The notes under the pieces: model-generated | What the model was told of the DNA's origin: nothing | The model's database searches: none | What the model saw: the letters and a program-made list of their open reading frames with translations, nothing else | Assembly: GCA_043819795.1 (NCBI GenBank) | Contig: JBDREN010000105.1 | Location: 1 to 54,514, forward strand | Reading direction: 5' to 3' | DNA: 54,514 bases | Origin: Elusimicrobiota bacterium | GTDB lineage: Bacteria; Elusimicrobiota; Elusimicrobia; UBA1565 | Shown here: one piece after another, positions 1 through 54,514 of the stretch | Layout of the letters: each line of letters starts with the position of its first letter | How positions within the stretch are numbered: the stretch's first letter is position 1 | Position numbers and translations under genes: made by a program

Positions 1-950
1 TTTGATGCTCACCCCGTTCGTCGAGGCGGTGTTGTTCGCGTCCTGGTCGTCATCGTCGGCCGAAGCGCTCAGGTCCGCGCCCTCCCCGTCCACGGCCACG
101 GCCACGGGGCACGGCCCGGCCAGGCCGGAGAGTCCGTCCGCGCACTCGAAGCGCACCTCCACGTCGACGTTGCTCCAGCCTTCCAGACCCGTGCCGGGAG
201 CGCTCGAGGCCGTGATGACCGGCGGGGTCCGGTCGATTTTGATCCCCTCCAGCGTCGCCGACGCGCTGTTCCCGGCCAGGTCCGCGACCTCGCCCGATGC
301 GCTAAGGTCCGCCCCCTCGCCCTCCACGGTCTCGGAGCCGGGACAGGCTCCCTCGGCCAGGCCCGAGCCGTTGTCGGAGCAGGCGAAGCTCACCGTCACG
401 TCGCCGCTGCTCCAGCCATCCTGCCCCGTCGCTGCGGAGCGCGAGGCCGTGATGCTGGGCGCCGTCCGGTCGATCTTGATCCCCTCAAGCGTCACCGACG
501 CGACGTTTCCGGCCAGGTCGGCCACCTCGCCCGACGCGCTCAGGTCCGCGCCCTCGCCCTCCACGGTCACGTCGCCGGGGCATGCGCCTTCGGCCAGGCC
601 CGAGCCGTCGTCGGAGCACACAAACGTCACCGTCACGTCCCCGTTGCTCCACCCATCCTGGCCCGTGGCCGCCGAGCTCGACGCCGCGATGGCGGGAAGC
701 ATCCGGTCGATTTTGATCCCCTCGAGCGTCACCGACGCGCTGTTGCCGGCCAGGTCGACGACCGTGGTCGAGAAGCTCAGCTCCGCGCCCTCGCCCGCGA
801 CCGGCTGCGGGTCCGCGCACGCGGGCTCGGGCAGGCCGTGGTTGTCGGAGCACTCCAACGTGATCGCCACGTCCCCGTTGCTCCAGCCATCCTGGCCCGT
901 GCCCGGCGCGCTGGAGACCACGACGGTGGGAGGCGTCATGTCGATCGTCA
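1..950 (-). repeat. At least 4 tandem ~237-bp (79-aa) Ig-like (OmpL47-type, DxAGN-containing) domain repeats at the C-terminal end of the visible giant ORF; the array may continue beyond the window
   Basis: Minus-frame translation gives repeated units ...TAPSITASRSAATGQDGWSSGDVTVSFACSDNGSGLAEGACPG..VEGEGADLSASGEVADLAGNSASATLEGIKIDR... The plus shadow ORF 2..1033 shows the same 79-aa periodicity. Confidence 0.7.
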
Positions 951-3900
951 CGCTCGCGGAGGCCGTCCCCTTGTTGCCCGTCCGGTCCGCCATCTCGAAG
1001 GCCGCAGCGCGCTCCCCCTCCGCCATCGCGTAGGTGGTCTCGGCCGTGGGCTCGCCCTCGATGCGCTGCCCCTCCTCGCCCAGCCCGAAGAGAAGCGTCA
1101 TGCTCCCCGCGCCTTCCGCCAGCACGAAGTAGTCCCGCGGGCTCCCGTCCAGGCTCGCCGTCAAGGTGGCCGGGGCCGCCCCCGAGCCCGTATCCGAGAA
1201 GGCCAAAGCGAACTGGGGGCTGGCGACGTTCTGCAGGGCCCCGGCCGGTACCATCGCGGCCACGGCCGGCGACGTGCGGTCCACAGCGAAGAGCCCGAAG
1301 ATCGAGGCGAGCTCGCTCAGCTCGGCCGACAGGCAGCCGCTCTCCTCGTCTAAGGCCGCGCTCAGTTCCTGCCAGGCGGGCTCGGCGTAGTGGTACAAGA
1401 AAACCTCGCCCGCCGCGACGCCGTTGTCCGCCAGCACCTGCGGGTCGTAGCACATCCTCAGCGCGCCCGCCGGGTCCAAGCTCGCCCCGTGCGGCCCCAC
1501 ATCGTAGAGGCGTCCGACCGGGAACAGGTCCTGGCTGTGGCTGGCCGCCAGCAGATAGGCCCCGTCGCCCGCCGTGTCCACCGCGGAGATGGCGATCTCG
1601 AGCGCGGCGGTGAGGCTCAGCTCCGGCTTGCCGTTGACCTCGTCGGCGCTCTCGAAGGTCCCCAGCGCGTGGATCAGCGCCGTATCCGAGGCATCCTCCT
1701 TGCCGTCCGAGGCGGCCAGCTCGGCCGTGTAGGTGTCGGCCTTCTGCGGCGTGAAGCTCGGCGTCAACGTATCGGCGCCCTCGACGCTCACGGGGTCCCC
1801 GGCCGAGTCCTTGAGCGTCCAGCCGTAGCTGACCGCGTCCTCGGGGTCCTCGTCGAAGGCCGTGCCACTCAAGGCGACCAGATCCCCGACGTCGACGGTC
1901 TGGTCCGCCCCCGCGTCCACCGTGGGCGGCCTGTTCGGAGGCAGGGTGGTCGCGCCGCCCAGGTCCGTGTAAGGCGTCTCGATCCCGTCCTGGTTCCTGG
2001 CCTTCACCCGGGCGTAGTACCCCGTTTCCGGGTCGAGCCCCGTGAACGTGTGGCTCAGATCCGTGATCCAGCCGCTCTCCATCGGGCTCGCGAAGCCCGG
2101 ATCGGCCGCGAGCTGGGCGGAGTACTCCGTCCCGGGCGGGTTCCTGTTGCCGCCCCATGCCGCCGTGACGCGCTGGGAGCGGGCGTCCCGGAAGGAGTCC
2201 GGGGTCCCCTCGAAGGAGAGGACCCTCCGGTTCGAGTGGTCCGCGAACCACAGCGCCCCGCTGCCGTCGAAGGCCATCTCTCGGGGAGCGTCCAGCCTGT
2301 TTTGCGCGGTGGTGTAGATCTCGGACTGGAAGTCCGGCTGGCCCAGGACCGTCGAGGCCGGCATCCCGTTCGAGAAGGGCGGCTCGAAAACCAGGACGCG
2401 GTGATGCCCCGCGTCCACGACATACGCCTTCCCGGAGGCGTCGAAGGCCAGCGAATGGGTGTAGTACGTGTTGGTCTGTGTGGGCGCTGTTGGGAAGGGG
2501 GACGTGAAGGTCTCCTTGCCCAGCACGAGGTTCGGCTCCTCGTAGTTCCCGGATGGCGGGCTGAAGCGCAGCACCCGGAGGTGGCTTCCGTCAGCGACCC
2601 ATATGTTGCCGTCCGCGTCCACGCTCACGCCGCGGGGCTGGTAGAGGTCCTTGCCCAGATGGCGGACTCCGCTGGAGGTGAAGTCCGGCTGGCCCAGGAC
2701 CAGGTCCGCGGCCTGGTGGTCGCTGAAGGGGGGGCTGAAGCGCAGCACCCGGTTGTTCATCATGTCCGCGACCCACATTCTTCCCGAAGCGTCCACAGCG
2801 ACGCCGATCGGTCGGTTGAAGCCGCTCTGCGTGGTGGCCGCTCCGGTCGTCGTGAAGTCCGCCTGGCCCAGGACCAGCGAGGCCTCCATGTGGGTCGAGA
2901 AGGGGCGGTCGAACCGGAGCACGCGATGGTTCTCGGAGTCCGCGACCCACAGATTGCCGGCATTGTCCAGGGCGATGCCGTAGGGATTGCGGAAGGTGCG
3001 CCGATCCGTGCCCCTGCCGGTCGAGGTGAAGTCCGGCTGGCCCAGCACCAGAGAGGCGCTCTGGAGTCCTCCGGCTTGGAGCGGGTCGTAGCGCATCACC
3101 CGGTTCGAGAAGTAGTCGGACACCCAGAGGTTTCCGGATGTGTCGAAGGCCACGCCGATGGGGCCGCACATGCTCGTCTGGGTCGCCGGCTGGCCGTTGC
3201 TCACGTTGCAGTATTCCTTGGTGTTGAAATCGACCTGGCCCAGGACGAGGTCCGCGTTCTGCCCCGTCTCAAAAGACCTCGCCGGCACCGGCCGGCTGGC
3301 GAGGGTGCGCGCGCTCGCCGGGCCGGCGAAGGCGCCAGCCCCCATGGAGTTGACAGCTTGCACACGCGCGCTGTACAGCGTATCGGGGATGAAGCCGCCG
3401 TCGTCGACGCTTGTCGCATCCGTCCGGAACGTATGGACTTCACCGGTGAAGTCGGCGGAGGCCGAAACCTCGAGCGTATAAGACTGGGCGCTCGCGACCG
3501 CGTTCCAATGGAAGCCGAGCCCCCCGGCGCCCGAGGCGGAGGCGGACAGCCCGGTCGGCGCGGGGGGCGGCCCCTCGTAGATCGTGATATCGAAGGTCCT
3601 GGTGAAGATGCTGTCCTGGGCCTGGCCGTCGTCCGCCGTCACCGTGATCGTGACTGTGCCGCTGCGGCCCGCAGCCGGCTGGTAGCTCAAGGTGCGCGTG
3701 TCGCCCGAGCTCGTGATGGCCGGGTCGGGGACGATCAAGGGGTCGCTGGAAACCGCGCTGAAGCTCACCGTCTCGGGGTCGTTGTATCCCGCGAACACCC
3801 CCGTGATCGCGACCGTCGCCTCAGGGCCGTCCATGGGCGCCGCCTGGTCCGCGATCTCGTCGAAGAACGGCGGGTTGTTCACGTTCAGCACGACGATCGA

Positions 3901-6900
3901 CGCCAACGCCGTGTCGGACTCCAGGCCGCCGTCGCTGACCTTGAATCGGACATAGTCGAAGCCGTAGTATCCGGTTTCCGGCGTGTAGGTCAGGTTCGGC
4001 GGCGTGCCCGAGAGGCTCCCGTGGTCCGGTCCGGACACCACGGAGTAGACGGGAGCCTGGCCCGTGCCCCTCAGCGTGAGGGCCACGGCGGTGTTCTCCT
4101 GCGTCTGGACGGACAACGCCTCGGCGGCCGGGAAGCTGACGCCGGAGCCGAAGATCTGGACGCGGTTGTTGCCCGCGTCCGCCACGCAGATCCTGCCGCC
4201 CGCCCCGCTCGCCACGTCGAGGGGATCGATGAACTGGCCTTGGCCCGAGCCGTAGCCTCCCCACTCGGTGAGGTGGCTCCCCGAGGCGTCGAACTTCTGG
4301 ACCCGGGCGTTGTTGTCCGACGGGTTGTAGGGGTTCCTGGGCTCCGTGATGAACACGTTCCCGGAAGAATCCGTCCCGACGCCGTAGGGATACTTGATCT
4401 GGCCCTTTCTGCTGCCGTAGCTGTCCCATTTCCCCAGGAAGGTCCCGTTGGGGTCGAACATCTGCACGCGGTTATTGCGGGGGTCGCTCACCACGATATT
4501 GCCGGAGGCGTTCACCGCGATGCGCTTCGGCTCGTTGAACTGCCCGTCGCCGGTCCCGGAGCTCCCCCACTTCAGCAGGAATGTCCCGTTGGAGTCGAAC
4601 TTCTGCACCCGGTTGTTCCTGTCCGCCACATAGACGTTGTTGGCCGAGTCGACGGCGAGGCCGCTCGGGAGGGAGAACTGGCCGTCGCCGCTCCCGTTGT
4701 TGCCCCACTTCGTGATGAACTCCCCCGTCGGCCCGAGTTTCTGGATCCGGTAGTTGTAGAAGTCGGCCACATAGATGTTCCCCGCCGCGTCGACCGCCAC
4801 GTCGATGGGCCTGTAGAACTCGCCGTCTCCGCTGCCGTGGCCGCCCCCGGCCTTGCCCCATTTGGCCAGAAACCGCCCCATGGGGTCGAACTTCTGTATC
4901 CGGTCGTTGTTGGTGTCGGCCACGTAGATGTTGCCCGAGGAGTCCATCGCCACCGCGTTCGGGGCGTTGAGGCTCCCGTCGACGCCTCCGCCCCAATCCT
5001 CGATGAAGCCGCCCTCGGTATCCCACTGCCGCACCGTGTTCAACGAGTAGTTGGGGACGTACACGATGCCCGACGGGCCGACATGGATGTCCGCGGTGGC
5101 GTCATTGACGGTCGTGGCCGGGTCGTTGAACGCGTCCCACTCCTTGAGCAGCTGCCCCGTCGAGGAGTATTTCTTGACGCCCGAGTAATACGGCCATTCG
5201 CCCTGGCGGGCCACGACATACACCCTGCTGAAGCGGTCCACCGCCAGATCGGGGTAGCCGCCCGGGGCCGCCCACGACGCGAGCAGGTTCCCCTCGGAGT
5301 CGAACCGATTGATGCCCATGCTCACTCCCGTGGCGTAGACGTCGTTCCGGGAGTCCACGGCCACGCTCTGGATGTAGTTGCCCCCTGCCCAGGACTTCAA
5401 GAACTGGCCCTGCGCGTCGAACTTCTGGATGCGGGCACCTCCCGCATACTCCCCGACGTAGACGTTGCCGTCGGCGCCCACGTCGATGCCGAAGGGACCG
5501 CCGTTGAACTGGCCGTTGCCGGTGCCAGCGCTCCCCCACGTCAGCAGCTGGTTCCCCTCCGAGTCGTACTTGATGATCCGGTTGTTGTCCCGGTCCGACA
5601 CGTATACGTAATCGCCGGAAGAATCCACGCCGACGCCGCCCAAGTACCGGAAGCTTCCGAAGGTCTTGAGGTGGTTGCCCGCCGGGTCATGCTTGTGGAC
5701 GCAGCAATAGTTCTGGCCCACGTAGATGTTGCCGGCGTTGTCCGTCGCGATCTTGAACGCGGAGAACTTGACCGCCTTTCGGGGGATCTGCGCCAGGAAC
5801 GGCGGCGGGCTCTCCGGGGGGGGCACCACCGAGATGTTCACAGCGGCCGGCACGGAGTCCACGACCCCGTCGTTGACCGTGAAGGTGAAGCCGTCCCCTC
5901 CCAGATAGCCCAGAGCGGGCAGGTAGGTCACACCGGGCGGCGTCCCCTCCAGCGTCCCGTTGGAGGGCTGGGTGACGACGGCGAAGGCGAGCGCGGCTCC
6001 CTCGTTGTCCGATCCGGTCAGGGTGATCTGCCGGGCCCCGTTCTGGACCGCCTGCGCCGTCTGCGGATCGGCCACCGGCCGGTCGTTGCGGACCGCGGTC
6101 ACGAGGGCCGTGTCGTCGGTGCTGAGCCACCCGTCGCTCACCGTCAGCCGCACCTCGTACGTCCCGTATGCGTCGGCCTGGAACTGAGCCTTGTCGACGG
6201 GGGGTGACACCGTGATCTCCAAACGCGGGCGCTGCGCAGCGTCGCCTTCCGCGGGCACGATATAGACGAGTTCTTGCGTGGGTATGGAGACTTCGTTGGT
6301 CGCCCGGATGCGGAACTGGGGCGCCAAACCGCGGCTCAAAGCCTCCCGCACGGCCGCGGTCACGTCCAGAGACGTGTACCCTCCCCGGACGGCGCTCCCC
6401 AAGAACGTCGCCACACCGGCGAGCACCGGCGGCTGGGCGTCGTCCGTGAGCTCGAGCGTGTCCCCGAAATCGACCAGGTCCACGATGACCGGTCCGATGT
6501 CCACGTCATACGCTGAGGACACGTAGAGCTTCAAAATGGCGCGTTCGACGGTGGCGCCCGGCGGCATGAAGGAAACGTCGAACCCCATGAACGAGCGGAC
6601 GGGGCGGTTCCCGCCGAAGTCCCCGGCGAACAGGGTGTAGCCGGTGTTGACACCGTCGGGCGTCGCTCCCGCGAACTGGATATAGCCGTCAAGGTACGGC
6701 CCGCTCGCTCCCGGCGTCGAGATCACGTTTTCGGTCTGCGTGAAGCCGCTGACCGCGCTTCCGGCCGGTTTCGTCAGAATGCTCCACGTATAGCTGATGG
6801 GACGTTCCTCCGCGTCGTAGCTCCCGCTGCCGTCCACCATGGCCACGGCCCACTGCGGCAGCTCCAGGTCCGGGCCCGCGTCCGCCACCGGGGCGATGTT

Positions 6901-9900
6901 GGGCGGGCGGACGAAATACATCACGCGGTAATTCCCGGTGTCCGCCACGGCCAGGTTCCCAAGGCGGTCGAAGGCCACTCCGTAGACCTCGCATATCCGG
7001 CTTTGAGACCGTCCGCACCCCGTCGTGTTGAATTCGGTCCGTCCCAGGACACGCGAGGCGGCCATGCCGGTCTCGAACGGCGGCCTGAACCCGAACACGC
7101 GGCTGTGGTCGGAGCCGGCGACCCACAGGCTGCCTTCGGCGTCGAAGGCGATGGCGTCGGGATAGGAGAGCCTGGTCGGGCCGTAGGGATACCTGGTGTT
7201 GGACGTGAATCCGTCCTGGCCGATGACGAGGTCCGCGCTCATCCCGGTGCTGAACCCGTTGACGGGATCGGGCCTGAAGCGCAGGATCCGGTGGTTGTCC
7301 CTCTCCGAGACCCACAGGTCGCCCGAGGCGTCGAAAGCCACCGCGCGCGGCGAGTTCATGGCGCCGGCGGTGGTGCCGGCCCCGCTCAGCCCGAAATCGC
7401 TCTGCCCGATGACGAGTTCCGCGCTCATCGCGCTGGAGAAGCCCTGGAGGGGGTCCGGCGAGAAGCGAAGGACCCTGTGGTTGCGCGTGTCCGCGAGCCA
7501 GAGTCTGCCGTTCCCGTCGAAGCCCACGTCCCGAGGCCCATCCAGCTCGCCGGCTCCCGAGCCCGCGGCGTTGGCCTCGAAACCGGCCTGGCCGAGCACC
7601 AGGTCCGCGTCCATCCCGTCGCCGAACGGCGGGGTGAAGCGCAGAACGCGGTTGTTTCCGCTGTCGGCCACCCAGAGCCTCCCGGCGGGGTCGAACGCCA
7701 TTCCGTTGGGAGAGTTGAGCCTGTCCGCCGCGAGGCCGGAGCCGCCGTCCGCGAGGTTCTCCTGGCCCAGGACCAGGGACGGCTCCGCGCCCGTGCCGAG
7801 CGGGGCATCGTAGCGCAGCACGCGGTGCTTGCTCCCGTCGCTCATCCAGACGTTGCCCGATCCGTCGAAGAGCGTCCGCAGCGCGTTGACGCTTCCGAAT
7901 GCCGCGTAATCCGGAGCGCCTAGCACCACGCTCGCGTCCTGGCCGTTCTGGAAGGCGCCATGCGAGGCGGCCGGCGGAGCGTGCGCGGTGATCTCCACGG
8001 TGTCCTGGTCCGTGCCCCCTTCGCGGCCGTCGGACACGGTCAGCCGCAGCGTGTAGACGCCCAGGGAATCCGCCACGAAAGCGGCCGCGGTCTCGCCCGC
8101 CCGGTGATGGAGGACCGGGCCGCCGCCGGGAGAGGACACGATCTCCCAGCCCGCGATGCTCACCGGATCGCCGTCCGGGTCGCTGCCGCCGCCCTCCACC
8201 ACGACCAGCTCCCCCTGGTCCACAGTCCGGTCCGGTCCCGCGTCGGCCGCGGGGGGCGCGTTGTCGGACCGGGTCGTCGTGCCGCCCAGGAGCGTGTACG
8301 TGGTCTCCACGCCCATCTGGCCCTTGGCCTTGACCCGCGCGTGATAGGCCGTCTCCTTCCGCAGGCCGGGGAAAGTGTGGCTGGTATCGGTGATCCAGCC
8401 GCTCTGGAGCGGCGCCGGGAAGCCCGGATCGTCCGAGAGCTCGACGAGGTACTGCGTGCCCGGCGGATTGCCGGGCGCGGCCCAGCGCACGACGAGCGAG
8501 AACGTGTTCACATAAGGGAAGTTGTCGAGGGTCCCGGCGAAGGCGAGGAGCCTCCTGTTGTTGTAGTCCGCCACCCACAGCGTGCCGTCATGGAAGGCGG
8601 CCCCGCGGGGGTCGTCCAGCCTGTCCGGGCCGAGACCGGAGGCGCCCGAGGTGAAATCCGCCTGCCCGAGCGCCGCGGCCGCCGGCATCCCGTCGGACAG
8701 AGGCGGGTCGAACACCATGACGCGATGGTTGGTCTCGTCGCCCACGAAGACCTTGCCGGTCGGGTCGATAGCGATCCCCCACGTCTTTTTCGTGGCCGTC
8801 CGGGTGGTCTGATAGTCGCTCGCGTAGAGGTCCGGGTTGCCGAGCACGAGGTCCGCGCTCATGCCGTCCTCGAAAGGCGGGCTGAACCGGACCGCCCTGT
8901 TGTGATTGTAGTCCGCCACCCACAGCCTGCCCAGGCGGTCCACGGCCACGTGGTTGGGGTAGTACAGGCTGGCCGGACGGGCGACGTACTCGTAATGCGC
9001 GATGATGCGCGTGGCCGCCATCCCGTTGGAGAATGGCGGGCTGAATAGGAGCACCCGGCTGTTGTGCCGGTCGGCCACGAAGACGTTGCCCGCGCCGTCG
9101 GCGGCCACGCCGGCGGGCTGGTACATCCGGCTCAGATCGTTCCCATAGACGTAGCTGCGGGTCGTGAAGCTGTCCTGGCCGAGCACCAGCGAGGCGGCCA
9201 TGTCCGTGCCGAAGGGCGGCTTGAACATCAGCACGCGGTTGTTCTGCCGGTCCGCGACCCACAGGTTGCCGTGGGGGTCGAAGGCGATGGATTCCGGATA
9301 CCAGAACCTCCTCTCGCTCACCCCGGCGTCTATGAAGTCGAAGCCGGCCTGGCCCAAGACCAGGGTCGCGTCCCGCAGGCCGGTGTGCGGCGGCTCGAAC
9401 ATGAGGATGCGGTGGTTCTCCATCTCCACCACCCACAGGTTGCCCGACGCGTCGAAAGCCATGTCGACAGGGCTGTTGATGCTAGCCCGGCTCGGCCCGA
9501 ACGCCGCGTTCGAGCTCGCATCGGCCTGTCCCAGCACCGCCTGCGCCGCCTGGCCGGTCTGGAAGCTATAGTAAGGCGCGGGGGCATAGACGGATGTGGT
9601 GCCGCTCGCCGCGGCGCAGAACGAGCTCTCCCCTCCGGAGTTCGCGGCCTTGACCCGGACGTAGTACAGCGTGTCGGGCGAAAGCCCTATGACCGAGGCC
9701 CTGTTCGTCTCCACGAGCTGGGAGAGCACCTCCCCCGTGAACCCGGCGGCGACCGAGGCCTCGACCGTGTAGGTCTCCGCCCCGGCCGAGGTGGCCCACT
9801 CCGCCTCCAGCGAGGTCGCCGTCGCGCCCGCGATCCCCAGACCGGAAGGCGCGGCCGGAGCGGCCTCGTAGACCGTGATGGCGAAGCTGCGCGAGAAGGT

Positions 9901-12900
9901 GTCGCCCGGCGGCCGGCCGTCGTCCGCCGTGACCGTCACCGTGACCGTCCCGCTCCGCCCCGGCGCCGGCTGGTAGCTCAGGCTGCGCACAGCGCCCGCC
10001 CCCGTGATCACCGGGTGCGGCACGACCGAGGGATCGCTGGACACCGCGCTCATGCCGACGGACTCCGGATCGTTGTAGCCCGCCGACACCCCCCCGATCG
10101 GGACCGTCTCCGCAGGGCCGTCCATGGGCGACGCCTGGTCCGCGATCGCGTCGAAGGAGGGGGGATCGTCCGCGTTGCGCACCACGATCGCCGCCGCCGC
10201 CGGAGCCGACTCCACGCCGCCCGCGCTCACCTTGAAGACGACGGCGTCGAAGCCGTAATACCCGCTCTGCGGCGTGTAGCTCAGGTTCGGCGCCGCTCCC
10301 GACAAGCTCCCGTGCTCCGGCCCCGACACCACCGTGTACGCCAGCCCCTGCCCCGTGCCCGTCAGCGTGATCGCCACGGCGGCGTCCTCCTGCGTCTCGA
10401 CGGCCTGCGCGTGGGCCACCGGCGGCGGGGCGCCCGCGCCGAAGACCTGAACCCGGTTGTTCTCGTTGTCCGCCACGTAGACCCTGCCGTCCGGACCCAC
10501 GGCCGCGTCCCTGGCGTACCGGAACTCCCCGGCGTCCGTACCCAGCGTCCCCCACGTCGTGAGCAAGCCGCCGGCCGCGTCGAACTTCTGCACCCGCGAG
10601 TTGTTCTGCCCCGGATCCAGGGGATTGCCGGCGTCGGTCAGATAGACGTTCCCCGAGGAATCCAGCGCCAGGCCGGCGGGATACTCCAGCTGGCCGTTCC
10701 GGTCCCCCGGGACTCCCCACTTGCTCAGGAACACCCCGTTGGGATCGAACACCTGCACGCGATGGTTGCGCGTGTCCGCCACCACGATGTTGCCCGACGC
10801 GTCCACCGCCACGCGCTCCGGCCTGTCGAACTCGCCGTTGCCCGCGCCCGGGGCGCCCCAGGAGGCGAGCAGGTTCCCGTTGGGGTCGAATTTCTTGACC
10901 TTATTGTTGTATTGGTCCATCACGTAGACGTTCCCGCCGGCGTCCACGGCGATGCCGGAGGGGAGGTAGAACTGGGTGTCCCCGCTCCCGCAGCCCCCTC
11001 CCCATTTCGTCGCGAAATTCCCGCCCGCGTCGAATTTCTGGACCCGGCAGTTATAGAAGTCCACCACGTACATGTTGCCGCTCCCGTCGACCGCCACGTC
11101 CATGGGCCTGTTGAACTGGCCGTCCCCGCCGCCCGAGTAGCCCTCCTCCCTGCCCCACCTGGCCACGAACCGCCCCGCCGGGTCGAACTTCTGCACCTGG
11201 TTGTGGTTCGTGTCGGCCACGTACACGTTCCCGGATGCGTCCACCGCCACGCCCGAAGGTCCCGCAAGGCTGCCGGGGCTCGTCCCGCCGAACTCGTCTA
11301 TGAGCCCGCCCTCCGCCGTGTAGCGCACCACCTTCCCCTCCCCGTGCCAATGGCCCGCGTATACGATCCCCGACGCGTCCACCGCCAGGTTCCCGACGTA
11401 GTCGCTGTCCGTGCGCCACTCCGCGCTCAGCAGCCCGTCCGAGGTGAACCGCTTGATCTTGCGCACCACCGGATCCTCGGCCGGCACCGGACGATACGCG
11501 GCGTACACCCGGTCGAAGCGGTCCACCGCCAGGCCGTTGGCGTCCTCCCCGTGCAGGCTCCACGCCGCCAGCTGGTTGCCGCTCGAATCATATTTCAGCA
11601 GGCTCCCCCCGCCCAGAACGAAGACGCCGCCGGTGGAGTCCACCCCCAGCGCCTGCATCCCCGCCCCCACGCTCCACTTCCCGAGAAAGCCGCCGCCCGA
11701 GCTGAACTTCTGCACCCGCTGGCCCGCGTTCTCCAGCACGTACACGTTGCCGGCCGCGTCCACCCCGATGCCGGTCGGCGTCTCGAACTGGCCGTCTCCC
11801 GAGCCCTGAGCGCCCCACTGCATGAGGAAGTTCCCGCCCGCGTCGAACTTCTGCACCCGGTGGTTGCTCGCCCCCGCCACGTACACGTTGCCCGCCGAGT
11901 CGAACGCCATGCCCCCGATCGTCCCGAACTGACCCGCCCCGCCCCCGCCCGCGCCCCACTTCAGCAGCAGGTCGCCCCGGATGTCGTACTTCATGATGCA
12001 GCAGCTGTGCTGCCCCACGTACCAGTTGCCGGACCTGTCCGCCGCCAGCTCGTAGCTCCCGTGCATGCCGGCGGCGCCGGACGGCGGGAGCTGCGCCAGC
12101 AAGGCCGGAGGGGCCTCGGGCAGCGGCACGACCGAGATGCCGACCGCCGCCTCATCGGAGTCCACCACCCCGTCGTTCACCTTGAAGCTGAAGCCGTCCG
12201 CTCCCAGGTAGCCCGGCGCGGGCAGGTAGGTCACGTTGGGAGGCGTCCCCTCCAGCGTCCCGTGCGACGGCGGGCTCACGATGGCGAAGCCGAGCTCCGC
12301 GCCCTCCCGGTCCGAGGCCGTCAGGGTGATGGGCAGGGCCCCGTCACGCACCGCCTGCGCCGTCTGCGCATCGGCCACCGGACGGTCGTTGCGCACCGCG
12401 GTCACCACCGCCGTGTCCACCGAGCTGAGACTCCCGTCGCTCACCGTCAGTTGCAGCTCATACGCCCCGTACGCGTCGGCCTGGAACTGCGCCCTATTCC
12501 ACGCCGGCGAGATCGTGATCTCCAGAAGCGGTCGCTCCGCGGCGGAGCGCTCGCTGGGGCTGAAATAGACCAGGCGTTGAGCGCCGACGGCGTATTCATT
12601 GGCGGCCCGGATCCGGAATTGCGGGACCAACCCGCTGCTCAAGGCCTCCCGCACCGCTTCGGTCACATCCACGGGATGGTATCCCGCCGCCGGATAGTCT
12701 TCCGACAAAAACGTCGCCGCATTCGAGACCAGGGCCGGCTCGGAGTCGTCCTCGAATTCCAGCGCCTCCCCGAAATCCACCAGGTCCACGATCGCGGGCC
12801 CGATCTCGGCGAGGTATCCGCCCCACACGTACATCTTCAGAGTGGCCTTCACGATGCTCGCGCCCGGGGATATGAAGGAAGCGTCGAAGCCCACATAAAC

Positions 12901-15900
12901 GTGGCTGACCATCTGCCCGCCGAAATTACCCAAACGGAGGCTGGAGGCGTCCCCTATGTCGACGCGATAGGACGTTTCCGACTCGGACCGGATGTAGCCG
13001 TCGGTGTACGGCCCGCTGTCGCCCGACGTGGACGGCGAGGAGACCGTGACCTCCGTCTGCGTGAAGCCCTCCACCGCGCTCCCGGCCGGCTTCGCCGCCA
13101 GCGTCCACGTGTAGCTCAGGGGCTGGCCGTCCGCGTCGGTGCTCCCGCTCCCGTCCATCGTGGCCACGGCCCACTGCGGCAGCTCCACGTCCGGCCCCGC
13201 GTCCGCCACCGGCGCGTTGTTGGCCGGCCGCAGGAAGTAGCTCACGCGCCTGGAGTTCGTGTCCGCGATGGCCATGTTCCCCTGGGGGTCGAAGGCCACG
13301 CCATGGCACCCGTTCAAGCTGGCCGCGGTCGGGGGCCAGGTTTCCCCGGTGGAGGTGAAATCGGCCTTTCCGACCACGCGCGAGGCGGACATGCCGTTCG
13401 AGAACGGCGGCCTGAACTCGAGGGCGCGGCCCACGTTCTCGGCCTCCACGACCCAGAGGCTGCCTTGCGCGTCGAACCCCACGTCCCGCGGATAGCGGAA
13501 CCGGCTCGCTTTGGTGTCGGCGACACTGGAGGTGAAGTTGTCCTGGCCGATGACCAGGTCCGCGCTCATCCCGCTGGCGAAAGGCGGGGAGAAGCGCATG
13601 ACGCGCCGGTTGTCGTTCTCGGCGACCCATAGGTTCCCCTCGGAGTCGAACGCCAGGCCGCGGGGCGAGTAGAGCGTGCTCGCGGTGGTGCCGTAGCCGC
13701 CTATGATGACGTCGGCGCTCATGCCGGTGCTCAGGGGCGCCTTGAAGCGGACCACGCGGTAGTTGCCCGTATCCGCCACCCACAGGTTCCCGTCCGGGTC
13801 GACGGCCACGCCCCAGGGGCCGGAGAGCTGGTCCGGGGCCCCGCCGGCGCCCCCCCAGCCGAAGTCCGCCCTGCCGATGACCATGTCCGCGTCCATCCTG
13901 TCCGTGAAGGGGGGGGTGAACCGCAGGACGCGGTGGTCCCTGTTGTCCACCACCCAGAGCCTTCCCGTGGAGTCGAACGCCATGCCCCTCGGCCAGAAGA
14001 ACCTGTTCGCCCCGCCGTAGCCGAAGCCGCCCAGAACGAGCGAGGCGTCCATGCCCCCGGCGAGCGGAGCGTCGTAGCGCAGCACCTCGCTCTTGCCCCA
14101 GTCGCTGACCCAGAGGTTTCCGGCGCTGTCGAACGCGACGGAATACGGATTGGACGAGCCCGCGTAGCTGGCGAAGTCCGGCTGGCCCACCACCAGCCCG
14201 GCCTCCTGGCCGTTCTGGAAAGCCCCGTCCGCGGCCGGAGGCAGGGCGTTCACGGTGAGCTCCAACGTATCCTCGACCGTGCCTCCCTCCCGGCCGTCCG
14301 AGACGGTCAGCCGCACCATGTAGATGCCCGCGGAATCCGCCACGAAGGCCGCCGTGGTTTCGCCCGGCCGCTGATGGACGACCGGAGCGCTGCCCTGGGG
14401 CGCGGACGCGACCCCCCATGTCAGCGTGACGGGGTCTCCATCGGCGTCGGCGCCGCTGCCGTCGACGACCACGAGCGCTCCCCGCGTCACCGTCTGGTCC
14501 GCGCCGGCCTCCGCCGTGGGCGGAGTGTTCGGAGGCAGCGTCGTCGCGCCCCCGAGGTCCGTGAAGGGCGTCTCCTCGGCGGTCTGGCCCTTGGCTTTGA
14601 CCCGGGCGTAATAAGCCGTATCCGAATCGAGCCCCGCGAAGGCGTGGCCGGCGTCCGTGATCCATCCGCTCTCCATCGGCGCCCCCGCGAAGCCGGGGTC
14701 GGCGGAGAGCTGCGCGAGGTACTGCACGCCCGCGGGATTCCCCGCCGCCGCCCACCTCACGGTGAGGGCATGGGCATCCAGGTGCGGGAAATCGTCAAGC
14801 GCCCCGGCGAAGGCCACCAGCCGCGCGTTGTTCCAATCGGCGACCCACAGGAGCCCCTCGTGGAAGGCGATCCCTATGGGGCTGGTCATACTGGCCGGAC
14901 CGCTGCCCCAGGCCCCGGAGACGAAATCGGTCTGCCCCAGCACCGAGGTGGCCGGCATGCCGTTGAAAAGGGGCGGGTCGAAGACGAGGACGCGGTGGGT
15001 GATGTTGTCGGACAAGAATACCTTGCCGGAGGGGTCGAACGCGATCCCGAGCGGGCAGCGCATGGTCGTCTGGTTGTCGTAGTAGTTGCTGACGACGAAA
15101 TCCCCCTGCCCCAGGACCAGAGCGGCGTCCATGCCGTCGGCGAAAGGCGGGCTGAACATGAGCGCCCGGTAGTTGCCGTTGTCCGCCACCCACACGTTGC
15201 CCGACGCGTCCACCGCGACCTGGAAGGCCCAGCGCATCCTGTTTCCGGCGCGGGCCTCGCCGCCCGAGGTGAAGTCCGCCTGGCCCAGGACCAAAGAAGC
15301 GTCCATCCCGTCCGAGAAGGGGGGGGTGAACTCGAGCACCCGGTTGTTGTAGGCGTCGGCCACCCACACGTTGCCGGAGGCGTCGGCCGCCACGTCGAAG
15401 GGCTGGTTCATCCCGCTCCGGGTCGTGGCCTCGCAGCAGGCGGTGAAGTCGGGCTGGCCGAGGACGACCGACGCGTCCATGCCGGACTCGAAGGGAGGGC
15501 TGAACATGAGCACCCGATGGTTGGATCTGTCCGCGACCCATAGGTTGCCGGAGGGGTCGAAGGCGAGGCCCATGGGCATCGAAAGCCTGTCGCGGTCCCG
15601 GCCGGCGGTGGAGGACGTGAGGTCCTCCTGCCCCAGGACGATCGTGGCGGCCCGGAGGCCGTCGTGCGGCGGCGGGAACATGGTCACGCGGTTGTGCTGT
15701 CCGTCCGCCACCCAGAGGTTGCCGGAGGAATCGAACGCGATGTCGGCGGGAGTGTAGACGCTGGTCGCGCTCGGCCCGAAACGGCTGACCGTGTCCAGGC
15801 CGGCTTGCCCCAGCACGGCCGCCTCCTCCTGCCCGTCCTCGAAGCGATAGAAAGGCGCGGGGGCTTGCGCCGGCGTGTATCCGCTCGTCGGGGCGGAAAA

Positions 15901-18900
15901 GCCGCTCTGCCCGAAGGGATTGGAGGCGATGACCCGGAGGTGATACTGGGTGTCGGGGGAGAGGTAGGTGGCCTTCGCGGCGTTCGTCCGCGAAGCGTAC
16001 GACAGGACCTCTCCCGAGAACGCCGGCGAGACCGAAGCCTGGAGCGTGTAGGACTCCGCGCCGGAGGAGGCGTCCCATCGGGCCTCGAGCGACGTCGCCG
16101 AGGCGCCGACGATCTGCAGCCCGGCGGGCGTCTGCGGAGGCACGGGCGTCGCCCCGACGGCGGTGGCGAAGGCGGTGGGGACCCCGGCCGAGGACTGCGC
16201 CCGCGGATCGGTCTCGGCGCCCTCCCCGTTGACGGCCCGGACGCGGACGGAGTATTCGGTCTCTGGCTCCAATCCGTCGATCGTGGCGCTGGCGGCGGTG
16301 TGGGCGTCGTCGAAGGATATCGCCACCACGTCGTGCGCCGCGAAGCCGTCCTTCGAATAGCTCACCTCGTAGCGGGTATGGCCCGGGTTGGACGCGTCGC
16401 CCCACGAAACGGAGAGGCTGGTCAATCCGGCCGGGGCGACCGTCAAATCCGCGGGGGGGTTGGCGTGGGTGTAGGCGTGCGGGTCATCCGAGAACGGCCC
16501 GGGGACGCCGGACTGGTCGAAGCTCACCACGGACCAGTGGTAGTGGGTGTTGGGCGCGAGGCCCGGGCCCGCGTCGTTCGAGGAGCTCCCCGGGTGGGGC
16601 ACGTCCGGCTCGACGCGGGTCAGCTCGGGGTCGGTCAACGAGGCGAAGGGATGGTCCCCGGCCGCCCGGTAGACGGCGTATTTGCCGACGTTCGGCTCGG
16701 TCCGCGGGGTCCAGCTCACCGTCGCCTCGCCGGGCCCCTGGACGCTCACGCTCACGGCGGTCACGGCCTCGGGCGGAGCGGCGGCCTTGAGCGCGAAGCT
16801 CTCGGTGGCCGTCTGGCCGTCGTTGTTGGTCGCGGTGAACTCGATCCGGTTGAGCGTCTCGGAAGGCGCCAGCCCCGTGATGCCCGCGACGGTCAGATAA
16901 TGCGGGTCCTTGTCCGTCGTCCCGCCGGAGGCCGGCTCCATGCTGAGTCCGGAGTCCGGAACTTCGGCATAGTGCGCGCCCCCGTCGACGGTGTAGCGGG
17001 CCGAGAAGGCGCCGCCCGCCTCGATCGCGAAGTCCGCGAAGTCCGCGAAGTCCTGCGCGATCTCCGCGGGGCTTCGGGCCGCGCCCAGGATGCGGAAGCT
17101 GTCGACGATCCCCCAGTTCTGGGTTCCTCCCCCGGCGTTGCCGATGTAGTTCACGTCCTGCGTCAGCTTGACCGAAGAGGTGCCCACGTGGTCCGCGTCG
17201 ATGTAGAAGAGGGTCTGGCCGCCGGTGCCGACCGCCGTCAGAAGGTGCCAGCCGGACAACGGGTCGACGTCGTAGTTGCAGGAATAGAACGCCCCGCTAT
17301 AGACGCCGAGAAGGCCGTCGTTCCGGACGAGGACGTGATGGTAGTTCGGCCCGTACTGGGTCAAGGTCCGCCAGCTGCCGTGGCTGGCCAGCGGGAATCT
17401 GGTCCAGGCCTGAATGGTCCAGTCCGAGCCCATCGGGACATCGGGGACGGAGACGTAGTCGGAGGAACTGTCGAAATTCAGGGCCTTGCCGAAGAGCCCC
17501 TCGGTCCACGCCGGAGGCCCGTTGAGGCTGCCGTTCTCGCCGTTGCCGGACGCGTCCGAGACCGAGGTCCCCGTCCCTTCGTCGAACTGCCACAGGCCCC
17601 TCGTCTGCCCGGCGACGGCCCCGAGCGGAGCGCCCGTGGCGACCATGGTCTCGCTCGGACGGTCCGCGAAGTCCTCCGCGATCTCCTCGGGAGTCCGGGC
17701 CGCGTCCAGGATGCGCACGCTGTCGACGGAACCCCAATTCTGGGTTCCTCCCCCGGCGTTGCCGATGTAGTTCACGTCCTGCGTCAGCTTGACCGAAGAG
17801 GTGCCCACGTGGTCCGCGTCGATGTAGAAGAGCGTCTGGCTGCCGGTGCCCACCGCCGTCAGAAGGTGCCAGCCGGACAATGGGTCGACGTCGTAGTTGC
17901 AGGAATAGAACGCCGCGCTATAGACCCCGAGAAGGCCGTCGTTGCGCACGAGGATGTGATGATAGTTCGGCCCGTACTGGGTCAAGGTCCGCCAGCTGCC
18001 GTTGCTCGCCAGCGGGAATTTGGTCCAGGCCTGAATGGTCCATTCGGAGCCCATCGGGATGTCGGGGACGCTGACGTAGTCGGAGGAGCTGTCGAAATCC
18101 AGGGCCTTGCCGAAGAGCCCGTCCGTCCACGCCGGAGGCCCGCTGAGGCTTCCGTTCGCACCGTTGCCCGAGGAGTCCGCCGCCGAGGCCCCGCTTCCCT
18201 CGTCGAACTGCCACAGGCCTCTCGTGTGTTCGGCGACGGCCCCGAGCGGAGCGCCCGCGGCCCCCGGCGCGGTCACGGTCGCGCGCGCGTAGTCCTCGTG
18301 GATCTGCTCCGCGGTGGCGGAGTAGTTCAGGATGCGCATCTCGTCCAGGAGCCCTTCATAGTACCCGTAGTAGTAGCTGAAACCGGAGACGGCGGCCGAG
18401 GGATAGACATTCGCTCTGGGGCTGGTCAAGCCGGTCCGCACCAGGGCCCCGTTGACGTACAGGTGCGGCCGCTTGTCCGCGTAGACCACCGCGATGTGCG
18501 TCCAGCCCGAGATGGCGGCGTTGTACACGAGCAAAGAAGGGATGTATTGGTGCCCGTGCTCGAAGACGCTGATCCCGTCGGTCCCGACCGAGACCCCCGC
18601 TCCCGCGTCGGCTCCCACGAATCCTCCGTGCACCGGGGCGATCGCGTAGCGCTGTCCCGAGAGCCCGGCATAGCCGGAGGTGGATTCCGCGGTGGCGCTC
18701 CGGGTCGCGGCGGGATAGGCCCAGAACTCGATCGTGAAGTTGTTGGGGGCGCCGGTGAGCAGGCCCCCGGCTCCGGCGCAGTCGTCTATCCCGTCGAAGG
18801 AAAGGGCCTCTCCGACCTTGCCGGCGGCCCACCCCGTCCCGTTCTGGAGGGTGAAGGCCGCTCCGTTTCCGGAGGCCTCCGAGGCCGCGGTCCCGGAGCC

Positions 18901-19182
18901 CTCGTCGAAATGCCAGAGGCCCAGGGTCCCCGGGATGTTCCGGAGCCGCGCGTCCGAGAGCCTGAGCCCCACGGCGGGGTCATGGGCCGTGATCCGGGCG
19001 GAATGGCTGATTCCGGCCGGAGAAGACGGCAGCATGGCGGTGTCCGCGCTCGCCCATTGCCCATCGGAGCCCAGGACCTGGGGGGAGGAGAACTCCAGCG
19101 CGGACGCGCGCGCTCCCCAAAGCACGCTGGCCGCGACCAGGACGACCGTCGACTGCAGCTTCCAATGTCTTTCGGATTTCAT
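1..19182 (-). CDS. Giant secreted multidomain surface/adhesin-like protein, 5' end complete, 3' end runs off window start (>6,390 codons): signal peptide, 3x LamG (concanavalin A-like), FN3 domains, PKD domains, Big_9/cadherin-like domains, >=6 NHL-type beta-propellers, C-terminal tandem ~79-aa Ig-like domains
   Basis: ATG at 19182 gives MKSERHWKLQSTVVLVAASVLWGARASA (signal peptide) with an AGGGA SD-like motif upstream. No minus-strand ORF in this frame (first base = 0 mod 3) is reported anywhere between 1 and 19182, so there is no in-frame stop; the chance ORF length at this GC is ~50 codons. Spot translations at ~18780-19080, 15661-15720, 9541-9600, 7141-7200, 6421-6480, 3241-3420 and 781-1380 all give coherent domain sequence. 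Examples: LWHFDEGSGTAASEASGNG...ALSFDGIDD (LamG), NLWVADGQHNRVTMFPPP (NHL), DLAGNSASVTLEGIKID (Ig-like). The track omits it because it has no stop within the window. Confidence 0.85.
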   Translation of the reverse strand, partial: MKSERHWKLQSTVVLVAASVLWGARASALEFSSPQVLGSDGQWASADTAMLPSSPAGISHSARITAHDPAVGLRLSDARLRNIPGTLGLWHFDEGSGTAASEASGNGAAFTLQNGTGWAAGKVGEALSFDGIDDCAGAGGLLTGAPNNFTIEFWAYPAATRSATAESTSGYAGLSGQRYAIAPVHGGFVGADAGAGVSVGTDGISVFEHGHQYIPSLLVYNAAISGWTHIAVVYADKRPHLYVNGALVRTGLTSPRANVYPSAAVSGFSYYYGYYEGLLDEMRILNYSATAEQIHEDYARATVTAPGAAGAPLGAVAEHTRGLWQFDEGSGASAADSSGNGANGSLSGPPAWTDGLFGKALDFDSSSDYVSVPDIPMGSEWTIQAWTKFPLASNGSWRTLTQYGPNYHHILVRNDGLLGVYSAAFYSCNYDVDPLSGWHLLTAVGTGSQTLFYIDADHVGTSSVKLTQDVNYIGNAGGGTQNWGSVDSVRILDAARTPEEIAEDFADRPSETMVATGAPLGAVAGQTRGLWQFDEGTGTSVSDASGNGENGSLNGPPAWTEGLFGKALNFDSSSDYVSVPDVPMGSDWTIQAWTRFPLASHGSWRTLTQYGPNYHHVLVRNDGLLGVYSGAFYSCNYDVDPLSGWHLLTAVGTGGQTLFYIDADHVGTSSVKLTQDVNYIGNAGGGTQNWGIVDSFRILGAARSPAEIAQDFADFADFAIEAGGAFSARYTVDGGAHYAEVPDSGLSMEPASGGTTDKDPHYLTVAGITGLAPSETLNRIEFTATNNDGQTATESFALKAAAPPEAVTAVSVSVQGPGEATVSWTPRTEPNVGKYAVYRAAGDHPFASLTDPELTRVEPDVPHPGSSSNDAGPGLAPNTHYHWSVVSFDQSGVPGPFSDDPHAYTHANPPADLTVAPAGLTSLSVSWGDASNPGHTRYEVSYSKDGFAAHDVVAISFDDAHTAASATIDGLEPETEYSVRVRAVNGEGAETDPRAQSSAGVPTAFATAVGATPVPPQTPAGLQIVGASATSLEARWDASSGAESYTLQASVSPAFSGEVLSYASRTNAAKATYLSPDTQYHLRVIASNPFGQSGFSAPTSGYTPAQAPAPFYRFEDGQEEAAVLGQAGLDTVSRFGPSATSVYTPADIAFDSSGNLWVADGQHNRVTMFPPPHDGLRAATIVLGQEDLTSSTAGRDRDRLSMPMGLAFDPSGNLWVADRSNHRVLMFSPPFESGMDASVVLGQPDFTACCEATTRSGMNQPFDVAADASGNVWVADAYNNRVLEFTPPFSDGMDASLVLGQADFTSGGEARAGNRMRWAFQVAVDASGNVWVADNGNYRALMFSPPFADGMDAALVLGQGDFVVSNYYDNQTTMRCPLGIAFDPSGKVFLSDNITHRVLVFDPPLFNGMPATSVLGQTDFVSGAWGSGPASMTSPIGIAFHEGLLWVADWNNARLVAFAGALDDFPHLDAHALTVRWAAAGNPAGVQYLAQLSADPGFAGAPMESGWITDAGHAFAGLDSDTAYYARVKAKGQTAEETPFTDLGGATTLPPNTPPTAEAGADQTVTRGALVVVDGSGADADGDPVTLTWGVASAPQGSAPVVHQRPGETTAAFVADSAGIYMVRLTVSDGREGGTVEDTLELTVNALPPAADGAFQNGQEAGLVVGQPDFASYAGSSNPYSVAFDSAGNLWVSDWGKSEVLRYDAPLAGGMDASLVLGGFGYGGANRFFWPRGMAFDSTGRLWVVDNRDHRVLRFTPPFTDRMDADMVIGRADFGWGGAGGAPDQLSGPWGVAVDPDGNLWVADTGNYRVVRFKAPLSTGMSADVIIGGYGTTASTLYSPRGLAFDSEGNLWVAENDNRRVMRFSPPFASGMSADLVIGQDNFTSSVADTKASRFRYPRDVGFDAQGSLWVVEAENVGRALEFRPPFSNGMSASRVVGKADFTSTGETWPPTAASLNGCHGVAFDPQGNMAIADTNSRRVSYFLRPANNAPVADAGPDVELPQWAVATMDGSGSTDADGQPLSYTWTLAAKPAGSAVEGFTQTEVTVSSPSTSGDSGPYTDGYIRSESETSYRVDIGDASSLRLGNFGGQMVSHVYVGFDASFISPGASIVKATLKMYVWGGYLAEIGPAIVDLVDFGEALEFEDDSEPALVSNAATFLSEDYPAAGYHPVDVTEAVREALSSGLVPQFRIRAANEYAVGAQRLVYFSPSERSAAERPLLEITISPAWNRAQFQADAYGAYELQLTVSDGSLSSVDTAVVTAVRNDRPVADAQTAQAVRDGALPITLTASDREGAELGFAIVSPPSHGTLEGTPPNVTYLPAPGYLGADGFSFKVNDGVVDSDEAAVGISVVPLPEAPPALLAQLPPSGAAGMHGSYELAADRSGNWYVGQHSCCIMKYDIRGDLLLKWGAGGGGAGQFGTIGGMAFDSAGNVYVAGASNHRVQKFDAGGNFLMQWGAQGSGDGQFETPTGIGVDAAGNVYVLENAGQRVQKFSSGGGFLGKWSVGAGMQALGVDSTGGVFVLGGGSLLKYDSSGNQLAAWSLHGEDANGLAVDRFDRVYAAYRPVPAEDPVVRKIKRFTSDGLLSAEWRTDSDYVGNLAVDASGIVYAGHWHGEGKVVRYTAEGGLIDEFGGTSPGSLAGPSGVAVDASGNVYVADTNHNQVQKFDPAGRFVARWGREEGYSGGGDGQFNRPMDVAVDGSGNMYVVDFYNCRVQKFDAGGNFATKWGGGCGSGDTQFYLPSGIAVDAGGNVYVMDQYNNKVKKFDPNGNLLASWGAPGAGNGEFDRPERVAVDASGNIVVADTRNHRVQVFDPNGVFLSKWGVPGDRNGQLEYPAGLALDSSGNVYLTDAGNPLDPGQNNSRVQKFDAAGGLLTTWGTLGTDAGEFRYARDAAVGPDGRVYVADNENNRVQVFGAGAPPPVAHAQAVETQEDAAVAITLTGTGQGLAYTVVSGPEHGSLSGAAPNLSYTPQSGYYGFDAVVFKVSAGGVESAPAAAAIVVRNADDPPSFDAIADQASPMDGPAETVPIGGVSAGYNDPESVGMSAVSSDPSVVPHPVITGAGAVRSLSYQPAPGRSGTVTVTVTADDGRPPGDTFSRSFAITVYEAAPAAPSGLGIAGATATSLEAEWATSAGAETYTVEASVAAGFTGEVLSQLVETNRASVIGLSPDTLYYVRVKAANSGGESSFCAAASGTTSVYAPAPYYSFQTGQAAQAVLGQADASSNAAFGPSRASINSPVDMAFDASGNLWVVEMENHRILMFEPPHTGLRDATLVLGQAGFDFIDAGVSERRFWYPESIAFDPHGNLWVADRQNNRVLMFKPPFGTDMAASLVLGQDSFTTRSYVYGNDLSRMYQPAGVAADGAGNVFVADRHNSRVLLFSPPFSNGMAATRIIAHYEYVARPASLYYPNHVAVDRLGRLWVADYNHNRAVRFSPPFEDGMSADLVLGNPDLYASDYQTTRTATKKTWGIAIDPTGKVFVGDETNHRVMVFDPPLSDGMPAAAALGQADFTSGASGLGPDRLDDPRGAAFHDGTLWVADYNNRRLLAFAGTLDNFPYVNTFSLVVRWAAPGNPPGTQYLVELSDDPGFPAPLQSGWITDTSHTFPGLRKETAYHARVKAKGQMGVETTYTLLGGTTTRSDNAPPAADAGPDRTVDQGELVVVEGGGSDPDGDPVSIAGWEIVSSPGGGPVLHHRAGETAAAFVADSLGVYTLRLTVSDGREGGTDQDTVEITAHAPPAASHGAFQNGQDASVVLGAPDYAAFGSVNALRTLFDGSGNVWMSDGSKHRVLRYDAPLGTGAEPSLVLGQENLADGGSGLAADRLNSPNGMAFDPAGRLWVADSGNNRVLRFTPPFGDGMDADLVLGQAGFEANAAGSGAGELDGPRDVGFDGNGRLWLADTRNHRVLRFSPDPLQGFSSAMSAELVIGQSDFGLSGAGTTAGAMNSPRAVAFDASGDLWVSERDNHRILRFRPDPVNGFSTGMSADLVIGQDGFTSNTRYPYGPTRLSYPDAIAFDAEGSLWVAGSDHSRVFGFRPPFETGMAASRVLGRTEFNTTGCGRSQSRICEVYGVAFDRLGNLAVADTGNYRVMYFVRPPNIAPVADAGPDLELPQWAVAMVDGSGSYDAEERPISYTWSILTKPAGSAVSGFTQTENVISTPGASGPYLDGYIQFAGATPDGVNTGYTLFAGDFGGNRPVRSFMGFDVSFMPPGATVERAILKLYVSSAYDVDIGPVIVDLVDFGDTLELTDDAQPPVLAGVATFLGSAVRGGYTSLDVTAAVREALSRGLAPQFRIRATNEVSIPTQELVYIVPAEGDAAQRPRLEITVSPPVDKAQFQADAYGTYEVRLTVSDGWLSTDDTALVTAVRNDRPVADPQTAQAVQNGARQITLTGSDNEGAALAFAVVTQPSNGTLEGTPPGVTYLPALGYLGGDGFTFTVNDGVVDSVPAAVNISVVPPPESPPPFLAQIPRKAVKFSAFKIATDNAGNIYVGQNYCCVHKHDPAGNHLKTFGSFRYLGGVGVDSSGDYVYVSDRDNNRIIKYDSEGNQLLTWGSAGTGNGQFNGGPFGIDVGADGNVYVGEYAGGARIQKFDAQGQFLKSWAGGNYIQSVAVDSRNDVYATGVSMGINRFDSEGNLLASWAAPGGYPDLAVDRFSRVYVVARQGEWPYYSGVKKYSSTGQLLKEWDAFNDPATTVNDATADIHVGPSGIVYVPNYSLNTVRQWDTEGGFIEDWGGGVDGSLNAPNAVAMDSSGNIYVADTNNDRIQKFDPMGRFLAKWGKAGGGHGSGDGEFYRPIDVAVDAAGNIYVADFYNYRIQKLGPTGEFITKWGNNGSGDGQFSLPSGLAVDSANNVYVADRNNRVQKFDSNGTFLLKWGSSGTGDGQFNEPKRIAVNASGNIVVSDPRNNRVQMFDPNGTFLGKWDSYGSRKGQIKYPYGVGTDSSGNVFITEPRNPYNPSDNNARVQKFDASGSHLTEWGGYGSGQGQFIDPLDVASGAGGRICVADAGNNRVQIFGSGVSFPAAEALSVQTQENTAVALTLRGTGQAPVYSVVSGPDHGSLSGTPPNLTYTPETGYYGFDYVRFKVSDGGLESDTALASIVVLNVNNPPFFDEIADQAAPMDGPEATVAITGVFAGYNDPETVSFSAVSSDPLIVPDPAITSSGDTRTLSYQPAAGRSGTVTITVTADDGQAQDSIFTRTFDITIYEGPPPAPTGLSASASGAGGLGFHWNAVASAQSYTLEVSASADFTGEVHTFRTDATSVDDGGFIPDTLYSARVQAVNSMGAGAFAGPASARTLASRPVPARSFETGQNADLVLGQVDFNTKEYCNVSNGQPATQTSMCGPIGVAFDTSGNLWVSDYFSNRVMRYDPLQAGGLQSASLVLGQPDFTSTGRGTDRRTFRNPYGIALDNAGNLWVADSENHRVLRFDRPFSTHMEASLVLGQADFTTTGAATTQSGFNRPIGVAVDASGRMWVADMMNNRVLRFSPPFSDHQAADLVLGQPDFTSSGVRHLGKDLYQPRGVSVDADGNIWVADGSHLRVLRFSPPSGNYEEPNLVLGKETFTSPFPTAPTQTNTYYTHSLAFDASGKAYVVDAGHHRVLVFEPPFSNGMPASTVLGQPDFQSEIYTTAQNRLDAPREMAFDGSGALWFADHSNRRVLSFEGTPDSFRDARSQRVTAAWGGNRNPPGTEYSAQLAADPGFASPMESGWITDLSHTFTGLDPETGYYARVKARNQDGIETPYTDLGGATTLPPNRPPTVDAGADQTVDVGDLVALSGTAFDEDPEDAVSYGWTLKDSAGDPVSVEGADTLTPSFTPQKADTYTAELAASDGKEDASDTALIHALGTFESADEVNGKPELSLTAALEIAISAVDTAGDGAYLLAASHSQDLFPVGRLYDVGPHGASLDPAGALRMCYDPQVLADNGVAAGEVFLYHYAEPAWQELSAALDEESGCLSAELSELASIFGLFAVDRTSPAVAAMVPAGALQNVASPQFALAFSDTGSGAAPATLTASLDGSPRDYFVLAEGAGSMTLLFGLGEEGQRIEGEPTAETTYAMAEGERAAAFEMADRTGNKGTASASVTIDMTPPTVVVSSAPGTGQDGWSNGDVAITLECSDNHGLPEPACADPQPVAGEGAELSFSTTVVDLAGNSASVTLEGIKIDRMLPAIAASSSAATGQDGWSNGDVTVTFVCSDDGSGLAEGACPGDVTVEGEGADLSASGEVADLAGNVASVTLEGIKIDRTAPSITASRSAATGQDGWSSGDVTVSFACSDNGSGLAEGACPGSETVEGEGADLSASGEVADLAGNSASATLEGIKIDRTPPVITASSAPGTGLEGWSNVDVEVRFECADGLSGLAGPCPVAVAVDGEGADLSASADDDDQDANNTASTNGVSIK
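1400..16000 (-). repeat. Intragenic tandem super-repeat of the giant gene, ~6.3-kb period (~2,100 aa): two full copies (~9,700-16,000 and ~3,400-9,700) plus a partial copy (~1,400-3,400). Each unit reads FN3 - NHL propeller - FN3-like - PKD - NHL propeller - PKD - lectin-like 'DLVDFG' module - Big_9 - NHL propeller (NHRVQKFD type) - Big_9
   Basis: DNA/protein correspondences at constant offsets of ~6,280-6,360: 15860<->9575<->3290 (FN3/'APAP(F/Y)Y' junction), 14533<->8335<->1975, 14290<->8030, 12619<->6316, 12510<->6210 (~75% nt identity where compared). The antisense shadow ORFs 1390..6207 and 9064..13632 are visibly homologous. Confidence 0.75.
17027..17053 (-). repeat. 9-bp x3 perfect tandem repeat (gcgaagtcc)3 encoding DFADFADFA inside the giant gene
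   Basis: Read directly in sequence. The corresponding position in the preceding LamG copy has a single EDFAD. Confidence 0.9.
17090..18340 (-). repeat. Near-identical tandem duplication (period ~621 bp = 207 aa) giving LamG domains 2 and 3 of the giant protein
   Basis: 17111-17290 closely matches 17731-17910 (e.g. gttctgggttcctcccccggcgttgccgatgtagttcacgtcctgcgtcagcttgaccgaagaggtgcccacgtggtccgcgtcgatgtagaagag in both). The minus shadow ORFs 17297..17737 and 17918..18214 are homologous. Confidence 0.8.
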
Positions 19183-19299
19183 ATCCCTACCCCCACTGCG
19201 AATACTCCGCTTCGAACAGCGAAAGCGACCCACGCCGGCTTCGCCAGGACCTTTCCGTCCGTTGATACCGCATATCGGTTCTCCTCAATTAGGGTAGCC

Positions 19300-19390
19300 G
19301 ACATTCTGGTCCTGGTCAATGACAACGCGTTGACTAGAACGTAAGATTTAGGCTTATAAATAAGGAAGTTTTTTTATTTGTCAGCAGAAT
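19300..19390. promoter_or_regulatory. AT-rich island (ttgactagaacgtaagatttaggcttataaataaggaagtttttttatttgtcagcag) ~120-200 bp upstream of the giant gene start; candidate promoter/UP region
   Basis: The local AT-richness is striking in a ~70% GC background. TTGACT...TATAAA on plus and CTGACA...TATAAG on minus have non-ideal spacing, so no confident -35/-10 pair. Confidence 0.3.
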
Positions 19391-19585
19391 TCAGTGCTCA
19401 GCAGAGGCCGGATCCGCGGATCGGCCGACATCGCCGCAGGACCGGGCTTTCCTCGTCGGAAGACTCTTTAGGATGCGGCGCGACGCACATGCGCGCGTCT
19501 TCAGACGGACTGGAAAATGTCAGCAGCCCGCCCCAAAAGAGGAGCTCCGGGCGGGGGGAAGCACCTGGCCGCCGGGCCGGCTCAC

Positions 19586-20989
19586 CTATTCCCGGTCAAA
19601 GCCTTTGCCCGGGCGGACCTTGAGGACCATCCCCGGGCGGATGAGGCGGGGATCGCGGATATCGTTGAGGCGGGCGATGCTCTTCACTGTCGTCCGGTAG
19701 CGGCTCGCGATCTTGCCGAGATAGTCGCCTTTGCGAACCTGGTAGCGGACGAACTGCGGCCCGGGATTCCAATCCTTGACTTTCGCCAGCTCGGACAGGA
19801 AGGCGTCTTTCGTCCCCTTGGGGACGCGCAGCGGATAGCCCTTGCGTTTCTTCGGCGTGCACCAGGCCCTGAGCTCGGGATTGAGGCGCTGCAAGACCGC
19901 CTTTGTGGTCCCCGCGCACCTGGCGGCGATTTCGAGGTCGAGGTCTCTTTCGATGGCGACGATGTCGTAGGGCTCGGGCTTTTCGTACTCCACGTTCAGG
20001 CCGTAGCGCTCGGGATTCTCGCCGATGAGCACGCAGGCCATGAATTTCGGGACGTAGTGGTGGGTCTCTTGCGGGAGGGCGCCCCGTTCCGAAAGGGTGG
20101 CGAAGTCGGTGGCGCGGGAGAACTGGAGGTCCCGTCCGATGCCGTTCTCCCCGCGGTTGTAGGCGGCGATCGCCAGGTGCCAGTCCCCGAACCATTCGCG
20201 TAGCTCCGAGAGATAGCGGATGGCCGCCCGGGTCGCCTTCTCGGGGTCGTAGCGCTCGTCGACCCAGTAGGAGACCTCGAGGCCGTACCCCCGCCCCGTG
20301 AAGGGCATGAACTGCCACAGGCCCCCCGCGCCGGAGCGCGACAGGGCCTTGAGCTTGTACTCGCTCTCCGCCATCACGAGGTAGAAGAGCTCCTCGGGCA
20401 GGCGCGCCTTTCGCAAAGCCGATACGATCATGTCCCGGTAGCGGCCCGAGCGGGCGAGGGCCGCCGCCACATCGGCGGGCCGCTTGCTCGTGTAGAGATG
20501 GACGAACTTCTTGGTGGTCTCGTTGTCGGGGTCGATCTCGATGACGTGCGGCCGCGCGCGGGGCTCGGGGATGCCGTTCGCGGGCTCCGTTTGGAGCTCA
20601 TCGTCCCGGACGTCCAGGGTGGAGGGGCTCTCCGTGTTCTGCTGGGCGCCTTCCCAGGTCCGGACCTTCTCGAGCATGCCGAGAAAGTCCTCCCGAAGCT
20701 CGGTCGGGAGCCCGTCCTCCTCCAAGAGGGACGTCAGGATGGCGAAGGAGCGCTCCAGGCGGGCGCGGCCGTCGTGGATCCGGCCTTCGCGGAAGTCCTC
20801 GAGGCCCGCGTCGTAGTGCTGTCCGGCCTTGTGGAGACGATCGAGCAGCAGCACCTCGGGATCTTCGGGCTGCGCGACGACGGGCTCTTGCCGCGGGTCC
20901 GGGACGGGAGCTTCCTGGGCGGACACGCACCGGTGGGCGCGGCAGAAGAGGACCGCCAGCAGGATGGCCAGGACGCGGATCAGTTTCAT
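19586..20989 (-). CDS. mltD: Membrane-bound lytic murein transglycosylase (SLT domain) with C-terminal LysM domain, MltD-like; signal peptide
   Basis: ESEYKLKALSRSGAGGLWQFMPFTGRGYGL...AAYNRGENGIG (SLT catalytic core); YQVRKGDYLGKIASRYRTTVKSIARLNDIRDPRLIRPGMVLKV (LysM); N-terminal MKLIRVLAILLAVLF. Confidence 0.85.
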   Translation of the reverse strand: MKLIRVLAILLAVLFCRAHRCVSAQEAPVPDPRQEPVVAQPEDPEVLLLDRLHKAGQHYDAGLEDFREGRIHDGRARLERSFAILTSLLEEDGLPTELREDFLGMLEKVRTWEGAQQNTESPSTLDVRDDELQTEPANGIPEPRARPHVIEIDPDNETTKKFVHLYTSKRPADVAAALARSGRYRDMIVSALRKARLPEELFYLVMAESEYKLKALSRSGAGGLWQFMPFTGRGYGLEVSYWVDERYDPEKATRAAIRYLSELREWFGDWHLAIAAYNRGENGIGRDLQFSRATDFATLSERGALPQETHHYVPKFMACVLIGENPERYGLNVEYEKPEPYDIVAIERDLDLEIAARCAGTTKAVLQRLNPELRAWCTPKKRKGYPLRVPKGTKDAFLSELAKVKDWNPGPQFVRYQVRKGDYLGKIASRYRTTVKSIARLNDIRDPRLIRPGMVLKVRPGKGFDRE

Positions 20990-21198
20990 ATCGTCGCTTA
21001 TCTTATCAAACCTGCCGCGGGCCGCGGAAATGAGGGTGCGATGCGGGCGCCTCGTTTGAAGGGGTGCTCTGGCCCGGTCACCGACTGTATGCCACGGGCC
21101 GCTAAGCCCTGCCCGCCTCCGGCGGGCGATCCCTTGATAACTCAGCGGTGCGAGCGACCGGTCGGCGCTTCGCGCAACCGGCGCTGACCCCGCCGAAA

Positions 21199-21236
21199 GA
21201 AGAGCGCTCCCGGGCTTGGGCCCGGGAGCGCTCTTC
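21199..21236 (-). terminator. Rho-independent terminator candidate downstream of the SPFH gene: 17-bp perfect stem gaagagcgctcccgggc/gcccgggagcgctcttc, loop ttgg, then CUUCUUUCGG on the transcript
   Basis: Perfect inverted repeat read in sequence ~25 nt past the stop at 21260; U-rich tail on the minus strand. Confidence 0.6.
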
Positions 21237-21259
21237 GGAAGGCTTGGTGTCCGGTGGGC

Positions 21260-22390
21260 TCAGCCGAGCTTCTGGCCGCAGGAGCCGCAGAACTTGGCGG
21301 CTCCGGGGACCTGCGCGTTGCACTTCGGGCAGGCGTGCGAGCCGAGGCGCTTGCCGCAGTTCGCGCAGAACTTCGCTCCGGCGGCCACGTCGCCGTTGCA
21401 GCCGGGGCACTTGGCTGTGGGCGCGACGACCGGCCCGCCGCATTCCGGGCAGAACTTCGCCGTGGCCGGGACCTGCGCCTTGCAGGAGCCGCAGGCGACC
21501 ACCTGCCGGGGCGAGGCTGTCGCCACCTGCCCCATGACGCCGGCCATCATGCCGCCCATGCCCGCGCCGGCGCCGAGGCCCATGCCGAGGCCCATGCCCC
21601 CGCCCATGGCGCCGCCCTCGCTGCCCGCGGCCGTTTCCATGGTGTCGAAGGTGCGCTTCATCCGGTAGTTCTGGCCGCCGAGGATGTCGATCTCGGCCTT
21701 CTCGGAGAGCGCCTTCTTCAGGCGCTTGACGGTGTCGTCGTCCTCCGGGACGTTGACGGAGTTGAGGAAGAAGTTTACGAGGTGGATGCCGAAGGCGGCG
21801 AAGTCCTTGCCGATCTTCTTCTGCAGGTCCGCGGAGATCTCCTCGAGATAGGCGGTGATCTCGAGGAGATTGACCTTTTTCTTGATGATCGTCTCGGCGA
21901 TGTAGTCCTTGGCCTTGGTGAGGATGATCCCGCGGAAGTAGTTCGTCATCGTGGCGATGGTGAACTCGGTCATCGTGCCGGAGAGCTGCACGACGAACTT
22001 GCGCGAGTCCTGGACGCGCACGCCGAACTGTCCGAAGGCCCGGACCGGGAGGAAGATGTTGTATTTCGGGTCGAGGATCGGGATCGGCGACTTGGTCCCC
22101 CACTTGACGTCGAGGTTCGTGGCCTTGTTGACGTAGTAGATCTCGGCCGCGAAGGGCGTCTCTCCGCCGAACGGCATCTTGATGAAGCGCCTCAGGAGCG
22201 GGATGTTGGAGGTCCGCAGCGTATGGGTGCCCGGGCCGAGCACGTCGAGAGCCTGGCCGCCCTTGAAGAAGATGGCCTCCTGGGACTGGTGCACGATGAC
22301 CTGCGTGCCCCAGGTGAGGTCGTCCGGGGGATGCTTCCAGACGAGAACGTCCGCCGGGCCTTGGTACTTTACTCGATCGATGATCGCCAT
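21260..22390 (-). CDS. SPFH/band-7-like domain protein with C-terminal Gly/Met-rich linker and 3-4 tandem zinc ribbons
   Basis: The N-terminal MAIIDRVKYQGPADVLVWKHP... resembles SPFH (Band_7_1-type). The C-terminus ACGSCKAQVPATAKFCPECGGPVVAPTAKCPGCNGDVAAGAKFCANCGKRLGSHACPKCNAQVPGAAKFCGSCGQKLG has repeated CxxC...CxxCG. SD GAGGAGGA upstream. Confidence 0.6.
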   Translation of the reverse strand: MAIIDRVKYQGPADVLVWKHPPDDLTWGTQVIVHQSQEAIFFKGGQALDVLGPGTHTLRTSNIPLLRRFIKMPFGGETPFAAEIYYVNKATNLDVKWGTKSPIPILDPKYNIFLPVRAFGQFGVRVQDSRKFVVQLSGTMTEFTIATMTNYFRGIILTKAKDYIAETIIKKKVNLLEITAYLEEISADLQKKIGKDFAAFGIHLVNFFLNSVNVPEDDDTVKRLKKALSEKAEIDILGGQNYRMKRTFDTMETAAGSEGGAMGGGMGLGMGLGAGAGMGGMMAGVMGQVATASPRQVVACGSCKAQVPATAKFCPECGGPVVAPTAKCPGCNGDVAAGAKFCANCGKRLGSHACPKCNAQVPGAAKFCGSCGQKLG

Positions 22391-22457
22391 ATCCGATCCT
22401 CCTCGAAGATGCTGCCTCTATGTTGATACTTCGCGGCGCCGGTTGTCAAGGCGGATG

Positions 22458-23240
22458 TCACCCCATCCGGGCCTTCAGGGAGGCCAGCATCCTGGCGACG
22501 GCCCCGTTCGAGGGGTCGAGCTCGTGGGCCTTCTCCAGGTTCTGGCGGGCGAGCTTGAGCTGGCCGAGGTGCTTCAGGAGCAGCCCCAGGCGGATGTAGA
22601 CCTTCGGCTCCTGCAGGCCGAAGTCGCGGGCCGCGCGGTACATCTTGACGGCGTTCTCCGCCTGGCGGGCGCGCTCGAGGGTCTCGGCGGAGAGGAAGTA
22701 GATGTGCTTGAGGTGGTCCTTGACGGCGAGCTCCTTGGCCTTCTGGAGCGTGCGCAGGGCCTCGCGCAGATGGTCTTCGCCCCGGGCCGAACGGGAGCGC
22801 GCGGCCCCGTTGTAGATGTGAAGGAGGCTGAGGGCCTCCTTCATCTTCGGGTTGAGCTTAACGGCCCGCTCCGCGTGCTGCTTGACGCACATGTTCGTCC
22901 AGCCGCGCCAGAGGGCGTAGTTCATCGCCTGCAGGTACTGCACCTCCCCCGAGATCGGGGCGTGCTCCGCCGCCTTGCGCAGGTGCTCGGCGGCCTCCTT
23001 GTGGAGCTTGCGCTTCACGTAATAGGCGGCCATGCCGAAATGGGCGTCGGGGTCATCGGGGTCCTCCCGGAGCTTCTTCTTGAACTCCAAGAATGCGCGG
23101 TCGAGCTGCGGCTTGCCGGCGCGCAGCAGGCCGAGCCCGCCCAGCCCGTGGACGATGGCGGCCCCGCAGAACTCGCAATGATCGACGTCCGACGAGTTCG
23201 GAGCCCCGCAGGCCGTGCAGCGGTCGGGATGCGCGCTCAT
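22458..23240 (-). CDS. N-terminal zinc-ribbon + TPR-repeat protein; start ATG overlaps the stop of the upstream Tim44-like gene (ATGA)
   Basis: MSAHPDRCTACGAPNSSDVDHCEFCGAAIV... then TPR-like helical repeats (…AAYYVKRKLHKEAAEHLRKAAE…YIRLGLLLKHLGQLKLARQNLEKAHELDP). It is the 3' part of track ORF 22458..25259, whose upstream part is out-of-frame junk. Confidence 0.65.
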   Translation of the reverse strand: MSAHPDRCTACGAPNSSDVDHCEFCGAAIVHGLGGLGLLRAGKPQLDRAFLEFKKKLREDPDDPDAHFGMAAYYVKRKLHKEAAEHLRKAAEHAPISGEVQYLQAMNYALWRGWTNMCVKQHAERAVKLNPKMKEALSLLHIYNGAARSRSARGEDHLREALRTLQKAKELAVKDHLKHIYFLSAETLERARQAENAVKMYRAARDFGLQEPKVYIRLGLLLKHLGQLKLARQNLEKAHELDPSNGAVARMLASLKARMG

Positions 23241-25222
23241 GGTCGCTCCTCCGGGGCCGAGAGCGCCTGCTTGGCCTTCCGGTACATGGCCGTGCGCTCC
23301 TCGTCGACCAAGGCCTTCACCTGGGCCGGCTGGAGCCGCATCCGCTGCCCGAAGGCCAGCAGCGCCTTCATCTCGGCGCTCGATATGCTCCCGTCGGCGA
23401 GGCTCATCTGGATGAGTCCGCCGAGATAGGCCCGGGCCTGGCTCGCGTCTTTCGGGCGGGGGACCTCGAGCCGGCCGGCCTGGGCCGCCCGCACCAGGGA
23501 CTGGATCCTGTCGGGCGGGATCCGATGCTTCCGGGCGTAGGACTGGGCGAAGGAAAGCTCGCGCTTGTCTATCTGCCCGTCCATGACCATCGCGCCGACG
23601 AGGATCGCCAAGGCGTCCGTCGGTCCCAGGGCCGAGGCCCAGTCCCCGTCGCCGTCCCCGCCTCCGGCGGGACTGGGCGCCCCGGCGGCTCCGGCCGCCC
23701 CGGCGGCGACCGGACGGGGCACGGCGCGCGGCCGCCACATCATGCGCGGCACCACCGAGACGACGATCCACTGGCGGCTGCCGTCGTTGAACGGCGTGCT
23801 GCAGTACTCGCAGGCGGCCAGACGGCGGTCCGAAGGCGGAGCCCCGCAGTTGCCGCAGCGCAGCGAGCGCAGCCCGGCGCCCGGATTCGTCACGGCGCCG
23901 CTCTTGCGGCCCAGGACGAATACGTGGGCCCGCAGGACCTGGCCCTTGGAGACCGGCTTGCCGTCCGAGACCAGGAAGCGCTCGGCCGACCAGCGGACCT
24001 GCACGTGCGCCCGGTCGACGTCGCTCTTCGGCTCGCAGGCGAGCGTCTCCACTCCGCCCACGGCCGCGTTCTTGTAGAGGACCTGCTCCCCCTGCCGCTG
24101 CCGCACGAAGGAGTCGCGGAATTCGTCGGCGGCCACGCTGCGAAGAGACTCGCCGTGGGGCTCCCAGTGGGCGAGCTGCCAGCGCCAGAACGCCACCGAG
24201 GCGCGGTCCTCCAGGAACTGGACGTTCAGCTCGGGGTCCCGCCGCGCCATCTCGGCGAGGCCCGGCACCGCGCGTCCGGGGTCCCTGAGCTTCCACTCGC
24301 AGGATTGGGTGATCTCGGAGAGCACCCAGTCGTACTCCCCGGAGTTCACCAGGGACTCGCAGCTGCCGCACTTGGCCGCGTCCGCGATCCGCAGAGGCGC
24401 GCCGCAGTTCGGGCAGTGCCCCTCGATGAGGCCGGGCTTCTGGAGGGTCTTCGCGCCGGGCCGCCTCAGCAACGACCAGACTTCGACGAACTCCTCGGCC
24501 CGCTTGCCGCTGTTGCGCAGCACGCTCCCGTCCTTGAGCGAGACGTCGGTGTCCACGGCGGAGGCGCGGACGCCGACGTGGATCGTGTCGAAGTGCTTGT
24601 CCGATTCGACCTGGACGACCCGCGCCTCGATGATCCGCACCTGCTCCATGCTGTTGCGCAGGCCCAGGGCCTTCTGCATGTCGATCTGGATGGAGAAGCG
24701 TTCTATCACCCCGTCGGAGACGAAGGCCCGGGCCGGGGACATGTCCTGGCCGGACCAGGCCTGCTGGATCTTCAGGAAGGCCGCGCCGACCCGGGACAGG
24801 AACCCCGCCTCCTCGAACCCCGGATCCCGCTTCTTGAGGCCGGCGAGGTTGGCCCGCTTCCGGAGGTCGCGCTGGGCCGCGGCCCCGCGGACGATGGTAT
24901 GCCCGACGTAGGCGGACTTCCCCTTCGTGCCCGTGAAGTACATGAAGCCGAGGAAGACGGCCACCGCCGGGATGCCGAAGGCCGGGTAGCGGACGGCCAA
25001 GTAGACGAGGTCGATGATGAAGCCCCCGCCGCCCCCGCCCCCGTAGCCGCTCCCGCCGCTGTAGCCGCCCCCGCCGCTGTAGCCGCCCCCGGAGCCGCCG
25101 CCGGAGTAGCTGTGGCCGCCGCCCGCGCGGCCGTAGGCCAGGGGCGCGGCCAAGGCCAGGACCGCGGCCAATAGCCCGGCGCGGCAAACCCAGGGTGCGC
25201 GGAGGGCTCTCAGATATCTCAC
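23237..25222 (-). CDS. Membrane protein with Gly/Tyr-rich N-terminus, TM segment, two Tim44-like (NTF2-fold) domains each followed by a zinc ribbon, and C-terminal TerB-like domain
   Basis: Gly/Tyr-rich N-terminus followed by TM FIIDLVYLAVRYPAFGIPAVAVFLGFMYF. Zinc ribbons CPNCGAPLRIADAAKCGSCESLV and CGNCGAPPSDRRLAACEYCSTPF. C-terminal DGQIDKRELSFAQSYARKHRI...SLADGSISSAEMKALLAFG is TerB-like. Domain names assigned by eye. Confidence 0.5.
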   Translation of the reverse strand: MRYLRALRAPWVCRAGLLAAVLALAAPLAYGRAGGGHSYSGGGSGGGYSGGGGYSGGSGYGGGGGGGFIIDLVYLAVRYPAFGIPAVAVFLGFMYFTGTKGKSAYVGHTIVRGAAAQRDLRKRANLAGLKKRDPGFEEAGFLSRVGAAFLKIQQAWSGQDMSPARAFVSDGVIERFSIQIDMQKALGLRNSMEQVRIIEARVVQVESDKHFDTIHVGVRASAVDTDVSLKDGSVLRNSGKRAEEFVEVWSLLRRPGAKTLQKPGLIEGHCPNCGAPLRIADAAKCGSCESLVNSGEYDWVLSEITQSCEWKLRDPGRAVPGLAEMARRDPELNVQFLEDRASVAFWRWQLAHWEPHGESLRSVAADEFRDSFVRQRQGEQVLYKNAAVGGVETLACEPKSDVDRAHVQVRWSAERFLVSDGKPVSKGQVLRAHVFVLGRKSGAVTNPGAGLRSLRCGNCGAPPSDRRLAACEYCSTPFNDGSRQWIVVSVVPRMMWRPRAVPRPVAAGAAGAAGAPSPAGGGDGDGDWASALGPTDALAILVGAMVMDGQIDKRELSFAQSYARKHRIPPDRIQSLVRAAQAGRLEVPRPKDASQARAYLGGLIQMSLADGSISSAEMKALLAFGQRMRLQPAQVKALVDEERTAMYRKAKQALSAPEERP

Positions 25223-25293
25223 GATTCTTATTTATAGACCTCTGGCCGGGTCCTGTCAATAGCGCCGGAAGCGGACCGCCCGGATTTGCTTAA

Positions 25294-27378
25294 ATGGCGT
25301 GGATGCGCCGGCCGCTGCGCCTTTTCCTGAGCCTCATTTTGTCGGTCCCGCCCGGCGCGTTCGCGGACGAGGGGATGTGGACCTTCGACAACCCTCCCCG
25401 CGACCTGATCGCGCGGCGCTACGGCTTCTCGCCGGACCAGGCATGGCTCGAGCACGCCCGCCTGGCCTCGCTGCGCTTCAACGACGGGGGCTCCGGATCG
25501 TTCGTCTCCCCCGAAGGGCTCGTCCTCACCAACCACCACGTGGCGATGGGCCAGCTCCAGAAGATGTCGACGCCCCGGAAGGACTATGTCCGCGACGGCT
25601 TTTTCGCGCGCGCCCGCGCGGAAGAGATCCCCTGCCCGGACCTCGAGATCAACCAGCTGGTCTCCTTCGATGACGTCACGCGGCGCGTGCACTCGGCCAT
25701 CGAGCCCGGCGTCGACGAGAAGCGGGCCAACGAGCAGCGCAAGGCGGAGACCGCCCGCATCGAGAAGGAATGCGCGGACGCCACGGGGCTGCGCTGCGAC
25801 GTCGTGGAGTTCTATCAAGGCGGGGAATACTGGCTCTACCGGTACAAGAAGCGCACGGACGTCCGCCTCGTCATGGCGCCCGAGATCGACGCGGCCTTCT
25901 TCGGCGGCGACTACGACAACTTCACCTATCCGCGCTTCGCCCTGGACTTCGCGTTCTTCCGGGTCTACGAGGACGGCGAGCCTGTCCGGCCCGAGCGCCG
26001 CTTCGCGTGGCGCCCGGGCGGGGCCAAGGAGGGGGAGCTGACCTTCGTCTTCGGCCATCCCGGCTCCACCAAGCGCCTGCGCACCGTCGCCCAGCTCGCC
26101 TTCGAGCGGGACCACGGCGCGCCCGCCATGCTGAGCTCGTTCCTGCGCGAGCGGGCGGCCCTGCGGGAGTACGCCGGGAAGGGGGGCGAGCAGGCCCGAC
26201 GGGCCAAGAGCAGCCTGTTCGGCGTCGAGAACGCCATCAAGGCGCTCGCCGGGATGCGGGAGGGCCTTTCCGATCCGGAGACTTTCGAGAAGAAGAAAGA
26301 GGAGGAGCGCCTCCTGCGCGAGCGCGCGGCCGCGGACCCCCTGCCGGCCGGGAAGGCGGCCGGAGCCTGGGACCGCATCGCCGGCGCGCAGGCCGAGGTC
26401 GCTTCCGCGTTCCCGCGCCTCCGGCACTACATGGGTTCGTCGCGGCGGGGGCACGCATTGACGGGCATCGCGGAGACCATCGTGCGCTACGTGGTCGAGG
26501 TCGAGAAGCCGAACGAGGACCGCTACGAGGAGTTCCGGGATTCCGCGCTCGAGTCCCTGCGCTTCCGGCTCTTCTCGCCGGCGCCGGTCTACAAGGACCT
26601 GGACGAAGCTCTTTTGGCCAGCCGCCTGCGGGAGTACCTCGACGACCTGGGCCGCGACGACCCCTTCGTGGCCGACCTGCTGGGGTCCACGTCGCCGGCC
26701 AAGGCGGCCGAGGCCGCGCTCGCGGCGACCCGTCTCGAGGACGTGGAGTTTCGCAGGAGCCTGGTGGAGGGAGGCCCGGCCGCCGTCGAGCGGACGGACG
26801 ATTCCCTCATCGCGTTCGCCCGGCGCGTCGATCCCCACTACAGGAGGCTGCGGGACTGGTACGAGGACGAGATCCAGAGCGTCGTGACGCGCGCCGGGCG
26901 GCGGATCGCCAAGGCCCGCTTCGCCCTCTACGGGAAGAACACGTACCCCGACGCGACCTTCACCCTTCGCCTGAGCTACGGCAAGCCGGCCTCCTACGAA
27001 CTGGGGACGACCCGCGTGCCGTACAAGACCGTCTTCGGCGGGCTATACGCCCGGGCCGACAGCTTCGACAACGAGCCGCCGTTCCGCCTGAGCCCGCGCG
27101 TAGCCGCGGCGCGCGGCGAGGTGGACCTATCCGTCCCCCTCGACTTCGTCACCGACCATGACATCATCGGCGGCAACTCGGGGAGCCCGGTCGTCAACAA
27201 GGACCTCGAGGTAGTGGGGCTGATCTTCGACTCGAACATCCACGGCCTCGTGACGAAATACGCCTATACCGAAGCCCGGGCCCGGGCGGTCGCGGTCCAT
27301 TCGAGCGCGATCCTCGAGGCCCTGCGCGGCGTATACGGGATGGAGTATCTCGCGCGGGAGCTGACGGGAGAAGAGTAA
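25294..27378 (+). CDS. S46-family dipeptidyl-peptidase (DPP7/DPP11/DAP BII-like serine peptidase), secreted
   Basis: Hallmark N-terminal DEGMWTFDNPP, catalytic region HHVAMGQL and IIGGNSGSPVVN, signal peptide, 694 aa. Confidence 0.85.
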   Translation: MAWMRRPLRLFLSLILSVPPGAFADEGMWTFDNPPRDLIARRYGFSPDQAWLEHARLASLRFNDGGSGSFVSPEGLVLTNHHVAMGQLQKMSTPRKDYVRDGFFARARAEEIPCPDLEINQLVSFDDVTRRVHSAIEPGVDEKRANEQRKAETARIEKECADATGLRCDVVEFYQGGEYWLYRYKKRTDVRLVMAPEIDAAFFGGDYDNFTYPRFALDFAFFRVYEDGEPVRPERRFAWRPGGAKEGELTFVFGHPGSTKRLRTVAQLAFERDHGAPAMLSSFLRERAALREYAGKGGEQARRAKSSLFGVENAIKALAGMREGLSDPETFEKKKEEERLLRERAAADPLPAGKAAGAWDRIAGAQAEVASAFPRLRHYMGSSRRGHALTGIAETIVRYVVEVEKPNEDRYEEFRDSALESLRFRLFSPAPVYKDLDEALLASRLREYLDDLGRDDPFVADLLGSTSPAKAAEAALAATRLEDVEFRRSLVEGGPAAVERTDDSLIAFARRVDPHYRRLRDWYEDEIQSVVTRAGRRIAKARFALYGKNTYPDATFTLRLSYGKPASYELGTTRVPYKTVFGGLYARADSFDNEPPFRLSPRVAAARGEVDLSVPLDFVTDHDIIGGNSGSPVVNKDLEVVGLIFDSNIHGLVTKYAYTEARARAVAVHSSAILEALRGVYGMEYLARELTGEE

Positions 27379-27509
27379 GGCGGGCACTGGAAGGACAACG
27401 GCATTCTTGCGACGGAGTTCCCGATAACGAAGGGGACTGAGCGCCGCAAGGCGAGCTTGCGGCGCTTACTTGGGCTGCTCCTGGCTCTCCATCACCTGCT
27501 GCAGGAGCT
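27378..27509. repeat. Direct repeat copy 1 (132 bp, perfect) = att-like site; contains a 10-bp-stem hairpin gcgccgcaag-gcgag-cttgcggcgc
   Basis: Identical to 29061-29192 base for base. Confidence 0.95.
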
Positions 27510-27927
27510 TCTGGGCGGATGCGACGTTCGACGATGAGGGAAAGCGCGCTGGGATGAAGCAGCGGGCGATACGGAGCGCGGCAGGTGAGAAGGACGTGAG
27601 GGCTCGATGAACGCGAAAGAAGGTCCGCAAAGCCGATTGCATCGAGCGGCGCGCCGCTCGGCCCATCCGCTGGGCATACGCCAGGAAGAAGGCTTCTACT
27701 TGCTCGGCATCCAGCCGTTTTAAACCGGGGACCGAAGGGAGACGGCGCGCAGTCAGACGGGATGCATCGGCATCCAGAAATGGGAAGTTATTCTTGCGCG
27801 AACCCTCAGGAACGTCAGGTCCAAGCCCCGGAGAGGCGAAGATGGGACACGGTCTTCCCCGGCAAACCCCCGGGCCCTTGACAGCGCAAGGGTCGCCGCC
27901 TAGACTGATTATGCCTCGGCCGGCCAC
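27510..27927 (-). pseudogene. Truncated tyrosine-recombinase/integrase N-terminal (SAM-like) fragment fused in-frame to the duplicated Yip1 3' end (chimeric ORF 27466..27927)
   Basis: LKRLDAEQVEAFFLAYAQRMGRAARRSMQSALRTFFRVH resembles the integrase N-terminal core-binding motif (…Y..L..FF.fL), followed by non-integrase sequence and then …LLQQVMESQEQPK from the repeat. No catalytic domain is present. Confidence 0.35.
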
Positions 27928-28037
27928 CCGATGAAAGAACGGCCTGCCGGGAAAGGAACGCCGGAAAACATGCGGCTTTCACATAGGCTGGCGCGGGGGC
28001 GGGGAGTGCGGCGCTGGCATCCGAAAGGGGAGGCGCG

Positions 28038-28475
28038 TTGCTGCCTCGGGTTCAGCAGGAGGGGCTGAGGACGTCGAGTCCGCCGCCTCCTGAGTCCCGT
28101 CGTGTGTCAGATGCAGGCTCTCGTCCTGATGATGATGAACCGGGCATGGTCAGTCGAGCGGTTTCCTTGGTCGGATCAAAAACGCGGCGAGGAAGCAGTT
28201 CCGCCAAAGACGATGGGTCTGGCTCAGGCTCATCGGACTCGAAGGGATTGGGCGCAGCCAAACGGGCGGCGCTGCATGGGGTAATATTCGGGGGCATTGT
28301 CGGTCTAGTAGCTGGGGGGGTCAGTCTTGGCCCCCCGGGCGCTGTCGGTGGAGGTCTCCTGGGCGTCGTCGTCGGGGCGGCGGTGGGGTGGTATTATGGC
28401 CACCATCATGACGCGATTTGGAGTGGAATAGGCAGGGATCTGAACGAGTTCGAACGGGACCAATTCGGGAACTAG
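28038..28475 (+). CDS. Small protein with hydrophilic Ser/Gly/Asp-rich N-terminal region and C-terminal glycine-zipper transmembrane segment
   Basis: TTG start with strong SD AAAGGGGAGG 5 nt upstream. C-terminus GVIFGGIVGLVAGGVSLGPPGAVGGGLLGVVVGAAVGWYYGHHHD has repeated GxxxG. Lower GC than the host. Confidence 0.55.
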   Translation: MLPRVQQEGLRTSSPPPPESRRVSDAGSRPDDDEPGMVSRAVSLVGSKTRRGSSSAKDDGSGSGSSDSKGLGAAKRAALHGVIFGGIVGLVAGGVSLGPPGAVGGGLLGVVVGAAVGWYYGHHHDAIWSGIGRDLNEFERDQFGN

Positions 28476-28482
28476 AAGAAAC

Positions 28483-28980
28483 TTGGCCGCATGGGGAGAA
28501 AGCGTGAAGGAAAACGTGACTACTGAAGCGACGATTAGGCTTAAGCGATTGGCCCGTTCATTCGCGGCGTTTGGCTTCTTTCTTATGGTCCCATGGGCGT
28601 CATATCTTTCAACTCTCCTTCTGATCAGGAACCGGGTGATTATTGATACTGATTCGGCGGCGTTACTGATTAAGGTTATAACAGCAGTAGCGATGATGTC
28701 GTTTTTCATGCTTCCCCTGCTCGTTCTTGCTTCATCTGCACAATTCTATTGGGCCTTTCGAGATAACTTGGCTTGGTCCAAGGTGCTTCGATTCGGAATG
28801 CTTCGGGGGTTGCCTATAATGGCTGGCATACTCATGGTGTTTGTCTTGTCATTGAAGGCCAGCGGAGCGGGGTGGTTGGCGTATCTTTTCTCTTTTGGAA
28901 TCGGCGTGATTATTTACTCAGTTTGGCTTATACGCAAGGACCAGGCAGTATTGGCTACTGAGACCAAGCAGGGAATATAG
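28483..28980 (+). CDS. Small 4-TM integral membrane protein (hypothetical; possible GTG start at 28504 with GGGAGA SD)
   Basis: Hydrophobic segments AAFGFFLMVPWASYLSTLLLI, ITAVAMMSFFMLPLLVLASS, GLPIMAGILMVFVLSL, WLAYLFSFGIGVIIYSVWLI. ~45% GC against ~70% flanks. Confidence 0.55.
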   Translation: MAAWGESVKENVTTEATIRLKRLARSFAAFGFFLMVPWASYLSTLLLIRNRVIIDTDSAALLIKVITAVAMMSFFMLPLLVLASSAQFYWAFRDNLAWSKVLRFGMLRGLPIMAGILMVFVLSLKASGAGWLAYLFSFGIGVIIYSVWLIRKDQAVLATETKQGI

Positions 28981-28991
28981 AGGCGGGGTCA

Positions 28992-29050
28992 GGCTTGACT
29001 TTCGGGACAAACCCGGGCGGCCCCGGCGAATACTTCCCGAAAGTCAAGCC
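28992..29050. repeat. Perfect 16-bp inverted repeat ggcttgactttcggga / tcccgaaagtcaagcc with 27-nt GC-rich spacer, immediately 3' of the 4-TM gene and abutting the right direct repeat
   Basis: Read in sequence. Candidate terminator or recombinase-binding palindrome. Confidence 0.8.
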
Positions 29051-29060
29051 CGGCACCGTG

Positions 29061-29192
29061 AGGCGGGCACTGGAAGGACAACGGCATTCTTGCGACGGAG
29101 TTCCCGATAACGAAGGGGACTGAGCGCCGCAAGGCGAGCTTGCGGCGCTTACTTGGGCTGCTCCTGGCTCTCCATCACCTGCTGCAGGAGCT
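29061..29192. repeat. Direct repeat copy 2 (132 bp, perfect), contiguous with the intact Yip1 gene 3' end
   Basis: Identical to 27378-27509. Confidence 0.95.
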
Positions 29193-30360
29193 GCATGCTC
29201 TGGTCGAACGCTTTGTTCACGCTCTGCGAGGCCGTCGCGGTCCGTTCGATGAAGTCCCCGCGGCTCTCCCGGGGGATGCTTGGCAGGTTCTCGACGAGGG
29301 ACTGGCGGATCGGAGCGCCCATCCGCGGCCAGATCTCGAGAAGCCGGTCCGCCGTCTCGTCGTCGAGGAGCGCCAGCGTCTCCTCCGGCGGCTCCTCCAT
29401 GGCGCTGTAGCGGCCGAGCTTCTGGAGGACCGCCCCCGGGTCCTGCATCGCCTGGTCCATCATCCGCCGCATCTTGTCGGCGGCCGCGGGATCGCCCAGA
29501 CCCGGCATGCCGCCTCCCGCCGGACTAGCCGTGGGAGCGCCCATCATCCCCGGGAACTGCCCGGAGCTCGCCATCTGCTGCAATTTGCGGGCCTGCATGG
29601 TGAATGTGATCGAGCCGATGATGCCGAGGGCCGTGAGGATGCCGAATACGATCCAGGCCTTCTTCTTGGCGATCTTGTGCACTCCGGCCGCGGACTGGAC
29701 GCTGAGATAGAGGCCGTAGAGCTGCACGGGGATGTTCCCGAACGGGATGACGCCGATCACGGAGCTCACGGGGAACAGGGCCGAAAGCCCGCTGATGACC
29801 TGGTAGCTGCCCCTGAAGGGAGCCTTGCCGCCGAGGATCAGGCAGACGACGTGATAGACCGCGGCGCCGATGAAGCTGAAGATCACGGCCATGACGGGAA
29901 AGACGATGATCTGGGCCAGCGCCGCCGCCTTGCCGAACATCCCCGCGGGGACCAGGAAGCCGATGAGGCCGAGGATGAAGCCGCTGATCACGGCCCACAG
30001 CAGGAGGTTGACTACCGCGGGCCCCATCGGGCCCTTCGGGTCGATCCTCGAGAAGAACGCCTCCGGCTCCTGGAAAAGGGCCTTGGCGTTCGCGATGAGG
30101 TTCTGGGGAGAGAAGACGACGTACCCCTCCTGGGGCACGGTCTCGGGCGTCGCCGTCCCGCCGCCGGCGGGCATGCCGGACTGCGGCGCTTCCGGGGCCG
30201 CGGGCGCCGGCGGAGGGGGAGCCTGTCCCGTGGCGATGCCGGCCGCCTCCTCGACGTCCTGGGAAGAGAAGCCCTGCTTGACCAAGGCCTGCTTCAGCGA
30301 TTCGATGGGATACTTCCCCGCGTTCTGGCGGATGTAGTCGATTATTCTGGGATCGGGCAT
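29149..30360 (-). CDS. Yip1-domain family integral membrane protein with Pro-rich linker and C-terminal cytoplasmic domain
   Basis: Multi-TM core GPAVVNLLLWAVISGFILGLIGFLV...IVFPVMAVIFSFIGAAVYHVVCLILG...; 403 aa; its 3' end is duplicated at 27466-27509. Confidence 0.6.
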   Translation of the reverse strand: MPDPRIIDYIRQNAGKYPIESLKQALVKQGFSSQDVEEAAGIATGQAPPPPAPAAPEAPQSGMPAGGGTATPETVPQEGYVVFSPQNLIANAKALFQEPEAFFSRIDPKGPMGPAVVNLLLWAVISGFILGLIGFLVPAGMFGKAAALAQIIVFPVMAVIFSFIGAAVYHVVCLILGGKAPFRGSYQVISGLSALFPVSSVIGVIPFGNIPVQLYGLYLSVQSAAGVHKIAKKKAWIVFGILTALGIIGSITFTMQARKLQQMASSGQFPGMMGAPTASPAGGGMPGLGDPAAADKMRRMMDQAMQDPGAVLQKLGRYSAMEEPPEETLALLDDETADRLLEIWPRMGAPIRQSLVENLPSIPRESRGDFIERTATASQSVNKAFDQSMQLLQQVMESQEQPK

Positions 30361-30409
30361 GGCGCGACTATAGCATAAATCGCCCCGGACGATTTAATAG
30401 AATAGCCGA

Positions 30410-31804
30410 ATGAAGATGCGCCTCTACAACACGCTGGCCCGCTCGATCGAGGACCTGGAGCCCGTCCGCGACGACGGAGTCATCGGCCTCTACACCTGCG
30501 GCCCGACGGTCTACGACTATCTCCATATCGGCAACTACCGGACCTACGTCTTCGAGGACGTCCTGCGCCGCGCGCTCACGTGTCTCGGCCATAAGGTCCG
30601 GCACGTGATGAACATCACCGACGTCGGCCACCTGACCAGCCAGGCCGACGAGGGAGAGGACAAGATGGAGGTCGGGGCCCAGCGTGAGGGCAAGACCGCC
30701 TGGGAGATCGCCAAGTTCTACGAGAAGAGCTTCCTGGAGGACATCGGCAAGCTCAACATCCAGAAGGCCGACGTCCTCTGCCGCGCGACCGACCATATCC
30801 CCGAGCAGATCGGCCTGGTCCGGCGTCTCGAGGAGAAGGGCTTCACCTACAGGACCTCCGACGGGGTGTATTTCGACACCTCGAAGTTCCCGGGCTACGG
30901 GAGGCTGGCGGGCGGCGCGCACATGGCCGGCCTCCAGGAGGGCGCGCGCGTCCAGGCGAATCCGGAAAAGCGCGGGCGCTGCGACTTCGCGCTGTGGAAG
31001 TTCTCCCCCGAGGGCCAGAAGCGCCAGATGGAGTGGGACTCCCCGTGGGGCACGGGCTTCCCGGGATGGCACATAGAATGCTCGGCCATGGCCATGCGCT
31101 ATCTGGGCGAGAGCTTCGACATCCATTGCGGAGGCGTGGACCATATCCCGATCCACCACACCAACGAGATCGCCCAGGCGGAGGCGGCCACCGGCAAGCC
31201 GTTCGTGCGGTTCTGGCTGCACGGCGAGTTCCTCGTGATGAACAAGGCCAAGATGGCCAAATCGGCCGGAGGCTTCATCAAGCTCTCGGACATCGTCGAG
31301 AAGGGCTTCGATCCGCTCGATTACCGCTATTTCTGCTACTCGGCGCATTACCGCAAGCAGCTCGAGTTCTCCTGGGACGCCCTCGAGGCGGCGAGGAGCG
31401 CGCGCTTGCGGCTCGGCGAGCGGGCGCTGGACCTCGGGCGGGAGGGCGGAAAGCCCGACCCCGACGGAGTCCGCCGGGCGCTGGACCGCTTCCGGGAGCG
31501 GATCGCCGACGACCTCGATGTGCCGGGGGCTTTGGCCGCTCTTTGGGATGAGCTCAAGGGAGGGACGATGTCGGCCGCCAGCCGGCTCGCCTTCCTGAAG
31601 CAGGCCGACCAGGTGCTCGCGCTGGGCCTCTGCGGCGCGGGCGACGACTGCCTCCCCGCGGACCTGCAGGCGGTCTTCGACCGGTACGTGGCGGCCCGCG
31701 CTAAGAAGGACTTCGCGGCCTCCGACGCCCTCCGGAGCGAGCTGGCCGGAAAGGGCGTGATCGTCAAGGACACCCCCGCCGGCTCGGTCTGGAAGCGCGC
31801 ATGA
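30410..31804 (+). CDS. cysS: Cysteinyl-tRNA synthetase
   Basis: GPTVYDYLHIGNYRTYVFEDVLRR (HIGH region), KMAKSAGGF (KMSKS), WHIECSAMA zinc site. Confidence 0.95.
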   Translation: MKMRLYNTLARSIEDLEPVRDDGVIGLYTCGPTVYDYLHIGNYRTYVFEDVLRRALTCLGHKVRHVMNITDVGHLTSQADEGEDKMEVGAQREGKTAWEIAKFYEKSFLEDIGKLNIQKADVLCRATDHIPEQIGLVRRLEEKGFTYRTSDGVYFDTSKFPGYGRLAGGAHMAGLQEGARVQANPEKRGRCDFALWKFSPEGQKRQMEWDSPWGTGFPGWHIECSAMAMRYLGESFDIHCGGVDHIPIHHTNEIAQAEAATGKPFVRFWLHGEFLVMNKAKMAKSAGGFIKLSDIVEKGFDPLDYRYFCYSAHYRKQLEFSWDALEAARSARLRLGERALDLGREGGKPDPDGVRRALDRFRERIADDLDVPGALAALWDELKGGTMSAASRLAFLKQADQVLALGLCGAGDDCLPADLQAVFDRYVAARAKKDFAASDALRSELAGKGVIVKDTPAGSVWKRA

Positions 31805-32592
31805 AGAGCCCCGGTCGGCGCGGGCGTGCGGGCGCCGGGGAGCGCAAGACCGGTTGGATCTGCGGCAGGCACGTCGTGGAGGAGTCCCTCGCCTCCCGCG
31901 AGTGCCGGGTGCTCGAGGTATGGCTTTCCAAGGAGGACCAGCGACGGCTGTCGCAGGTGGCGCGCGTCGCGGAGCGGGCCGGCGCCAGGGTTCGCTGGGT
32001 GGCGCGGGGCGACCTCGACCGGGTCGCGGGCGGAGCGGCCCACCAGGGCCTGTCGGCCCGCGTGGAGCGGAGGCCGGGCAAGGGTCTCGACGGCTTCTTG
32101 GCCGGGCTCACGGAGCGGGAGAAGGCCGAGAGCGTGCTCGTGGCGCTCGACCGCATCCAGGACCCCCGCAATCTCGGCGCGATCGTGCGGAGCGCGGCCT
32201 GCCTCGGCGCGCGCGCCGTGGTCGTCCCCGACCGGCACTCCGCGCCCATGAGCCAGACCGTGCTGCAATCCTCGGCCGGCGCCGCCGGGAAGATCCCCAC
32301 GTTCCGGGTCGGCAACCTGGCGGCGACCTTGCTCAGGCTCAAGGACGCGGGCTACTGGGTCTACGGGGCCGACCCGTCTGGCCGGCCCGCCTGGGGGCTG
32401 CGGCTGAACACGCCGCTGGTGCTGGTCGTCGGCTCCGAGGGCAAGGGCATGCGCTCGCTGGTCCGCTCCTACTGCGACGAGCTCGTGGCCATACCCCAGT
32501 CGGAAGCGGGGGTCGCGAGCCTCAACGCCTCCTGCGCCGCGAGCGTGCTGCTCTACGAGGTCATGAGGCAGGCCGGGTCCGGGGCGCGATGA
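31801..32592 (+). CDS. rlmB: 23S rRNA (guanosine-2'-O)-methyltransferase, SpoU/TrmH family (RlmB-like)
   Basis: LVALDRIQDPRNLGAIVRSAACLGARAVVVP...LVLVVGSEGKGMRSLV...AIPQSEAGVASLNASCAASVLLYE. ATGA overlap with the cysS stop. Confidence 0.8.
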   Translation: MKSPGRRGRAGAGERKTGWICGRHVVEESLASRECRVLEVWLSKEDQRRLSQVARVAERAGARVRWVARGDLDRVAGGAAHQGLSARVERRPGKGLDGFLAGLTEREKAESVLVALDRIQDPRNLGAIVRSAACLGARAVVVPDRHSAPMSQTVLQSSAGAAGKIPTFRVGNLAATLLRLKDAGYWVYGADPSGRPAWGLRLNTPLVLVVGSEGKGMRSLVRSYCDELVAIPQSEAGVASLNASCAASVLLYEVMRQAGSGAR

Positions 32593-33464
32593 GGGCGTAT
32601 GATGAGCGCAGCCACGGCCACGGCAAGGCTCACGCGGCCAAGCCGCTCGGCATCGCGTTCGGCCTGACCTTCTTCGTCTTCCTGATCGAGCTGGCGGGCG
32701 GCCTATGGGCCGGGTCTTTGGCCTTGCTCGCCGACGCGGCCCATATGGCGGTCGACCTCGCGGCTTTGGGGCTCGGGCTCTTCGCCTCCTGGGCCGCCGC
32801 GCGCCCCGCGGACGCCAAACGGAGCTTCGGCTATCACCGCGTCGAGGTGCTCGCGGCCCTCGGCAACGGCGTCGGGCTGTGGATCGTCGTCGGCGTCCTT
32901 CTGCACGAGGCGTGGGGACGCTTCTCGGCCCCGCCGGCCGTGCGCGTGCCGGAGATGCTGGGCATCGCGGCGCTGGGCCTTTTGTGCAACTTGGTCTCGG
33001 GGGCCGTCCTCTACCGGAGCGTCAAGTCCAACATCAATCTCCGGGCCGTCTTCCTGCACGTGGCCTCCGACGCGCTCGGCTCGGTCGGGGCCATCGCGGC
33101 CGGGCTGGTGATGTGGAGCACCGGCTGGATGCTCGCCGACCCGCTGGCCTCGGTGTTCATCTGCCTGGTGATCTCCGTCGCGTCGTTCAAGCTCGTGCGG
33201 GACTCGATCCACATCCTGCTCGAAGGGACGCCGGAGCATCTGGACCTGGAGGCCGTGCGAGAGGCGCTCGACGGGCTCGAAGGGGTCTCGGAGGTGCACG
33301 ACCTGCACCTGTGGTCGCTCTCCTCGGGCAACGAGTCGATGAGCGGGCATCTGGTGATCCGTCCCGGCAAGGACTCGCAGGAGGTGCTGCGGGCGGGGGC
33401 GGAGATCCTCGAGAGGCGCTTCGGGATCGCCCACGCGACGCTTCAGATCGAGGCGCCGCGCTGA
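32589..33464 (+). CDS. Cation diffusion facilitator (CDF) family divalent-metal efflux transporter (CzcD/ZitB-like)
   Basis: HGHG...LLADAAHMAVDLAALGLGLFA...SFGYHRVEVLAALGNG...HVASDALGSVGAIAAG. It is the C-terminal part of track ORF 31854..33464, whose N-terminus is an out-of-frame overlap with rlmB. The start ATG overlaps the rlmB stop (ATGA). Confidence 0.85.
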   Translation: MRAYDERSHGHGKAHAAKPLGIAFGLTFFVFLIELAGGLWAGSLALLADAAHMAVDLAALGLGLFASWAAARPADAKRSFGYHRVEVLAALGNGVGLWIVVGVLLHEAWGRFSAPPAVRVPEMLGIAALGLLCNLVSGAVLYRSVKSNINLRAVFLHVASDALGSVGAIAAGLVMWSTGWMLADPLASVFICLVISVASFKLVRDSIHILLEGTPEHLDLEAVREALDGLEGVSEVHDLHLWSLSSGNESMSGHLVIRPGKDSQEVLRAGAEILERRFGIAHATLQIEAPR

Positions 33465-33501
33465 CGCGCGCGAAGGGGAATGCGGCGTCTCCTTCAGCCT
33501 G

Positions 33502-34809
33502 TCAATCCTTCTTCAGCCAGTTTCTAATAGCCGGAAACGAAGTGATCCTATCTACCGAATCCTGCAGCGCTTGGTTCTGCTGCCGTAGCTGTCGGATCTC
33601 GTCCTGCATCGCGGCGACTTCTTCGGGCGTCATGCCCGGCTCTCCCTGCGGACCTTGAGGCCCGCCTGGCCCCGCTGGGCCAGTATCTCCAGTATCTCCT
33701 TTCAGACCGGCAGGACCTCGAGGGCCCGCCGGTCCTTCAGGACCGATCGGACCGGCGTCGCCCGTGTCTCCTTCGGGTCCGGCTGCGCCCGCGGGTCCCG
33801 CAGGGCCTTGGGTGCCCGGATTCGTAATGATCAGCGTATCTTTCGCTTTGGCCCCGAAATTGTCCATGACCGTGAGCTCGATCAGCTCTTCCGCATAACC
33901 GTGAGCGTTCATGGTGACAATGTCGCCTTCGGCGACAACGGGATTGTCCGCGTCGGAGAGGTTTCTCCACACCCAGTAGACGACCTCGCCATCCGGGTCA
34001 TAGGACAGACTCCCGTCCAGCGTTACCTCCTCGCCGGCGGAAGCTTTTACGTCCGGCCCCGCGTTTGCTATCGGCGGCTCGGTTTCCGCCACTTCATATC
34101 CTAGGCCCTGTAGACCATTTTGATAATACGCTTGGATCTCTTCCTGGGTCAAAGCCCGGTTGAAGATGGCCACTTCGTCGAGCAAGCCGTCGAAATAGCA
34201 TCCGGGAGATCCGCCTCTCCCGCCGATGAACAGCCTGCTTGTATGTGTTACTATCCTGGTCGAAAGCTCTGCTCCATAAAGAACCCCATCCAAATACAAT
34301 CTGATGTTGCTCCCGTCATATGTCCCGACGACGAAATGCCAGTTGCCGTCGTTGATATCCGCTCCTTCGGTGAATAGGATGTCGAAACCATTGGCATCGC
34401 CCACGAGCCAAGTCAATTCCGACGCGTCATTGTATTTAGTCCCAAGTCTATAACCATTTCGCCCATTATCATGAGCGGAAGAGACCATGTCATCATTGGC
34501 CCCGCCGTCGCTCTTGAACCAAACGGCGATGCTCGGATGCGCCACTCGGATAGGAGAGGCGGTCCCCAGGTCGACATAATCATTCGCGCCGTCGAAGCTC
34601 ATCGCTCCGCCGACTTGGCCATCGGCCCATATGGCGCCGTGGATCGTGCCATGGCTGTCGTAGCCGGAACTGTCAATCGCGACCGATCCAGAGCCCGCGT
34701 CAAGCCTCCAATACCCCATCATGCCTTCTTGTGCTTCGGCTGTCCCAGCCAGAGCTAGAAGCAGCATGACTCCAGCCGCCGACCCCAGTCTTTTCAGTGT
34801 TTTGGCCAT
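33502..34809 (-). CDS. Secreted LamG (concanavalin A-like) - PKD-like - collagen-like triple-helix (21 G-X-Y triplets) - C-terminal coiled-coil protein
   Basis: Start taken at the internal ATG 34809, with GGAG SD 8 nt upstream and signal peptide [26 protein letters not shown]. LamG: [22 protein letters not shown]...[17 protein letters not shown]-like: [29 protein letters not shown]. Collagen: [61 protein letters not shown]. Confidence 0.7.
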
Positions 34810-34866
34810 GGATGGGCTCCCTTCCAGCGATTCCGGTTTTCGCTTCCGAAAGTCTGCTGTCACCAG

Positions 34867-34895
34867 ATTATAGCCCCATGTCGCTGACAATTCAA
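34867..34895 (-). promoter_or_regulatory. Sigma-70-like promoter for the collagen-like gene: -35 TTGAAT, 17-nt spacer, -10 TATAAT (minus strand)
   Basis: Reverse complement of 34867-34895 reads TTGAATtgtcagcgacatggggcTATAAT, ~55 nt upstream of the ATG. Confidence 0.5.
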
Positions 34896-35101
34896 TGACA
34901 ACCCGGCGACACTGAATGAAAAATCCCTCTTGCTTTACAATCTCTTTTTCATCATGTCAGGGGCCAGGCCGGAAACTTTATCCGGAAGCCTGGCCCGATA
35001 TCCGGGGCAGCTTCGGTGGGGGGATGAAATCGCGCCCTTCGGGGGATCTTCGAGGCCGCGCGTGTCTGGAGACCTGCGGCGCGGATCGTCCGGCGTGCGG
35101 T

Positions 35102-35494
35102 TCAGCCCTGCCGCTTCTCGCGCAGCGTGAGCGCCCGCTCCAGCTTGTTCTTGAGGACTTCCAGGTCGATGGGCTTGACGATATAGTCGATGGCGCCGAA
35201 GAGGAGCGCGTCGTTGAGCGTGGCGGCGTCGCTCAGGCCGCTGACGACCAGGATGGGGATGTCCGAGGTCTTGGGGTCCGAGCGGATCTCCCGAGTGAGG
35301 CTGATGCCGTCCTGCTCGGACATCATGATGTCCATGAGGATGACGTCGGGCTTCTCCTTCTCGAGATAGGCTTTGGCCTGGGAGGCGCTGTAGGCGCAGG
35401 CGACGTCGTAGCCCAAGAGCGCGATGCCCCTCTCGTAGAGCTCGCAGACCGAGGCGTCGTCGTCGACCGCCAGGACCTTTTTCTTTTCAGCCAT
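35102..35494 (-). CDS. Single-domain CheY-like response regulator (receiver domain only)
   Basis: MAEKKKVLAVDDDASVCELYERGIALLGYDVACAYSASQAKAYLEKEKPDVILMDIMMSEQDGISLTREIRSDPKTSDIPILVVSGL. GGGAGGGA SD. The 5' extension in the track ORF is junk. Confidence 0.8.
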   Translation of the reverse strand: MAEKKKVLAVDDDASVCELYERGIALLGYDVACAYSASQAKAYLEKEKPDVILMDIMMSEQDGISLTREIRSDPKTSDIPILVVSGLSDAATLNDALLFGAIDYIVKPIDLEVLKNKLERALTLREKRQG

Positions 35495-36042
35495 CAGGCT
35501 TTCCCTCCCCCGATCCAGGCGTCCAGCGGGGCGTAGGCGCCGCCCCTTCGATAGGCCAGCAGCGCCAGGCATATCAGGACGCAGTCCACGCCGATCGCCT
35601 GGCCCGCCGTGAGGTGGATGCCGCCGGCGAAGCATCCGCAGTTCTCGAGAGGGATGCCGCGCAGGACCGTCGAGCCCAGCGCGCCGATGAACGTCAGGAA
35701 AAGGACGATCCCCGCCGCGGACGCGGCGCGCGCGAGATAGCCGGCCACGAGAGCGAGCCCGAGGACGATCTGGGCCGCCGGAAGCGCGATAGCCGCCGAC
35801 AGGAGCTGTTTCGGCGGCAGGATATGGTAGGCCTCGATGACGGCCGCGAACTCCTCGGGCGGAGCCCAGACCTTGGGCAGCCCGGAGGCCAGCAGCACGA
35901 TCCCGATGAGGACCCGGGCGGCGGCGCCGGCCACGGGGCTGTTCCATCCGGGCATCCCCGGCAGCCGCGGGAGCGTCGCCGTCCGGGACGCGCGCGGGAT
36001 ATCCTCGTCGGGGGAGCGTTTCGGGCGCTTTTTCTTGCTCAT
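35494..36042 (-). CDS. MauE/DoxX-family integral membrane protein (CGCFG motif)
   Basis: MSKKKRPKRS...VLIGIVLLASGLPKVW...ENCGCFAGGIHLTAGQAIGVDCVLICLALLA. Start ATG overlaps the dsbA-like stop and its own stop overlaps the response-regulator start (ATGA x2). Confidence 0.6.
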   Translation of the reverse strand: MSKKKRPKRSPDEDIPRASRTATLPRLPGMPGWNSPVAGAAARVLIGIVLLASGLPKVWAPPEEFAAVIEAYHILPPKQLLSAAIALPAAQIVLGLALVAGYLARAASAAGIVLFLTFIGALGSTVLRGIPLENCGCFAGGIHLTAGQAIGVDCVLICLALLAYRRGGAYAPLDAWIGGGKA

Positions 36043-36692
36043 CCCTTCAGGATATCCTCGATGCGGTTGAGCCCGTGGGTCCGAAGCTGCAGCGCTCCCA
36101 CGAAGCGCTTCCCGTTGATGAAGAAAGTCGGCGTGGACCGGACCCAGTGGGCTTCGGCCTCCTTGCGGTCGGCCTCGATCGCGGCGAGGGCGGCCGGATC
36201 GTCGAGGCACGCGGCGAAGGCCTTCCGGTCGACCCCCAGCTCCGCCGCGTACTCCATGAAGCGCTTCCGGGCTTCGGCGGCCTGCTTCGCGCCGGCCCAG
36301 GCGTATTGCTTGGCGAACATGGCGTCGTGGAACTCCCAGAAGCGTCCGGCCCGGCCCGCGCACTCGGCGGCCACGGCCGCGTCCTTGGACAGCGTATGGA
36401 AATCCCACGGCAGGTGCTTGAATACGACCCGGACCTTGCCCGGGAAGAGGGTCGTGATCTGCTTCAGGGGCTTGGAGGCCGCGGCGCAGGCCGAGCACTG
36501 GAAATCGGAGAACTCGGCGATCACCACGGGCGCGTCGGCCGCCCCTTTGCTCCGGTAGTCCGGCGCGTCCGGGGCGTACGGCTTGGTGAAGCCGCGTCCC
36601 GCGGCGGCGAGAGCCGCGGCGGCCAGCAGGATCGCCAGGCCGCCGATGACCCGGCGCGCGAGGCGGGTTTCCGGTTTCATCGGGCTCATCAT
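36039..36692 (-). CDS. DsbA-like thioredoxin-fold thiol:disulfide oxidoreductase (CxxC = CSAC), secreted
   Basis: Signal/TM RLARRVIGGLAILLAAAALAAA; APVVIAEFSDFQCSACAAASKPL...STPTFFINGKRFVGA. Confidence 0.75.
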   Translation of the reverse strand: MMSPMKPETRLARRVIGGLAILLAAAALAAAGRGFTKPYAPDAPDYRSKGAADAPVVIAEFSDFQCSACAAASKPLKQITTLFPGKVRVVFKHLPWDFHTLSKDAAVAAECAGRAGRFWEFHDAMFAKQYAWAGAKQAAEARKRFMEYAAELGVDRKAFAACLDDPAALAAIEADRKEAEAHWVRSTPTFFINGKRFVGALQLRTHGLNRIEDILKG

Positions 36693-36737
36693 ATCAAAAA
36701 GAAACGCCGCCCGGCATCATGTCGGCCGGGCGGCGTT
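36691..36737 (-). terminator. Rho-independent terminator of the S8 protease gene: 13-bp stem aacgccgcccggc/gccgggcggcgtt, 9-nt loop, then UUUCUUUUUGAUAU running into the dsbA-like start codon
   Basis: Perfect inverted repeat plus U-tract on the minus-strand transcript, read in sequence. Confidence 0.75.
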
Positions 36738-36758
36738 GTCGTCCCGACGAGGGGACGG

Positions 36759-38066
36759 TTACCGCGAAACCAGCTTGAGGGCGTCGATCATCCCGGAGCC
36801 CTGCTGAACGTCGGGCACGTCCGGGATCTTCGTCGCCGCGCTCGTCAGAGCCGCGCGGATCTCCTCGACGCCGTGCGCTCCCTGCGCGGCCACCGCCAGC
36901 GCGGCGAGCCCGGCCACATGCGGCGTGGCCATCGAGGTGCCGGAGATGCTCCGGTAGCCGCCGCCCATCCAAGTCGAGTTCACGGACACCCCGGGGGCGA
37001 TCAGCTCGACCTCCGGTCCGCGGCTCGAGAAGTAGGCGACCCTGTCACTGGAGTCCGAGGCCGCGATGGCGATCGCCTCGGGGTAGGCGGCCGGGAAGCC
37101 GACGCTCCTGCCCGAGTTGCCGGCTGCCGCGATGATGGCGACGCCGGCCTCGGCGGCCGCCTTCACCGCGTCGGCGAGCGACTGGTTGCCCCGCGAGGCC
37201 CCCAGGCTGAAGTTGGCGACGGCCATCCCGTTGGCGGCGCACCACTGGATGCCCTCGATGACGTCGGCGAATGTCCCGCTGCCGCTGGCGCTGAGGACCT
37301 TGACGCCGTAGAGCTGGACGTCGGGCGCTATCCCGACGACGCCCGCGTCGTTGTCGATCGCGGCGATCGTGCCGGCCACATGGCTCCCGTGGCCGTTGTC
37401 GTCCTTGAAGGAGACCGTGGGGTCGATCGCGTTGAATCCGCCGGTGACGTTCAGTTCGGGATGCTCGAAGTCGATGCCGGTGTCCACGACGGCCACCTTG
37501 ACGCCCGCTCCCCGCGTGACCCCCCATGCCTGGGAAGCGTTGACGCGGGAGATGCCCCAGGGGGTGGTCTGTCCCTGCTCTTCCTGGGGAAGGATGTCCG
37601 GGCCGGCGGCCGCGGGGGGCGCCTCGGCGACGAGCCAGTTCTGGATGAAATCCTCGTCGATGCGCTTGACCTCGGCGGCGGCCAGGAGGCTCGCCTCGAA
37701 GCTCTGCATCCGAGTCTGGGGAGCCATGATCGCCACGGCGTTGATGATCCAAAGGTTGTCGGTGACCAGGGCGCCCGCTTTCCGCACGAGGCTGAGCTGG
37801 CGGACCTTCGACGTGCCCTTATGGAAAACGACGATCCGGCGCGCGACGCTGTTGGGCGTCACGATCGGCCACGAGGTCTCGAGGGTCCCGGCCTCCAGGT
37901 CCGACCCCTCCATCGATCCGGCGGTGTCCCGGGCCTGGTCGACGATCTCCTGGACGCTGAAGTCCAGCTGGTCGAAGTCCGGCTTGCCGTCCTCGGCCGA
38001 GGCCGTCAGAGCGACGCCCACGAGCAGCGCCGCGCACGCCAACCACGTGAACTTATTCTTAAGCAT
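36759..38066 (-). CDS. Secreted subtilisin-like serine protease (S8 family) with N-terminal propeptide
   Basis: Catalytic triad contexts VAVVDTGID, HGSHVAGTIAA, GTSMATPHVAGLAAL. Start chosen at ATG 38066 (MLKNKFTWLACAALLVGVALTASA) with GAGGTG SD; the track uses GTG 38072. Confidence 0.9.
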   Translation of the reverse strand: MLKNKFTWLACAALLVGVALTASAEDGKPDFDQLDFSVQEIVDQARDTAGSMEGSDLEAGTLETSWPIVTPNSVARRIVVFHKGTSKVRQLSLVRKAGALVTDNLWIINAVAIMAPQTRMQSFEASLLAAAEVKRIDEDFIQNWLVAEAPPAAAGPDILPQEEQGQTTPWGISRVNASQAWGVTRGAGVKVAVVDTGIDFEHPELNVTGGFNAIDPTVSFKDDNGHGSHVAGTIAAIDNDAGVVGIAPDVQLYGVKVLSASGSGTFADVIEGIQWCAANGMAVANFSLGASRGNQSLADAVKAAAEAGVAIIAAAGNSGRSVGFPAAYPEAIAIAASDSSDRVAYFSSRGPEVELIAPGVSVNSTWMGGGYRSISGTSMATPHVAGLAALAVAAQGAHGVEEIRAALTSAATKIPDVPDVQQGSGMIDALKLVSR

Positions 38067-38183
38067 ACCCACCTCTGCGTTTTCTGCGCTTCCGGCGACA
38101 TCCGGGCCGGTTCCCGGTCACTATAACATATTTTCGGCGCGAAAATCCGGCTCGGGGCGTCGCGCACGGGATCGAACGACGCG

Positions 38184-38723
38184 TTACTGGATCGGGGCGA
38201 GCAGGTCCTGCTCCGCCGGCGCGCAGCCGGGGTCGGGGGGCTGGAGCAGCGACGGGGCAAAGGCCGGCCCGGAGGACGGCGCGTTGCCGCAGGGCTTGGG
38301 GCTCCCGGCGTGCTCCACGGCTTCCTGGAAGCCGGGCAGACGCGCGTGCTTCCGGACCAGGGTCTGGAAACGCCGCATGGCGGCCGGCCCCGGCGTCCCC
38401 TCGAGCTCCGAGCGGAGGCTTGGGTCTTGCCCGAGCTCTTCGAGGAACGGGGCCGCCTCCGCTTCGCCATCGAGCGACGAGAGGGCCAGCAGGACCTGCT
38501 TCTCGAAGAGCGTGAACTCCACGACGTCCCCGCTTTCGCCCGGAGCGGGCGCCGTGCCCGCGACCTCGCGCGCTTCCCGGTCCGCGGCGACGACCGGGCG
38601 ACCGTCCTCTTTCTGGCCCCCGCCGGGGGCGGCCTGGCCGGGGTCCTTCAAGTACCACGCCGCCAGTGCTGCGGCGGTCCCGGCCGTCAGCGCCAGGTAA
38701 GCGATGGGGCGTTTCCAAGTCAC
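38184..38723 (-). CDS. Hypothetical N-terminally membrane-anchored protein (GTG start overlapping upstream stop, GTGA)
   Basis: VTWKRPIAYLALTAGTAAALAAWYLKD... The track ORF 38184..38987 has a junk 5' extension. The start assignment is tentative. Confidence 0.4.
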   Translation of the reverse strand: MTWKRPIAYLALTAGTAAALAAWYLKDPGQAAPGGGQKEDGRPVVAADREAREVAGTAPAPGESGDVVEFTLFEKQVLLALSSLDGEAEAAPFLEELGQDPSLRSELEGTPGPAAMRRFQTLVRKHARLPGFQEAVEHAGSPKPCGNAPSSGPAFAPSLLQPPDPGCAPAEQDLLAPIQ

Positions 38724-39403
38724 CGGTAGAGAGCGAGGAAGCGGTCCTCGTATTCCTCGAAGAGGCCGTATCGCCGGAGCGTCACCGCGAGCGATTTCCG
38801 GGTTCCGGAGTCGCTTCCCGCTCTTTCGAAGAGGCGCTCGATCTCGTTGCGGCGGCGGCGCGCTTCGTTCGAGCCGGGCTCGAACATGCCGTGGAGGTCG
38901 AGGTCGTTGACGTTGGTCGGAAACGAGCGGGCCGACTCTTCGAGCGTGAACCGCATCAGGGCCAGGGACCAGGCCGCGTCCGGGCATTCGATGACGGCCG
39001 CCTGCGCGATGTCGCGGGCGTCCACGTCGTCGCGGATGAGCAGGGCCGTGCGGTGCGCGTTCTCGGCGAGCACGCTCGTCTGGAGGTCCCGGTTCCGGAA
39101 GGAATACTCGAGGCCCCGCAGGAAGTCTTGGTACTGTCCGGCAAGCCAGTCGGCGAACTCCCCGGCATCCTCCCCGAAGTCCTTGAAGCGGTCCCGCAGG
39201 GCTTGAGGCGTCAGTATCTTGGGACGCTCGGAGACCACCCAGCCCTTGCGCAGGCGGGTCCTCTCCGGAAGGTCGTCGAGCGGCGAGACGAGGTGGTACT
39301 GGATGCGGGTTATCCCGAAGGTCGACAGGAGCTTCTTCGGCTTGCGCAGCAGATGGGTGCTTTCCAGGAGCTTCCGGATCTTCGCGGGGTCCATACCGCC
39401 CAT
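38720..39403 (-). CDS. Hypothetical cytoplasmic protein
   Basis: ORF MGGMDPAKIRKLLESTHLLRKPKK...; GGAGG ~12 nt upstream of ATG 39403; no recognisable motif. Confidence 0.4.
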   Translation of the reverse strand: MGGMDPAKIRKLLESTHLLRKPKKLLSTFGITRIQYHLVSPLDDLPERTRLRKGWVVSERPKILTPQALRDRFKDFGEDAGEFADWLAGQYQDFLRGLEYSFRNRDLQTSVLAENAHRTALLIRDDVDARDIAQAAVIECPDAAWSLALMRFTLEESARSFPTNVNDLDLHGMFEPGSNEARRRRNEIERLFERAGSDSGTRKSLAVTLRRYGLFEEYEDRFLALYR

Positions 39404-39548
39404 ATGATAACAGCGCCTCCGGGGTGCGTCAATGTTTCGCGCCTGGCCCACCCGGCGCTCCGTTCTTTATTAGGGTCACGGCCGCGGATTTTTTGCTACA
39501 ATGCCCCGGAGTTGATCCGGGTGCGTACGGCCCCGGAGGAGGCAGCCC

Positions 39549-40445
39549 ATGAGAGCACGGTACTTTGGATGGATGGCCCTGGCCGCGGTCGTGACGGCCC
39601 TTGCGTCGCCGGCCCGCGCGAGCGGCCCAGCCTTGGATTCCGACCAGATGGATGTCGACGTGAAGGCGATCGTCGCCCAGGCCCGGGAGGCCGCTCGCGA
39701 GGACTCCGCCGAGGACCAGGGGGCGCGGGTCGCCTACCGCTCGACGCGGGACTGCGCGTACTTCCGCTTCGAGCCCAACGGGCCCGCAGTCTCGGAGTCG
39801 GTGGTCCTGACGAGCACCGAGTACGTCGAGGAGTGTTTCGGGGACCGCGAGCATCGGCACTGCCACGAGGTTCCGCGCTATACGAACCGCGAGCGGGTGC
39901 AGATCGAGCTCCGCGACAGGAAGGAGCTTTATCCCTGGGAGCGCGAGACCTTCGAGGCGTGCCTCGACGGGCACTGGCTGAGCGTCTACACCGTCTCCGT
40001 GGCCCATGAGTATTCGGAGAGCCGGGTCGGCGGGTACTTCACCCTCACGGCCGGCAAAAAGGTCCCGATGAATCCGGACCGCGATGGGATCGCGGCCGGG
40101 GCTCCGAAGGTCTCCGGAGCGGGCTTCGTGGCCGAGTTCCAGGACCGCTGGGCGTCGTATTACGAGGGAGAGGATGTCGTCATCAAGGCCGCTCTCTACG
40201 AGGTTGTCCCGGGATGGTTCGACCGCAAGGTCGCCGAGGCTGAGATCTCGTTCCCCGCGGCCGGCCGGTACGCGATCGACTTTTCCGGCGAGACGGGCGA
40301 CAAGCTGAAGGCCGGCAAGAAGTACTACGTGTACTGGGGCTTCAAGCGGATCGGAGAGATCTCGAAGCCGACGTACGTCAAGCGCGGAAAGACCGAGCAG
40401 GCCGTTTATTCCCCGGCGGACGCGTCGCTCGCCGCGGCGTACTGA
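39549..40445 (+). CDS. Hypothetical secreted protein (signal peptide, Cys-containing)
   Basis: GGAGGAGG SD; MRARYFGWMALAAVVTALASPARA signal peptide; no recognisable motif. Confidence 0.55.
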   Translation: MRARYFGWMALAAVVTALASPARASGPALDSDQMDVDVKAIVAQAREAAREDSAEDQGARVAYRSTRDCAYFRFEPNGPAVSESVVLTSTEYVEECFGDREHRHCHEVPRYTNRERVQIELRDRKELYPWERETFEACLDGHWLSVYTVSVAHEYSESRVGGYFTLTAGKKVPMNPDRDGIAAGAPKVSGAGFVAEFQDRWASYYEGEDVVIKAALYEVVPGWFDRKVAEAEISFPAAGRYAIDFSGETGDKLKAGKKYYVYWGFKRIGEISKPTYVKRGKTEQAVYSPADASLAAAY

Positions 40446-40465
40446 GCCGGACGGTCGTTCACGCG

Positions 40466-40500
40466 AGAGGGGCCCCGTAAGGGGCCCTTCCCTATTTATG
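40466..40500 (+). terminator. Terminator candidate after the secreted hypothetical gene: GC hairpin gaggggcccc-gtaa-ggggccc followed by ttccctatttatg
   Basis: Read in sequence 21 nt past the stop. Confidence 0.45.
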
Positions 40501-40515
40501 TCCGGCTCTCGCCGG

Positions 40516-40545
40516 TTGACATGGCGGGAAAGGGTAGGATATAAT
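40516..40545 (+). promoter_or_regulatory. Consensus sigma-70 promoter of the hrcA-grpE-dnaK-dnaJ operon: TTGACA (40516-40521), 18-nt spacer, TATAAT (40540-40545)
   Basis: Both hexamers are a perfect match to consensus, read directly. Confidence 0.8.
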
Positions 40546-40546
40546 A

Positions 40547-40573
40547 TTAGCACTCCGCTTGACCGATTGCTAA
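40547..40573 (+). promoter_or_regulatory. CIRCE operator (HrcA binding site) TTAGCACTC-N9-GATTGCTAA
   Basis: Left half perfect, 9-nt spacer, right half 8/9 match to GAGTGCTAA; it lies directly between the -10 and the hrcA start. Confidence 0.85.
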
Positions 40574-40594
40574 TTTTGTCTCATACTCTTCACG

Positions 40595-41701
40595 ATGCGC
40601 CAGCTCGATCCCAAAGTCGTCTCGGAGCGTAAGAGGAGCGTCCTGCAGTGGGTCGTGCACCGCTACATCGAGACCTCCCATCCGATCGCGTCCTCCAACG
40701 TCGCCGAGGACGCCGGTATGGACCTCTCTAGCGCCACGATCCGGAGCATCCTGAAGGAGCTCGAAGACGACGGGTTCCTCACGCAGCCGCACACCTCCTC
40801 GGGGCGCGTCCCGACCGACCGGGGGTACCGCTGCTACGTGGACTATCTCCATGACGTTCAGCGGCTGGCCTCCAACGAGAAGGCCCGGATCGAGCGGCAG
40901 GTCGGCAACCGGATCGAGGAGCTCGACAACCTTCTTTCCCAGACATCGAGACTCCTCTCCCACATATCCCACAAGACCGGGCTCGTCCTCTCGCCCGAGA
41001 TCGAGCAGCAGACCCTCAGGCGTCTCGAGCTCATCCCGCTCGGGGGCCAGCAGGTGCTGGCGATCGTCGTCACGCAGACCGGCCTCGTGCGTCATTGGCC
41101 GTTCCGCCTCTCGTTCGCTCCGTCGGCGAACCGGATCAACGTCCTGAACCGCTTCCTGAACGAGCACGTGCGCGGGAGGTCGATCCGCGAGGTCCGCGCG
41201 ACGGTCGCCTCCCAGCTCGAGCAGGCCGACAGTGAACTCCGTGAGCTTCACGGGCTGGCGAACCAGCTCCTCGACGAGATCGACGCGATCGAGGGGCCCG
41301 AGCAGCTGTTCATGGACGGGACCGTGAGCCTCGTCGAGGGGGCCGAGAGCCTGGGGGACCTCAACGAGATCCGGTCGCTGATGAGGGTGATGGAGGAGCG
41401 GCGCTCTCTGGCGCGGATGCTGAAGGAGGAGATGCGCGAGGCGTTGCCGTCCGGCCGGGCGCTCGGCCGGAAGGGAGTGCAGGTCCGCATAGGAGAGGAA
41501 AACAGTCTTCCGGAGCTGCGGAACCTGAGCCTCATCACGACGACGTACCGCGTGGGCGAGCGGGCCGTGGGCGTGCTCGGCATCCTGGGCACGAAGCGCA
41601 TGGAGTACTCGCGCATGATGTCCTTGGTGGACTATATGGGGCGTCTGGTCAGCAAGACGCTCGAGTTTTGGGACGAGGACGAGCGCTGCGGTGATGACTA
41701 A
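40595..41701 (+). CDS. hrcA: Heat-inducible transcription repressor HrcA
   Basis: …VLQWVVHRYIETSHPIASSNVAEDAGMDLSSATIRSILKELEDDGFLTQPHTSSGRVPTDRGYR…; followed by grpE. Confidence 0.9.
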   Translation: MRQLDPKVVSERKRSVLQWVVHRYIETSHPIASSNVAEDAGMDLSSATIRSILKELEDDGFLTQPHTSSGRVPTDRGYRCYVDYLHDVQRLASNEKARIERQVGNRIEELDNLLSQTSRLLSHISHKTGLVLSPEIEQQTLRRLELIPLGGQQVLAIVVTQTGLVRHWPFRLSFAPSANRINVLNRFLNEHVRGRSIREVRATVASQLEQADSELRELHGLANQLLDEIDAIEGPEQLFMDGTVSLVEGAESLGDLNEIRSLMRVMEERRSLARMLKEEMREALPSGRALGRKGVQVRIGEENSLPELRNLSLITTTYRVGERAVGVLGILGTKRMEYSRMMSLVDYMGRLVSKTLEFWDEDERCGDD

Positions 41702-42281
41702 GGAAGAGGCGAAGAGCGACTCTCCCGAGCCCGCGGCGGGGACGCCCCCGGCCGGCGCCGGCGCTCCGGGCGAGGCCGCGAAAAAGGAAGAGGAGGAGAA
41801 GAAGAATCTTTTCGACCAGATCGTCCGGCTCAGGGCGGAGTTCGAGAACTACCGCAAGCGGGTCGACCGGGAGAAACGGGAGCTCGTCCTTTACGGCAAG
41901 CGCGAGCTCCTCGAGCGGCTCATCCCGCTCCACGACGTGCTGCTGGCCGCGCACGAGCACGTGCTTCGGCACGCCGGGGCCGGGCTGCCGAAGGCGAAGG
42001 GCGGCGCGTCCTCGGACGCGCCCCAGGCCGAGCTGGTGAGGGGCCTGGAGCTCATCTTCGCGGAGTTCACGAAGCTCTTCGAGGCGGAGGGCGTCACCGT
42101 CATCAAGACCGTGGGAGTGCCCTGCGACTTCGACAAGCACGAGGTCCTCGGACAGGTTGAGACCGACGAGTATCCGGAGGGGACCGTGGTCGAGGAGCTG
42201 CAGCGCGGCTACCTGCTGGGCGGCCGGACGCTGCGGGCGGCGAGGGTGCGCATCGCCAAGGCCGGGACGGGGAAGAAATGA
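41694..42281 (+). CDS. grpE: Nucleotide exchange factor GrpE
   Basis: …LRAEFENYRKRVDREKRE…GVTVIKTVGVPCDFDKHEVLGQVET…; overlaps the hrcA end; possible GTG start at 41691. Confidence 0.9.
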   Translation: MTKEEAKSDSPEPAAGTPPAGAGAPGEAAKKEEEEKKNLFDQIVRLRAEFENYRKRVDREKRELVLYGKRELLERLIPLHDVLLAAHEHVLRHAGAGLPKAKGGASSDAPQAELVRGLELIFAEFTKLFEAEGVTVIKTVGVPCDFDKHEVLGQVETDEYPEGTVVEELQRGYLLGGRTLRAARVRIAKAGTGKK

Positions 42282-42309
42282 GTTTTTCGACACCTGAACG
42301 GAGGATATC

Positions 42310-44205
<1,896 letters not shown>

Positions 44206-44210
44206 GCGCC

Positions 44211-44390
44211 TTGCCCCTAACGCATCCCAAGAGCATCCGCCTCAAGCGCTCGAAGTGTCCCGAGTGCCGCGGGCCGCTCGCGCCTCCGCGGCTCGAGTCG
44301 GTGGGCGGGACCGTCGTGGCGGGCTGCCGTGACGACTCCTGCGGCTACCGCTTCGAGTTGTTCTTCCTGGGGGACGCCGCGCTGAACTAG
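44211..44390 (+). CDS. Small (59-aa) zinc-ribbon protein encoded in the dnaK-dnaJ spacer (TTG start; below the 60-aa track cutoff)
   Basis: AAGGAG (44197-44202, inside the dnaK C-terminus) sits 8 nt before TTG 44211. Translation (L/M)PLTHPKSIRLKRSKCPECRGPLAPPRLESVGGTVVAGCRDDSCGYRFELFFLGDAALN* has CxxC…Cx4C. It ends 1 nt before the dnaJ ATG. Confidence 0.45.
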   Translation: MPLTHPKSIRLKRSKCPECRGPLAPPRLESVGGTVVAGCRDDSCGYRFELFFLGDAALN

Positions 44391-45543
44391 ATGGCCGACT
44401 ATTACGAGCTCCTGGGCGTCCCGCGCAACGCGACGGAGGCCGAGATGAAGAAGGCCTACCGGAAGCTGGCGCTGAAGTACCACCCGGACCGCAATCCCGG
44501 CGACAAGAAGTCCGAGCAGCGCTTCAAGGAGATCAACGCGGCCTACGAGGTCCTTTCCGACTCGAAAAAGCGCCGGGTCTACGAGCAGTTCGGCGAGGCG
44601 GGGCTTTCGGGGGCGGGCGGCGGCGCGCGGGGCGGGACCGGCTTCGGCGACGTCGGGGACATCTTCGGCGACATCTTCGAGAGTTTCTTCTCCGGCGGCG
44701 GGGGGGGGCGCCAACGCGCGCGGGCGCGGCGCGGCCACGACCTGCGCTACGAGGTCGAGGTCACCCTCGAGCAGGCCTGCGAGGGCACGCACCTTCCCCT
44801 GAAATACGACCGCGTCGAGGCCTGCGCCGCCTGCGACGGGCTCGGCGCCAAGCCCGGTTCGGGGCTGAAGCGCTGCGCGAGCTGCCGCGGGTCGGGGCGC
44901 GTGCAGTTCTCCCAAGGTTTCTTCTCGATGACCCAGACCTGCTCCTCCTGCGGCGGAGAGGGGCGGATCATCGAAACTCCCTGCCAGTCCTGCAAGGGAG
45001 CGGGGCGTCAGCGCCTGCGCCATAAGCTCACGATACGCGTCCCGGCGGGCGTCTACGACGGCGCGACCCTGCGCATCGCGGGCGAGGGCGAGGCCGGCTC
45101 GCGCGGCGGCCCGGCCGGAGACCTCTATGTCCATGTCCGGCTCATGCCGCATCCCTGGTTCGCCCGCGAGGACGACGATCTCATCTACGAGCGACGCATC
45201 ACCTATCCGGAGGCCGCCCTCGGGACCAAGCTCTCGGTGCCCACGATCTCCGGCGAGAAGGCGCGCATCAAGATCCCGCCGGGCACGCGCGACGGCATGA
45301 CGTTCCGCATCAAGGACAAGGGGGTGCCCCCGCCTGCACGGCCGCGGCTACGGCGACCTGCTCGTGCGGGTCCGGATCGACGTCCCGGCGGACCTCAACG
45401 ACCGCCAGCGCAAGCTCCTCGAGGAGTTCGCCGGGACGCTCGATGAGCCGGGGCAGAGCGACGGCGGCGGCGCGAAGGACACGGCCTCGTCGCAGACGAA
45501 GGAGGGCGGCGGGATCTTCAAGAGGATCTTCGGAGGAGAGTGA
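44391..45543 (+). CDS. dnaJ: Chaperone DnaJ (interrupted by a +1 frameshift in a C5 homopolymer at 45327-45331; the true C-terminus resumes in the +1 frame and ends at TGA 45541-45543)
   Basis: J-domain [10 protein letters not shown]…[16 protein letters not shown]; four CxxCxGxG repeats. After KDKGVP the reported frame gives junk ([15 protein letters not shown]…). The +1 frame gives canonical …[41 protein letters not shown]…IFKRIFGGE*. rsmE starts 4 nt after this corrected stop. Confidence 0.85.
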
Positions 45544-45546
45544 GCC

Positions 45547-46311
45547 ATGCCTCAGTTCCTTCTTTCGCCGGAGGACATATCGGGAAAGACGTTCTCCCTG
45601 CGCGGCCCCGAGGCCTTCCACGTGACGCGCGTGCTGCGCCGCCGGGAGGGCTCGACGATCGAGCTTTTCGACGGGCGCGGCGGGCGCTATACGGGCGTCA
45701 TCCGCGCCATCCACCCCGACGGGAGCGTCTCGGGGGAGATCACCGGCACCGCGCACGTTCCCCAGAAGGAGTACCCGGTGACGATCAACCTCTTCCTGAG
45801 CCTGCTCAAGCCCTCTCATTGGGAATGGGCGCTCGAGAAGTGCACCGAGATCGGCGTCGCGCGCTTCGTGCCGGTGATCACTCCCCGGACCGTCATGCAG
45901 ATGCGCGAGGCCGGCGAGACGAAGCGGGCCCGCTGGAACAAGATCATGGCGGCCGCGGCGAAGCAGAGCCGCCGCGGCGAGCTGCCGCAGCTGGGCGAGA
46001 CGGTGCACTTCCGCGACGCCATCCTCCAGGCCTCCAAGAGCGGCCTGACTCTGCTCGCCTGGGAGAAGCACGCCGGCGCGACGACCTACGCGGGCCTGCG
46101 CGAGGTCCTGCGCGAGGCCAAGTCCAGTCACAAGACGGGCCTCACCGTGAACCTCTTCATCGGCCCCGAGGGGGGCTTCTCCGACGAGGAGGTGGAGATC
46201 GCCGAGTACGACGGGGCCTCGTTCTTCAGCCTCGGGCCGAGCACGCTGCGCTCTGAGACCGCGGCGGTGGCGGCCTGCTCCATCATTTTTTACGAGCTGG
46301 GCGCGCTCTAA
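45547..46311 (+). CDS. rsmE: 16S rRNA (uracil1498-N3)-methyltransferase RsmE
   Basis: …FHVTRVLRRREGSTIELFDGRG…NLFLSLLKPSHWEWALEKCTEIGV…IGPEGGFSDEEVE…; conserved position after dnaJ. Confidence 0.85.
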   Translation: MPQFLLSPEDISGKTFSLRGPEAFHVTRVLRRREGSTIELFDGRGGRYTGVIRAIHPDGSVSGEITGTAHVPQKEYPVTINLFLSLLKPSHWEWALEKCTEIGVARFVPVITPRTVMQMREAGETKRARWNKIMAAAAKQSRRGELPQLGETVHFRDAILQASKSGLTLLAWEKHAGATTYAGLREVLREAKSSHKTGLTVNLFIGPEGGFSDEEVEIAEYDGASFFSLGPSTLRSETAAVAACSIIFYELGAL

Positions 46312-46323
46312 CGGATGTATCTT

Positions 46324-46362
46324 GGATCTCGCGGGAAATCCGCGGGATTTCCCGCGAGATCC
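46324..46362. repeat. 39-nt perfect palindrome ggatctcgcgggaaatc-cgcggg-atttcccgcgagatcc
   Basis: Read in sequence in the rsmE-mtaB intergenic region. Confidence 0.9.
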
Positions 46363-46380
46363 GCTTCGGGAAACAGTCTT

Positions 46381-46420
46381 GGGATTTAAAAGGAATCCCA
46401 CGGGATTCCTTTTAAATCCC
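46381..46420. repeat. 40-nt near-perfect palindrome gggatttaaaaggaatccc-ac-gggattccttttaaatccc, followed by degenerate motif copies (cgattcccgttttgagaac; ggatcccgtttccaggg)
   Basis: Read in sequence. 19-bp arms with a 2-nt centre; shares the GGGA(A/T)TYCC core with the first palindrome. Confidence 0.9.
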
Positions 46421-46528
46421 GCTTTGAGAACAGCAAAAGACCAGAGGTCCGTCGCGATTCCCGTTTTGAGAACGACATAACGCCTGGAGGCGTGGCGCGG
46501 ATCCCGTTTCCAGGGAAGACGATACGCT

Positions 46529-47787
46529 TTGAAGATCTACTTTAAGACGTTCGGGTGCCGCGTCAACCAGTACGAAACGCAGGGTCTGCGCGAGAGGCTG
46601 CTCGCGGACGGGACCTCGCGCGCCGTCTCGGACTTCGGGACGGCCGACGTATGCGTGGTCAACACCTGCACGGTGACGCGCCGGGCGGACAAGGACGCGC
46701 TGCAGCTCGCCCGGCGCATCGCCCGGCGCAACCCGGGCGCCCGCCTCCTCGTCACGGGCTGCCTCGCGACGCGCGCGCCCGAGGAGGTCCTCGGCGCGGC
46801 CCCGTCGGCCATCCTCTTCCCGAACGAGCGCAAGGGGGAGATCCCCGCGCTCTTGGGCTCCGGCGACGCCGCGGCCGCGATTTGCGGCTTCAGCGGCGCT
46901 CGCGGGCGTTCGTCAAGGCGCAGGACGGCTGCGACATGCGCTGCGCCTACTGCGTCGTCCCCTCGGTCCGGTCCCGGCTCTCCTGCAAGCCCTTCGCGAC
47001 GCTCGAGGCGGAGGTCCGCTCCCTGGTCGCGGCCGGCTACCGGGAGATCGTCCTCTGCGGCATCCGCCTGGGGCGCTACCTGGTCGAAGTCCCGGGCGGC
47101 CGGCGGATGGATTTCCTCGGGATGCTGGAGCGGCTCCTGACGCCGCCGGGCGATTTCCGCATCCGGCTTTCCTCGCTCGAGATCACCGACATCACGGGCC
47201 GCTTCGTGGACCTCTTCGAGGGCTCGGGCGGCCGGCTCTGTCCGTCGTTCCATCTGCCGCTGCAGAGCGGCTCGGAGACGGTGCTCCGGCGCATGAATCG
47301 GTGGTACTCCGTGGAGTTCTACGCACGTCGTCTGTCGGCCCTCAAGAGCCGGCTCCCGGAGGCGGGCGTCTTCACGGACGTCATGGTCGGCTACCCGGGC
47401 GAGACCGAGCGGGAGGCGGCCGACAGCTTCGAGTTCGTCCGCGGCTGCGGTTTCTCGGGCCTGCACGTGTTCCGCTATTCGCGGCGCGCCGGCACGCCCG
47501 CCGCGGAGCGTTCGGACCATCTTCCGGACGGGACCGTACTGGAGCGGGCCGAGCGCATGCGGGCTCTCGACCGCGGGCTGCGCCGGGACTTCGCGGCGGC
47601 CGCGGTGGGGAGCCGGCGCCGGGTCCTGGTGGAGACGCGCGGCTCCCGCCCCGTGGGCATGACCGACCATTTCCTGCGCGTCGTTCTCGACCGCGATCCC
47701 GGCCCGGGGCTTCATTGGGCGCGCATCGTGTCGGCCGAGGGCGCGGCCGCCCAGGCTGAAGTTATGGCGTCAGGCTGCAACTTATGA
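46529..47787 (+). CDS. mtaB: Radical-SAM tRNA methylthiotransferase, MtaB/MiaB-like (interrupted by a -1 frameshift in a G-run near 46904-46906)
   Basis: Frame A (TTG 46529) gives MKIYFKTFGCRVNQYETQGL…VVNTCTVT…LVTGCLA…ICGFSGARG. Frame B (track ORF 46555..47787) gives RAFVKAQDGCDMRCAYCVVP…radical-SAM core and a TRAM-like C-terminus. Inserting one G (GGG->GGGG) restores …FSGARGAFVKAQDGCDMRCAYC. Confidence 0.8.
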
Positions 47788-47840
47788 AACTTATGGTCTC
47801 GGTAAGTCGGAGTTCGTCCAATAAGTTGCAGCCTGACGCC
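47766..47840 (+). repeat. Long hairpin spanning the mtaB stop codon: 20-bp perfect stem ggcgtcaggctgcaacttat / ataagttgcagcctgacgcc with 35-nt loop
   Basis: Read in sequence. The stop TGA 47785-47787 lies at the stem end. A T5 run at ~47876-47881 follows downstream. Confidence 0.75.
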
Positions 47841-47918
47841 GGTCCGCCGGTCGGCCTGACGCCGGTCGCGGTTGCTGTTTTTGGAGGGAATTAGATATAG
47901 TTGCATCGAGGAGTTTTA

Positions 47919-48266
47919 ATGGCTGACATGGGAAACTGCCTGTTCTGTAAGATCGTCGCCGGAGAGGTCTCGTCGAACAAGGTCTACGAGGATGATCAGG
48001 CCATCGCGTTCAAGGACCTCAATCCCGCCGCGCCGACGCATTTCCTGATCATCCCCAAGAAGCACATCGATGGCCTCTCCGCGTCGACCGACGACGACAG
48101 GGGCATCCTGGGGCATCTGCAGGGCGTGATCCGGAAGCTCGCGGTCGAGAACGGCCTCGAGAGTTTCCGCGTCGTGGCGAACAACGGTCGCGGGGCCGGG
48201 CAGTCCGTGTTTCATCTGCATTATCACTTGTTGTCCGGCCGCCGCATGAACTGGCCGCCCGGCTGA
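47919..48266 (+). CDS. HIT-family (histidine triad) nucleotide hydrolase
   Basis: MADMGNCLFCKIVAGEV…AFKDLNPAAPTHFLIIPKKHI…SVFHLHYHLLSG; GAGGAG SD before ATG 47919. Confidence 0.85.
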   Translation: MADMGNCLFCKIVAGEVSSNKVYEDDQAIAFKDLNPAAPTHFLIIPKKHIDGLSASTDDDRGILGHLQGVIRKLAVENGLESFRVVANNGRGAGQSVFHLHYHLLSGRRMNWPPG

Positions 48267-48354
48267 CGGCTTCCTAAGTCGGTGCTGCCGGTAAGTCCGT
48301 AGGTCGGGGGGGATCGAGGCGGGCCCGTTCTCGGAGTGGGCCCGGTTGCCGTCT

Positions 48355-50151
48355 ATGGCGAGGATCGCCGAAGCTTCCGTCGAAGATATACGCGACCGGA
48401 CCGACATCGTCGAGCTGGTCCGGGAATACGTCCCGGGCCTGAAGGCGGCCGGCCGCAACCACAAGGCTTGCTGCCCGTTCCATCAAGAGAAGACCCCTTC
48501 GTTCATGGTCAACCCCGAGCGGCAGATCTTCCACTGCTTCGGCTGCCAGACCGGAGGGGACGTCTTCGCCTTCGTCATGAAGCTGGAGGGGCTTTCCTTC
48601 CCCGAGGCCGTCACGAAGCTCGGCGAGCGCGTGGGCGTGCGCGTGGCTCCGGTCGAACGCGCGCTGAGCCCGGCGGACAAGGATCGGCTGAGGGTCCGCA
48701 AGGTCCTCGAGTCGGCCCGGGAGTACTACCACGGCCTGCTCAAGAAGCTCCCCGAGGCCGCCGCCGCCCGCCGATACCTGGCCGAGCGAGGCCTGGACGA
48801 GGAGACGATCGGCCGGTTCCGGCTCGGGTTCGCCCCGCGCGCGGGGGGCCTCCTGGCCGCGGCCGGGCGCAAGGGCTATGAGCCCGAGACCCTGCAGAAG
48901 GCCGGCTTGGCGGCCCAGCGGGAAGGGCAGGGGAGCTACCGGGACTACTTCTGGGCGCGAGTCCTGTTCCCGATCCTGAACGCCAAGGGGGAGACCGTGG
49001 GGTTCGGGGCCCGGCTGATGGGCGACGGCGAGCCGAAATACCTGAACTCTCCCGACACGGCCGTCTTCTCCAAGGGGCGGGTCCTCTACGGGCTCCATGA
49101 CGCCTTACCCACGTTGCGCAAGCGGCGGGAGTGCCTGCTCCTGGAGGGCTACATGGACGTGCTGGCCGCGTATCAGTTCGGCTTCACCAACGCGTGCGCG
49201 CCGCTGGGCACGGCGGTGACCGAGGACCACGTGGCGCTGCTCAAGCGCTACGTGGACCGGATCACGATCGTTTTCGACCCGGACGCGGCCGGGGCGGCGG
49301 CCGCGCTGCGGGGCGCGGAGCTCGCCTTGGAAAAGGGACTGGCCGTGGCGATCGCGACGCTGCCGGAGGGGCTCGATCCGGACGAACTGTTGCATAAACG
49401 CGGTGTCGAGGCGTTCAAGGCCGCGTTGGAGGCGGCGGAGGACCTGGCGGCGTTCAAGACGGGGCTCTTGCTCAAGGGGAGGAGGAAGCCCCTGCCGTCC
49501 GACGTGAAGTCCCGGATCGCCTCGCAGGTCCTCGAGACCATACGGAGATGCCCGGACGAGGTGCTCAAGAGCGAATGGATCCGGGGGTTGGCGGAGCGGC
49601 TCGGGGTGGACGAGCAGTCCCTGCGCCTGCAGCTGCAGAAAGGCGCCGAAGCCTCGCCCGCCCGGCGCTGGACGCGCAAGCCCGCGCCGGGCCGCGCGCC
49701 GGAGAGCCCTCTGCCGGTCGTGGAGCGCGACATCCTTCTTTACGTGCTGAAGGAGCCGGCGCTCGCGACCGCGGACGAGCGGTCCATCGGCGACGCGCTG
49801 GTGACGGAGTCCGATTTCACCGATGAGAGGGCGCGCCGGATATTCGCCCGGCTGCGCGAAGCCCTCGGCGGTCCGGAAAAAGGAGGCGACTGGTCGACGC
49901 GCCTGCTGGACGCTCTCGATGTGCGGGACGCGGCGCTGGTCCGGGAGCTTCTGCTCGACGAGCGCGAGGCGCTCGAGCCTGAGCGTGTCGTCGCGGAGCT
50001 GGTGGGCCGCATGCGTAAGAAGCGCCGGCTCGCCGAGATCGAGCCCGTCGTGCTCAAGATGGTCGGGGGGGAGACGCCCCTGGACCCGGATATCCAGCGC
50101 GAGTACAATCGCTTACTGGCGGAGCTGAGCGGAGGACGGAGAGGAGCGTAG
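48355..50151 (+). CDS. dnaG: DNA primase DnaG
   Basis: [43 protein letters not shown] (CHC2 zinc finger); TOPRIM region …[24 protein letters not shown]…. Confidence 0.93.
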
Positions 50152-50156
50152 AGCGA

Positions 50157-51869
50157 ATGGCCAGCATTTCCAAGCAGGCGTTGGGCGACCTTATCGAGAT
50201 GGGGAAAGAGCACGGCTTCCTGACGCTCGAGGAGATCAACCGCTCCCTGACGGCGGGGCACATGTCCTCCGATGAGATCGACGGCCTCATGTCGACCCTC
50301 GAGGACCTGGGCATCGAGGTGGTCAGCCGCAAGAAGTTCAAGTCCCATCAGGCCGAGAAGGAGGCCTATACCGAGGAATGGGAGTCCACGCCCGACGTGT
50401 CGAACTCCATCCGGATGTACCTCTCCGAGATGGGCAAGGTACCCCTTCTCAACCGCGAGGAGGAGGTGATGCTCGCCCGGAACGTCCGCGAGCGCGAGAA
50501 GGAGCTGCGGCTTTTGGTCCTGGAGTCGCCGATCACGATGCGCGAGGTCCGCAACTGGGAGACCCTCATCGCCCTGCAGGAGATGACGCCGAAGGAGCTC
50601 ATGCCCCGCGGCCGCAAGACGAACTACGAGCTGGCGGCCATGCGCCGGAAGATGAGGGCGGTCTCGCAGTTCATCACGAAGTCCGAGAAGAAGATAAACG
50701 CCCTTCGGGACAAGCTCGCGAAGAAGAACCTGCGCGACAAGCAGCGCCAGAAGCTCACGAGGTCGATCGAGGCCCATAACAAGGAGATCGTCAAGAAGAT
50801 CATCGGCCTCAACCTCAACCAGGACAAGATCAAGCGCCTCACCAACAAGATCAAGAGCGCGGCCGCGAAGATCAAGGAGTGCCTCCACGAGATCGAGGGC
50901 TATCAGAGGCGCTACGGAGCCTCCTACCGTCAGCTCAACACCTACGCGAGCCGGGTAGCGAAGCGGAAGATGACCGCCGGGGCTTTCAAGGCGAAGACCG
51001 GCTACGCGCCCTCCGCCCTCGACGCGGCTCTGGCCAACATGAAGGCCGTCTCGGAGCGCCTGCAGCGCCTCTTGCACACGATCCCGGTCCCGACCGAGCA
51101 GTTCCTCCAGCTCGATCGCAAGATCCGGACGCTGGAGGAGCAGATCCTCAAGGACAAGCTCAAGCTCATCAAGGCCAACCTGCGGCTGGTGGTGTCGATC
51201 GCGAAGAAGCACGTCAACTCGAACCTCGAGCTCTCCGACCTCATCCAGGAGGGGGGGCTGGGGCTCATGAAGGCCGTCGAGAAGTTCGAGTACAAGCGCG
51301 GTTTCAAGTTCTCGACCTACGCGACCTGGTGGATCCGGCAGTCGATCAACCGGGCGATCGCCGACCAGGCGCGCACGATCCGCATCCCGGTCCACATGAA
51401 GGAGCTCATCTCGAAGCTGATGAAGGTGACGCGCCGCCACCGCCAGGAGCACGGCCGCGAGCCCACGCTCGAGGAGTACACGCGCCGCCTGCATATCACG
51501 GTGGAGAAGGTGAAGACCGTCCTCAAGATCATGCAGGAGCCGATATCGCTCGCGACGCCGATCGGCGAGGACGAGGACTCCTACCTGGAGGACTTCATCG
51601 AGGACAAGGCCGGGCCCGCCCCCTCGAGCGCGGCGCAGTCCTTCCTGCGGAGCAAGGAAGTGGACAAGGTCCTCGCCACGCTGACCGACAGGGAGTCCAG
51701 GATCATCAAGCTGCGCTTCGGCATCGGCACCGGCTACCCCAGGACGCTCGAGGAGGTCGGGAAGATCTTCAAGGTGACGCGCGAGCGCGTGCGCCAGATC
51801 GAGTCGAAGGCCGTGCGCAAGCTGCGCCACCCGTCGAGGTCCCGCGGGCTGCGCGACTACATGGAATGA
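50157..51869 (+). CDS. rpoD: RNA polymerase primary sigma factor RpoD (sigma-70)
   Basis: …[54 protein letters not shown]…[41 protein letters not shown]. Confidence 0.95.
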
Positions 51870-52162
51870 GAGGAAGAAACGAAGCCGGGCTGCAGCGCGC
51901 CGTGCTGACGGCGGCCGTCGTGCTGGTCCTGCTGATCGCTTATCACGGGGTCCGCAAGGCGGCGCGCCGCTGGGCGGCCCCGAGACCGCCGGCGACCCGC
52001 ACGGTAGAGCGTCCCCGAGACGCCGGCCGGACCGAGACGCCGCCGACCTATATCCCCCCGATCCGGGTGATCCGGGAGGCGGGCGCGCGGAGGAAGGCCC
52101 CCGAGGAGGCTCCTCCTCCGGTCCCGATGCCGCCGATCGCCCCGGACCGCGCGGCGCCGTGA
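51866..52162 (+). CDS. Small Pro-rich membrane-anchored hypothetical protein; start ATG overlaps the rpoD stop (ATGA)
   Basis: [29 protein letters not shown]…[16 protein letters not shown]. It is the 3' part of track ORF 50879..52162, whose upstream part is junk inside rpoD. Confidence 0.45.
52119..52159 (+). repeat. Imperfect ~41-50-bp direct repeat copy A (gtcccgatgccgccgatcgccccggaccgcgcggcgcc) flanking the Wzy-like gene; encodes …[13 protein letters not shown]
   Basis: Matches 53999-54039 with 2 mismatches in the 38-nt core (both repeats are 41 nt including the stop). Confidence 0.8.
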
Positions 52163-52163
52163 C

Positions 52164-53942
52164 GTGACGCCCCTTCTCATCCTCGAGGGGGGGCTCTGGC
52201 TGGCCGTCCTCGGGACGTCCCTCGCCTGGACGGACGCGCTCCTGGCGGAATACGTCCTGCCGAAACTCCTGCTTCTGTCGTTGGCCGTGCTCGTATGCGC
52301 CGTCGGCACGGCGCTCTCCCGGCGATCAGGGCCCCGGTTCGTCCGGCCGACGGCCTTGGACCCCCCCTTGCTTTGCGTCGGTGCTGCCCTGCTTCTGTCT
52401 ACGGCTTTCTCTCAAGATCGTCTTCTCAGCGTCCTGGGCCACTATAATTCCCACGTCCTCGGGGTCTGGCCGCTGCTTCTGTGTGCGGCCGTCTATTATT
52501 CCACGGCTTGGCGCGCGGGAGTCGGCGGCGTCAAGCGGGTTCTGCGGGTATGCCTCGTCGCCGGGGCCGTGGTGGGGGCCTATGCGCTTCTGCAGGCGGC
52601 CGGGTTGGAGGTCTTCCCGCGTGTAGCGAAGCTGCCTCAAGGACGGGCGATTTCAACGATCGGAGGCCCCGTATTCCTAGGCGCTTACCTCGCTGTTCTG
52701 CTGCCGTTGGCTCTGCATTGGTTCTTGTCTGGCGGTCGTGAGCGGGTCTTTGGAGGCGTCTGCGTCGCGTTGATGGCGGGAGGCCTGTGGGCCACGGCGT
52801 CCCGTGGTTCTTGGCTGGGGGCCGCCGCCGGATGCGTCGCGTATGGGGCGTTGCGCCACGGCTTCCGCCAGCCGCGTTGGAGCGGGAAGGAGTGGCTGTT
52901 CGCCGCTTGTCTGGTGGCGGTCCTGGGCGGCCTCGCCGTCCTCGGGCTCTCGACGCGGGATATCCGTTGGCATGAGGCTCCGCGACTGGAGATATGGAAG
53001 GCCGCAGTCCAGACCTTCCAGGGTGCGCCCCTTCTTGGTTCCGGACCGGACACCTTCGAGCTGGGTTTCCGGCGTTTTAGGACAGACCAGTTCATCAGAT
53101 GGGTCAATGTGCTCGTGTTTCAGATCCACGCTCACAACGACATCCTGCAGGCTCTTGCGACGACGGGGATCGTCGGATTCTCCTGCTGGCTTTTTCTGCT
53201 TGTCGGCTTGGTCCGGGCGGCGTTGCGGGGTCTCAGGGCGTCCGAGGGGAGGCTCCTGGCCGCGGCGCTCTCGGCAGGCCTCCTGAGCCTGTTCGTCCAC
53301 ATGAAGTTCAATCCCGCCGGGATCGGGGCTATCGTCGTGGCGGCGGTATTCGCCGGGCATTTGTGCCGCCCGACCGGGGAGGGAGCGTCGCCGCAGCCGG
53401 CCTTCTGGCTCGTTGGGGCGGTGCTGGCGTTGGGGATACTGTCGGTGAGCCTAGCCTCGCGCATGGTCTGGGCCGACCGCCAGATGAAGCGGGGCCTCGC
53501 GCATCAAAAGGTGGGAAACGAAGGGGTCGCGTACGCGTATTTCAAGTCCGCGGTCCGGTTGAACCGCTGCGAGCTGGAGTACCGCAGGCAGATCGTGAAC
53601 CACCTGATCGAATGGGCTTACGGGGGACCGGGCGGGGAAGTGCGCGCCGAACTGTTCGACGTCGCGGCCGGGCATGCCGCCACGGCCATGGACTGCCATC
53701 CGAACGACATGTATGCCCACTACATCCTCGGGGTGTCGTTGCTCATGCAGGCGCAGGCGGGCCGGAGCGAGCGGCTCGAGCCGGCTGAGAACGCGCTGGA
53801 CGAAGCTCTCCAGCGCGACTCTTTGTATCTGCCGCTCATCGAGGCCCGCCTGAGGGCCGCGCGCCTGCGCGGGGACCAAGCCTTGGCAGAGCGGCTTTCC
53901 TCGAGGGTCGAGTACGTCGAGTCCTTGATGCGTCCGGAGTAG
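52164..53942 (+). CDS. O-antigen ligase/polymerase (Wzy_C) family polytopic membrane protein with C-terminal TPR-like soluble domain
   Basis: GTG start; >=10 TM segments; Wzy_C-like motif …FQIHAHNDILQALATTGIVGF…; C-terminal helical repeats. Confidence 0.65.
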   Translation: MTPLLILEGGLWLAVLGTSLAWTDALLAEYVLPKLLLLSLAVLVCAVGTALSRRSGPRFVRPTALDPPLLCVGAALLLSTAFSQDRLLSVLGHYNSHVLGVWPLLLCAAVYYSTAWRAGVGGVKRVLRVCLVAGAVVGAYALLQAAGLEVFPRVAKLPQGRAISTIGGPVFLGAYLAVLLPLALHWFLSGGRERVFGGVCVALMAGGLWATASRGSWLGAAAGCVAYGALRHGFRQPRWSGKEWLFAACLVAVLGGLAVLGLSTRDIRWHEAPRLEIWKAAVQTFQGAPLLGSGPDTFELGFRRFRTDQFIRWVNVLVFQIHAHNDILQALATTGIVGFSCWLFLLVGLVRAALRGLRASEGRLLAAALSAGLLSLFVHMKFNPAGIGAIVVAAVFAGHLCRPTGEGASPQPAFWLVGAVLALGILSVSLASRMVWADRQMKRGLAHQKVGNEGVAYAYFKSAVRLNRCELEYRRQIVNHLIEWAYGGPGGEVRAELFDVAAGHAATAMDCHPNDMYAHYILGVSLLMQAQAGRSERLEPAENALDEALQRDSLYLPLIEARLRAARLRGDQALAERLSSRVEYVESLMRPE

Positions 53943-53998
53943 GGGACCCAACGGTGGGCCTACGGACGGCCGGTTCCTCATAGGAAAGGCCCTCCCGC

Positions 53999-54039
53999 CG
54001 TCCCGATGCCTCCGATCACCCCGGACCGCGCGGCGCCAT
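53999..54039 (+). repeat. Direct repeat copy B (gtcccgatgcctccgatcaccccggaccgcgcggcgcc); in frame with the Wzy-like gene's stop, it would encode …VPMPPITPDRAAP* then TAG
   Basis: Same as copy A, read in sequence. Confidence 0.8.
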
Positions 54040-54151
54040 AGAAGCTTCTGCCGCGGTCTTGGACCGCGCATGCGAGCGCTCGCGGCGCGGAAGCCTTCCA
54101 CGTCTGGGTCCCGCGGGCAAGGGGCCGCGGGACGGAAGCCTTCGACGGGAG

Positions 54152-54246
54152 GGTGTGACTTTAGTCACACAAAATCGGGGACACACACAAAATCGGTTGA
54201 CAACACAAAATCGGGCCTTGACAGTGTTCGACGGTACTGCTAGACT
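54152..54246 (+). promoter_or_regulatory. Iteron-like regulatory region: inverted repeat GTGTGACT-tt-AGTCACAC (54152-54169), three direct repeats CACAAAATCGG at 54167/54186/54204 (18-19 bp period), then promoter TTGACA (54218-54223)-N17-TAGACT (54241-54246)
   Basis: All elements read directly. Located ~25 nt upstream of ATG 54271 of a secreted-protein gene. Confidence 0.6.
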
Positions 54247-54270
54247 TTGATTTGTCGCAATCTGAAACAT

Positions 54271-54514
54271 ATGCTTGTGCCTGCGTTTAACGCCGAGAAT
54301 GCAGGAGGCCGGTCCGCATATCGGGCCGCGCCTTTCATCCTTTTTTCCCTTTTTCTAGCGCTTCCGGCCGGGACGGCCGGCGCGGCGGTAACGATCACCT
54401 CGCTGACGGGTAAGGCGGAAGTCCGCGACCCCGCCGTCTCTCCCCTCATCTGGAACGGGGTGACGGTCAACTACATGATGAAGGACGGCGAGGAGATCCG
54501 CACCTCCCGCCGCT
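54271..54514 (+). CDS. Hypothetical secreted protein, 5' end (runs off window end)
   Basis: MLVPAFNAENAGGRSAYRAAPFILFSLFLALPAGTAGAAVTITSLTGKAEVRDPAVSPLIWNGVTVNYMMKDGEEIRTSRR…; signal-peptide-like h-region; not in the track because it has no stop inside the window. Confidence 0.45.
   Translation, partial: MLVPAFNAENAGGRSAYRAAPFILFSLFLALPAGTAGAAVTITSLTGKAEVRDPAVSPLIWNGVTVNYMMKDGEEIRTSRR

What the first reader, a model, noticed from the sequence alone, without database searches (positions are those of the whole stretch)
1..19182. More than 19 kb single open reading frame: a giant secreted adhesin-like protein absent from the six-frame track
One minus-strand frame stays open for more than 6,390 codons, from a clear signal-peptide start at 19182 to the window edge. 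The chance ORF length at this GC is ~50 codons. The track omits it because it has no stop inside the window; the long Arg/Gly-rich plus-strand ORFs are its antisense shadows. The domain mosaic is unusually large and modular for a bacterial protein: LamG x3, FN3, PKD, Big_9, many NHL propellers, tandem Ig-like domains. The C-terminus, and any sorting signal, lies off-window.
Basis: partly seen in the sequence, partly recalled or inferred. Interest (0 to 1): 0.8.

Follow-up and report, generated by a model that had tools for sequence, protein, structure and literature searches.

The report
Giant secreted propeller-and-Ig protein, truncated
The 19-kb open reading frame is a real gene of an uncultured Elusimicrobiota bacterium; it encodes at least 6,394 residues of an exported protein built only from binding-type domains, which is a typical, not exceptional, example of the giant surface proteins already known to be common in this group.

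Summary
The minus-strand frame has no stop from 19284 to base 1. An ATG at 19182 opens 6,394 codons (668 kDa, pI 4.5). GC3 is 0.88-0.93 throughout, so it is coding. The long plus-strand ORFs are its codon-aligned antisense shadows.

The window is a whole 54,514-bp contig of an NCBI Elusimicrobiota MAG. The gene is therefore cut by the contig end, inside a 237-nt tandem repeat, and no public relative supplies the C-terminus.

The anatomy, in order:
- a Sec-type signal peptide (A-S-A|L)
- three LamG domains and two FN3 domains
- 2.3 copies of a ~2,095-aa super-module (FN3, NHL propeller, FN3, PKD, NHL propeller, PKD, DNRLRE/CBM96-like, Big_9, two NHL propellers, two Big_9)
- at least five tandem Ig-like domains

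That gives nine six-bladed NHL propellers. No catalytic, RHS, RTX or transmembrane element was found.

The AlphaFold tail model matches extender rods of giant adhesins (MpIBP, SiiE, an Aeromonas RTX adhesin, GhpA). My best reading is an exported, probably C-terminally anchored, multivalent glycan- or cell-binding fibre.

Relatives lack the gene at the syntenic site. No ortholog of the N-terminal part was found among 1.84 billion representative proteins. It is a new member of a known kind, of moderate-to-low interest.

The parts
1..19182 (-). Giant CDS. ATG at 19182, 6,394 codons, no stop. Truncated at base 1, which is the end of the contig. The partial product is 667.8 kDa with pI 4.47.
   Evidence: The contig-end status comes: neighbouring proteins are 100% identical to NCBI MAG proteins whose only contig is 54,514 bp.
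19099..19182 (-). Sec/SPI-type signal peptide, aa 1-28. It has a basic n-region (K2, R5, K8), a hydrophobic core TVVLVAASVLWGA, and an A-S-A|L cleavage motif. It has no Cys lipobox and no twin-arginine motif.
   Evidence: Sequence and hydropathy. No other hydrophobic 19-mer (Kyte-Doolittle mean >1.8) occurs in the 6,394 aa. SignalP was not available.
17056..18927 (-). Three Laminin_G_3 (ConA-like lectin fold) domains, at about aa 86-311, 364-502 and 571-709. The second and third are a recent tandem duplicate: 80-86% aa identity, 93% nt identity over 300 nt.
   Evidence: Pfam 119 bits against a cutoff of 27.6; 3 stretches; family D16.
16195..16848 (-). N-terminal FN3 pair, about aa 779-996.
   Evidence: fn3 69 bits, 2 stretches; PDB fibronectin and contactin FN3 matches.
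9859..16137 (-). Super-module A, aa 1016-3108:
- FN3, 1018-1100
- six-bladed NHL propeller with 58-aa blades, ~1110-1465
- FN3, ~1495-1550
- PKD, 1552-1644
- NHL propeller, ~1650-1985
- PKD-like, 1988-2055
- DNRLRE/CBM96-like, 2058-2223
- Big_9, 2265-2349
- two NHL propellers with ~47-aa blades, 2378-2632 and 2633-2914
- Big_9 x2, 2921-3108
   Evidence: AlphaFold model of aa 1096-1511 (pTM 0.81, six four-stranded blades). Fold matches to Thin and TRIM71 NHL domains, TM 0.86-0.88.
3571..9858 (-). Super-module B, aa 3109-5204. It is colinear with A over 2,060 aligned codons at 57% aa identity.
   Evidence: (DNA families D12, D17, D18 and D20 with ~6.3-kb spacing).
1681..3570 (-). Partial super-module C, aa 5205-5834: FN3, one NHL propeller, FN3, PKD. 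It is 46% identical to A and 43% identical to B.
1279..1680 (-). Unassigned segment of ~134 aa (aa 5835-5968). It has no family match and no homologs among the tail hits.
   Evidence: 0 families; no coverage by hits; the modelled part has low pLDDT.
1..1275 (-). Ig-like rod: one divergent beta-sandwich domain (aa ~5970-6080) followed by four tandem 79-aa repeats (aa 6082-6394). The repeats have a 237-nt period, two Cys each, and the motif IDRTxPxI...GWSNGDVTVxFxCSD..SGL. The array runs into the contig end.
   Evidence: D13, D19; TRF: period 237, 3.6 copies, 79% matches; model pLDDT 86, all-beta.
19187..19273 (-). 28-codon upstream ORF (MRYQRTERSWRSRRGSLSLFEAEYSQWG*). GAGGAG lies 7 nt before its ATG, and its TAG stop lies 4 nt before the giant ATG. 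An AT-rich stretch (72% AT, 19336-19385) sits further upstream. It is a possible leader or translational-coupling element. Function unknown.
   Evidence: No consensus sigma-70 promoter was found on the minus strand.
1354..19341 (+). Three long plus-strand ORFs (1354-6204, 9049-13629, 15544-19341). They are codon-aligned antisense shadows of the giant CDS, not genes.

Best explanation
This is a real chromosomal gene of an Elusimicrobiota MAG. It encodes a giant acidic multidomain protein of more than 6,394 aa that is exported through Sec by a cleavable signal peptide.

Everything visible is a binding or spacer module:
- three lectin-fold LamG domains sit at the N-terminal tip
- nine six-bladed NHL beta-propellers and two DNRLRE/CBM96-like modules are strung between FN3, PKD and Big_9 spacers
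- a rod of tandem Ig-like domains leads toward the missing C-terminus

The body arose by duplication of a ~2,095-aa super-module (2.3 copies, 43-57% identical).

The most likely mechanism is as follows. After export the protein is held at the cell surface by a C-terminal anchor or sorting element that lies beyond the contig end. The Ig-like rod acts as the proximal extender. The propeller and LamG part projects outward as a multivalent binder of glycans or of other cells' surfaces.

Shown: the ORF, its coding character, the domain content and folds, the signal-peptide features, the internal duplication, and the absence at the syntenic site in relatives.

Inferred: export beyond the periplasm, C-terminal anchoring, polarity, and the ligands.
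For: - The frame is open and coding along its whole length.
- The N-terminus is Sec-type, and there is no other hydrophobic segment.
- Pfam and NCBIfam find only LamG, FN3, PKD, Big_9, NHL/SGL/SBBP and DNRLRE/CBM96-like domains. No catalytic, RHS, RTX or SecA domain appears.
- The closest solved relatives of the propellers are ligand-binding NHL domains: TRIM71, Thin, Brat, the PknD sensor domain and a teneurin-like protein. The model shows six blades.
- The tail model is a chain of beta-sandwich domains. Its best structural matches include extender regions of giant adhesins: 6xi1/6xi3 (an Aeromonas RTX adhesin), 4p99 (MpIBP), 2yn3 (SiiE) and 9flw/9flv/9g8b (GhpA grappling hook).
- Modules A and B stay colinear over 2,060 codons, with dN 0.34 below dS 0.63 and no frame disruption. 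Both copies are therefore maintained.
- The low pI (4.5) and the paired Cys in each tail repeat fit an extracellular protein.
- The literature reports giant, mostly adhesion-type proteins as frequent in Elusimicrobia and neighbouring phyla (PMC11573180; PMC12057145; bioRxiv 10.1101/2023.11.21.568195).
Against: - The C-terminus is missing, so no anchor, sorting signal, toxin or enzyme domain can be excluded.
- No secretion-system genes lie in the 35 kb of flanking sequence. The route across the outer membrane is therefore unknown, and a periplasmic or released protein is possible.
- There is no expression or protein evidence.
- NHL/SGL-type propellers can be enzymes (PAL, lactonases, virginiamycin B lyase all appear among the weaker hits). 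A 'binding only' reading is therefore not proven.
- The signal peptide was judged by eye and hydropathy, not by a trained predictor.
- A ~134-aa segment (aa 5835-5968) is unassigned.
Confidence: 0.62

Rival explanations
1. The protein is the delivery arm of a polymorphic toxin, of teneurin-like or RHS type. In this reading the visible 6,394 aa form the targeting and presentation part, and the unassembled C-terminus carries a YD/RHS shell with a toxin domain.
For: - The closest homologs of the LamG units include RHS proteins. P0244 has LamG x3, PA14 and RHS_repeat. P0243 (7,481 aa) has visible YD repeats and an RHS-core-like C-terminal region (by inspection).
- NHL propellers occur in teneurin-like proteins (9ifo, 9pt5).
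Against: - There is no RHS_repeat or YD motif anywhere in the 6,394 aa.
- The other top LamG homologs (P0241, P0242) have no RHS, so the LamG unit is promiscuous.
- No immunity-like small gene can be assessed, because the 3' flank is missing.
Confidence: 0.12
2. The protein is a released extracellular scaffold or enzyme rather than a cell-anchored adhesin. The propellers (NHL/SGL family) would act catalytically as lyases or lactonases, or the protein would organise polysaccharide degradation in a cellulosome-like way.
For: - There are weak family hits to SGL/gluconolactonase, Vgb_lyase, Phytase-like, PhoX and PAL.
- A DNRLRE/CBM96-like carbohydrate-binding-type module is present in each full super-module.
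- The literature proposes catabolic roles for some large proteins of related phyla (PMC12057145).
Against: - All the 'enzyme' hits are secondary matches lying under the NHL repeat signal. The strongest matches are to non-catalytic NHL domains.
- No glycoside hydrolase, polysaccharide lyase, peptidase or dockerin/cohesin domain was found.
- Nine tandem propellers separated by Ig spacers fit multivalent binding better than catalysis.
Confidence: 0.12
3. The protein is a type I-secreted RTX adhesin of the LapA, MpIBP or SiiE class.
For: The tail model matches extender regions of RTX adhesins structurally. The protein is also giant, acidic and repetitive.
Against: - A classical cleavable Sec signal peptide is present, which T1SS substrates lack.
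- GGxGxD occurs only once, so there is no RTX array.
- No ABC transporter, MFP or TolC gene lies in the window.
- Sequence identity to those adhesins is only 11-16%.
Confidence: 0.03
4. The ORF is an assembly artefact, either a chimera of several loci or collapsed repeats, or it is a decaying pseudogene rather than one functional gene.
For: The contig ends inside a tandem repeat. The contig comes from a short-read-style MAG. The giant protein itself is absent from the protein collections that hold its neighbours.
Against: - There is no stop in 6,394 codons, and GC3 is uniform across the ORF.
- GC content matches the rest of the contig.
- The longest exact internal repeat is 77-98 nt and is confined to the LamG2/LamG3 pair. 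Everything else is about 30 nt or less.
- The super-modules are only 57% identical at the protein level (60-80% at the nucleotide level) and perfectly colinear.
Confidence: 0.04

Closest known systems
Huge or giant multidomain surface proteins of Elusimicrobia, Omnitrophota and related phyla (PMC11573180; bioRxiv 10.1101/2023.11.21.568195; PMC12057145)
   Same: It is over 5,000 aa and comes from a phylum reported to be enriched in such proteins. It is a mosaic of adhesion and carbohydrate-binding-type domains. Like the ~6,000-aa Menyafoubacter protein, it has a Sec signal peptide and no transmembrane helices. It is fragmented by assembly.
   Different: - It lacks the many transmembrane regions and the SecA-DEAD domain described for full-length Omnitrophota giants.
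- It lacks the CASH/PL6/RHS content of the Menyafoubacter protein.
- Its body is a 2.3-fold repeat of a 2,095-aa super-module rich in NHL propellers.
- The exhaustive search of 1.84 billion representatives with the first 1,100 aa returned no protein with a matching N-terminal architecture.
Extender regions of giant adhesins: MpIBP (4p99), an Aeromonas RTX adhesin (6xi1/6xi3), SiiE (2yn3), and GhpA, the grappling hook of Aureispira (9flw/9flv; bioRxiv 10.1101/2024.01.29.577165)
   Same: The tail is a rod of tandem ~80-100-aa beta-sandwich domains. The protein is giant and acidic, and its presumed role is to reach out and bind.
   Different: - Sequence identity is only 11-16%.
- The RTX adhesins use T1SS with no signal peptide, and they carry their ligand-binding domains at the C-terminal end.
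- Here a Sec signal peptide is present, and the presumed binding modules are N-terminal to the rod.
- The tail repeats carry a Cys pair each. No calcium-binding motif was searched for in them.
Six-bladed NHL beta-propellers (Pfam PF01436): TRIM71/Lin41, Thin, Brat, the PknD extracellular sensor, ScyF, and bacterial teneurin-like protein
   Same: Sequence matches are strong (E 1e-61 to TRIM71). The predicted fold has TM 0.86-0.88 to Thin and TRIM71. The NCBIfam ScyF NHL model scores 415 bits in summed hits.
   Different: - There are nine propellers in one chain.
- Five of them use unusually long 58-aa blades with a conserved PPF..GM.A..VLGQ.DF insert between blades.
- No kinase, TRIM, scytonemin-pathway or YD-shell context is present.
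LamG (Laminin_G_3)-headed large secreted proteins, including RHS toxins such as P0243 and P0244
   Same: The LamG subtype is the same, at 43-54% identity to the units here. The units are tandemly repeated at or near the N-terminus of very large secreted proteins.
   Different: Homology is limited to the LamG units. The rest of the architecture is unrelated.

Membership tests
NHL repeat beta-propeller (Pfam PF01436) | Repeat matches above the Pfam gathering score. | tested here: met
   374 and 419 bits against a cutoff of 20, with 12 + 15 stretches in the two halves. About 50 blade motifs were located.
NHL repeat beta-propeller (Pfam PF01436) | Six four-stranded blades forming a closed propeller. 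| tested here: met
   The AlphaFold model of aa 1096-1511 has pTM 0.81 and six blades. Foldseek gives TM 0.86-0.88 to the Thin and TRIM71 NHL domains. This was tested for one of the nine propellers. The others are inferred from alignment.
Laminin_G_3 / ConA-like lectin domain (PF13385) | Match above the gathering score. | tested here: met
   119 bits against a cutoff of 27.6, with 3 stretches. Individual pieces score 30.8, 60.1 and 54.4 bits.
fn3, PKD/K319L-like_PKD and Big_9 spacer domains | Matches above the gathering scores. | tested here: met
   fn3 scores 116.6 against 25, K319L-like_PKD 50-65 against 27, and Big_9 87-91 against 23.6.
DNRLRE domain (NF033679) / CBM96 (PF24517) | Match above the curated cutoff. 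| tested here: inconclusive
   The NCBIfam score is 34.3 against a cutoff of 34. Pfam CBM96 scores 26.8 against 26 when the piece is scanned alone, but 19.4 in the whole half-protein. The match is marginal. The segment is 62% conserved between modules A and B.
T1SS RTX adhesins (LapA, MpIBP, SiiE class) | No cleavable N-terminal Sec signal peptide. | tested here: not met
   A classical n-h-c signal peptide with A-S-A|L is present.
T1SS RTX adhesins (LapA, MpIBP, SiiE class) | A C-terminal block of RTX nonapeptide (GGxGxD) repeats and an adjacent T1SS operon. | tested here: not met
   GGxGxD occurs once in 6,394 aa. No ABC, MFP or TolC gene is in the window. The true C-terminus and the 3' flank are missing, so this holds only for what is assembled.
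RHS/YD polymorphic toxins and teneurin-like proteins | YD/RHS repeat shell and a C-terminal toxin. | tested here: not met
   There is no RHS_repeat hit and no YxYDxxG motif in the assembled part. The C-terminus cannot be tested.
Omnitrophota-type giant proteins (bioRxiv 10.1101/2023.11.21.568195) | Numerous transmembrane regions and a divergent SecA DEAD helicase domain. | tested here: not met
   No 19-residue window has a Kyte-Doolittle mean above 1.8, and the only clearly hydrophobic stretch seen is the signal-peptide core (11-residue window). No SecA family appears among the Pfam hits.
Type V autotransporters, PEP-CTERM, T9SS-CTD or other C-terminally sorted surface proteins | A C-terminal beta-barrel or sorting domain. 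| not testable with these tools
   The contig ends at base 1 inside the Ig-repeat array. No extending sequence or close relative was found in the genome or metagenome collections.
Named bacterial Ig families for the tail (Big_13, Big_3_3, Big_3_2, HYR, 'PxKF-domain' proteins) | Match above the gathering score. | tested here: not met
   Big_3_3 scores 22.6 against 27, Big_13 22 against 27, and Big_3_2 17.5 against 23.3. No NCBIfam PxKF hit was found. Homologs at 34-45% identity do carry those families, and the fold is an Ig-like beta-sandwich.
'Huge proteins' (>5,000 aa; PMC11573180) | Length over 5,000 aa. | tested here: met
   At least 6,394 aa.

The most novel reading that the evidence does not exclude
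The protein may be a C-terminally anchored capture fibre, functionally like the GhpA grappling hooks of Aureispira or the adhesive giants proposed for predatory Omnitrophota. A free-living, high-GC Elusimicrobiota lineage would use it to seize other cells. The nine NHL propellers and three LamG heads would act as a multivalent, rapidly diversifying recognition array, and the 2,095-aa super-module would be the unit of length and specificity evolution. This would imply a contact-dependent predatory or epibiotic lifestyle in this lineage.
Probability: 0.1. Interest if true: 0.65.

Novelty: new member of a known kind. Interest (0 to 1): 0.3.

Why it matters
If the reading is right, this adds one more example of the giant, binding-only surface proteins that seem characteristic of Elusimicrobiota and neighbouring phyla, whose functions are untested.

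Its particular value is as a clean case of hierarchical repeat evolution:
- blades build propellers
- propellers build a 2,095-aa super-module
- the super-module is itself repeated 2.3 times

The gene is also lineage-specific at a conserved syntenic site, which fits a fast-evolving interaction gene. It gives defined modules that could be expressed for ligand screening: the LamG head, the 58-aa-blade NHL propeller and the DNRLRE-like domain.

It does not open a new category, and it does not settle what such proteins do.

Tried and rejected
**Extending the contig**
- An exact 60-mer from the window start found nothing in genome contigs or metagenome contigs.
- An exact look-up of DnaK in the contig index failed.
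- The window later proved to be the complete 54,514-bp contig.

**Finding the protein or its orthologs**
- A 600-aa tail query returned only repeat-level homologs at 45% identity or less, all 1,050 aa or shorter. The protein itself was not returned, although its neighbours are in that collection.
- An exhaustive representative search with aa 1-1100 gave only hits centred on the LamG or FN3 units.
- A degenerate-pattern scan of GTDB genomes with the A/B alignment of aa 1988-2380 gave no confirmed relative.
- The same kind of scan of JGI metagenomes with aa 5700-6394 gave no confirmed relative.

**Synteny**
- Two related lineages have a Ser/Thr kinase, not a giant gene, after SLT/LysM.

**Motif and family searches**
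- Motif searches for RTX, LPXTG and YD were negative, apart from a single GGxGxD match.
- The Rfam and tRNA scans of the window were empty.
- The consensus promoter and terminator scan upstream found nothing on the gene's strand.
- A PDB sequence search of the tail gave no hit.

**Considered and rejected**
- RTX adhesin, because a signal peptide is present.
- Omnitrophota-type giant, because there are no transmembrane regions and no SecA domain.
- Misassembly, because there are no long exact repeats.
- Recent foreign acquisition from a donor of different GC, because GC and GC3 match the neighbours.

One call was a malformed pattern and carries no information.
Full report
**1. The observation**

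The ATG at 19182 starts a run of 6,394 codons without a stop.

From base composition alone (GC 67.6%), a stop is expected about every 45 codons. The probability of none in 6,394 codons is about 1e-62. That null is too lenient in this window, because non-coding frames here stay open for up to 1,617 codons.

The real proof of coding is codon-position composition. GC1/GC2/GC3 is 0.64/0.52/0.91, and GC3 is 0.88-0.93 in every 500-codon block. The other genes of the window show the same signature.

The three long plus-strand ORFs (1354-6204, 9049-13629, 15544-19341) are codon-aligned with the gene. They have the mirrored composition (GC1 about 0.9) and are rich in Arg, Val, Gly and Ala. They exist because the gene uses TTA, CTA or TCA only 7 times.

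**2. Where the sequence comes from**

DnaK (42310-44205) and the SLT/LysM protein (19586-20989) are 100% identical to NCBI proteins MFH1724612.1 and MFH1724592.1. Both are annotated 'MAG... [Elusimicrobiota bacterium]', and their only contig is 54,514 bp long, which is exactly the window length. All the best-named DnaK relatives (up to 88% identity) are Elusimicrobiota.

The window is therefore a complete contig, and the ORF is truncated by the end of the assembly, not by the choice of window. The break lies inside a tandem array with a 237-nt period (3.6 copies, 79% matches, positions 56-911), a typical place for a short-read assembly to stop.

The rest of the contig is ordinary chromosome:
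- an SPFH/zinc-ribbon protein, a Tim44-like protein, an S46 peptidase and a Yip1 protein
- cysS and a SpoU methylase
- a small LamG-PKD-collagen protein, a DsbA-like protein and an S8 subtilase
- hrcA-grpE-dnaK-dnaJ, rsmE, dnaG-rpoD and a Wzy_C protein

No secretion-system genes are present.

**3. Anatomy of the protein**

The partial product is 667.8 kDa with pI 4.47.

The N-terminus, MKSERHWKLQS-TVVLVAASVLWGA-RASA|LE, has the basic, hydrophobic and A-x-A layout of a Sec/SPI signal peptide. It has no lipobox Cys and no twin arginine. No other hydrophobic segment exists in the chain.

Pfam scans of the halves and of 17 sub-pieces, NCBIfam, self-comparison and a blade-motif scan give this map:
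- **N-terminal part:** three Laminin_G_3 domains (aa ~86-311, 364-502, 571-709). The last two are 80-86% identical. Two FN3 domains follow (~779-996).
- **Super-module A (aa 1016-3108):** in order, FN3; an NHL propeller with 58-aa blades; FN3; PKD; a second such propeller; a PKD-like domain; a DNRLRE/CBM96-like domain (a marginal match); Big_9; two canonical NHL propellers (~47-aa blades); and two Big_9 domains.
- **Super-module B (aa 3109-5204):** colinear with A over 2,060 codons at 57% identity.
- **Partial super-module C (aa 5205-5834):** FN3, propeller, FN3, PKD. It is 43-46% identical to A and B.
- **Unassigned segment:** ~134 aa (5835-5968).
- **Tail:** one divergent beta-sandwich domain (~5970-6080), then four 79-aa tandem repeats with two Cys each, running into the contig end.

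In total the chain has nine six-bladed propellers and roughly 25 Ig-like spacer domains.

**4. Structure checks**

An AlphaFold model of propeller A1 was built on the five paralogous copies. It has pTM 0.81 and shows six four-stranded blades. Foldseek places it with the NHL domains of Thin and TRIM71 (TM 0.86-0.88), PknD, and teneurin-like protein. Sequence search of the PDB agrees.

A model of aa 5940-6394 was built on 39 homologs. It has pLDDT 86 and is a chain of five beta-sandwich domains. Its best structural matches include the extender regions of giant adhesins: an Aeromonas RTX adhesin (6xi1/6xi3), MpIBP (4p99), SiiE (2yn3) and the Aureispira grappling hook GhpA (9flw/9flv/9g8b). Generic Ig/MG-domain chains also match.

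By sequence, the tail repeats fall below threshold for every Pfam Ig family.

**5. Is it one real gene?**

The evidence says yes.
- Composition is uniform and matches the flanks.
- The longest exact internal repeat is 77-98 nt and is confined to the LamG2/LamG3 pair. All others are about 30 nt or less. Repeat-driven chimerism of the super-modules is therefore implausible.
- Modules A and B have diverged (dN 0.34, dS 0.63 by Nei-Gojobori) without a single frame disruption over 2,060 codons. The dS value is certainly underestimated, given the extreme codon bias. Both copies have been kept under selection.

What cannot be excluded without reads is a miscount of the LamG or tail repeats.

**6. Relatives**

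No ortholog was found. An exhaustive HMMER search of 1.84 billion representative proteins with aa 1-1100 gave thousands of hits. The best share only the LamG units (43-54% identity), inside otherwise unrelated large proteins. Examples are P0244 (LamG x3 + PA14 + RHS), P0243 (7,481 aa, with YD repeats), P0241 and P0242.

The tail finds only repeat-level homologs at 45% identity or less. Pattern scans of GTDB genomes and JGI metagenomes with module- and tail-specific queries found no confirmed relative. These scans have limited sensitivity.

In two related Elusimicrobiota lineages the block Yip1-Tim44-SPFH/DZR-SLT/LysM is conserved. There it is followed by a 690-aa Ser/Thr kinase and then, in both, by radA, MMPL, mlaC, mlaA and alr, with ispDF before radA in L001/L002 and dnaB after alr in L003/L004. 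No giant gene is present. The gene is thus lineage-specific at this position.

**7. How it most likely works**

- **Shown:** an exported-type N-terminus; a chain made only of ligand-binding and spacer folds; an adhesin-like Ig rod toward the C-terminus; no catalytic, RHS, RTX, SecA or transmembrane element in the assembled 6,394 aa.
- **Inferred:** after Sec export the protein reaches the cell surface and is retained by a C-terminal element that is not assembled. The Ig rod then acts as the cell-proximal extender. The LamG heads, nine propellers and DNRLRE-like modules form a distal, multivalent binder for glycans or foreign cell surfaces. This polarity is the reverse of RTX adhesins. I put about 0.6 on this picture.
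- **Rivals:** a polymorphic-toxin arm with an unassembled RHS/toxin end (about 0.12); a released enzyme or scaffold (about 0.12); a T1SS RTX adhesin (about 0.03, contradicted by the signal peptide and the lack of RTX repeats); and an artefact or pseudogene (about 0.04).

**8. Comparison with what is known, and novelty**

Proteins over 5,000 aa are reported to be especially frequent in Elusimicrobia (PMC11573180). Giant genes are described as common in Omnitrophota, Elusimicrobia and CG03 (PMC12057145, citing bioRxiv 10.1101/2023.11.21.568195), where they are mostly interpreted as adhesion or cell-wall-attack devices.

This protein fits that class. It does not have the defining transmembrane regions and SecA domain of the Omnitrophota giants, and it is not an RTX adhesin or an RHS toxin as far as assembled.

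Three things are particular to it:
- the 2,095-aa super-module repeated 2.3 times
- nine NHL propellers, five of them with long 58-aa blades
- the absence of orthologs

It is a new member of a known kind. Interest is moderate to low (0.3).

The most novel reading not excluded is a grappling-hook-like capture fibre implying a predatory or epibiotic lifestyle. I give it about 0.1 probability.

Noticed in passing
window 19187-19273 (-), with the upstream AT-rich stretch 19336-19385: A 28-codon upstream ORF (MRYQRTERSWRSRRGSLSLFEAEYSQWG*) has a strong GAGGAG Shine-Dalgarno sequence 7 nt before its ATG. Its TAG stop lies 4 nt before the giant gene's ATG, so it is a possible leader peptide or translational-coupling element. 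A 72%-AT stretch lies just upstream, in an otherwise 68%-GC contig.
   Followed up: partly
window 19586-25222 compared with loci L001-L004: Related Elusimicrobiota conserve the block Yip1-Tim44-SPFH/DZR-SLT/LysM. After SLT/LysM they carry a 690-aa Ser/Thr kinase (followed by radA, MMPL and mlaC/mlaA among other genes) where this contig has the giant gene. This is a synteny break, or a lineage-specific insertion.
   Followed up: yes
window 33502-34890 (-): A 462-aa protein combines Laminin_G_3, PKD and a collagen triple-helix repeat. Its LamG domain is 24-29% identical to the giant protein's LamG units. It may be a small secreted relative built from the same module types.
   Followed up: partly
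window 17041-17340 versus 17662-17961: The LamG2 and LamG3 coding regions are 93% identical over 300 nt and share an exact repeat of 77-98 nt. This is by far the most recent duplication in the gene, and the only place where short-read assembly could have miscounted copies.
   Followed up: partly
whole window, and protein collection behaviour: The neighbours of the giant gene are in the public protein collection (MFH1724592.1, MFH1724612.1), but the giant partial protein itself was not returned by either protein search. All 120 hits of the word-indexed search were 1,050 aa or shorter, which suggests that very long proteins are under-represented in that index.
   Followed up: no
window 28001-30000 and 34001-36000: There are two local GC dips (0.61-0.62, against about 0.68 elsewhere). 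The first lies around a stretch (27400-29100) with few convincing ORFs between the S46 peptidase and the Yip1 gene. Neither was examined.
   Followed up: no
window 36039-38072 (-): A DsbA-like thioredoxin gene sits next to an S8 subtilase gene. A similar DsbA-like gene lies about 10 kb from SLT/LysM in locus L002 of a relative. A possible link to maturation of Cys-containing exported proteins, such as the tail repeats, is speculation only.
   Followed up: no

Follow-up and report, generated by a model that had tools for sequence, protein, structure and literature searches.

The locus described here raises the question of how a coding block of ~6.3 kb came to be repeated within a single giant gene, and whether the number of its copies is still free to change. 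Giant genes are known in the PVC group, Elusimicrobiota included (bioRxiv 10.1101/2023.11.21.568195), and most giant proteins of bacteria act at the surface or in adhesion, Elusimicrobia being rich in them (PMC11573180; bioRxiv 10.1101/2023.11.21.568195). Among long proteins, old and diverged repeats are the rule and recent ones are not (bioRxiv 10.64898/2026.06.07.730766).

The gene comes from an uncultured Elusimicrobiota MAG, and our window, the whole stretch of DNA analysed (54,514 nt), is the entire contig. Starting from an ATG at 19182, the gene runs along the minus strand, remains open down to nt 1 and leaves the contig there. The preliminary description, which gave no strand, was right that a giant gene exists, but the contig end truncates it and the size of at least 6,394 codons (6,394 aa) is a lower bound. 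The frame has no stop from 19284 to 1, whereas its two minus-strand alternatives contain 144 and 37. GC at the three codon positions is 0.64/0.52/0.91, and the third-position value (GC3, 0.914) fits that of adjoining genes (0.89-0.95); the gene is native to its genome. Its upstream neighbours encode SLT-LysM and SPFH proteins. Plus-strand ORFs at 1390-6207, 9064-13632 and similar positions overlap the gene on the opposite strand and are its antisense shadows. The gene itself is missing from the ORF list because it runs past the window end. Where genomic GC is high, the frame antisense to such a gene lies open for kilobases, so an ORF list that skips end-truncated genes displays only wrong-strand shadows. 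The visible gene divides as follows.

1..19182, minus strand: visible giant gene (open frame; start and signal peptide in the translation; 3' end cut at nt 1)
19099..19182, minus strand: putative Sec-type signal peptide, MKSERHWKLQSTVVLVAASVLWGARASA (aa 1-28), from reading the translation
16171..19098, minus strand: N-terminal region with three Laminin_G_3 (ConA-like lectin) and two fn3 domains (Pfam)
9883..16170, minus strand: super-repeat unit 1, aa 1005-3100 (domain matches, MAFFT, blade motifs)
3592..9882, minus strand: super-repeat unit 2, aa 3101-5197 (module order as in unit 1; collinear over 2,064 aa)
1669..3591, minus strand: partial super-repeat unit 3, aa 5198-5838, with fn3, propeller A, fn3 and PKD only (identity to units 1 and 2)
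1..1668, minus strand: tail after the super-repeat, aa 5839-6394 (TRF, translation)

We sought to establish the repeat at both the nucleotide and the protein level. When nt 1-19400 were compared with themselves by blastn, the strongest off-diagonal paired 5783-9851 with 12086-16130 (69.6% identity over 4,157 nt, 1,673 bits, offset 6,303). Others paired 3547-4953 with 9838-11250 (73%, offset 6,291) and 1875-2403 with 8202-8727 (offset 6,327), while 1883-2979 matched 14479-15570 (67%) at an offset of 12,596, about twice 6,298. The ~6.3-kb off-diagonals (offsets 6,291-6,327) stand far above the controls, as codon-shuffled versions of the gene (n=10) reached a maximum of only 29-35 bits. In the translation, 80-aa windows found a partner at +2,088 to +2,110 aa, unbroken from aa ~975 to ~3,720, and a second at +4,190 to +4,256 aa over aa ~1,000-1,600; the unit offset thus varies by no more than 22 aa across ~2,750 aa. 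The same windows show that the similarity of unit 3 to the other units stops past its PKD domain. Together these comparisons uphold the in-frame, head-to-tail tandem super-repeat proposed earlier, with two full units and one partial (2.3 units by our count); its extent, first placed at 1400-16000, is close to the measured nt ~1669-16170 (aa 1005-5838).

A full unit comprises ~2,100 aa and 13 modules, in the order fn3, propeller A, fn3, PKD, propeller B, a PKD domain split by a DNRLRE domain, Big_9, propeller C, propeller D, Big_9 and an Ig-like module. Besides the three LamG domains of its N-terminal region, the visible protein carries nine propellers and two DNRLRE domains, the latter two kinds located as follows within the units.

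14797..15870, minus strand: propeller A1, six ~58-aa blades with a GNLWVAD motif (blade motifs; Pfam NHL, SGL)
8527-9591, minus strand: propeller A2, counterpart of A1
2200-3300, minus strand: propeller A3, counterpart of A1
13228..14235, minus strand: propeller B1, six blades (blade motifs; B1-B2 identity 54%)
6907-7971, minus strand: propeller B2, counterpart of B1
10435..12087, minus strand: predicted propellers C1 and D1, 12 blades of ~39-54 aa (AlphaFold2 model, Foldseek)
11302-12087, minus strand: propeller C1, one half of the 12-blade run
10435-11301, minus strand: propeller D1, the other half
5005-5790, minus strand: propeller C2, counterpart of C1
4144-5004, minus strand: propeller D2, counterpart of D1
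12397..13221, minus strand: split PKD of unit 1, insert ~12514-12996 (PKD_4, K319L_PKD, DNRLRE_dom)
6094-6900, minus strand: split PKD of unit 2, insert ~6211-6690 (second copy)

Pfam recognises the propellers with NHL scores of 429 and 416 bits (cutoff 20). There are 54 blade motifs altogether, arranged per unit as two runs of 6 and one of 12; those of A1 lie at aa 1149, 1207, 1265, 1323, 1381 and 1439. An AlphaFold2 model of the 12-blade run of C1 and D1 (pLDDT 86.9, 47 strands) was matched by Foldseek to solved NHL domains, among them those of Thin, TRIM71 and TRIM2 and the structures 6d69, 9jur, 8j72 and 7b96, with a TM(target) of 0.90-0.93 and an rmsd of 1.3-2.0 A. Each match extends over ~282 columns and so covers half the model. 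Homologs carry D-like units with a ~281-aa period. The run is accordingly predicted to form two six-bladed NHL propellers, as modelled for C1 and D1. Given the blade motifs, this model and the solved six-bladed domains that match half of it, we count 24 blades in four six-bladed propellers per full unit, where three NHL propellers had been proposed. The propellers also score as SGL- and ScyF-like, which leaves a small chance that some are catalytic.

The PKD and Big_9 modules attributed to each unit are indeed present, but the ConA-like lectins sit N-terminal of the repeat, and a unit has a single lectin-like module, the DNRLRE/CBM96-like domain nested in PKD. Ahead of the insert the PKD_4 and K319L_PKD profiles match over their first ~41-58 positions only, and the C-terminal strands of PKD continue past it. 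In unit 1 the insert matches NCBIfam DNRLRE_dom (NF033679) at positions 4-164 of 164, scoring 39.7 bits (cutoff 34). CBM96 matches weakly in both units; in unit 2, where the region is 64% identical to that of unit 1, this weak match (E 1.8e-4) is the sole profile match.

The regions flanking the super-repeat hold repeats of their own. Laminin_G_3 scores 118.6 bits in three stretches at aa ~100-710 (Pfam). LamG copies 2 and 3 (17041-17717 and 17662-18338) are 87.5% identical at the nucleotide level by blastn and represent a young duplication. The tail opens with an unassigned region, after which nt 1-1065 encode tandem Ig-like repeats of 79 aa with Cys. The contig end falls inside one of them, and the C-terminus with any sorting or anchor signal would lie past it; TRF reports a period of 237 nt, 3.6 copies and 79% matches, and Big_13 and Big_3_3 match weakly. 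The signal peptide MKSERHWKLQSTVVLVAASVLWGARASA, as read from the translation, has a basic N-region, a hydrophobic core and an AXA site, without a lipobox Cys. Pfam and NCBIfam assign only LamG, fn3, PKD, NHL, DNRLRE and Big_9 to the protein. Since these are solely binding or structural modules and a signal peptide precedes them, we infer a Sec-exported, extracellular and non-enzymatic protein.

Having defined the units, we assessed how far they have diverged. Units 1 and 2 align collinearly over 2,064 aa at 55% identity, and the ~735 aa of unit 3 that align with each of them do so at 43-45% (MAFFT). Codon-aligned nucleotide identity between units 1 and 2 is 67.8% over 6,192 nt, with 73-80% reached only locally; the divergence reported earlier is therefore real, though the figure of ~75% was somewhat high. 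These values support an old intragenic amplification, as first suggested. Between the same two units pS is 0.43 and pN 0.29, and dN/dS lies between 0.31 and 0.83 in all 15 windows of 150 codons. For a conserved protein the overall ratio, 0.57, is high, and it may reflect relaxed constraint on the units; it is also inflated, because dS is compressed by a GC3 of 0.91. Informative sites favour pairing units 1 and 2 (142, versus 75 and 61 for pairings with unit 3), against which unit 1 is nearer to unit 3 than to unit 2 at aa ~1230-1310. The order of duplication would follow from identity, and faster evolution of unit 3 could be an alternative.

Without exception, the closest pair is formed by modules at the same position: A1-A2 share 54% (A1-A3 49%) versus 40% for A-B, D1-D2 59% versus 40% for C-D, Big_9a 76% versus 43%, and PKD 63% versus 36%. 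This pattern speaks against the same module order having arisen by independent domain shuffling with no en-bloc duplication. Although such modules are common, promiscuous and arrayed in tandem in many proteins, here 13 of them recur in identical order with conserved linkers, at an offset steady to 22 aa over 2,750 aa, and we regard the chance of this origin as close to negligible. It is also extremely improbable that the repeat is an assembly artefact, whether a wrongly expanded repeat or a strain chimera. The contig was assembled from a metagenome and ends within the giant gene, in a repeat, but about one nucleotide in three differs between copies, with several indels besides. An assembler cannot yield such copies from one template, even short reads would map to them uniquely at a nucleotide identity of 68%, and frame and coding periodicity are intact throughout; the earlier dismissal of an artefact holds. 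Many surface proteins with near-identical repeats vary in size, and the units here are tandem and in frame, as they would be in an active, recombination-prone locus whose unit number shifts between strains by unequal homologous recombination. The hallmark of size-variable, contingency-type surface proteins is near-identity of copies at the DNA level, whereas the units here share 67.8% of their nucleotides, with in-register identical runs of 27, 22, 19 and 18 nt at the longest. RecA-type recombination requires a minimal processing segment, and these runs are at or below that size, in mismatch-rich surroundings. The suggestion that the architecture is recombination-prone thus finds no support at 32% overall divergence, and we consider a size-variable locus very unlikely. 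The units should be too diverged to recombine homologously, and their copy number should be stable. Within the giant gene, long identical runs occur only in the LamG pair, which shares one of 95 nt, and perhaps in the 237-nt tail repeats. No ortholog carrying the cassette was found in the genome, metagenome and protein collections searched.

A different possibility is a teneurin-like or RHS polymorphic toxin, of which the visible 6,394 aa would form the N-terminal targeting portion, with the YD shell and toxin past the contig end, where the C-terminus lies. Among the top matches to the unit, many are RHS/YD or DUF6531 proteins that carry NHL repeats, and the NHL propeller matches a solved bacterial teneurin-like protein (9ifo). 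These RHS/YD matches, however, span propellers only (24-45% of the query), the Pfam profile search gave no YD, RHS or DUF6531 match across the visible 6,394 aa, which stop short of the C-terminus, and the closest collinear relative, P0491, passes from the same fn3-propeller-PKD modules into Ig-like repeats resembling those of the tail and ends without RHS or toxin families. We therefore think a toxin unlikely. A giant adhesin of the T1SS RTX type (LapA/SiiE/MpIBP type) was also considered and rejected: a Sec-type signal peptide is present, the upstream neighbours are not T1SS genes, and the profile search of the 6,394 aa available found no RTX match; both the C-terminus and any genes downstream lie past the contig end. 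Very unlikely, too, is the idea that the cassette copies have diverged in binding specificity, giving several receptor-recognition stations (nine propellers, DNRLRE-in-PKD, LamG) on a chain of >6,400 aa by which an uncultured episymbiotic or predatory Elusimicrobiota attaches to other cells, with the adjacent SLT-LysM lytic transglycosylase acting in the same process. Lifestyles of this kind have been proposed for other lineages of the PVC group that are rich in giant genes. Strands and loops of the propellers are similarly conserved between copies (52% versus 48% identity, p = 0.35); this comparison shows no loop-focused diversification, and so there is no positive sign of differing specificities among the copies.

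The reading we favour, and hold to be probable, is a fossil en-bloc tandem duplication, now stable in copy number, within a giant extracellular protein that is exported by the Sec route, is not an enzyme and probably serves as a multivalent adhesin. The whole ~2,100-aa, 13-module block would have been copied as one, presumably by unequal crossing-over between then-similar fn3-propeller-fn3-PKD segments flanking it. The partial third copy is the most diverged (43-45% aa); a shallower split separates units 1 and 2, and all copies have stayed open and in frame, with dN/dS below 1 in every window. The Ig-like spacers may form a long modular stalk displaying beta-propeller and lectin-like binding heads, in which case duplication would have brought a longer stalk and more heads. 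Judged by its domain content, the protein likely acts as a multivalent adhesin or in other interactions at the cell surface.

Surface proteins are reportedly treated as a class of giant bacterial proteins by Reva and Tummler (2008). The protein resembles giant bacterial surface proteins in its length (>5,000 aa), its signal peptide, its exclusively Ig-like, lectin-like and propeller modules and its many old, diverged internal repeats; it differs in that a 13-module, 2,100-aa cassette repeats rather than a single domain type. No named family was found for it in the collections searched. In the public protein set searched, the NHL-rich P0479 (5,915 aa) has its own ~1,980-aa super-repeat (51% identity, aa 81-3281), hierarchically built of 420- and 510-aa units. 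It is only 23-33% identical to the giant protein, with no collinear cassette, and shares its mode of growth but not its family. P0491 (4,548 aa, low-GC organism, from the same set) is collinear over fn3-A-fn3-PKD-B at 33-39% over ~1,000 aa, matches unit 3 best and is also collinear with the tail Ig-like repeats; it lacks the 2,100-aa super-repeat, the C and D propellers and DNRLRE-in-PKD, and its 1,400-aa N-terminus is unrelated. The NHL propellers of TRIM71/LIN-41, TRIM2/3, Brat, Thin and the PknD sensor domain (1rwi) are matched by phmmer with E down to 7e-61, but these solved propellers are single and belong to a kinase sensor or to intracellular proteins that bind RNA or protein, whereas here nine lie on one secreted chain. 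The A-band super-repeats of titin are likewise fixed patterns, of 7 and 11 Ig/fn3 domains, in tandem in one giant protein, yet in many more copies, none of which comes near the present unit of 2,100 aa in length; this likeness would be architectural only, with no homology outside the Ig and fn3 folds.

Block copying is an ordinary growth route of giant proteins, and the architecture is typical of the class. The gene offers a clean example of stepwise giant-protein growth, from blade to propeller, to propeller pair and to 13-module cassette, with the last of these steps frozen at 55% identity.

The super-repeat lies in a giant gene read on the minus strand. No stop codon interrupts its frame between nt 19284 and nt 1, against 144 and 37 stops in the other two minus frames; it has an ATG at 19182 followed by a Sec-type signal peptide (read from the translation), and its GC1/2/3 of 0.64/0.52/0.91 is like that of neighbouring genes. 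Together, these features place a gene of at least 6,394 codons on this strand. A recurring DNA motif, once reverse-complemented, encodes GNLWVAD..N.RV, the NHL blade signature. In this window of 69% G+C, the plus strand also carries a row of long ORFs in one frame with single stops between them (1390-6207, 7960-9048, 9064-13632, 13933-15543, and 15664-19344). They translate into Arg/Ala/Gly-rich nonsense, and all of them are antisense shadows that the giant gene casts in a genome whose GC3 is 0.91. The true gene extends past the edge of the window, which is why the ORF listing shows the shadows alone. The DnaK encoded in the window is 100% identical to MFH1724612.1 from an Elusimicrobiota MAG. 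The window is the whole contig, so the contig end truncates the gene within tandem repeats of 237 nt. These Cys-containing Ig-like repeats (79 aa each; nt 1-1065, minus strand; 73-80% nucleotide identity) probably broke the assembly, hence the missing 3' end of the gene.

Self-blastn produced off-diagonals at offsets of 6,291-6,327 and 12,596 nt, the largest covering 4,157 nt at 69.6% identity and 1,673 bits, while ten codon-shuffled versions of the gene gave at most 35 bits off the diagonal. In the protein, all 80-aa windows between aa ~975 and ~3,720 have a partner at +2,088 to +2,110 aa, and windows from aa ~1,000 to ~1,600 have a second partner at about +4,200 aa. MAFFT alignment of the first two units gave 55% identity over 2,064 aligned positions with few small indels (67.8% nucleotide identity when codon-aligned). 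The third unit, cut short at ~640 aa, matches each of the others at about 44% identity. A preliminary description had proposed an in-frame super-repeat of ~6.3 kb. Self-blastn, shuffles, protein windows and MAFFT all bear this out, and its extent can be refined to nt ~1669-16170, or 2.3 units:

9883-16170, minus strand: unit 1
3592-9882, minus strand: unit 2
1669-3591, minus strand: partial unit 3

Mapping of Pfam and NCBIfam models and of blade motifs gave the module order of one unit:

Modules 1-4: fn3; propeller A (six 58-aa blades); fn3-like module; PKD
Next: propeller B (six blades); PKD split by a full-length DNRLRE/CBM96-like domain; Big_9
Last: twelve shorter blades; Big_9; Ig-like module of ~100 aa

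The twelve-blade stretch was modeled by AlphaFold2 with a six-sequence alignment (pLDDT 86.9). Solved six-bladed NHL domains of Thin, TRIM71, and TRIM2/3 superimpose on this model with TM scores of 0.90-0.93, and each covers just half of it, so the stretch forms two propellers. The D-type propeller has a repeat period of ~281 aa in homologs. Each full unit thus holds four propellers, not the three counted previously, and the visible gene nine. Lectin modules had also been assigned to the repeat; the three ConA-like lectin domains in fact sit N-terminal to it. The DNRLRE/CBM96-like domain is complete inside its PKD at 12397-13221 and 6094-6900 (minus strand), with 64% identity between the full units. 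Single-sequence AlphaFold modeling of the region reached a pLDDT of 37.5, so the nesting is read from profile coordinates only. Among the metagenome matches examined, no other locus had a PKD with a nested DNRLRE domain.

Each module finds its nearest match in the same-position module of the other units. Propellers A of units 1 and 2 are 54% identical (A and B, 40%), the two B propellers 54%, and the two D propellers 59% (C and D, 40%). Likewise, positional pairs exceed other pairs among the first Big_9 modules (76% vs. 43%) and the PKD modules (63% vs. 36-38%). This pattern rules out independent domain shuffling and reveals a growth hierarchy from blade to propeller, to propeller pair, to a cassette of 2,100 aa. 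At informative sites, units 1 and 2 share 142 derived states, against 75 and 61 for the pairings with unit 3, so unit 3 either split first or evolves faster. A stretch at aa ~1230-1310, where unit 2 has a degenerate blade, shows the opposite, unit 1-unit 3-like trend. A check of the first 700 aa of unit 2 for an unequal-crossover hybrid found mixed informative sites, with that one unit 1-unit 3-like stretch at the degenerate blade.

Both copies have remained coding. Neither has accumulated frameshifts or stops, and dN/dS between units 1 and 2 stays under 1 in each of the 15 windows of 150 codons; the overall value of 0.57 is inflated, since a GC3 of 0.91 compresses dS. Between units 1 and 2, conservation of propellers C and D does not differ between strands and loops (52% vs. 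48% identity, p = 0.35), so there is no signal of loop-focused divergence. The collinearity of these units, at their protein and nucleotide identities, upholds the view of an old intragenic amplification. One base in three differs between the copies, so an assembler could neither create nor confuse them, and the repeat is no assembly artefact. For the same reason the copies are poor substrates for homologous recombination. Their longest in-register identical runs are 27, 22, 19, and 18 nt, and the suggestion that the architecture is recombination-prone is thus not supported. The sole young repeat, and the youngest duplication in the giant gene, is a pair of Laminin_G_3 domains at 17041-18338 (minus strand), a 621-nt tandem with 87.5% nucleotide identity and a 95-nt identical run. 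Unequal recombination within the gene looks feasible in this pair only.

We found no other protein carrying the cassette in homologous-protein searches (with unit 1 and with a PKD-DNRLRE-Big_9 alignment), in scans of genome and metagenome contigs, or in a HMMER search of 1.84 billion representatives; matches were generic NHL, Big_9, or PKD. Contig loci L006, L007, and L010-L018 proved on inspection to be plain PKD/Big_9 arrays, and the locus of protein P0001 (L086) had an unrelated gene context. Of the collinear relatives, P0491 (4,548 aa, from an organism of low GC) is the closest. Its similarity extends over fn3-A-fn3-PKD-B, at 33-39% identity (best with unit 3), and over the tail Ig-like repeats, but it lacks the super-repeat. 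Visual inspection had hinted at a T9SS-type C-terminal sorting domain in both P0491 and the giant NHL-rich protein P0479; Pfam did not confirm it for P0491, and the idea was dropped.

The giant protein carries a signal peptide, matches no catalytic family, and consists entirely of modules that bind or act as spacers. Its sequence thus points to a multivalent binding protein, secreted or surface-attached, to which the duplication added eight propellers and lengthened the stalk by about 4,200 aa. RHS toxins are frequent among the propellers' database neighbours, and the visible gene lacks the C-terminus, as would fit a teneurin-like/RHS toxin whose toxin end lies beyond the contig. We consider such a toxin improbable, given that the visible 6,394 aa contain no YD/RHS signal and that P0491 also speaks against it.

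Around this putative binding protein gene, the following features were seen:

19586-22390, minus strand: directly upstream, an SLT lytic transglycosylase with a LysM domain, followed by an SPFH/band-7 protein that carries double zinc ribbons
About 19345-19385: TTATAAATAAGGAAGTTTTTTTATTTG, a strikingly AT-rich patch in the intergenic region 19183-19585 of a 69% G+C genome

A link between the upstream genes and the giant gene is speculative; in predatory bacteria, giant genes have been tied to cell-wall degradation (published preprint). The AT-rich patch is likely a promoter or regulatory region. A simple scan of 19183-19585 found one sigma-70 site, on the plus strand only, and no terminator. 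Elsewhere, G+C dips to 0.61-0.62 at 28001-30000 and 34001-36000, compared to 0.65-0.72 in the remainder, and no tRNA or Rfam match occurs anywhere in the window.

Published surveys agree with this picture of how giant proteins grow. Most bacterial proteins larger than 5,000 aa are NRPS/PKS or surface proteins, and Elusimicrobia are enriched in them (PMC11573180; bioRxiv 10.1101/2023.11.21.568195), and in long proteins ancient diverged repeats are usual while identical recent tandems are rare (bioRxiv 10.64898/2026.06.07.730766). Another giant NHL-rich protein, P0466 (5,356 aa; like P0479, from the public protein set), repeats every 510 aa at 65% identity, and multiples of this period reach 2,070 aa. 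P0479 (5,915 aa) has its own super-repeat of ~1,980 aa (51% identity) over smaller units of 420 and 510 aa, so kilobase-scale cassettes are a recurrent route of growth for giant NHL proteins.

Follow-up and report, generated by a model that had tools for sequence, protein, structure and literature searches.

Which of the three neighbouring minus-strand genes at positions 21260–25222 of a 54,514-nt window (the whole stretch of DNA analyzed, from an uncultured Elusimicrobiota bacterium) form a conserved unit, and what could that unit do at the membrane? A preliminary description had read the locus as a three-gene, membrane-associated stress or defence module whose shared zinc ribbon pointed to a common ligand. 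Its structural observations held: the three genes are co-directional, genes 1 and 2 are coupled through an ATGA start/stop overlap at 23237–23240, and the Tim44-like, TerB, TPR and SPFH assignments were all confirmed, by Pfam cutoffs or, for a second Tim44-like domain, by hhalign. Of the three or four ribbons suggested for gene 3, three are present by CxxC pairs and a fourth is not; gene 1 has two and gene 2 has one. The general theme of membrane-associated scaffolding and stress is a reasonable one, whereas the proposals of three-gene co-occurrence, a defence role and a common ligand fared less well, as set out below. The features of the locus are collected in Table 1.

Table 1. Features of the locus and its immediate flanks, in window coordinates.
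Feature	Positions	Strand	Remarks
Yip1-domain protein	29149..30360	(-)	Multi-pass membrane protein on the upstream side of gene 1
Gene 1	23237..25222	(-)	661 aa, predicted inner-membrane protein
Gene 1, N-terminal membrane region	24926..25207	(-)	From hydropathy, alignment and structure model
Gene 1, repeat 1 (Tim44-like NTF2)	24293..24871	(-)	Residues 118-310; ribbon C270, C273, C285, C288 embedded before the last strand
Gene 1, repeat 2 (Tim44-like NTF2)	23747..24292	(-)	Residues 311-492; ribbon C456, C459, C471, C474
Gene 1, C-terminal TerB-like helical domain	23258..23641	(-)	About residues 528-655; two conserved DG...E motifs
Gene 2	22458..23240	(-)	260 aa, soluble; N-terminal Cys4 ribbon (C8, C11, C22, C25) and TPR repeats
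Gene 2/gene 3 gap	22391..22457	(-)	67 nt, unstructured (fold z +0.68); contains the gene 3 ribosome-binding site
Gene 3	21260..22390	(-)	376 aa, soluble YdjI/SamI-type SPFH protein
Terminator-like hairpin	21199..21236	(-)	Starts ~24 nt past the gene 3 stop codon
SLT/LysM lytic transglycosylase	19586..20989	(-)	Signal peptide; past the hairpin and a 270-nt gap from gene 3

The transcription unit probably ends at the hairpin beyond gene 3, which consists of a 17-bp GC-rich stem without mismatch followed by UUUC and has a fold energy of -48.7 kcal/mol (z -7.7; 0/200 shuffled sequences were equally stable). Gene 3 is preceded by a Shine-Dalgarno sequence, GAGGAGG, ahead of its ATG. Inspection of the gap between genes 2 and 3 also picked out an imperfect TTGACA-N15-TATCAA motif, which could be an internal promoter; a promoter scan returned no match. 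In the closest clade (loci L004, L088 and L090) the SLT/LysM gene likewise comes after gene 3; in L091-L093 it does not. At the other end, a Yip1 homolog lies immediately upstream of the gene 1 homolog in L004, L005 and L090, and in the window the two are parted by an inserted S46 peptidase gene and a stretch of lower GC content. The peptidase, which has a signal-like N-terminus, looks like a window-specific insertion, since none adjoins a gene 1 homolog among 80+ related loci. Otherwise the flanks are housekeeping genes (cysS, a SpoU methylase, Yip1, SLT/LysM, hrcA-dnaK-dnaJ and dnaG-rpoD), syntenic with those of relatives.

Analysis of gene 1 revealed a signal/anchor helix, a Gly/Ser/Tyr-rich segment, a TM helix continuing into a long stalk helix, two consecutive units of a Tim44-like NTF2 domain with a Cys4 ribbon, a Pro/Ala/Gly linker and a TerB domain. 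The first hydrophobic helix (residues 6-33; a signal peptide or TM1) is followed by a nearly invariant RAGGG, a Gly-rich stretch of low model confidence (~34-67) and the TM helix at residues 72-99; because a Lys/Arg-rich stretch follows this helix, most of the protein is predicted to lie in the cytoplasm. Pfam Tim44 (PF04280) matches residues 126-258 well above its cutoff (E 2.6e-24; 86 bits vs 29.6), and the domain adopts an NTF2-like alpha+beta cone closest to Tim44/mL45. The second Tim44-like domain escapes Pfam but is real, since hhalign aligned the two repeats (residues 118-310 and 311-492) over 172 columns, ribbon included (probability 99.8%, E 5e-29). Across an alignment of 21 homologs sharing 38-60% identity with gene 1, all eight ribbon cysteines are invariant. 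The TerB assignment is marginal by Pfam (PF05099, residues 537-635; 26.6 bits vs a cutoff of 24.4) and is accompanied by a sub-threshold match to DUF533, PDB profile matches to the TerB-like proteins 2h5n and 2ou3, and a structure model that is helical over residues 528-655. Gene 1 falls below the NCBIfam cutoffs for the TimA and Tim44_TimA adaptor subfamilies (53.3 vs 80 bits and 34.5 vs 200 bits).

The Band_7_1 domain of gene 3 (residues 23-218) is followed by a long helix (~219-255), after which come a low-complexity linker rich in Gly and Met and, at 300-371, three Cys4 ribbons; the Pfam matches to Band_7_1 (PF13421; E 1.1e-44, 153 bits vs a cutoff of 24) and DZR (E 5.4e-19) are strong. 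Sequence comparison linked the Band_7_1 subfamily to no solved structure. In a structure model of moderate confidence (pLDDT 65.9), the SPFH domain and following helix match the cage formers stomatin, prohibitin and HflK/C (Foldseek probability 1.0) as well as QmcA and flotillin, resembling the cages of the QmcA-YbbJ and HflK/C-FtsH systems. Canonical SPFH cage formers have a membrane anchor of their own at the N-terminus; in contrast, hydropathy analysis of gene 3 found no hydrophobic segment and hence no such anchor. Its orthologs range from 319 to 385 aa and their Pfam ribbon matches from several families to none, and GYF replaces the ribbons in one partner. The ribbons are generic Cys4 modules, integral and invariant in the duplicated domain of gene 1 and variable in gene 3 orthologs, which weakens the earlier inference from a shared ribbon to a common ligand.

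The same description expected all three genes to co-occur in other genomes. This fails for gene 2, which outside the window occurs only in the close relatives L005, L006 and L089 (inverted in the last). Several Pfam TPR families pass cutoff on it (TPR_1 42.1 bits, TPR_2 40.7 bits), its N-terminal ribbon stays below cutoff (E 0.011), and it has no hydrophobic segment by hydropathy. Elsewhere its slot holds NfeD, unrelated genes or nothing. From this distribution, gene 2 appears to be a recent, dispensable, clade-specific accessory gene. NfeD is a classic SPFH partner, and its occurrence in L090, where it separates the homologs of genes 1 and 3 and overlaps the former at its end, suggests that the slot collects SPFH accessory genes and recalls SPFH-NfeD operons. 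Membership of the window locus in that operon class was rejected, as the window has no NfeD gene.

The conserved unit is the pair of genes 1 and 3, not the triplet. In 17/19 assessable Elusimicrobiota loci, gene 1 has gene 3 downstream of it, and the pair looks vertically inherited in this phylum, outside variable islands. A search from the gene 3 side gave the same picture, with a gene 1-type gene directly upstream of all three divergent gene 3 homologs (3/3) despite unrelated flanks. More distant Band_7_1 genes with ribbons are the immediate upstream neighbours, in the same orientation, in Victivallales/Lentisphaerae (L041-43) and in an unclassified MAG (L054), and lie downstream in convergent orientation in Riflebacteria/Ozemobacteraceae (L072, L080); the upstream Band_7_1 partner in L045, also from Victivallales/Lentisphaerae, is the one with GYF in place of ribbons. 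Unbiased clustering of neighbours identified Band_7_1 as the sole neighbour recurring across phyla. No Band_7_1 gene was found within 8 kb of gene 1 homologs in Planctomycetota (0/13 loci) or Fermentibacterota (0/18), or at most Victivallales and Riflebacteria loci, which indicates that gene 1 can work either without an adjacent partner or with one encoded elsewhere.

The nearest known counterpart of the pair is the YdjG/H–YdjI membrane-stress module of Bacillus. The pspA-ydjGHI (samGHI) operon is an envelope-stress operon of B. subtilis (PMC8581546; PMC11237479; bioRxiv 10.64898/2026.02.06.704340), in which YdjI is soluble and requires YdjG and YdjH for membrane localization (PMC8581546), and YdjG is described as a TM protein carrying two ribbons and an NTF2-like domain (PMC11237479). 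Against YdjI from a B. subtilis-type locus, gene 3 gives an end-to-end BLASTP alignment (E 2e-19), and the Pfam content of the two agrees; they share solubility, the Band_7_1 domain, the Gly/Met-rich linker and C-terminal ribbons, although YdjI has one ribbon and gene 3 has three. The assignment of gene 3 to the YdjI/SamI type is one of architecture; the type is also defined by membrane localization via adjacent membrane proteins and by PspA recruitment, and of these traits gene 3 shows the conserved adjacency to a membrane-protein gene. In both loci the SPFH gene adjoins a gene for a membrane-anchored protein with ribbons and an NTF2-like fold. The two membrane proteins are nonetheless different. 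The YdjG family is marked by sequence homology, a pair of ribbons at the N-terminus, an NTF2-like domain related to YpeB and a TM helix at the C-terminus, whereas gene 1 has the reverse order, with the TM helix first and the ribbons embedded in its domains, and its NTF2 domains are of Tim44 type, duplicated and joined by TerB. An hhalign comparison of the gene 1 profile with YdjG aligned only 28 ribbon columns (probability 49%), with no homology beyond the ribbon. Neither PspA_IM30 nor the YdjH-like TPM domain was found in the annotated loci L004 and L088-L093 or among the scanned flanking ORFs of the window.

With somewhat more confidence than doubt, we propose that gene 1 is a membrane receptor for a gene 3 scaffold, the two forming a module with no PspA nearby. 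Gene 1 would bring gene 3 to the membrane on its cytoplasmic side, where gene 3 would oligomerize into an SPFH ring or cage that organizes or restrains a membrane patch; by analogy, gene 1 would play toward gene 3 the part that the non-homologous YdjG and YdjH play toward YdjI. The ribbons may act as protein-protein contact modules, TerB as a metal- or stress-sensing regulatory domain, and gene 2 as a lineage-specific soluble adaptor inserted between the core genes.

Other readings of the pair place the two proteins in different relations. Gene 3 might, like HflK/C or stomatin-NfeD, cage a membrane protease or its substrates, with gene 1 as substrate, adaptor or regulator instead of anchor. 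The match of its fold to the HflK/C and QmcA-YbbJ cages and the NfeD homolog wedged between the core genes of L090 are in keeping with SPFH-regulated proteolysis or quality control, but NfeD occupies the slot at that one locus only, neither FtsH nor another membrane protease is consistently linked, and the S46 peptidase beside gene 1, as noted, appears peculiar to the window. We consider this reading unlikely as a replacement for the receptor model, with which it can coexist. It is about equally improbable that the two genes function independently, their adjacency reflecting inherited synteny or shared regulation and gene 1 acting by itself as a Tim44-like, lipid-binding, TerB-type stress protein. 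Such independence would fit the lack of an adjacent Band_7_1 gene at most gene 1 homologs outside Elusimicrobiota and the tolerance of unrelated genes within the pair, including opposite-strand ones in L067 and L089. However, genes 1 and 3 are found paired in three or more phyla, arranged in three different orders and with differing Band_7_1 subfamilies, and the pairing survives while every other flank changes, which plain synteny does not predict.

Names and domain labels have suggested further roles. Some sources call homologs a 'predicted lipid-binding transport protein (Tim44 family)' or a 'zinc-ribbon domain-containing transport protein', and the TerB motifs are conserved, so that metal or tellurite resistance or lipid transport might be considered. 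These names are automatic annotations, though, and no transporter components and no terZ/A/C/D/E-type genes occur among the scanned flanking ORFs of the window or in the annotated related loci; a Ter (tellurite resistance) cluster was rejected for lack of co-located ter genes, and we regard this explanation as very unlikely. An anti-phage or abortive-infection module built of SPFH and TerB parts, the defence role originally suggested, seems more improbable still. Some stress or defence loci do contain TerB and SPFH domains, and the TerB region of gene 1 weakly matches the PADLOC candidate model PDC-S48 (E 2.4e-5, 21.6 bits). Against this, PADLOC gave only weak partial matches of genes 1 and 2 to candidate or unrelated models and none for gene 3, the locus lacks a nuclease, an NTPase or any other effector domain, the flanks are syntenic across relatives, and the pair looks vertically inherited within Elusimicrobiota. 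The locus is not a defence island, because those flanks are housekeeping and no PADLOC match is convincing.

Tim44 and mL45 use the NTF2 fold on the matrix face of the mitochondrial inner membrane to tether a partner machine there; gene 1 differs from the Tim44 C-terminal domain and mL45 in being bacterial and TM-anchored, in the duplication of the domain with a Cys4 ribbon per copy, and in its fusion to TerB. The TerB-like end of gene 1, which passes the Pfam TerB cutoff, resembles the TerB superfamily (TerB COG3793, DUF533/YebE and the DjlA N-terminal domain), but without ter operon context. In E. coli, the inner-membrane proteins YebE and DjlA have links to the Cpx and Rcs responses to envelope stress. 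The literature searched contained no description of TerB fused to Tim44-like domains.

More tentatively, and with distinctly less confidence than we place in the receptor model for this locus, the double Tim44-like/ribbon/TerB protein may represent a class of inner-membrane receptors that is widespread in bacteria (at least 586 species-level genomes) and so far unstudied; these receptors would dock soluble YdjI-type SPFH scaffolds, with TerB gating assembly on ion or metal leakage in a PspA-independent membrane-damage module. If so, bacterial Tim44-like domains would for the first time have a functional context, which would bear on the origin of membrane tethering by Tim44 and mL45.

Open reading frame analysis confirmed the presence of three co-directional genes at 21260-25222, all on the minus strand, with the stop codon of gene 1 overlapped by the start codon of gene 2 (ATGA at 23237-23240) and a 67-nt unstructured gap containing a GAGGAGG Shine-Dalgarno sequence 5′ of gene 3. 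A hairpin 3′ of gene 3 was spotted by eye and confirmed by folding (dG -48.7 kcal/mol, z-score -7.7). A scan for consensus promoters and terminators returned no promoter and reported no minus-strand terminator; the hairpin is missing from its output because the T-tract after the stem is short. Terminators with short T-tracts may be used in high-GC lineages such as this uncultured Elusimicrobiota bacterium (the window is a contig of 54,514 bp with a GC of ca. 68%). The position of the hairpin thus indicates that gene 3 is probably the end of the transcription unit. No Rfam family or tRNA was detected in the window.

Features of the locus and of its surroundings in the window
Feature	Coordinates	Strand	Length	Description
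Gene 1	23237..25222	-	661 aa	Tim44-like/zinc-ribbon/TerB membrane protein
Gene 2	22458..23240	-	260 aa	Zinc-ribbon and TPR protein
Gene 3	21260..22390	-	376 aa	Band_7_1 SPFH/zinc-ribbon protein
Hairpin	21199..21236	-		Perfect 17-bp GC-rich stem, then only UUUC; begins ca. 24 nt past the gene 3 stop
Insertion	25294..29148			Between Yip1 and gene 1, relative to L004, L005, and L090
S46 dipeptidyl-peptidase	25294..27378	+		Part of the insertion
Giant ORF	1..19284	-	>6,428 codons	Continues past the left contig end
Overlapping long ORFs	46537..47787	both		Coding strand ambiguous from composition alone

Pfam identified a Tim44 domain (residues 126-258, E 2.6e-24) and a TerB domain (residues 537-635, 26.6 bits against a cutoff of 24.4) in gene 1, and the family profile of gene 1 also matched the solved TerB-like proteins 2h5n and 2ou3. 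The second of the two Tim44-like folds that had been proposed was undetected by Pfam; it was borne out by profile-profile alignment of residues 118-310 with residues 311-492 (probability 99.8%, E 5e-29), which spans 172 columns including the embedded Cys4 ribbon. The unit of Tim44-like NTF2 fold and ribbon has therefore been tandemly duplicated. Among 21 homologs with 38-60% identity to gene 1, none of the eight ribbon cysteines varies. Hydropathy analysis of the N-terminus revealed a hydrophobic helix, a Gly/Ser/Tyr-rich segment, and one transmembrane segment with a Lys/Arg-rich stretch after it. This pattern and the presence of Cys4 ribbons argue for a cytoplasmic location of the large C-terminal part, which is the topology that we predict.

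Neither gene 2, which combines a single N-terminal ribbon with TPR repeats, nor gene 3 has a hydrophobic segment in hydropathy plots. Gene 3 consists of a Band_7_1 domain (Pfam, E 1.1e-44), a Gly/Met-rich linker, and exactly three ribbons, so that the three to four ribbons originally assigned to it are reduced to the lower figure. Its sequence had no meaningful match in the PDB; a structural model of moderate confidence matches the SPFH domain and following helix of the stomatin, prohibitin, HflK/C, QmcA, and flotillin cages.

A survey of more than 80 loci for relatives of each of the three genes revealed that the conserved unit is the pair of gene 1 and gene 3, not the triplet. Members of the gene 1 family retain the complete domain architecture and occur in at least 586 species-representative genomes from Elusimicrobiota, Planctomycetota, Lentisphaerota/Victivallales, Verrucomicrobiota, Fermentibacterota, Riflebacteria, and others. 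Gene 3 lies downstream of gene 1 on the same strand in 17 of the 19 assessable Elusimicrobiota loci, nine of which have essentially no gap between the two. A more distant Band_7_1 gene is found directly upstream, on the same strand, in four Victivallales/Lentisphaerae loci (L041-43 and L045) and in an unclassified MAG (L054). These partners end in C-terminal ribbons, except that of L045 (288..1481), which carries a C-terminal GYF_2 domain instead. In two Riflebacteria/Ozemobacteraceae loci (L072 and L080) the Band_7_1 gene is convergent and downstream of the gene 1 homolog. No Band_7_1 gene was found within 8 kb of gene 1 homologs from Planctomycetota (0/13) or Fermentibacterota (0/18). Unbiased clustering of all neighbours identified Band_7_1 as the sole partner that recurs across phyla; the Fermentibacteria-type upstream block, a divergent LarA-like gene and a response-regulator/PglZ gene, reflects lineage synteny with no cross-phylum link. 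Approached from the gene 3 side, three divergent homologs of that gene (52-57% identity) with unrelated flanks each had a gene 1-type gene directly upstream, even at gene 1 divergence down to 27% identity.

The preliminary description had expected all three genes to co-occur in other genomes, which does not hold. Besides the window, gene 2 was found in L005, L006, and L089 alone, with an inverted orientation in L089, and a three-gene operon conserved across phyla can be ruled out on this basis. Elsewhere, the slot between the core genes is empty (L004 and many other loci) or is occupied by an NfeD-family gene that overlaps the end of the Tim44/TerB gene (L090, 8890..10347), by GDSL-lipase and beta-lactamase genes (L088), by two M16 peptidase genes on the opposite strand (L067), or by unrelated small genes (L013 and L038).

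The flanks of the window are housekeeping genes that are syntenic with relatives, in which SpoU and cysS face Yip1, followed by gene 1, gene 3, and an SLT/LysM gene; hrcA, dnaK, dnaJ, dnaG, and rpoD are located farther out in the window. With these flanks and no convincing match in PADLOC, the locus is not a defence island, and the suggestion of a defence-type module was rejected. Yip1, SLT/LysM, and a Ser/Thr kinase were also rejected as module members, as they are syntenic in the closest clade only and absent from L091-L093; SLT additionally lies beyond the strong hairpin. Yip1 and gene 1 are adjacent in L004, L005, and L090 and are separated in the window by an insertion, which beyond its peptidase gene comprises a lower-GC stretch (ca. 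27.4-29.1 kb, GC ca. 0.61). The small ORFs of this stretch had no Pfam match, and no tRNA or Rfam element was found in the insertion.

The kinase gene follows SLT/LysM downstream of the pair in the closest clade (L004 12917..15043, with TPR repeats; L090 12946..15018). The matching position in the window is held by a giant ORF whose Pfam content includes many NHL/beta-propeller repeats along with Big_9, fn3, PKD, and Laminin_G_3, a content that suggests a very large surface or adhesin-like product. Elsewhere in the window, long ORFs on both strands share a similar codon-position GC (about 0.8, 0.57, and 0.8). Toxin-antitoxin pairs occur a few kb from the module in L088 (BrnT/BrnA, 1314..1813) and L092 (ParE/PhdYeFM, 738..1336), and are not conserved with it.

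In B. subtilis, membrane localization of YdjI, and in turn of PspA, depends on the membrane proteins YdjG and YdjH (PMC8581546; bioRxiv 10.64898/2026.02.06.704340), and YdjG is reported to combine a pair of zinc ribbons with an NTF2-like domain and a transmembrane segment (PMC11237479). For comparison, a B. subtilis-type ydjGHI locus was retrieved from a metagenome using a published ydjG primer sequence. The alignment of gene 3 with YdjI extends along the whole protein (E 2e-19) and shows the same layout; gene 3 is therefore a YdjI-type SPFH protein. In contrast, the similarity of gene 1 to YdjG is confined to the ribbon (probability 49%), which rules out orthology. Gene 1 is best read instead as a non-homologous analogue of the YdjG/H anchor, assembled from Tim44-type domains and TerB. 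No PspA or TPM gene was found in the annotated loci or among the window ORFs scanned. A search of the accessible literature library returned no description of a Tim44-like/SPFH pairing, a TerB-Tim44 fusion, or such a pairing for Band_7_1 (PF13421).

A mechanism is proposed where gene 1 would be an inner-membrane protein whose Tim44-like domains lie on the cytoplasmic leaflet, in parallel to Tim44 and mL45, which sit on the matrix face of the inner membrane. Gene 1 would recruit the anchorless gene 3, which could then assemble as an SPFH ring or cage. Contacts between proteins may be made by the ribbons, TerB may be a sensor of metals or ions, and gene 2 may be a lineage-specific adaptor in the slot held elsewhere by NfeD. 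The physical interaction between gene 1 and gene 3, the topology, and any role in stress are inferences. The observation behind the preliminary description thus stands, while its interpretation does so only in part: the locus is most aptly seen as a conserved module of two genes, lacking a nearby PspA and similar to YdjG/H-YdjI, with a new type of membrane partner.

The locus reveals neither a new kind of system nor a defence mechanism. Soluble Band_7_1 SPFH proteins are very common, yet B. subtilis is the only case in which their membrane docking, via YdjG/H, is understood. The locus suggests a second docking partner, not homologous to the first and composed of Tim44-type domains, conserved across Elusimicrobiota and recurring in Lentisphaerota and Riflebacteria. 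If confirmed, this would extend the combination of a soluble SPFH scaffold and a ribbon/NTF2 membrane receptor to lineages other than Firmicutes and to settings other than PspA. A large family whose sole annotation is 'TIM44-like domain-containing protein' would gain a role open to testing, and membrane tethering by the Tim44 fold would have a model in bacteria.

Follow-up and report, generated by a model that had tools for sequence, protein, structure and literature searches.

The window analysed here is one complete 54,514-bp contig of an Elusimicrobiota metagenome-assembled genome (MAG), the proteins of which fall into single-member clusters. At the locus of interest, a gene for an S46 family peptidase (25294..27378, plus strand; Pfam PF10459, E=1e-197) converges on yip1, which encodes a Yip1-family membrane protein (29149..30360, minus strand; PF04893, E=1.8e-9). 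Both products are identical to public entries (MFH1724596.1 and MFH1724598.1, respectively), and the genes neighbouring the region between them are housekeeping genes. Searches of genome and metagenome collections for relatives of yip1 returned only Elusimicrobia GWA2_69_24, at 50% identity, where the gene downstream of yip1 differs from the one found here.

The sequence between the S46 and yip1 genes is bounded by two direct repeats, 27378..27509 on the left and 29061..29192 on the right, which are identical over 132/132 bp. Starting the repeat at 27375/29058 gives 135 bp with one mismatch and no further extension; identity breaks off sharply at both ends, and the flanks past both borders are about as similar to each other as shuffled sequences. 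Each copy contains the 88-bp spacer that follows the S46 stop codon (TAA at 27376-27378, the last base of which is where the left repeat starts), a hairpin with an 11-bp perfect stem and a 5-nt loop (27440-27466 and 29123-29149), and the yip1 stop codon together with 13 sense codons and 2 nt. The right, attR-like copy holds the functional 3′ end of yip1 and its downstream hairpin, and the left, attL-like copy carries the displaced stop codon and last 13 codons. All 13 sense codons end in G or C (GC3 13/13), which is host-like. Neither the repeat nor the sequence between the repeats has a further copy elsewhere in the contig. An initial sequence-only reading of this DNA had described the repeats as an att-like duplication of the yip1 3′ end and its hairpin that bounds foreign DNA, and the duplication is borne out, with a switch in composition at its borders.

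The 1551-bp interior is compositionally foreign. Its GC3 ranges from 0.54 to 0.73 as compared to 0.92-0.93 in the host genes S46 (0.93), yip1 (0.92) and cysS, with all interior ORFs at or below 0.68. The change coincides exactly with the borders of the repeats: GC3 is 0.73 in the 40 codons that adjoin the left repeat on its inner side, vs. 0.93 for the corresponding yip1 codons. In a GC profile of the 54.5-kb contig, the lowest 500-bp window falls within the islet, 4.6 sd below the mean. The much lower GC originally claimed for the two cargo genes applies fully to the second of them, a gene for a protein with four transmembrane segments (4-TM; GC 0.48), whereas the first, a glycine-zipper ORF, is only modestly lower (0.62, against 0.676 for the whole window) and stands out by its GC3 of 0.60 instead, compared to 0.92 in host genes.

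The glycine-zipper ORF (28038..28475, plus strand) is a candidate gene of 145 aa that starts with TTG at 28038, preceded at 5 nt by the strong Shine-Dalgarno sequence GGGGAGG that had been noted before. The predicted protein consists of a hydrophilic, Ser/Gly/Asp-rich N-terminal part of ~75 aa, two GxxxG helices split by Pro-Pro, and a short charged tail. Ten overlapping GxxxG motifs lie within residues 81-121, in two runs on either side of the PP, and as a sequence pattern the glycine zipper is thus as described. The ORF shares its two-helix architecture with Gly-zipper_Omp (PF13488; E=0.008, 16.5 bits) and Gly-zipper_YMGG (PF13441; E=0.013, 15.7 bits, and 14 bits for the full ORF), with scores that fall short of the respective gathering cut-offs, 25 and 28.9. 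Many members of these two families are outer-membrane lipoproteins with a signal peptide or lipobox, both of which the islet protein lacks.

The 4-TM ORF begins 7-28 nt past the stop codon of the glycine-zipper ORF, depending on whether GTG 28504 (28504..28980, plus strand; 158 aa) or the in-frame TTG 28483 (165 aa) is taken as the start. The two cargo proteins fared differently in the homology searches that had been suggested for them: protein searches found no homologues of the glycine-zipper ORF but one full-length homologue of the 4-TM protein. This protein, P0002/MFH1726574.1, is 28% identical over 151 aa (E=4.2e-8 library-wide; E=4e-15 in a pairwise BLASTP) and its gene lies on a different contig of this MAG. 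Its conservation indicates that the 4-TM gene is a real gene, as had been proposed, and defines a family of which two members are detectable in a total of about 15 billion proteins. An AF2 model, of low confidence, has four long helices. Because the sole homologue resides in the same MAG, the 4-TM family may be the lineage's own and not truly foreign. Neither cargo protein matches defence (PADLOC), phage (PHROG), toxin or NCBIfam families, or sequences from IMG/VR and GenBank phages. Both genes are absent from the public annotation, in which the only CDS between S46 and yip1 is an antisense ORF (28305..28709, minus strand; MFH1724597.1, ABII00_08245) that has no Pfam match. Its overlap with both cargo genes makes this ORF a probable miscall; the strand opposite to it carries the conserved 4-TM gene.

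The cargo ends on the right in a strong hairpin (28984..29058), the imperfect arms of which are 24 nt long and include a perfect core of 16 bp (28992-29007/29035-29050); the loop is 27 nt. Its folding energy (MFE -48.1/-48.9 kcal/mol; z = -4.1/-4.8) is not reached by any of 200 shuffles. The 16-bp perfect inverted repeat had been said to abut the right repeat; the inverted repeat exists, but its perfect core stops 10 nt short, and it is the imperfect 24-nt arm that comes within 2 nt. There is no T-run after the hairpin and a terminator scan was negative; the structure is probably an operon terminator or an insulator beside the att site.

The left part of the interior (27510..28037, 528 bp, GC3 0.65) contains no recognisable gene and is Pfam-negative in six frames. 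It includes a perfect 18-bp palindrome (27643-27660) and a sigma-70-like promoter match on the plus strand (27878-27906; TTGACA-17-TAGACT, 10/12) that faces both cargo genes. On the minus strand, ORF 27466..27927 has its body in this segment, enters the repeat after ~139 residues and has the 13 duplicated residues of yip1 as its C-terminus. The chimera is therefore present as reported by the sequence-only reading, which had taken its body for the N-terminal remnant of an integrase. That identification is not supported: Pfam SAM-like core-binding models (PF02899, PF13495 and related) and catalytic integrase models give no match at E<=10 in six frames, and the Phage_integrase catalytic domain (R-H-R-Y) has no match anywhere in 27500-28110. 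By contrast, IntI1/XerD N-terminal fragments of 65-125 aa, used as positive controls, were detected by Pfam at E=1.8e-28, 1.2e-26 and 6.7e-12. The ORF has no match in PHROGs or NCBIfam and nothing better than E=1.3 in the PDB; a search of 5.8 billion proteins gave no homologue at E<=1, and tblastn against 50,697 phage genomes no integrase match. BLASTP against IntI1 gives E=0.17, out of register, and tblastn with IntI1 across the whole window yields nothing significant, which is a weak test with a single probe. More generally, no relaxase, recombinase or other mobile-element domain was detected in any interior ORF or frame.

What is the islet? It is bounded by direct repeats, one of which overlaps the target gene at its 3′ end, integration and transfer genes are absent, and the interior is foreign, all of them features by which decayed elements are recognised. 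We therefore consider it to be most probably (at a probability of roughly 0.65) the decayed, integrase-less and att-flanked remnant of an integrative element at the yip1 3′ end, similar to a CIME. A circular element may have borne a stretch of 132 bp, or originally longer, identical to the yip1 3′ end and downstream hairpin, and would have recombined with that site, most likely through a site-specific recombinase and less likely via RecA acting on the 132-bp homology. Integration would have left one copy of the stretch on either side, and with one repeat copy on each side, both yip1 and the S46 gene have therefore kept intact 3′ ends. The recombination genes would have been lost since, leaving ~0.5 kb of unrecognisable sequence and a self-contained plus-strand unit that may be co-transcribed, with, in order, the promoter-like site, the glycine-zipper two-helix membrane protein, the 4-TM protein and the strong hairpin.

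The integrated state itself is read from a metagenome-assembled contig, and an artefact of assembly or population structure is conceivable, in which the 1551 bp plus one repeat exist only as a free 1683-bp circle or in a sub-population and have been threaded in via the shared 132 bp. For a circle with 132 bp in common with the chromosome, the path in the assembly graph would be the same as for an integrated copy, and the perfect identity of the repeats would fit as well. However, 132 bp does not match a k or k-1 commonly used in metagenome assembly, and we regard this explanation as unlikely. If it were true, the circle would still be this element after excision, and the biological conclusion would change little. 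Somewhat harder to accept is that no mobile element was involved, and that illegitimate or homology-facilitated recombination brought in the foreign DNA, with a duplication made during repair, or that the arrangement is old and its repeats are homogenised by gene conversion. The lack of a recombinase or any recognisable mobile-element gene is compatible with such a history, as is the restriction of the other 4-TM family member to the same MAG. Against this, homology-facilitated illegitimate recombination is not known to duplicate its anchor, and a clean duplication of exactly the gene 3′ end and terminator hairpin with foreign DNA in between is the signature of Campbell-type integration. A third scenario, which we would give little credence, is that cargo and one repeat together form a minimal 1683-bp hitch-hiker that is still mobile and has no recombinase of its own. 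An integrase from elsewhere in the Elusimicrobiota genome, or RecA with the 132-bp repeats as its substrate, would excise it and re-integrate it at the yip1 terminator, and the population would retain it as a new, lineage-restricted membrane toxin-immunity module for addiction or competition. In that case, the divergent 4-TM copy on the other contig would represent a related or orphan immunity gene. Finally, it is very improbable that ORF 27466..27927 is a truncated SAM-like fragment of a tyrosine integrase, which would make the islet an element that had its own integrase and was crippled recently: the stretch LDAEQVEAFFLAYAQR...SMQSALRTFFRV by eye recalls a SAM-like helix pattern and the ORF adjoins an att-like repeat, but the searches that readily found true integrase fragments did not pick it up, it lacks a coding-type GC3 signal, its 5′ end holds the promoter-like site of the opposite strand, and it lies at the end of the islet far from the target gene, whereas integrase genes usually lie at the island end adjoining that gene.

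The remnant of an integrative element that we favour has close counterparts in CIMEs (cis-mobilizable elements), which derive from ICEs or IMEs by decay, are without integration and transfer genes, and retain attL and attR (PMC5704250). Like CIMEs, for example those at the fda 3′ end of Streptococcus thermophilus, the islet has flanking direct repeats, one of which rebuilds the 3′ end of a protein-coding target, lacks integrase and transfer genes, and combines a foreign composition with a small cargo. It differs in that its repeats are long (132 bp, compared to ~27 bp for the fda att repeat), in that no cognate integrase-bearing element is known, and in its host, an uncultured Elusimicrobiota bacterium. 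Remnants of prophages and genomic islands with "moron" cargo provide another comparison: they share with the islet a promoter-genes-hairpin unit of deviant GC that lies beside an att repeat and encodes small membrane proteins. Unlike prophage remnants, the islet has no phage gene of any kind and no match in PHROG, IMG/VR or GenBank phages.

As for the cargo, it is most plausible that the two proteins work jointly in the cytoplasmic membrane. Some membrane toxins with glycine zippers are known to have immunity partners that are polytopic or small membrane proteins, as in EsxX/ExiCD (PMC12744356) and CdzC/D with CdzI (PMC5380434), of which CdzI has three predicted TM segments and no obvious homologues (PMC5380434). 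Together with TelE (PMC10434224), these toxins resemble the islet protein in being small and having an extended GxxxG zipper, and the zipper ORF is immediately followed by the gene for a small polytopic membrane protein which, like CdzI, is without known homologues. By analogy, our best guess, although one that is more probably wrong than right, is that the glycine-zipper protein perturbs membranes and that the 4-TM protein is its polytopic protector or immunity partner. There are also differences: the islet zipper protein starts with a long hydrophilic stretch and has the appearance of a hairpin resident in the inner membrane, and the likeness is one of architecture, with no sequence homology between the cargo and any of these systems. 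Pfam, NCBIfam and PADLOC detect no delivery or secretion features (LXG/T7SS, T1SS signal, T6SS or CdiA) in the N-terminal 75 aa or among the neighbours.

Most likely, then, the islet is an ordinary kind of thing, a decayed remnant of an integrated mobile element, and little turns on it overall. The analysis does correct the public annotation, by replacing the antisense call with two missed cargo genes, and identifies a 4-TM protein family with two detectable members. It also suggests that integration in an uncultured Elusimicrobiota bacterium can target a Yip1-family gene at its 3′ end and terminator. If the cargo pair is a true toxin/immunity module, it would be a very small, secretion-independent addition to the glycine-zipper toxins.

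The sequence-only reading placed perfect 132-bp direct repeats, duplicating the 3' end of yip1 and its hairpin, on either side of a small islet, and a re-reading of the window bears this out: 27378–27509 and 29061–29192 are identical at 132/132 positions. Moving the start to 27375/29058 lengthens the match to 135 bp at the cost of one mismatch; beyond that there is no extension. Local alignments of the 40–300 bp outside either border score no higher than shuffled sequence, so both borders are abrupt, and neither a third copy of the repeat nor a second copy of the interior is present in the 54.5-kb window. Within each copy, 88 bp of spacer precede a hairpin (27440–27466 and 29123–29149) whose perfect stem is 11 bp and whose loop is 5 nt; after this come, on the minus strand, the yip1 stop codon, the final 13 sense codons, reading LLQQVMESQEQPK, plus two bases of the adjoining codon. 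To the left lies the S46 peptidase gene (25294..27378, + strand; Pfam PF10459, E = 1e-197), the final base of its stop codon being the first base of the left repeat, and to the right the Yip1-family gene (29149..30360, − strand; Pfam PF04893, E = 1.8e-9). Because a perfect duplication spans exactly a gene 3' end and its terminator hairpin, with foreign DNA confined between the copies and both flanking genes intact, the layout is the one left by Campbell-type integration at a gene 3' end, and the region is most likely a small, decayed, integrase-less integrative islet.

The interior, 27510–29060, is foreign in composition. GC3 is 0.92–0.93 in the surrounding host genes (S46, yip1 and cysS) and at most 0.68 in every ORF of the interior. 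The yip1 codons within the repeat are host-like, 13 out of 13 ending in G or C; the 40 yip1 codons adjoining the right repeat have a GC3 of 0.93, and the 40 codons adjoining the left repeat one of 0.73. The GC profile of the contig agrees, with its lowest 500-bp window, 4.6 sd under the mean, falling in the islet. The proposed low GC of the cargo pair is clear for the 4-TM gene (48% vs. 67.6% for the window) and only modest for the glycine-zipper ORF (0.62), though here a GC3 of 0.60 is masked by a Gly/Ala-rich composition. Another stretch of low GC, the second in the contig, lies at 33502–34890 (− strand; GC 0.53–0.59 vs. 0.68) and coincides with a 462-aa protein in which LamG-like (PF13385, E = 6.6e-30), PKD and collagen-repeat domains are recognised; this may be a further surface protein gained by horizontal transfer. 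Elsewhere, 23237–25222 (− strand) encodes a 661-aa protein with Tim44-like, TerB and zinc-ribbon matches, the Gly-rich N-terminus of which is encoded by 18-bp tandem repeats (25028–25099).

The 4-TM ORF (28504..28980, + strand) has a GTG start with GGGGAGA ahead of it and an in-frame TTG at 28483. An exhaustive phmmer search of 1.84 billion cluster representatives with its product returned one genuine match, the 151-aa protein P0002 (MFH1726574.1, locus tag ABII00_18345), which is collinear over residues 4–148 (E = 4.2e-8; pairwise BLASTP E = 4e-15, 28% identity); two further matches were dismissed as repetitive junk. P0002 belongs to the same Elusimicrobiota MAG, as indicated by the ABII00 prefix that it shares with the window genes; its gene lies on another contig, of 7,172 bp, and it is the sole detectable homologue among ~15 billion proteins. 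This conserved, collinear homologue upholds the 4-TM gene of the sequence-only reading, and the ORF is a real gene. In an AF2 model built from the two-sequence alignment, the protein forms four long helices, but confidence is low (pLDDT 60, pTM 0.40).

The glycine-zipper ORF (28038..28475, + strand) is probably a gene as well. It has a TTG start with GGGGAGG 5 nt upstream, and its product consists of a hydrophilic stretch of ~75 aa at the N-terminus, a pair of GxxxG-zipper helices split by Pro-Pro and a charged tail. Ten overlapping GxxxG motifs at residues 81–121 and the Shine-Dalgarno sequence fit the glycine zipper and strong SD described for it earlier. Pfam glycine-zipper models stay below threshold (E = 0.008 and 0.013), and database searches, including phage/virus and plasmid collections, found no homologues. 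The two ORFs are 7–28 nt apart and are followed by a stable hairpin at 28984–29058 (−48 kcal/mol, z of about −4 to −5, 0/200 shuffles as stable), whose core, 28992–29007/29035–29050, is the 16-bp perfect inverted repeat previously noted at the cargo end. Both cargo genes are missing from the protein collection; the public record has a single CDS between S46 and yip1, the antisense ORF 28305..28709 (− strand; MFH1724597.1, ABII00_08245), which we take to be a miscall, most likely a gene-calling error, since it lies across both cargo genes and matches no family. With both cargo genes missed by the annotation, protein databases may under-represent such proteins. Searches of metagenome contigs, IMG/VR, GenBank phages and PLSDB plasmids gave no cargo homologues, and no part of the islet has a match among phages, plasmids or IMG/VR sequences or in PADLOC, PHROG, NCBIfam or Rfam.

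Glycine-zipper membrane toxins are known to be neutralised by membrane proteins, for example CdzC/D by CdzI (PMC5380434), while EsxX is neutralised by ExiCD (PMC12744356), and such immunity partners are small or polytopic membrane proteins, often without homologues (PMC5380434, PMC12744356). By analogy, the islet pair could be a membrane toxin and its immunity protein, a tentative reading that we regard as rather unlikely. Unlike those systems, the islet has neither a delivery domain nor a secretion system, and the pair is therefore not a member of the Cdz or EsxX-ExiCD systems.

The left part of the islet had been thought to carry an integrase remnant fused to the repeat. The chimeric ORF (27466..27927, − strand) is indeed present and fused to the repeat, its C-terminal end being 13 duplicated yip1 residues, but the likeness to integrases found no counterpart in any database searched. 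It has no Pfam family at E ≤ 1, no match in PHROGs or NCBIfam, a best PDB chain at only E = 1.3 and no homologue at E ≤ 1 among 5.8 billion proteins, and tblastn against 50,697 phage records gave no match falling on an integrase. When 27500–28110 was translated in all six frames, no stop-to-stop segment matched Pfam at E ≤ 10, including the integrase N-terminal SAM-like models. Those models readily detected control fragments, namely the N-termini of IntI1 (122 aa, E = 1.8e-28; 65 aa, E = 6.7e-12) and XerD (125 aa, E = 1.2e-26), so a true integrase fragment of such length should normally be detectable; given the empty searches and the detected controls, the integrase remnant is not supported and is rejected. 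BLASTP against IntI1 gave a non-significant, out-of-register alignment (E = 0.17). The idea that the ORF is a foreign, diverged copy of the yip1 C-terminal region is likewise rejected: the tblastn similarity to that region (E = 5e-4) falls to E = 0.34 without the 13 shared repeat residues, and DNA beyond the repeat aligns at shuffle level. The ORF is less likely to be a gene because it lacks a coding-type GC3 bias and because a good sigma-70-like match (TTGACA-17-TAGACT, 27878–27906) overlaps its 5' end, facing the + strand cargo genes. With no recombinase support for the ORF, we treat 27510–28037 as lacking an identified gene. An 18-bp perfect palindrome (CGAGCGGCGCGCCGCTCG, 27643–27660) in this part might be a protein-binding site or a chance occurrence in GC-rich DNA; the window holds three palindromic 16-mers in all.

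As the window is a MAG contig, the assembler could have followed a free circle, or a variant present in a sub-population, an artefact that we consider improbable; such a molecule would, however, still be the excised form of the same element. The repeats are real, as are the foreign composition and both membrane-protein ORFs. An integron cassette with the 28984–29058 hairpin as attC is rejected, since the hairpin ends lack GTTRRRY and RYYYAAC core sites, and integron recombination is not known to give a 132-bp duplication. A transposon with a target-site duplication is dismissed because 132 bp far exceeds the lengths known for such duplications in bacteria and the interior lacks terminal inverted repeats.

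Scanning the genome and the metagenome collections with Yip1 yielded a single relative, the same in both cases: Elusimicrobia GWA2_69_24, at 50% identity. Its locus (L001 10001–12683) keeps the cysS–yip1 synteny upstream and has an unrelated 533-aa multi-pass membrane protein after yip1 instead of the S46 peptidase, so conservation of the S46–yip1 junction does not extend to a relative this distant. Searching for exact copies of the Yip1 and S46 proteins turned up no contigs, and the window's proteins fall in single-member clusters.

If the recombination genes of the islet were lost by an internal deletion, the same event may have cut into the left repeat at its inner end, in which case the original identity block could have exceeded 132 bp. 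The surviving promoter-genes-hairpin unit beside an att site resembles prophage "morons" (independent cargo units), from which it differs in that no phage signal was found in the islet. Decayed, integrase-less islets are a well-known kind of element, and the cargo of this one is orphan.

Follow-up and report, generated by a model that had tools for sequence, protein, structure and literature searches.

The locus raises the question of what kind of protein is encoded by an apparently foreign gene of 435 codons, read from the reverse strand at 33502-34809, how the parts of that protein would fit together, and how the gene came to lie where it does. The window, that is, the whole stretch of DNA that was analyzed, is an entire contig of 54,514 bp. 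Translation of the reverse strand between these positions yields exactly the 435-aa protein that a sequence-only reading had reported; the reading frame given there was correct and the ORF is intact. From the N-terminus onwards the protein comprises a signal peptide, a Laminin_G_3 domain, a K319L-like PKD domain, 21 Gly-X-Y triplets and a coiled coil of four heptads. The proposed architecture of signal peptide, LamG, PKD, collagen and coiled coil was confirmed by translation and by Pfam, and the domain scans which that reading had recommended gave Collagen, Laminin_G_3 and PKD matches that all exceed their cut-offs. The homologue search also located an identical protein in NCBI, annotated as [quoted passage not shown] From its sequence, the product is a predicted Sec-exported bacterial collagen-like protein with lectin-type heads, a short collagen stalk and a coiled-coil end. 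An Rfam scan of the window returned no RNA family.

The gene appears to carry its own expression signals. A Shine-Dalgarno-like sequence, GGAAGGGAG, was read from the DNA at 34817..34825 (reverse strand), 7 nt 5′ of the ATG at 34809. Upstream of it lies a sigma-70-type promoter-like site, TTGAAT-17-TATAAT (34867..34895, reverse strand), which had been noted from the letters alone; it agrees with the consensus at 10 of 12 positions and is located, read in the direction of transcription, at 34895..34867. Promoter-like sites number five in this region, compared to 0.7 expected from shuffled sequences. The same window contains the gene for a full-length housekeeping sigma-70 factor, RpoD (50157-51869). 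A longer ORF initiating with TTG at 34890 was considered and is unlikely; the ATG at 34809 is favored over it because the -10 hexamer falls within the TTG extension and because the homologues begin directly with their signal peptides. The gene for a CDF transporter is convergent with the present gene, and nothing convincing in the way of an intrinsic terminator was found in the 37 bp that separate the two stop codons.

The predicted Sec-type signal peptide occupies residues 1-26 (34732..34809, reverse strand). By inspection of the translation, it is made up of a basic n-region, a hydrophobic core and an AEA cleavage motif before QE, and it does not possess a lipobox cysteine. All full-length members of the family described below have an equivalent N-terminus. 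No LPXTG motif, lipobox or transmembrane segment that could anchor the protein was recognizable in its sequence. In diderm bacteria, a Sec signal alone takes a protein no further than the periplasm.

The head of the protein, at approximately residues 29-235 (34105..34725, reverse strand), was identified as a LamG or concanavalin-A-like jelly roll using Pfam, AF2 and Foldseek. Laminin_G_3 matches residues 73-226 with 104.9 bits against a cut-off of 27.6 (E 5.8e-30), and an AF2 model based on a 67-sequence alignment has pLDDT values of 85-97 over the domain. When this model was used as a Foldseek query, the lectin-like HCN domains of clostridial neurotoxins were matched with a probability of 1.0 and the carbohydrate-binding domain 4 of arabinanase AbnA with a TMt of 0.79. 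By both profile and fold, the head is a member of the Laminin_G_3/concanavalin-A-like lectin-glucanase superfamily. A weak Pfam Toxin_R_bind_N match was also seen, which agrees with the placement by Foldseek near the HCN domains.

The PKD (Ig-like) domain that follows, at residues 244-331 (33817..34080, reverse strand), is K319L-like by Pfam and AF2 and ends in ITNPG. Its profile matches are marginal, with 29.7 bits to PF22352 (K319L-like_PKD, residues 250-329) and 29.5 bits to PF18911 (PKD_4), against a cut-off of 27 in both cases. The first AF2 run, on an alignment of three sequences, gave a pLDDT of 51.6 and was used for this domain and the C-terminal helix only; in it the PKD domain is a beta-sandwich with pLDDT values of ~76-91. 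The marginal profile match together with the beta-sandwich model identify it as a PKD/K319L-like Ig domain. When 1.84 billion representatives were searched exhaustively with HMMER using a PKD profile of the family, 32,459 proteins matched, which adds to the support for the PKD assignment; giant multi-PKD proteins swamped these matches, which show that the type of PKD domain is widespread but are no census of the family.

Residues 332-394 (33628..33816, reverse strand) constitute the collagen-like segment, as seen in the translation and by Pfam Collagen. The run from GTQ to GMT is uninterrupted and contains 21 triplets with the junction triplet GMT and 20 without it; the 21 triplets of the sequence-only reading thus hold with GMT included, and their periodicity was verified by translation. 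The probability that 21 in-phase glycines arise by chance, at the glycine frequency of this protein, is ~3e-15. PF01391 (Collagen) matches residues 335-390 with 31.6 bits against a cut-off of 27.2. Proline occupies the X position in 12 of the 21 triplets, and the segment also has nine charged residues, one KGD motif and one GPR. The sole tandem repeat in the DNA coding for it is a 9-bp unit present 2.2 times, which argues that the Gly-X-Y run is not the result of a recent tandem expansion. If triple-helical, the segment would be ~18 nm long; in the AF2 monomer, residues 334-392 have pLDDT values of less than 50, as is expected for the collagen part of a monomer. Given the long uninterrupted repeat and a score above the Pfam threshold, the sequence assigns this protein to the bacterial collagen-like proteins. 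These had been described as uncommon, which is not the case for the class as a whole: 3,989 proteins among 8,000 candidates were matched at E≤1e-3 in the homologue search, mostly through the collagen repeat, so that bacterial collagen-like proteins as such are very common, but the particular architecture found here is indeed rare.

The C-terminal 41 residues show a clean heptad pattern, with V, I, N and V in the a positions and M, L, L and I in the d positions. The predicted alpha-helical coiled coil extends over residues 395-425 (33535..33627, reverse strand), opens with TPEE as a helix N-cap and has a length of ~4.6 nm. AF2 places a helix at residues 395-424, so that heptads and model both bear out the coiled coil that had been proposed for this end of the protein. 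Its a/d core, with beta-branched residues or Asn at a and Leu at d, could belong to either a dimer or a trimer. Searched by itself against PDB sequences, the tail retrieved generic or designed coiled coils only, which is uninformative on the oligomer state. The gene concludes with a Pro-kinked, basic C-terminal tail and the stop codon (33502..33534, reverse strand). This end is near-identical to that of a related locus, L048, whose tail, ITSFPAIKNWLKKH, is a near match with 64% identity, and it lines up with LPQLKKK in other family members. Considered as an amphipathic helix of the kind that anchors Legionella Lcl, the last 12 residues have a hydrophobic moment that is not above that of shuffled sequences (fraction reaching the observed value, 0.10-0.25). 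That the Lys-rich tail has a membrane-anchoring role is our conjecture.

The first relatives with similarity beyond the repeat were P0002 (450 aa) and P0004 (408 aa), and alignment of the two revealed that conservation lies in the C-terminal module and not in the LamG head. This module consists of a PKD domain with the motif AHGYAEELI, ending in I[TMK]NPG, followed by Gly-X-Y triplets and then by G[IMV]TPEE, which opens the heptad tail. All three motifs occur in the present protein, which accordingly belongs to the family as we define it here. The other carriers of the module are P0002, P0004, L004, L044, L045, L046, L048, P0390 and P0391, so that the family comprises about 10 sequences including fragments. 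L004, which encodes a protein of 418 aa in a Candidatus Omnitrophota MAG, was the only locus found in a motif-guided scan of 185,579 species genomes, while the corresponding scan of JGI metagenomes gave four loci (L044, L045, L046 and L048). The fragments P0390 and P0391 came from a profile search with the coiled-coil tail; run against 5.8 billion proteins, this search returned three short fragments and did not recover the known members, and is no census. A small membrane protein, P0392, has a C-terminal motif in common with the family.

All relatives are found on contigs of 38-47% GC. No gene neighborhood is conserved between the present gene and the related loci, the neighbors that were seen once or twice being a prepilin-like gene (L004), an MshEN gene (L003), S8 peptidases (L001 and the window), and PMT_2 or TPR membrane proteins (L004 and L046). 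The literature searched on bacterial LamG with collagen-like proteins, or on Omnitrophota with collagen, does not describe such an architecture. The LamG-PKD-(GXY)n-coiled coil family is rare, small and so far undescribed, and its domain order is a modest, undescribed variation on a known bacterial collagen-like theme.

The PKD domains of P0002, P0004, L004, L044, L045 and L046 are 54-68% identical to that of the present protein, and that of the partial L048 is 76% identical over 38 aa. Among the members, the triplets number 4, 4, 4, 9, 16, 21, 24 and 29; none of the runs is interrupted, and the members with 9 to 29 triplets keep glycine in phase without exception. The heptad register is common to the family, the coiled-coil tails vary in length by 7 or 14 residues, which are multiples of a heptad, and in nearly all members TPEE caps the helix right behind the last Gly triplet. 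The LamG heads are of at least two dissimilar types, so the head has been swapped between members. L046 is a truncated copy, without signal peptide and LamG head.

The best explanation of the whole, to which we assign a probability of roughly 0.55, is that the gene encodes a Sec-exported, horizontally acquired, homotrimeric collagen-like binding protein with the shape of a lollipop. We infer trimerization, a triple helix, secretion past the cytoplasmic membrane, ligand binding and anchoring, and the assembly might proceed as follows. Three exported chains would be put in register by the parallel coiled coil at their C-termini, which would nucleate the zipping of the 21-triplet collagen segment in the C-terminal to N-terminal direction and result in a rigid stalk of ~18-22 nm (~18 nm of collagen plus ~4.6 nm of coiled coil). 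At the far end, three LamG-PKD arms would bind a putative ligand, which is probably a glycan or a polymer of a surface, with the avidity that three binding sites confer. The protein would thus function in adhesion or lectin-like binding, while the Pro-kinked C-terminal tail, rich in Lys, may secure the foot of the stalk to the cell surface. By analogy, an adhesin or surface-filament role can reasonably be inferred.

Several observations bear on this proposal. Nucleation of the triple helix from the C-terminal end is established for collagens (PMC11923368). The strict glycine periodicity in the members with 9-29 triplets leads us to expect a triple helix, since a mere linker would not need it. 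Length steps of three in the collagen part and of seven in the helix, as in the trimeric EPclA, lend support to the trimer model (PMC3368898). The position of the TPEE N-cap right behind the collagen triplets also speaks for it. Twenty-one triplets devoid of hydroxyproline may be only marginally stable. Moreover, three members have four triplets, too few for a stable triple helix, which implies that the collagen part is dispensable for the role of the module.

These short members also speak for the alternative that survives best, although we regard it as unlikely: a dimeric coiled-coil protein in which the Gly-X-Y segment is an extended, polyproline-II-like spacer and no triple helix is formed. 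With four triplets the module evidently works without a real collagen domain, and the a/d core (V/I, I and N at a; M, L and L at d) is GCN4-like and closer to that dimer than to a textbook trimer. Asn in an a position favors coiled-coil dimers, and beta-branched residues or Asn at a combined with Leu at d make up the dimer pattern of GCN4. To our knowledge, however, every characterized protein in which a collagen segment abuts a coiled coil is trimeric, collectins included. Glycine is retained in every third position over 9, 16, 21, 24 and 29 triplets in independent members despite divergent X and Y residues, which is at odds with a mere spacer, and the two cited examples of collagen abutting a coiled coil, EPclA (PMC3368898) and Lcl (PMC11162425), are both trimers.

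The remaining alternatives concern the origin of the gene and its place in the genome. In the GC profile, the gene and its upstream region form a low-GC islet of 1.6 kb (~33475..35050), with GC values of 0.49-0.65 inside and ~0.68-0.72 outside, and the edges of this islet coincide with the gene plus its promoter region. The GC3 of the gene is 0.62, compared to 0.93 for both flanking genes, the CDF transporter and, upstream, a receiver-only response regulator, and to 0.80-0.95 for native genes. The rest of the contig encodes CysS, a SpoU methylase, a DsbA-like protein, an S8 peptidase, HrcA-DnaK-DnaJ, DnaG-RpoD and an O-antigen ligase, and is a core chromosomal region. An assembly chimera is unlikely because native high-GC sequence is present on both sides within one contig. 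No direct or inverted repeats that would make a convincing insertion scar were found at the edges of the islet. A GC3 of 0.62 between genes at 0.93 within a core region points to horizontal acquisition, and judging by composition the present gene is probably a recent acquisition, taken up singly and together with its own promoter. Neither this single-gene insertion nor the family with its 4 to 29 triplets had been picked up by the sequence-only reading. Its overall GC content is 0.58, against ~45% in the genes of its relatives; such an intermediate value (58%) fits either a period of residence in the present genome or a donor of mid-range GC.

Foreign composition would also be seen in a phage-derived gene, and we considered whether this might be a gene for a tail fiber or receptor-binding protein, carried as a moron or left as a chromosomal remnant. 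PHROGs tail-fiber families match the collagen region, virion structural proteins match the LamG region, and collagen plus coiled coil is a common design of phage fibers (PMC3368898). The PHROG matches, however, cover only single domains or low-complexity repeats; Sec signal peptides, which virion proteins do not need, are present on this protein and all its full-length relatives; and no phage genes lie beside the gene or at any related locus. The family module was not found in IMG/VR viral contigs, since the 38 loci returned by a scan with the family motifs hold generic PKD domains only, with at most 55% identity over short partial matches and at most 40% over most of the domain, compared to 54-67% near-full-length within the family. 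A phage origin is therefore quite improbable. As an identification of the protein itself, a phage collagen-like tail fiber was ruled out on the domain-level nature of the PHROG matches, the neighboring CDF transporter and response regulator genes, and the lack of an IMG/VR member.

A recently acquired gene might also be a poorly expressed or functionless passenger, the domains of which no longer serve the present host. The GC3 of 0.62 against ~0.9 in the host, the position of the gene as a single-gene islet without partner genes, and the truncation of the relative L046, which has lost signal peptide and LamG, would all be in keeping with this. Yet the ORF is intact over 435 codons, its product has a complete signal peptide, a near-consensus promoter and a Shine-Dalgarno sequence precede it, and its GC content is intermediate, at 58% against ~45% in the relatives' genes; we hold that a mere passenger is rather improbable.

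The sequence-only reading had further compared the LamG head with that of a giant protein in the same window. This protein exists: its gene occupies 1..19182 on the reverse strand, codes for over 6,394 aa and is cut off by the end of the contig, and the product contains a signal peptide, three Laminin_G_3 domains, fn3, many NHL propeller repeats, Big_9 and K319L-like PKD domains. The two heads are of the same type at the level of the Pfam family, but a closer kinship is not borne out by an identity of 25-29% (E 2e-10), and the head studied here is closer to unrelated metagenomic LamG proteins (up to 38%). The PKD domains of the two proteins are at most 46% identical over 36 aa, and the GC3 of the giant gene is 0.91, against 0.62. 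Low LamG identity, differing codon composition and the core genes in between lead us to conclude that nothing links the two in evolution or function. That the pair, ~15 kb apart and both with Laminin_G_3, K319L-like PKD and signal peptides, are parts of one adhesion apparatus is thus hardly credible in view of the low LamG and PKD identities, the ten or more unrelated core genes that separate them, their very different codon usage and the occurrence of the relatives without such a giant gene nearby.

The proposed trimeric, lollipop-shaped binding protein can be extended to a joint reading of the family, which as a whole is speculative and improbable. Its members would be the prokaryotic counterpart of the collectins and FACIT collagens, with the numbers of triplets (4 to 29) and heptads acting as a fast-evolving molecular ruler for the distance from the cell that a swappable lectin head can span. 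Ultra-small, host-associated, Omnitrophota-like bacteria would use them for attachment to partner cells; the gene would have passed horizontally to an Elusimicrobiota genome of the same habitat; and the C-terminal motif in P0392 would mark a dedicated membrane docking partner.

Bacterial collagen-like proteins are known as adhesins, as spore or surface fibers and as hydroxyproline-free scaffolds for biomaterials, and the field's understanding of them is unchanged by this family. What is new to the literature searched is the domain order, with the heads N-terminal and the putative trimerizer C-terminal. The natural series of 4 to 29 triplets is a ready system for the minimum length of a non-hydroxylated triple helix that is clamped by a coiled coil and, if the C-terminal 44 residues do trimerize, they would make a compact natural nucleation tag for recombinant collagens. 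The gene would also be a clear-cut case of one gene passing from one candidate phylum to another.

Among the known systems, Scl1/Scl2 of streptococci and BclA of Bacillus are similar in that an uninterrupted, hydroxyproline-free Gly-X-Y stalk presents a globular domain, and their matches to the present protein are weak and run via the collagen repeat. The Scl proteins differ in their N-terminal helical V domain and LPXTG anchor, and BclA in its C-terminal trimeric head of the C1q/TNF type. Scl1 and Scl2 themselves were rejected as identities, since NF038329 and NF038330 (NCBIfam) gave 45.8 bits against 325 and 34.9 against 400 from the repeat only, and the protein has no LPXTG motif.

The likeness to the collectins SP-D and MBL and to the FACIT collagens, in which lectin- or LamG-type heads are multimerized by a collagen stalk abutting a trimeric coiled coil, is one of analogy. 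FACIT collagens combine an N-terminal LamG-like head with a C-terminal helical trimerizer; in collagen IX these are the LamG/TSPN-type NC4 and the trimeric NC2. The collagen IX NC2 construct 5ctd is a weak match to our protein (E 0.007). The collectins carry C-type lectin heads C-terminal to the neck and have no homology to it beyond the repeats, while animal collagens are hydroxylated and much longer.

EPclA-D are encoded by prophages of E. coli O157:H7; EPclA is trimeric by experiment, and its alpha-helical coiled coil is the trimerization module (PMC3368898). In these proteins, exactly as in the family studied here, collagen adjoins a coiled coil and lengths change in steps of three and seven. 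The EPcl proteins are, however, phage tail fibers with PfN and PfC domains, they lack a signal peptide, and their coiled coil precedes the collagen, whereas our protein has neither phage domains nor a phage context and no member of its family was found in IMG/VR.

Lcl of Legionella pneumophila possesses a signal sequence and an amphipathic helix or coiled coil of 30 residues, through which it also attaches to the bacterial surface. Secreted by the T2SS, it has been shown by experiment to be a trimer and to have a lollipop shape, with a collagen stalk, a glycan-binding head and a variable number of repeats (PMC11162425). Both it and the present protein belong to Gram-negative bacteria and combine a Sec signal, a short Lys-rich helix or coiled coil, a collagen stalk and a globular head. 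Lcl itself was rejected as an identity: NF046116 (NCBIfam) scored 38.5 bits against a cut-off of 500, there is no Pfam DUF1566 match, and no homology exists outside the Gly-X-Y repeat. The head of Lcl is a DUF1566 trimer and that of our protein LamG plus PKD, and dependence on the T2SS and binding of GAGs have been demonstrated for Lcl alone. The polarity is also reversed, the helix of Lcl being N-terminal and its head C-terminal, whereas here the head is N-terminal and the coiled coil C-terminal. By analogy, Lcl would be the best functional analogue of this protein, built in the opposite direction.

The gene at the left end of the window (1-19182, minus strand) codes for a giant protein that is secreted and exceeds 6,394 amino acids, its reading frame being cut by the contig end. 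The product begins with a signal peptide and carries three Laminin_G_3 domains, fn3, NHL propeller repeats by the dozen, and Big_9/cadherin-like and K319L-like PKD domains. With a GC3 of 0.91, this gene has the native codon usage of the window (0.80-0.95); the GC3 of the collagen-like gene is 0.62. Another small islet of low GC content (0.48-0.62; GC3 0.54-0.60) lies at 28038-28980 on the plus strand, flanked by an S46 peptidase gene and a Yip1-domain gene. Inside it are two small ORFs, whose products of 145 and 165 amino acids both look like membrane proteins, one of them being Gly-rich; the islet may represent a further foreign insertion.

The genes found upstream of family members elsewhere are not conserved. 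In L004, a locus of a Candidatus Omnitrophota MAG, these are a PMT_2 glycosyltransferase and a prepilin-type (N_methyl) gene (3256-5114), while in L003, the contig bearing member P0004, an MshEN-domain gene occupies positions 4331-4816. They hint weakly at a connection with type IV pilus or type II secretion machinery, or with glycosylation. A DNA match of 72% identity was also observed between L003 (467-702) and the rpoD gene of the window (51169-51404); because sigma-70 is conserved, this match is explained without kinship of the two organisms, which it does not support.

A subtilase (Peptidase_S8) gene is located within approximately 2 kb of the collagen-like gene in the window (36759-38117, minus strand), and likewise beside the gene of member P0002 in contig L001 (2619-6398), which may be a coincidence. 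Both contigs containing P0002 also possess repeats of approximately 75-86 bp with 98-100% identity (L001: 658-732, 2219-2304 and 6442-6524; L002: 3053-3127, 3758-3844 and 5539-5580). These are intergenic, lying on either side of the P0002 gene and of the genes adjoining it, and the downstream neighbours of P0002 differ between the two contigs. The repeats may constitute an intergenic element tied to rearrangement.

The family member of metagenomic locus L046 (1650-2135, plus strand) is truncated to 161 amino acids, consisting solely of PKD, four GXY triplets and the coiled coil, with neither signal peptide nor LamG; its gene starts at the stop codon of an upstream gene for a TPR membrane protein. 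P0392, a protein of 109 amino acids from a 673-bp ENA contig, has transmembrane segments at its N-terminus and ends in ENRYLLEQLPQLQKKIDELESQ, a motif found in near-identical form in the member of metagenomic locus L044 and in the fragmentary members P0390 and P0391. The match has a non-significant E-value of 5.6, with the C-terminal motif being near-exact. P0392 could thus serve the family as a partner in the membrane to which the coiled-coil tail docks or binds.
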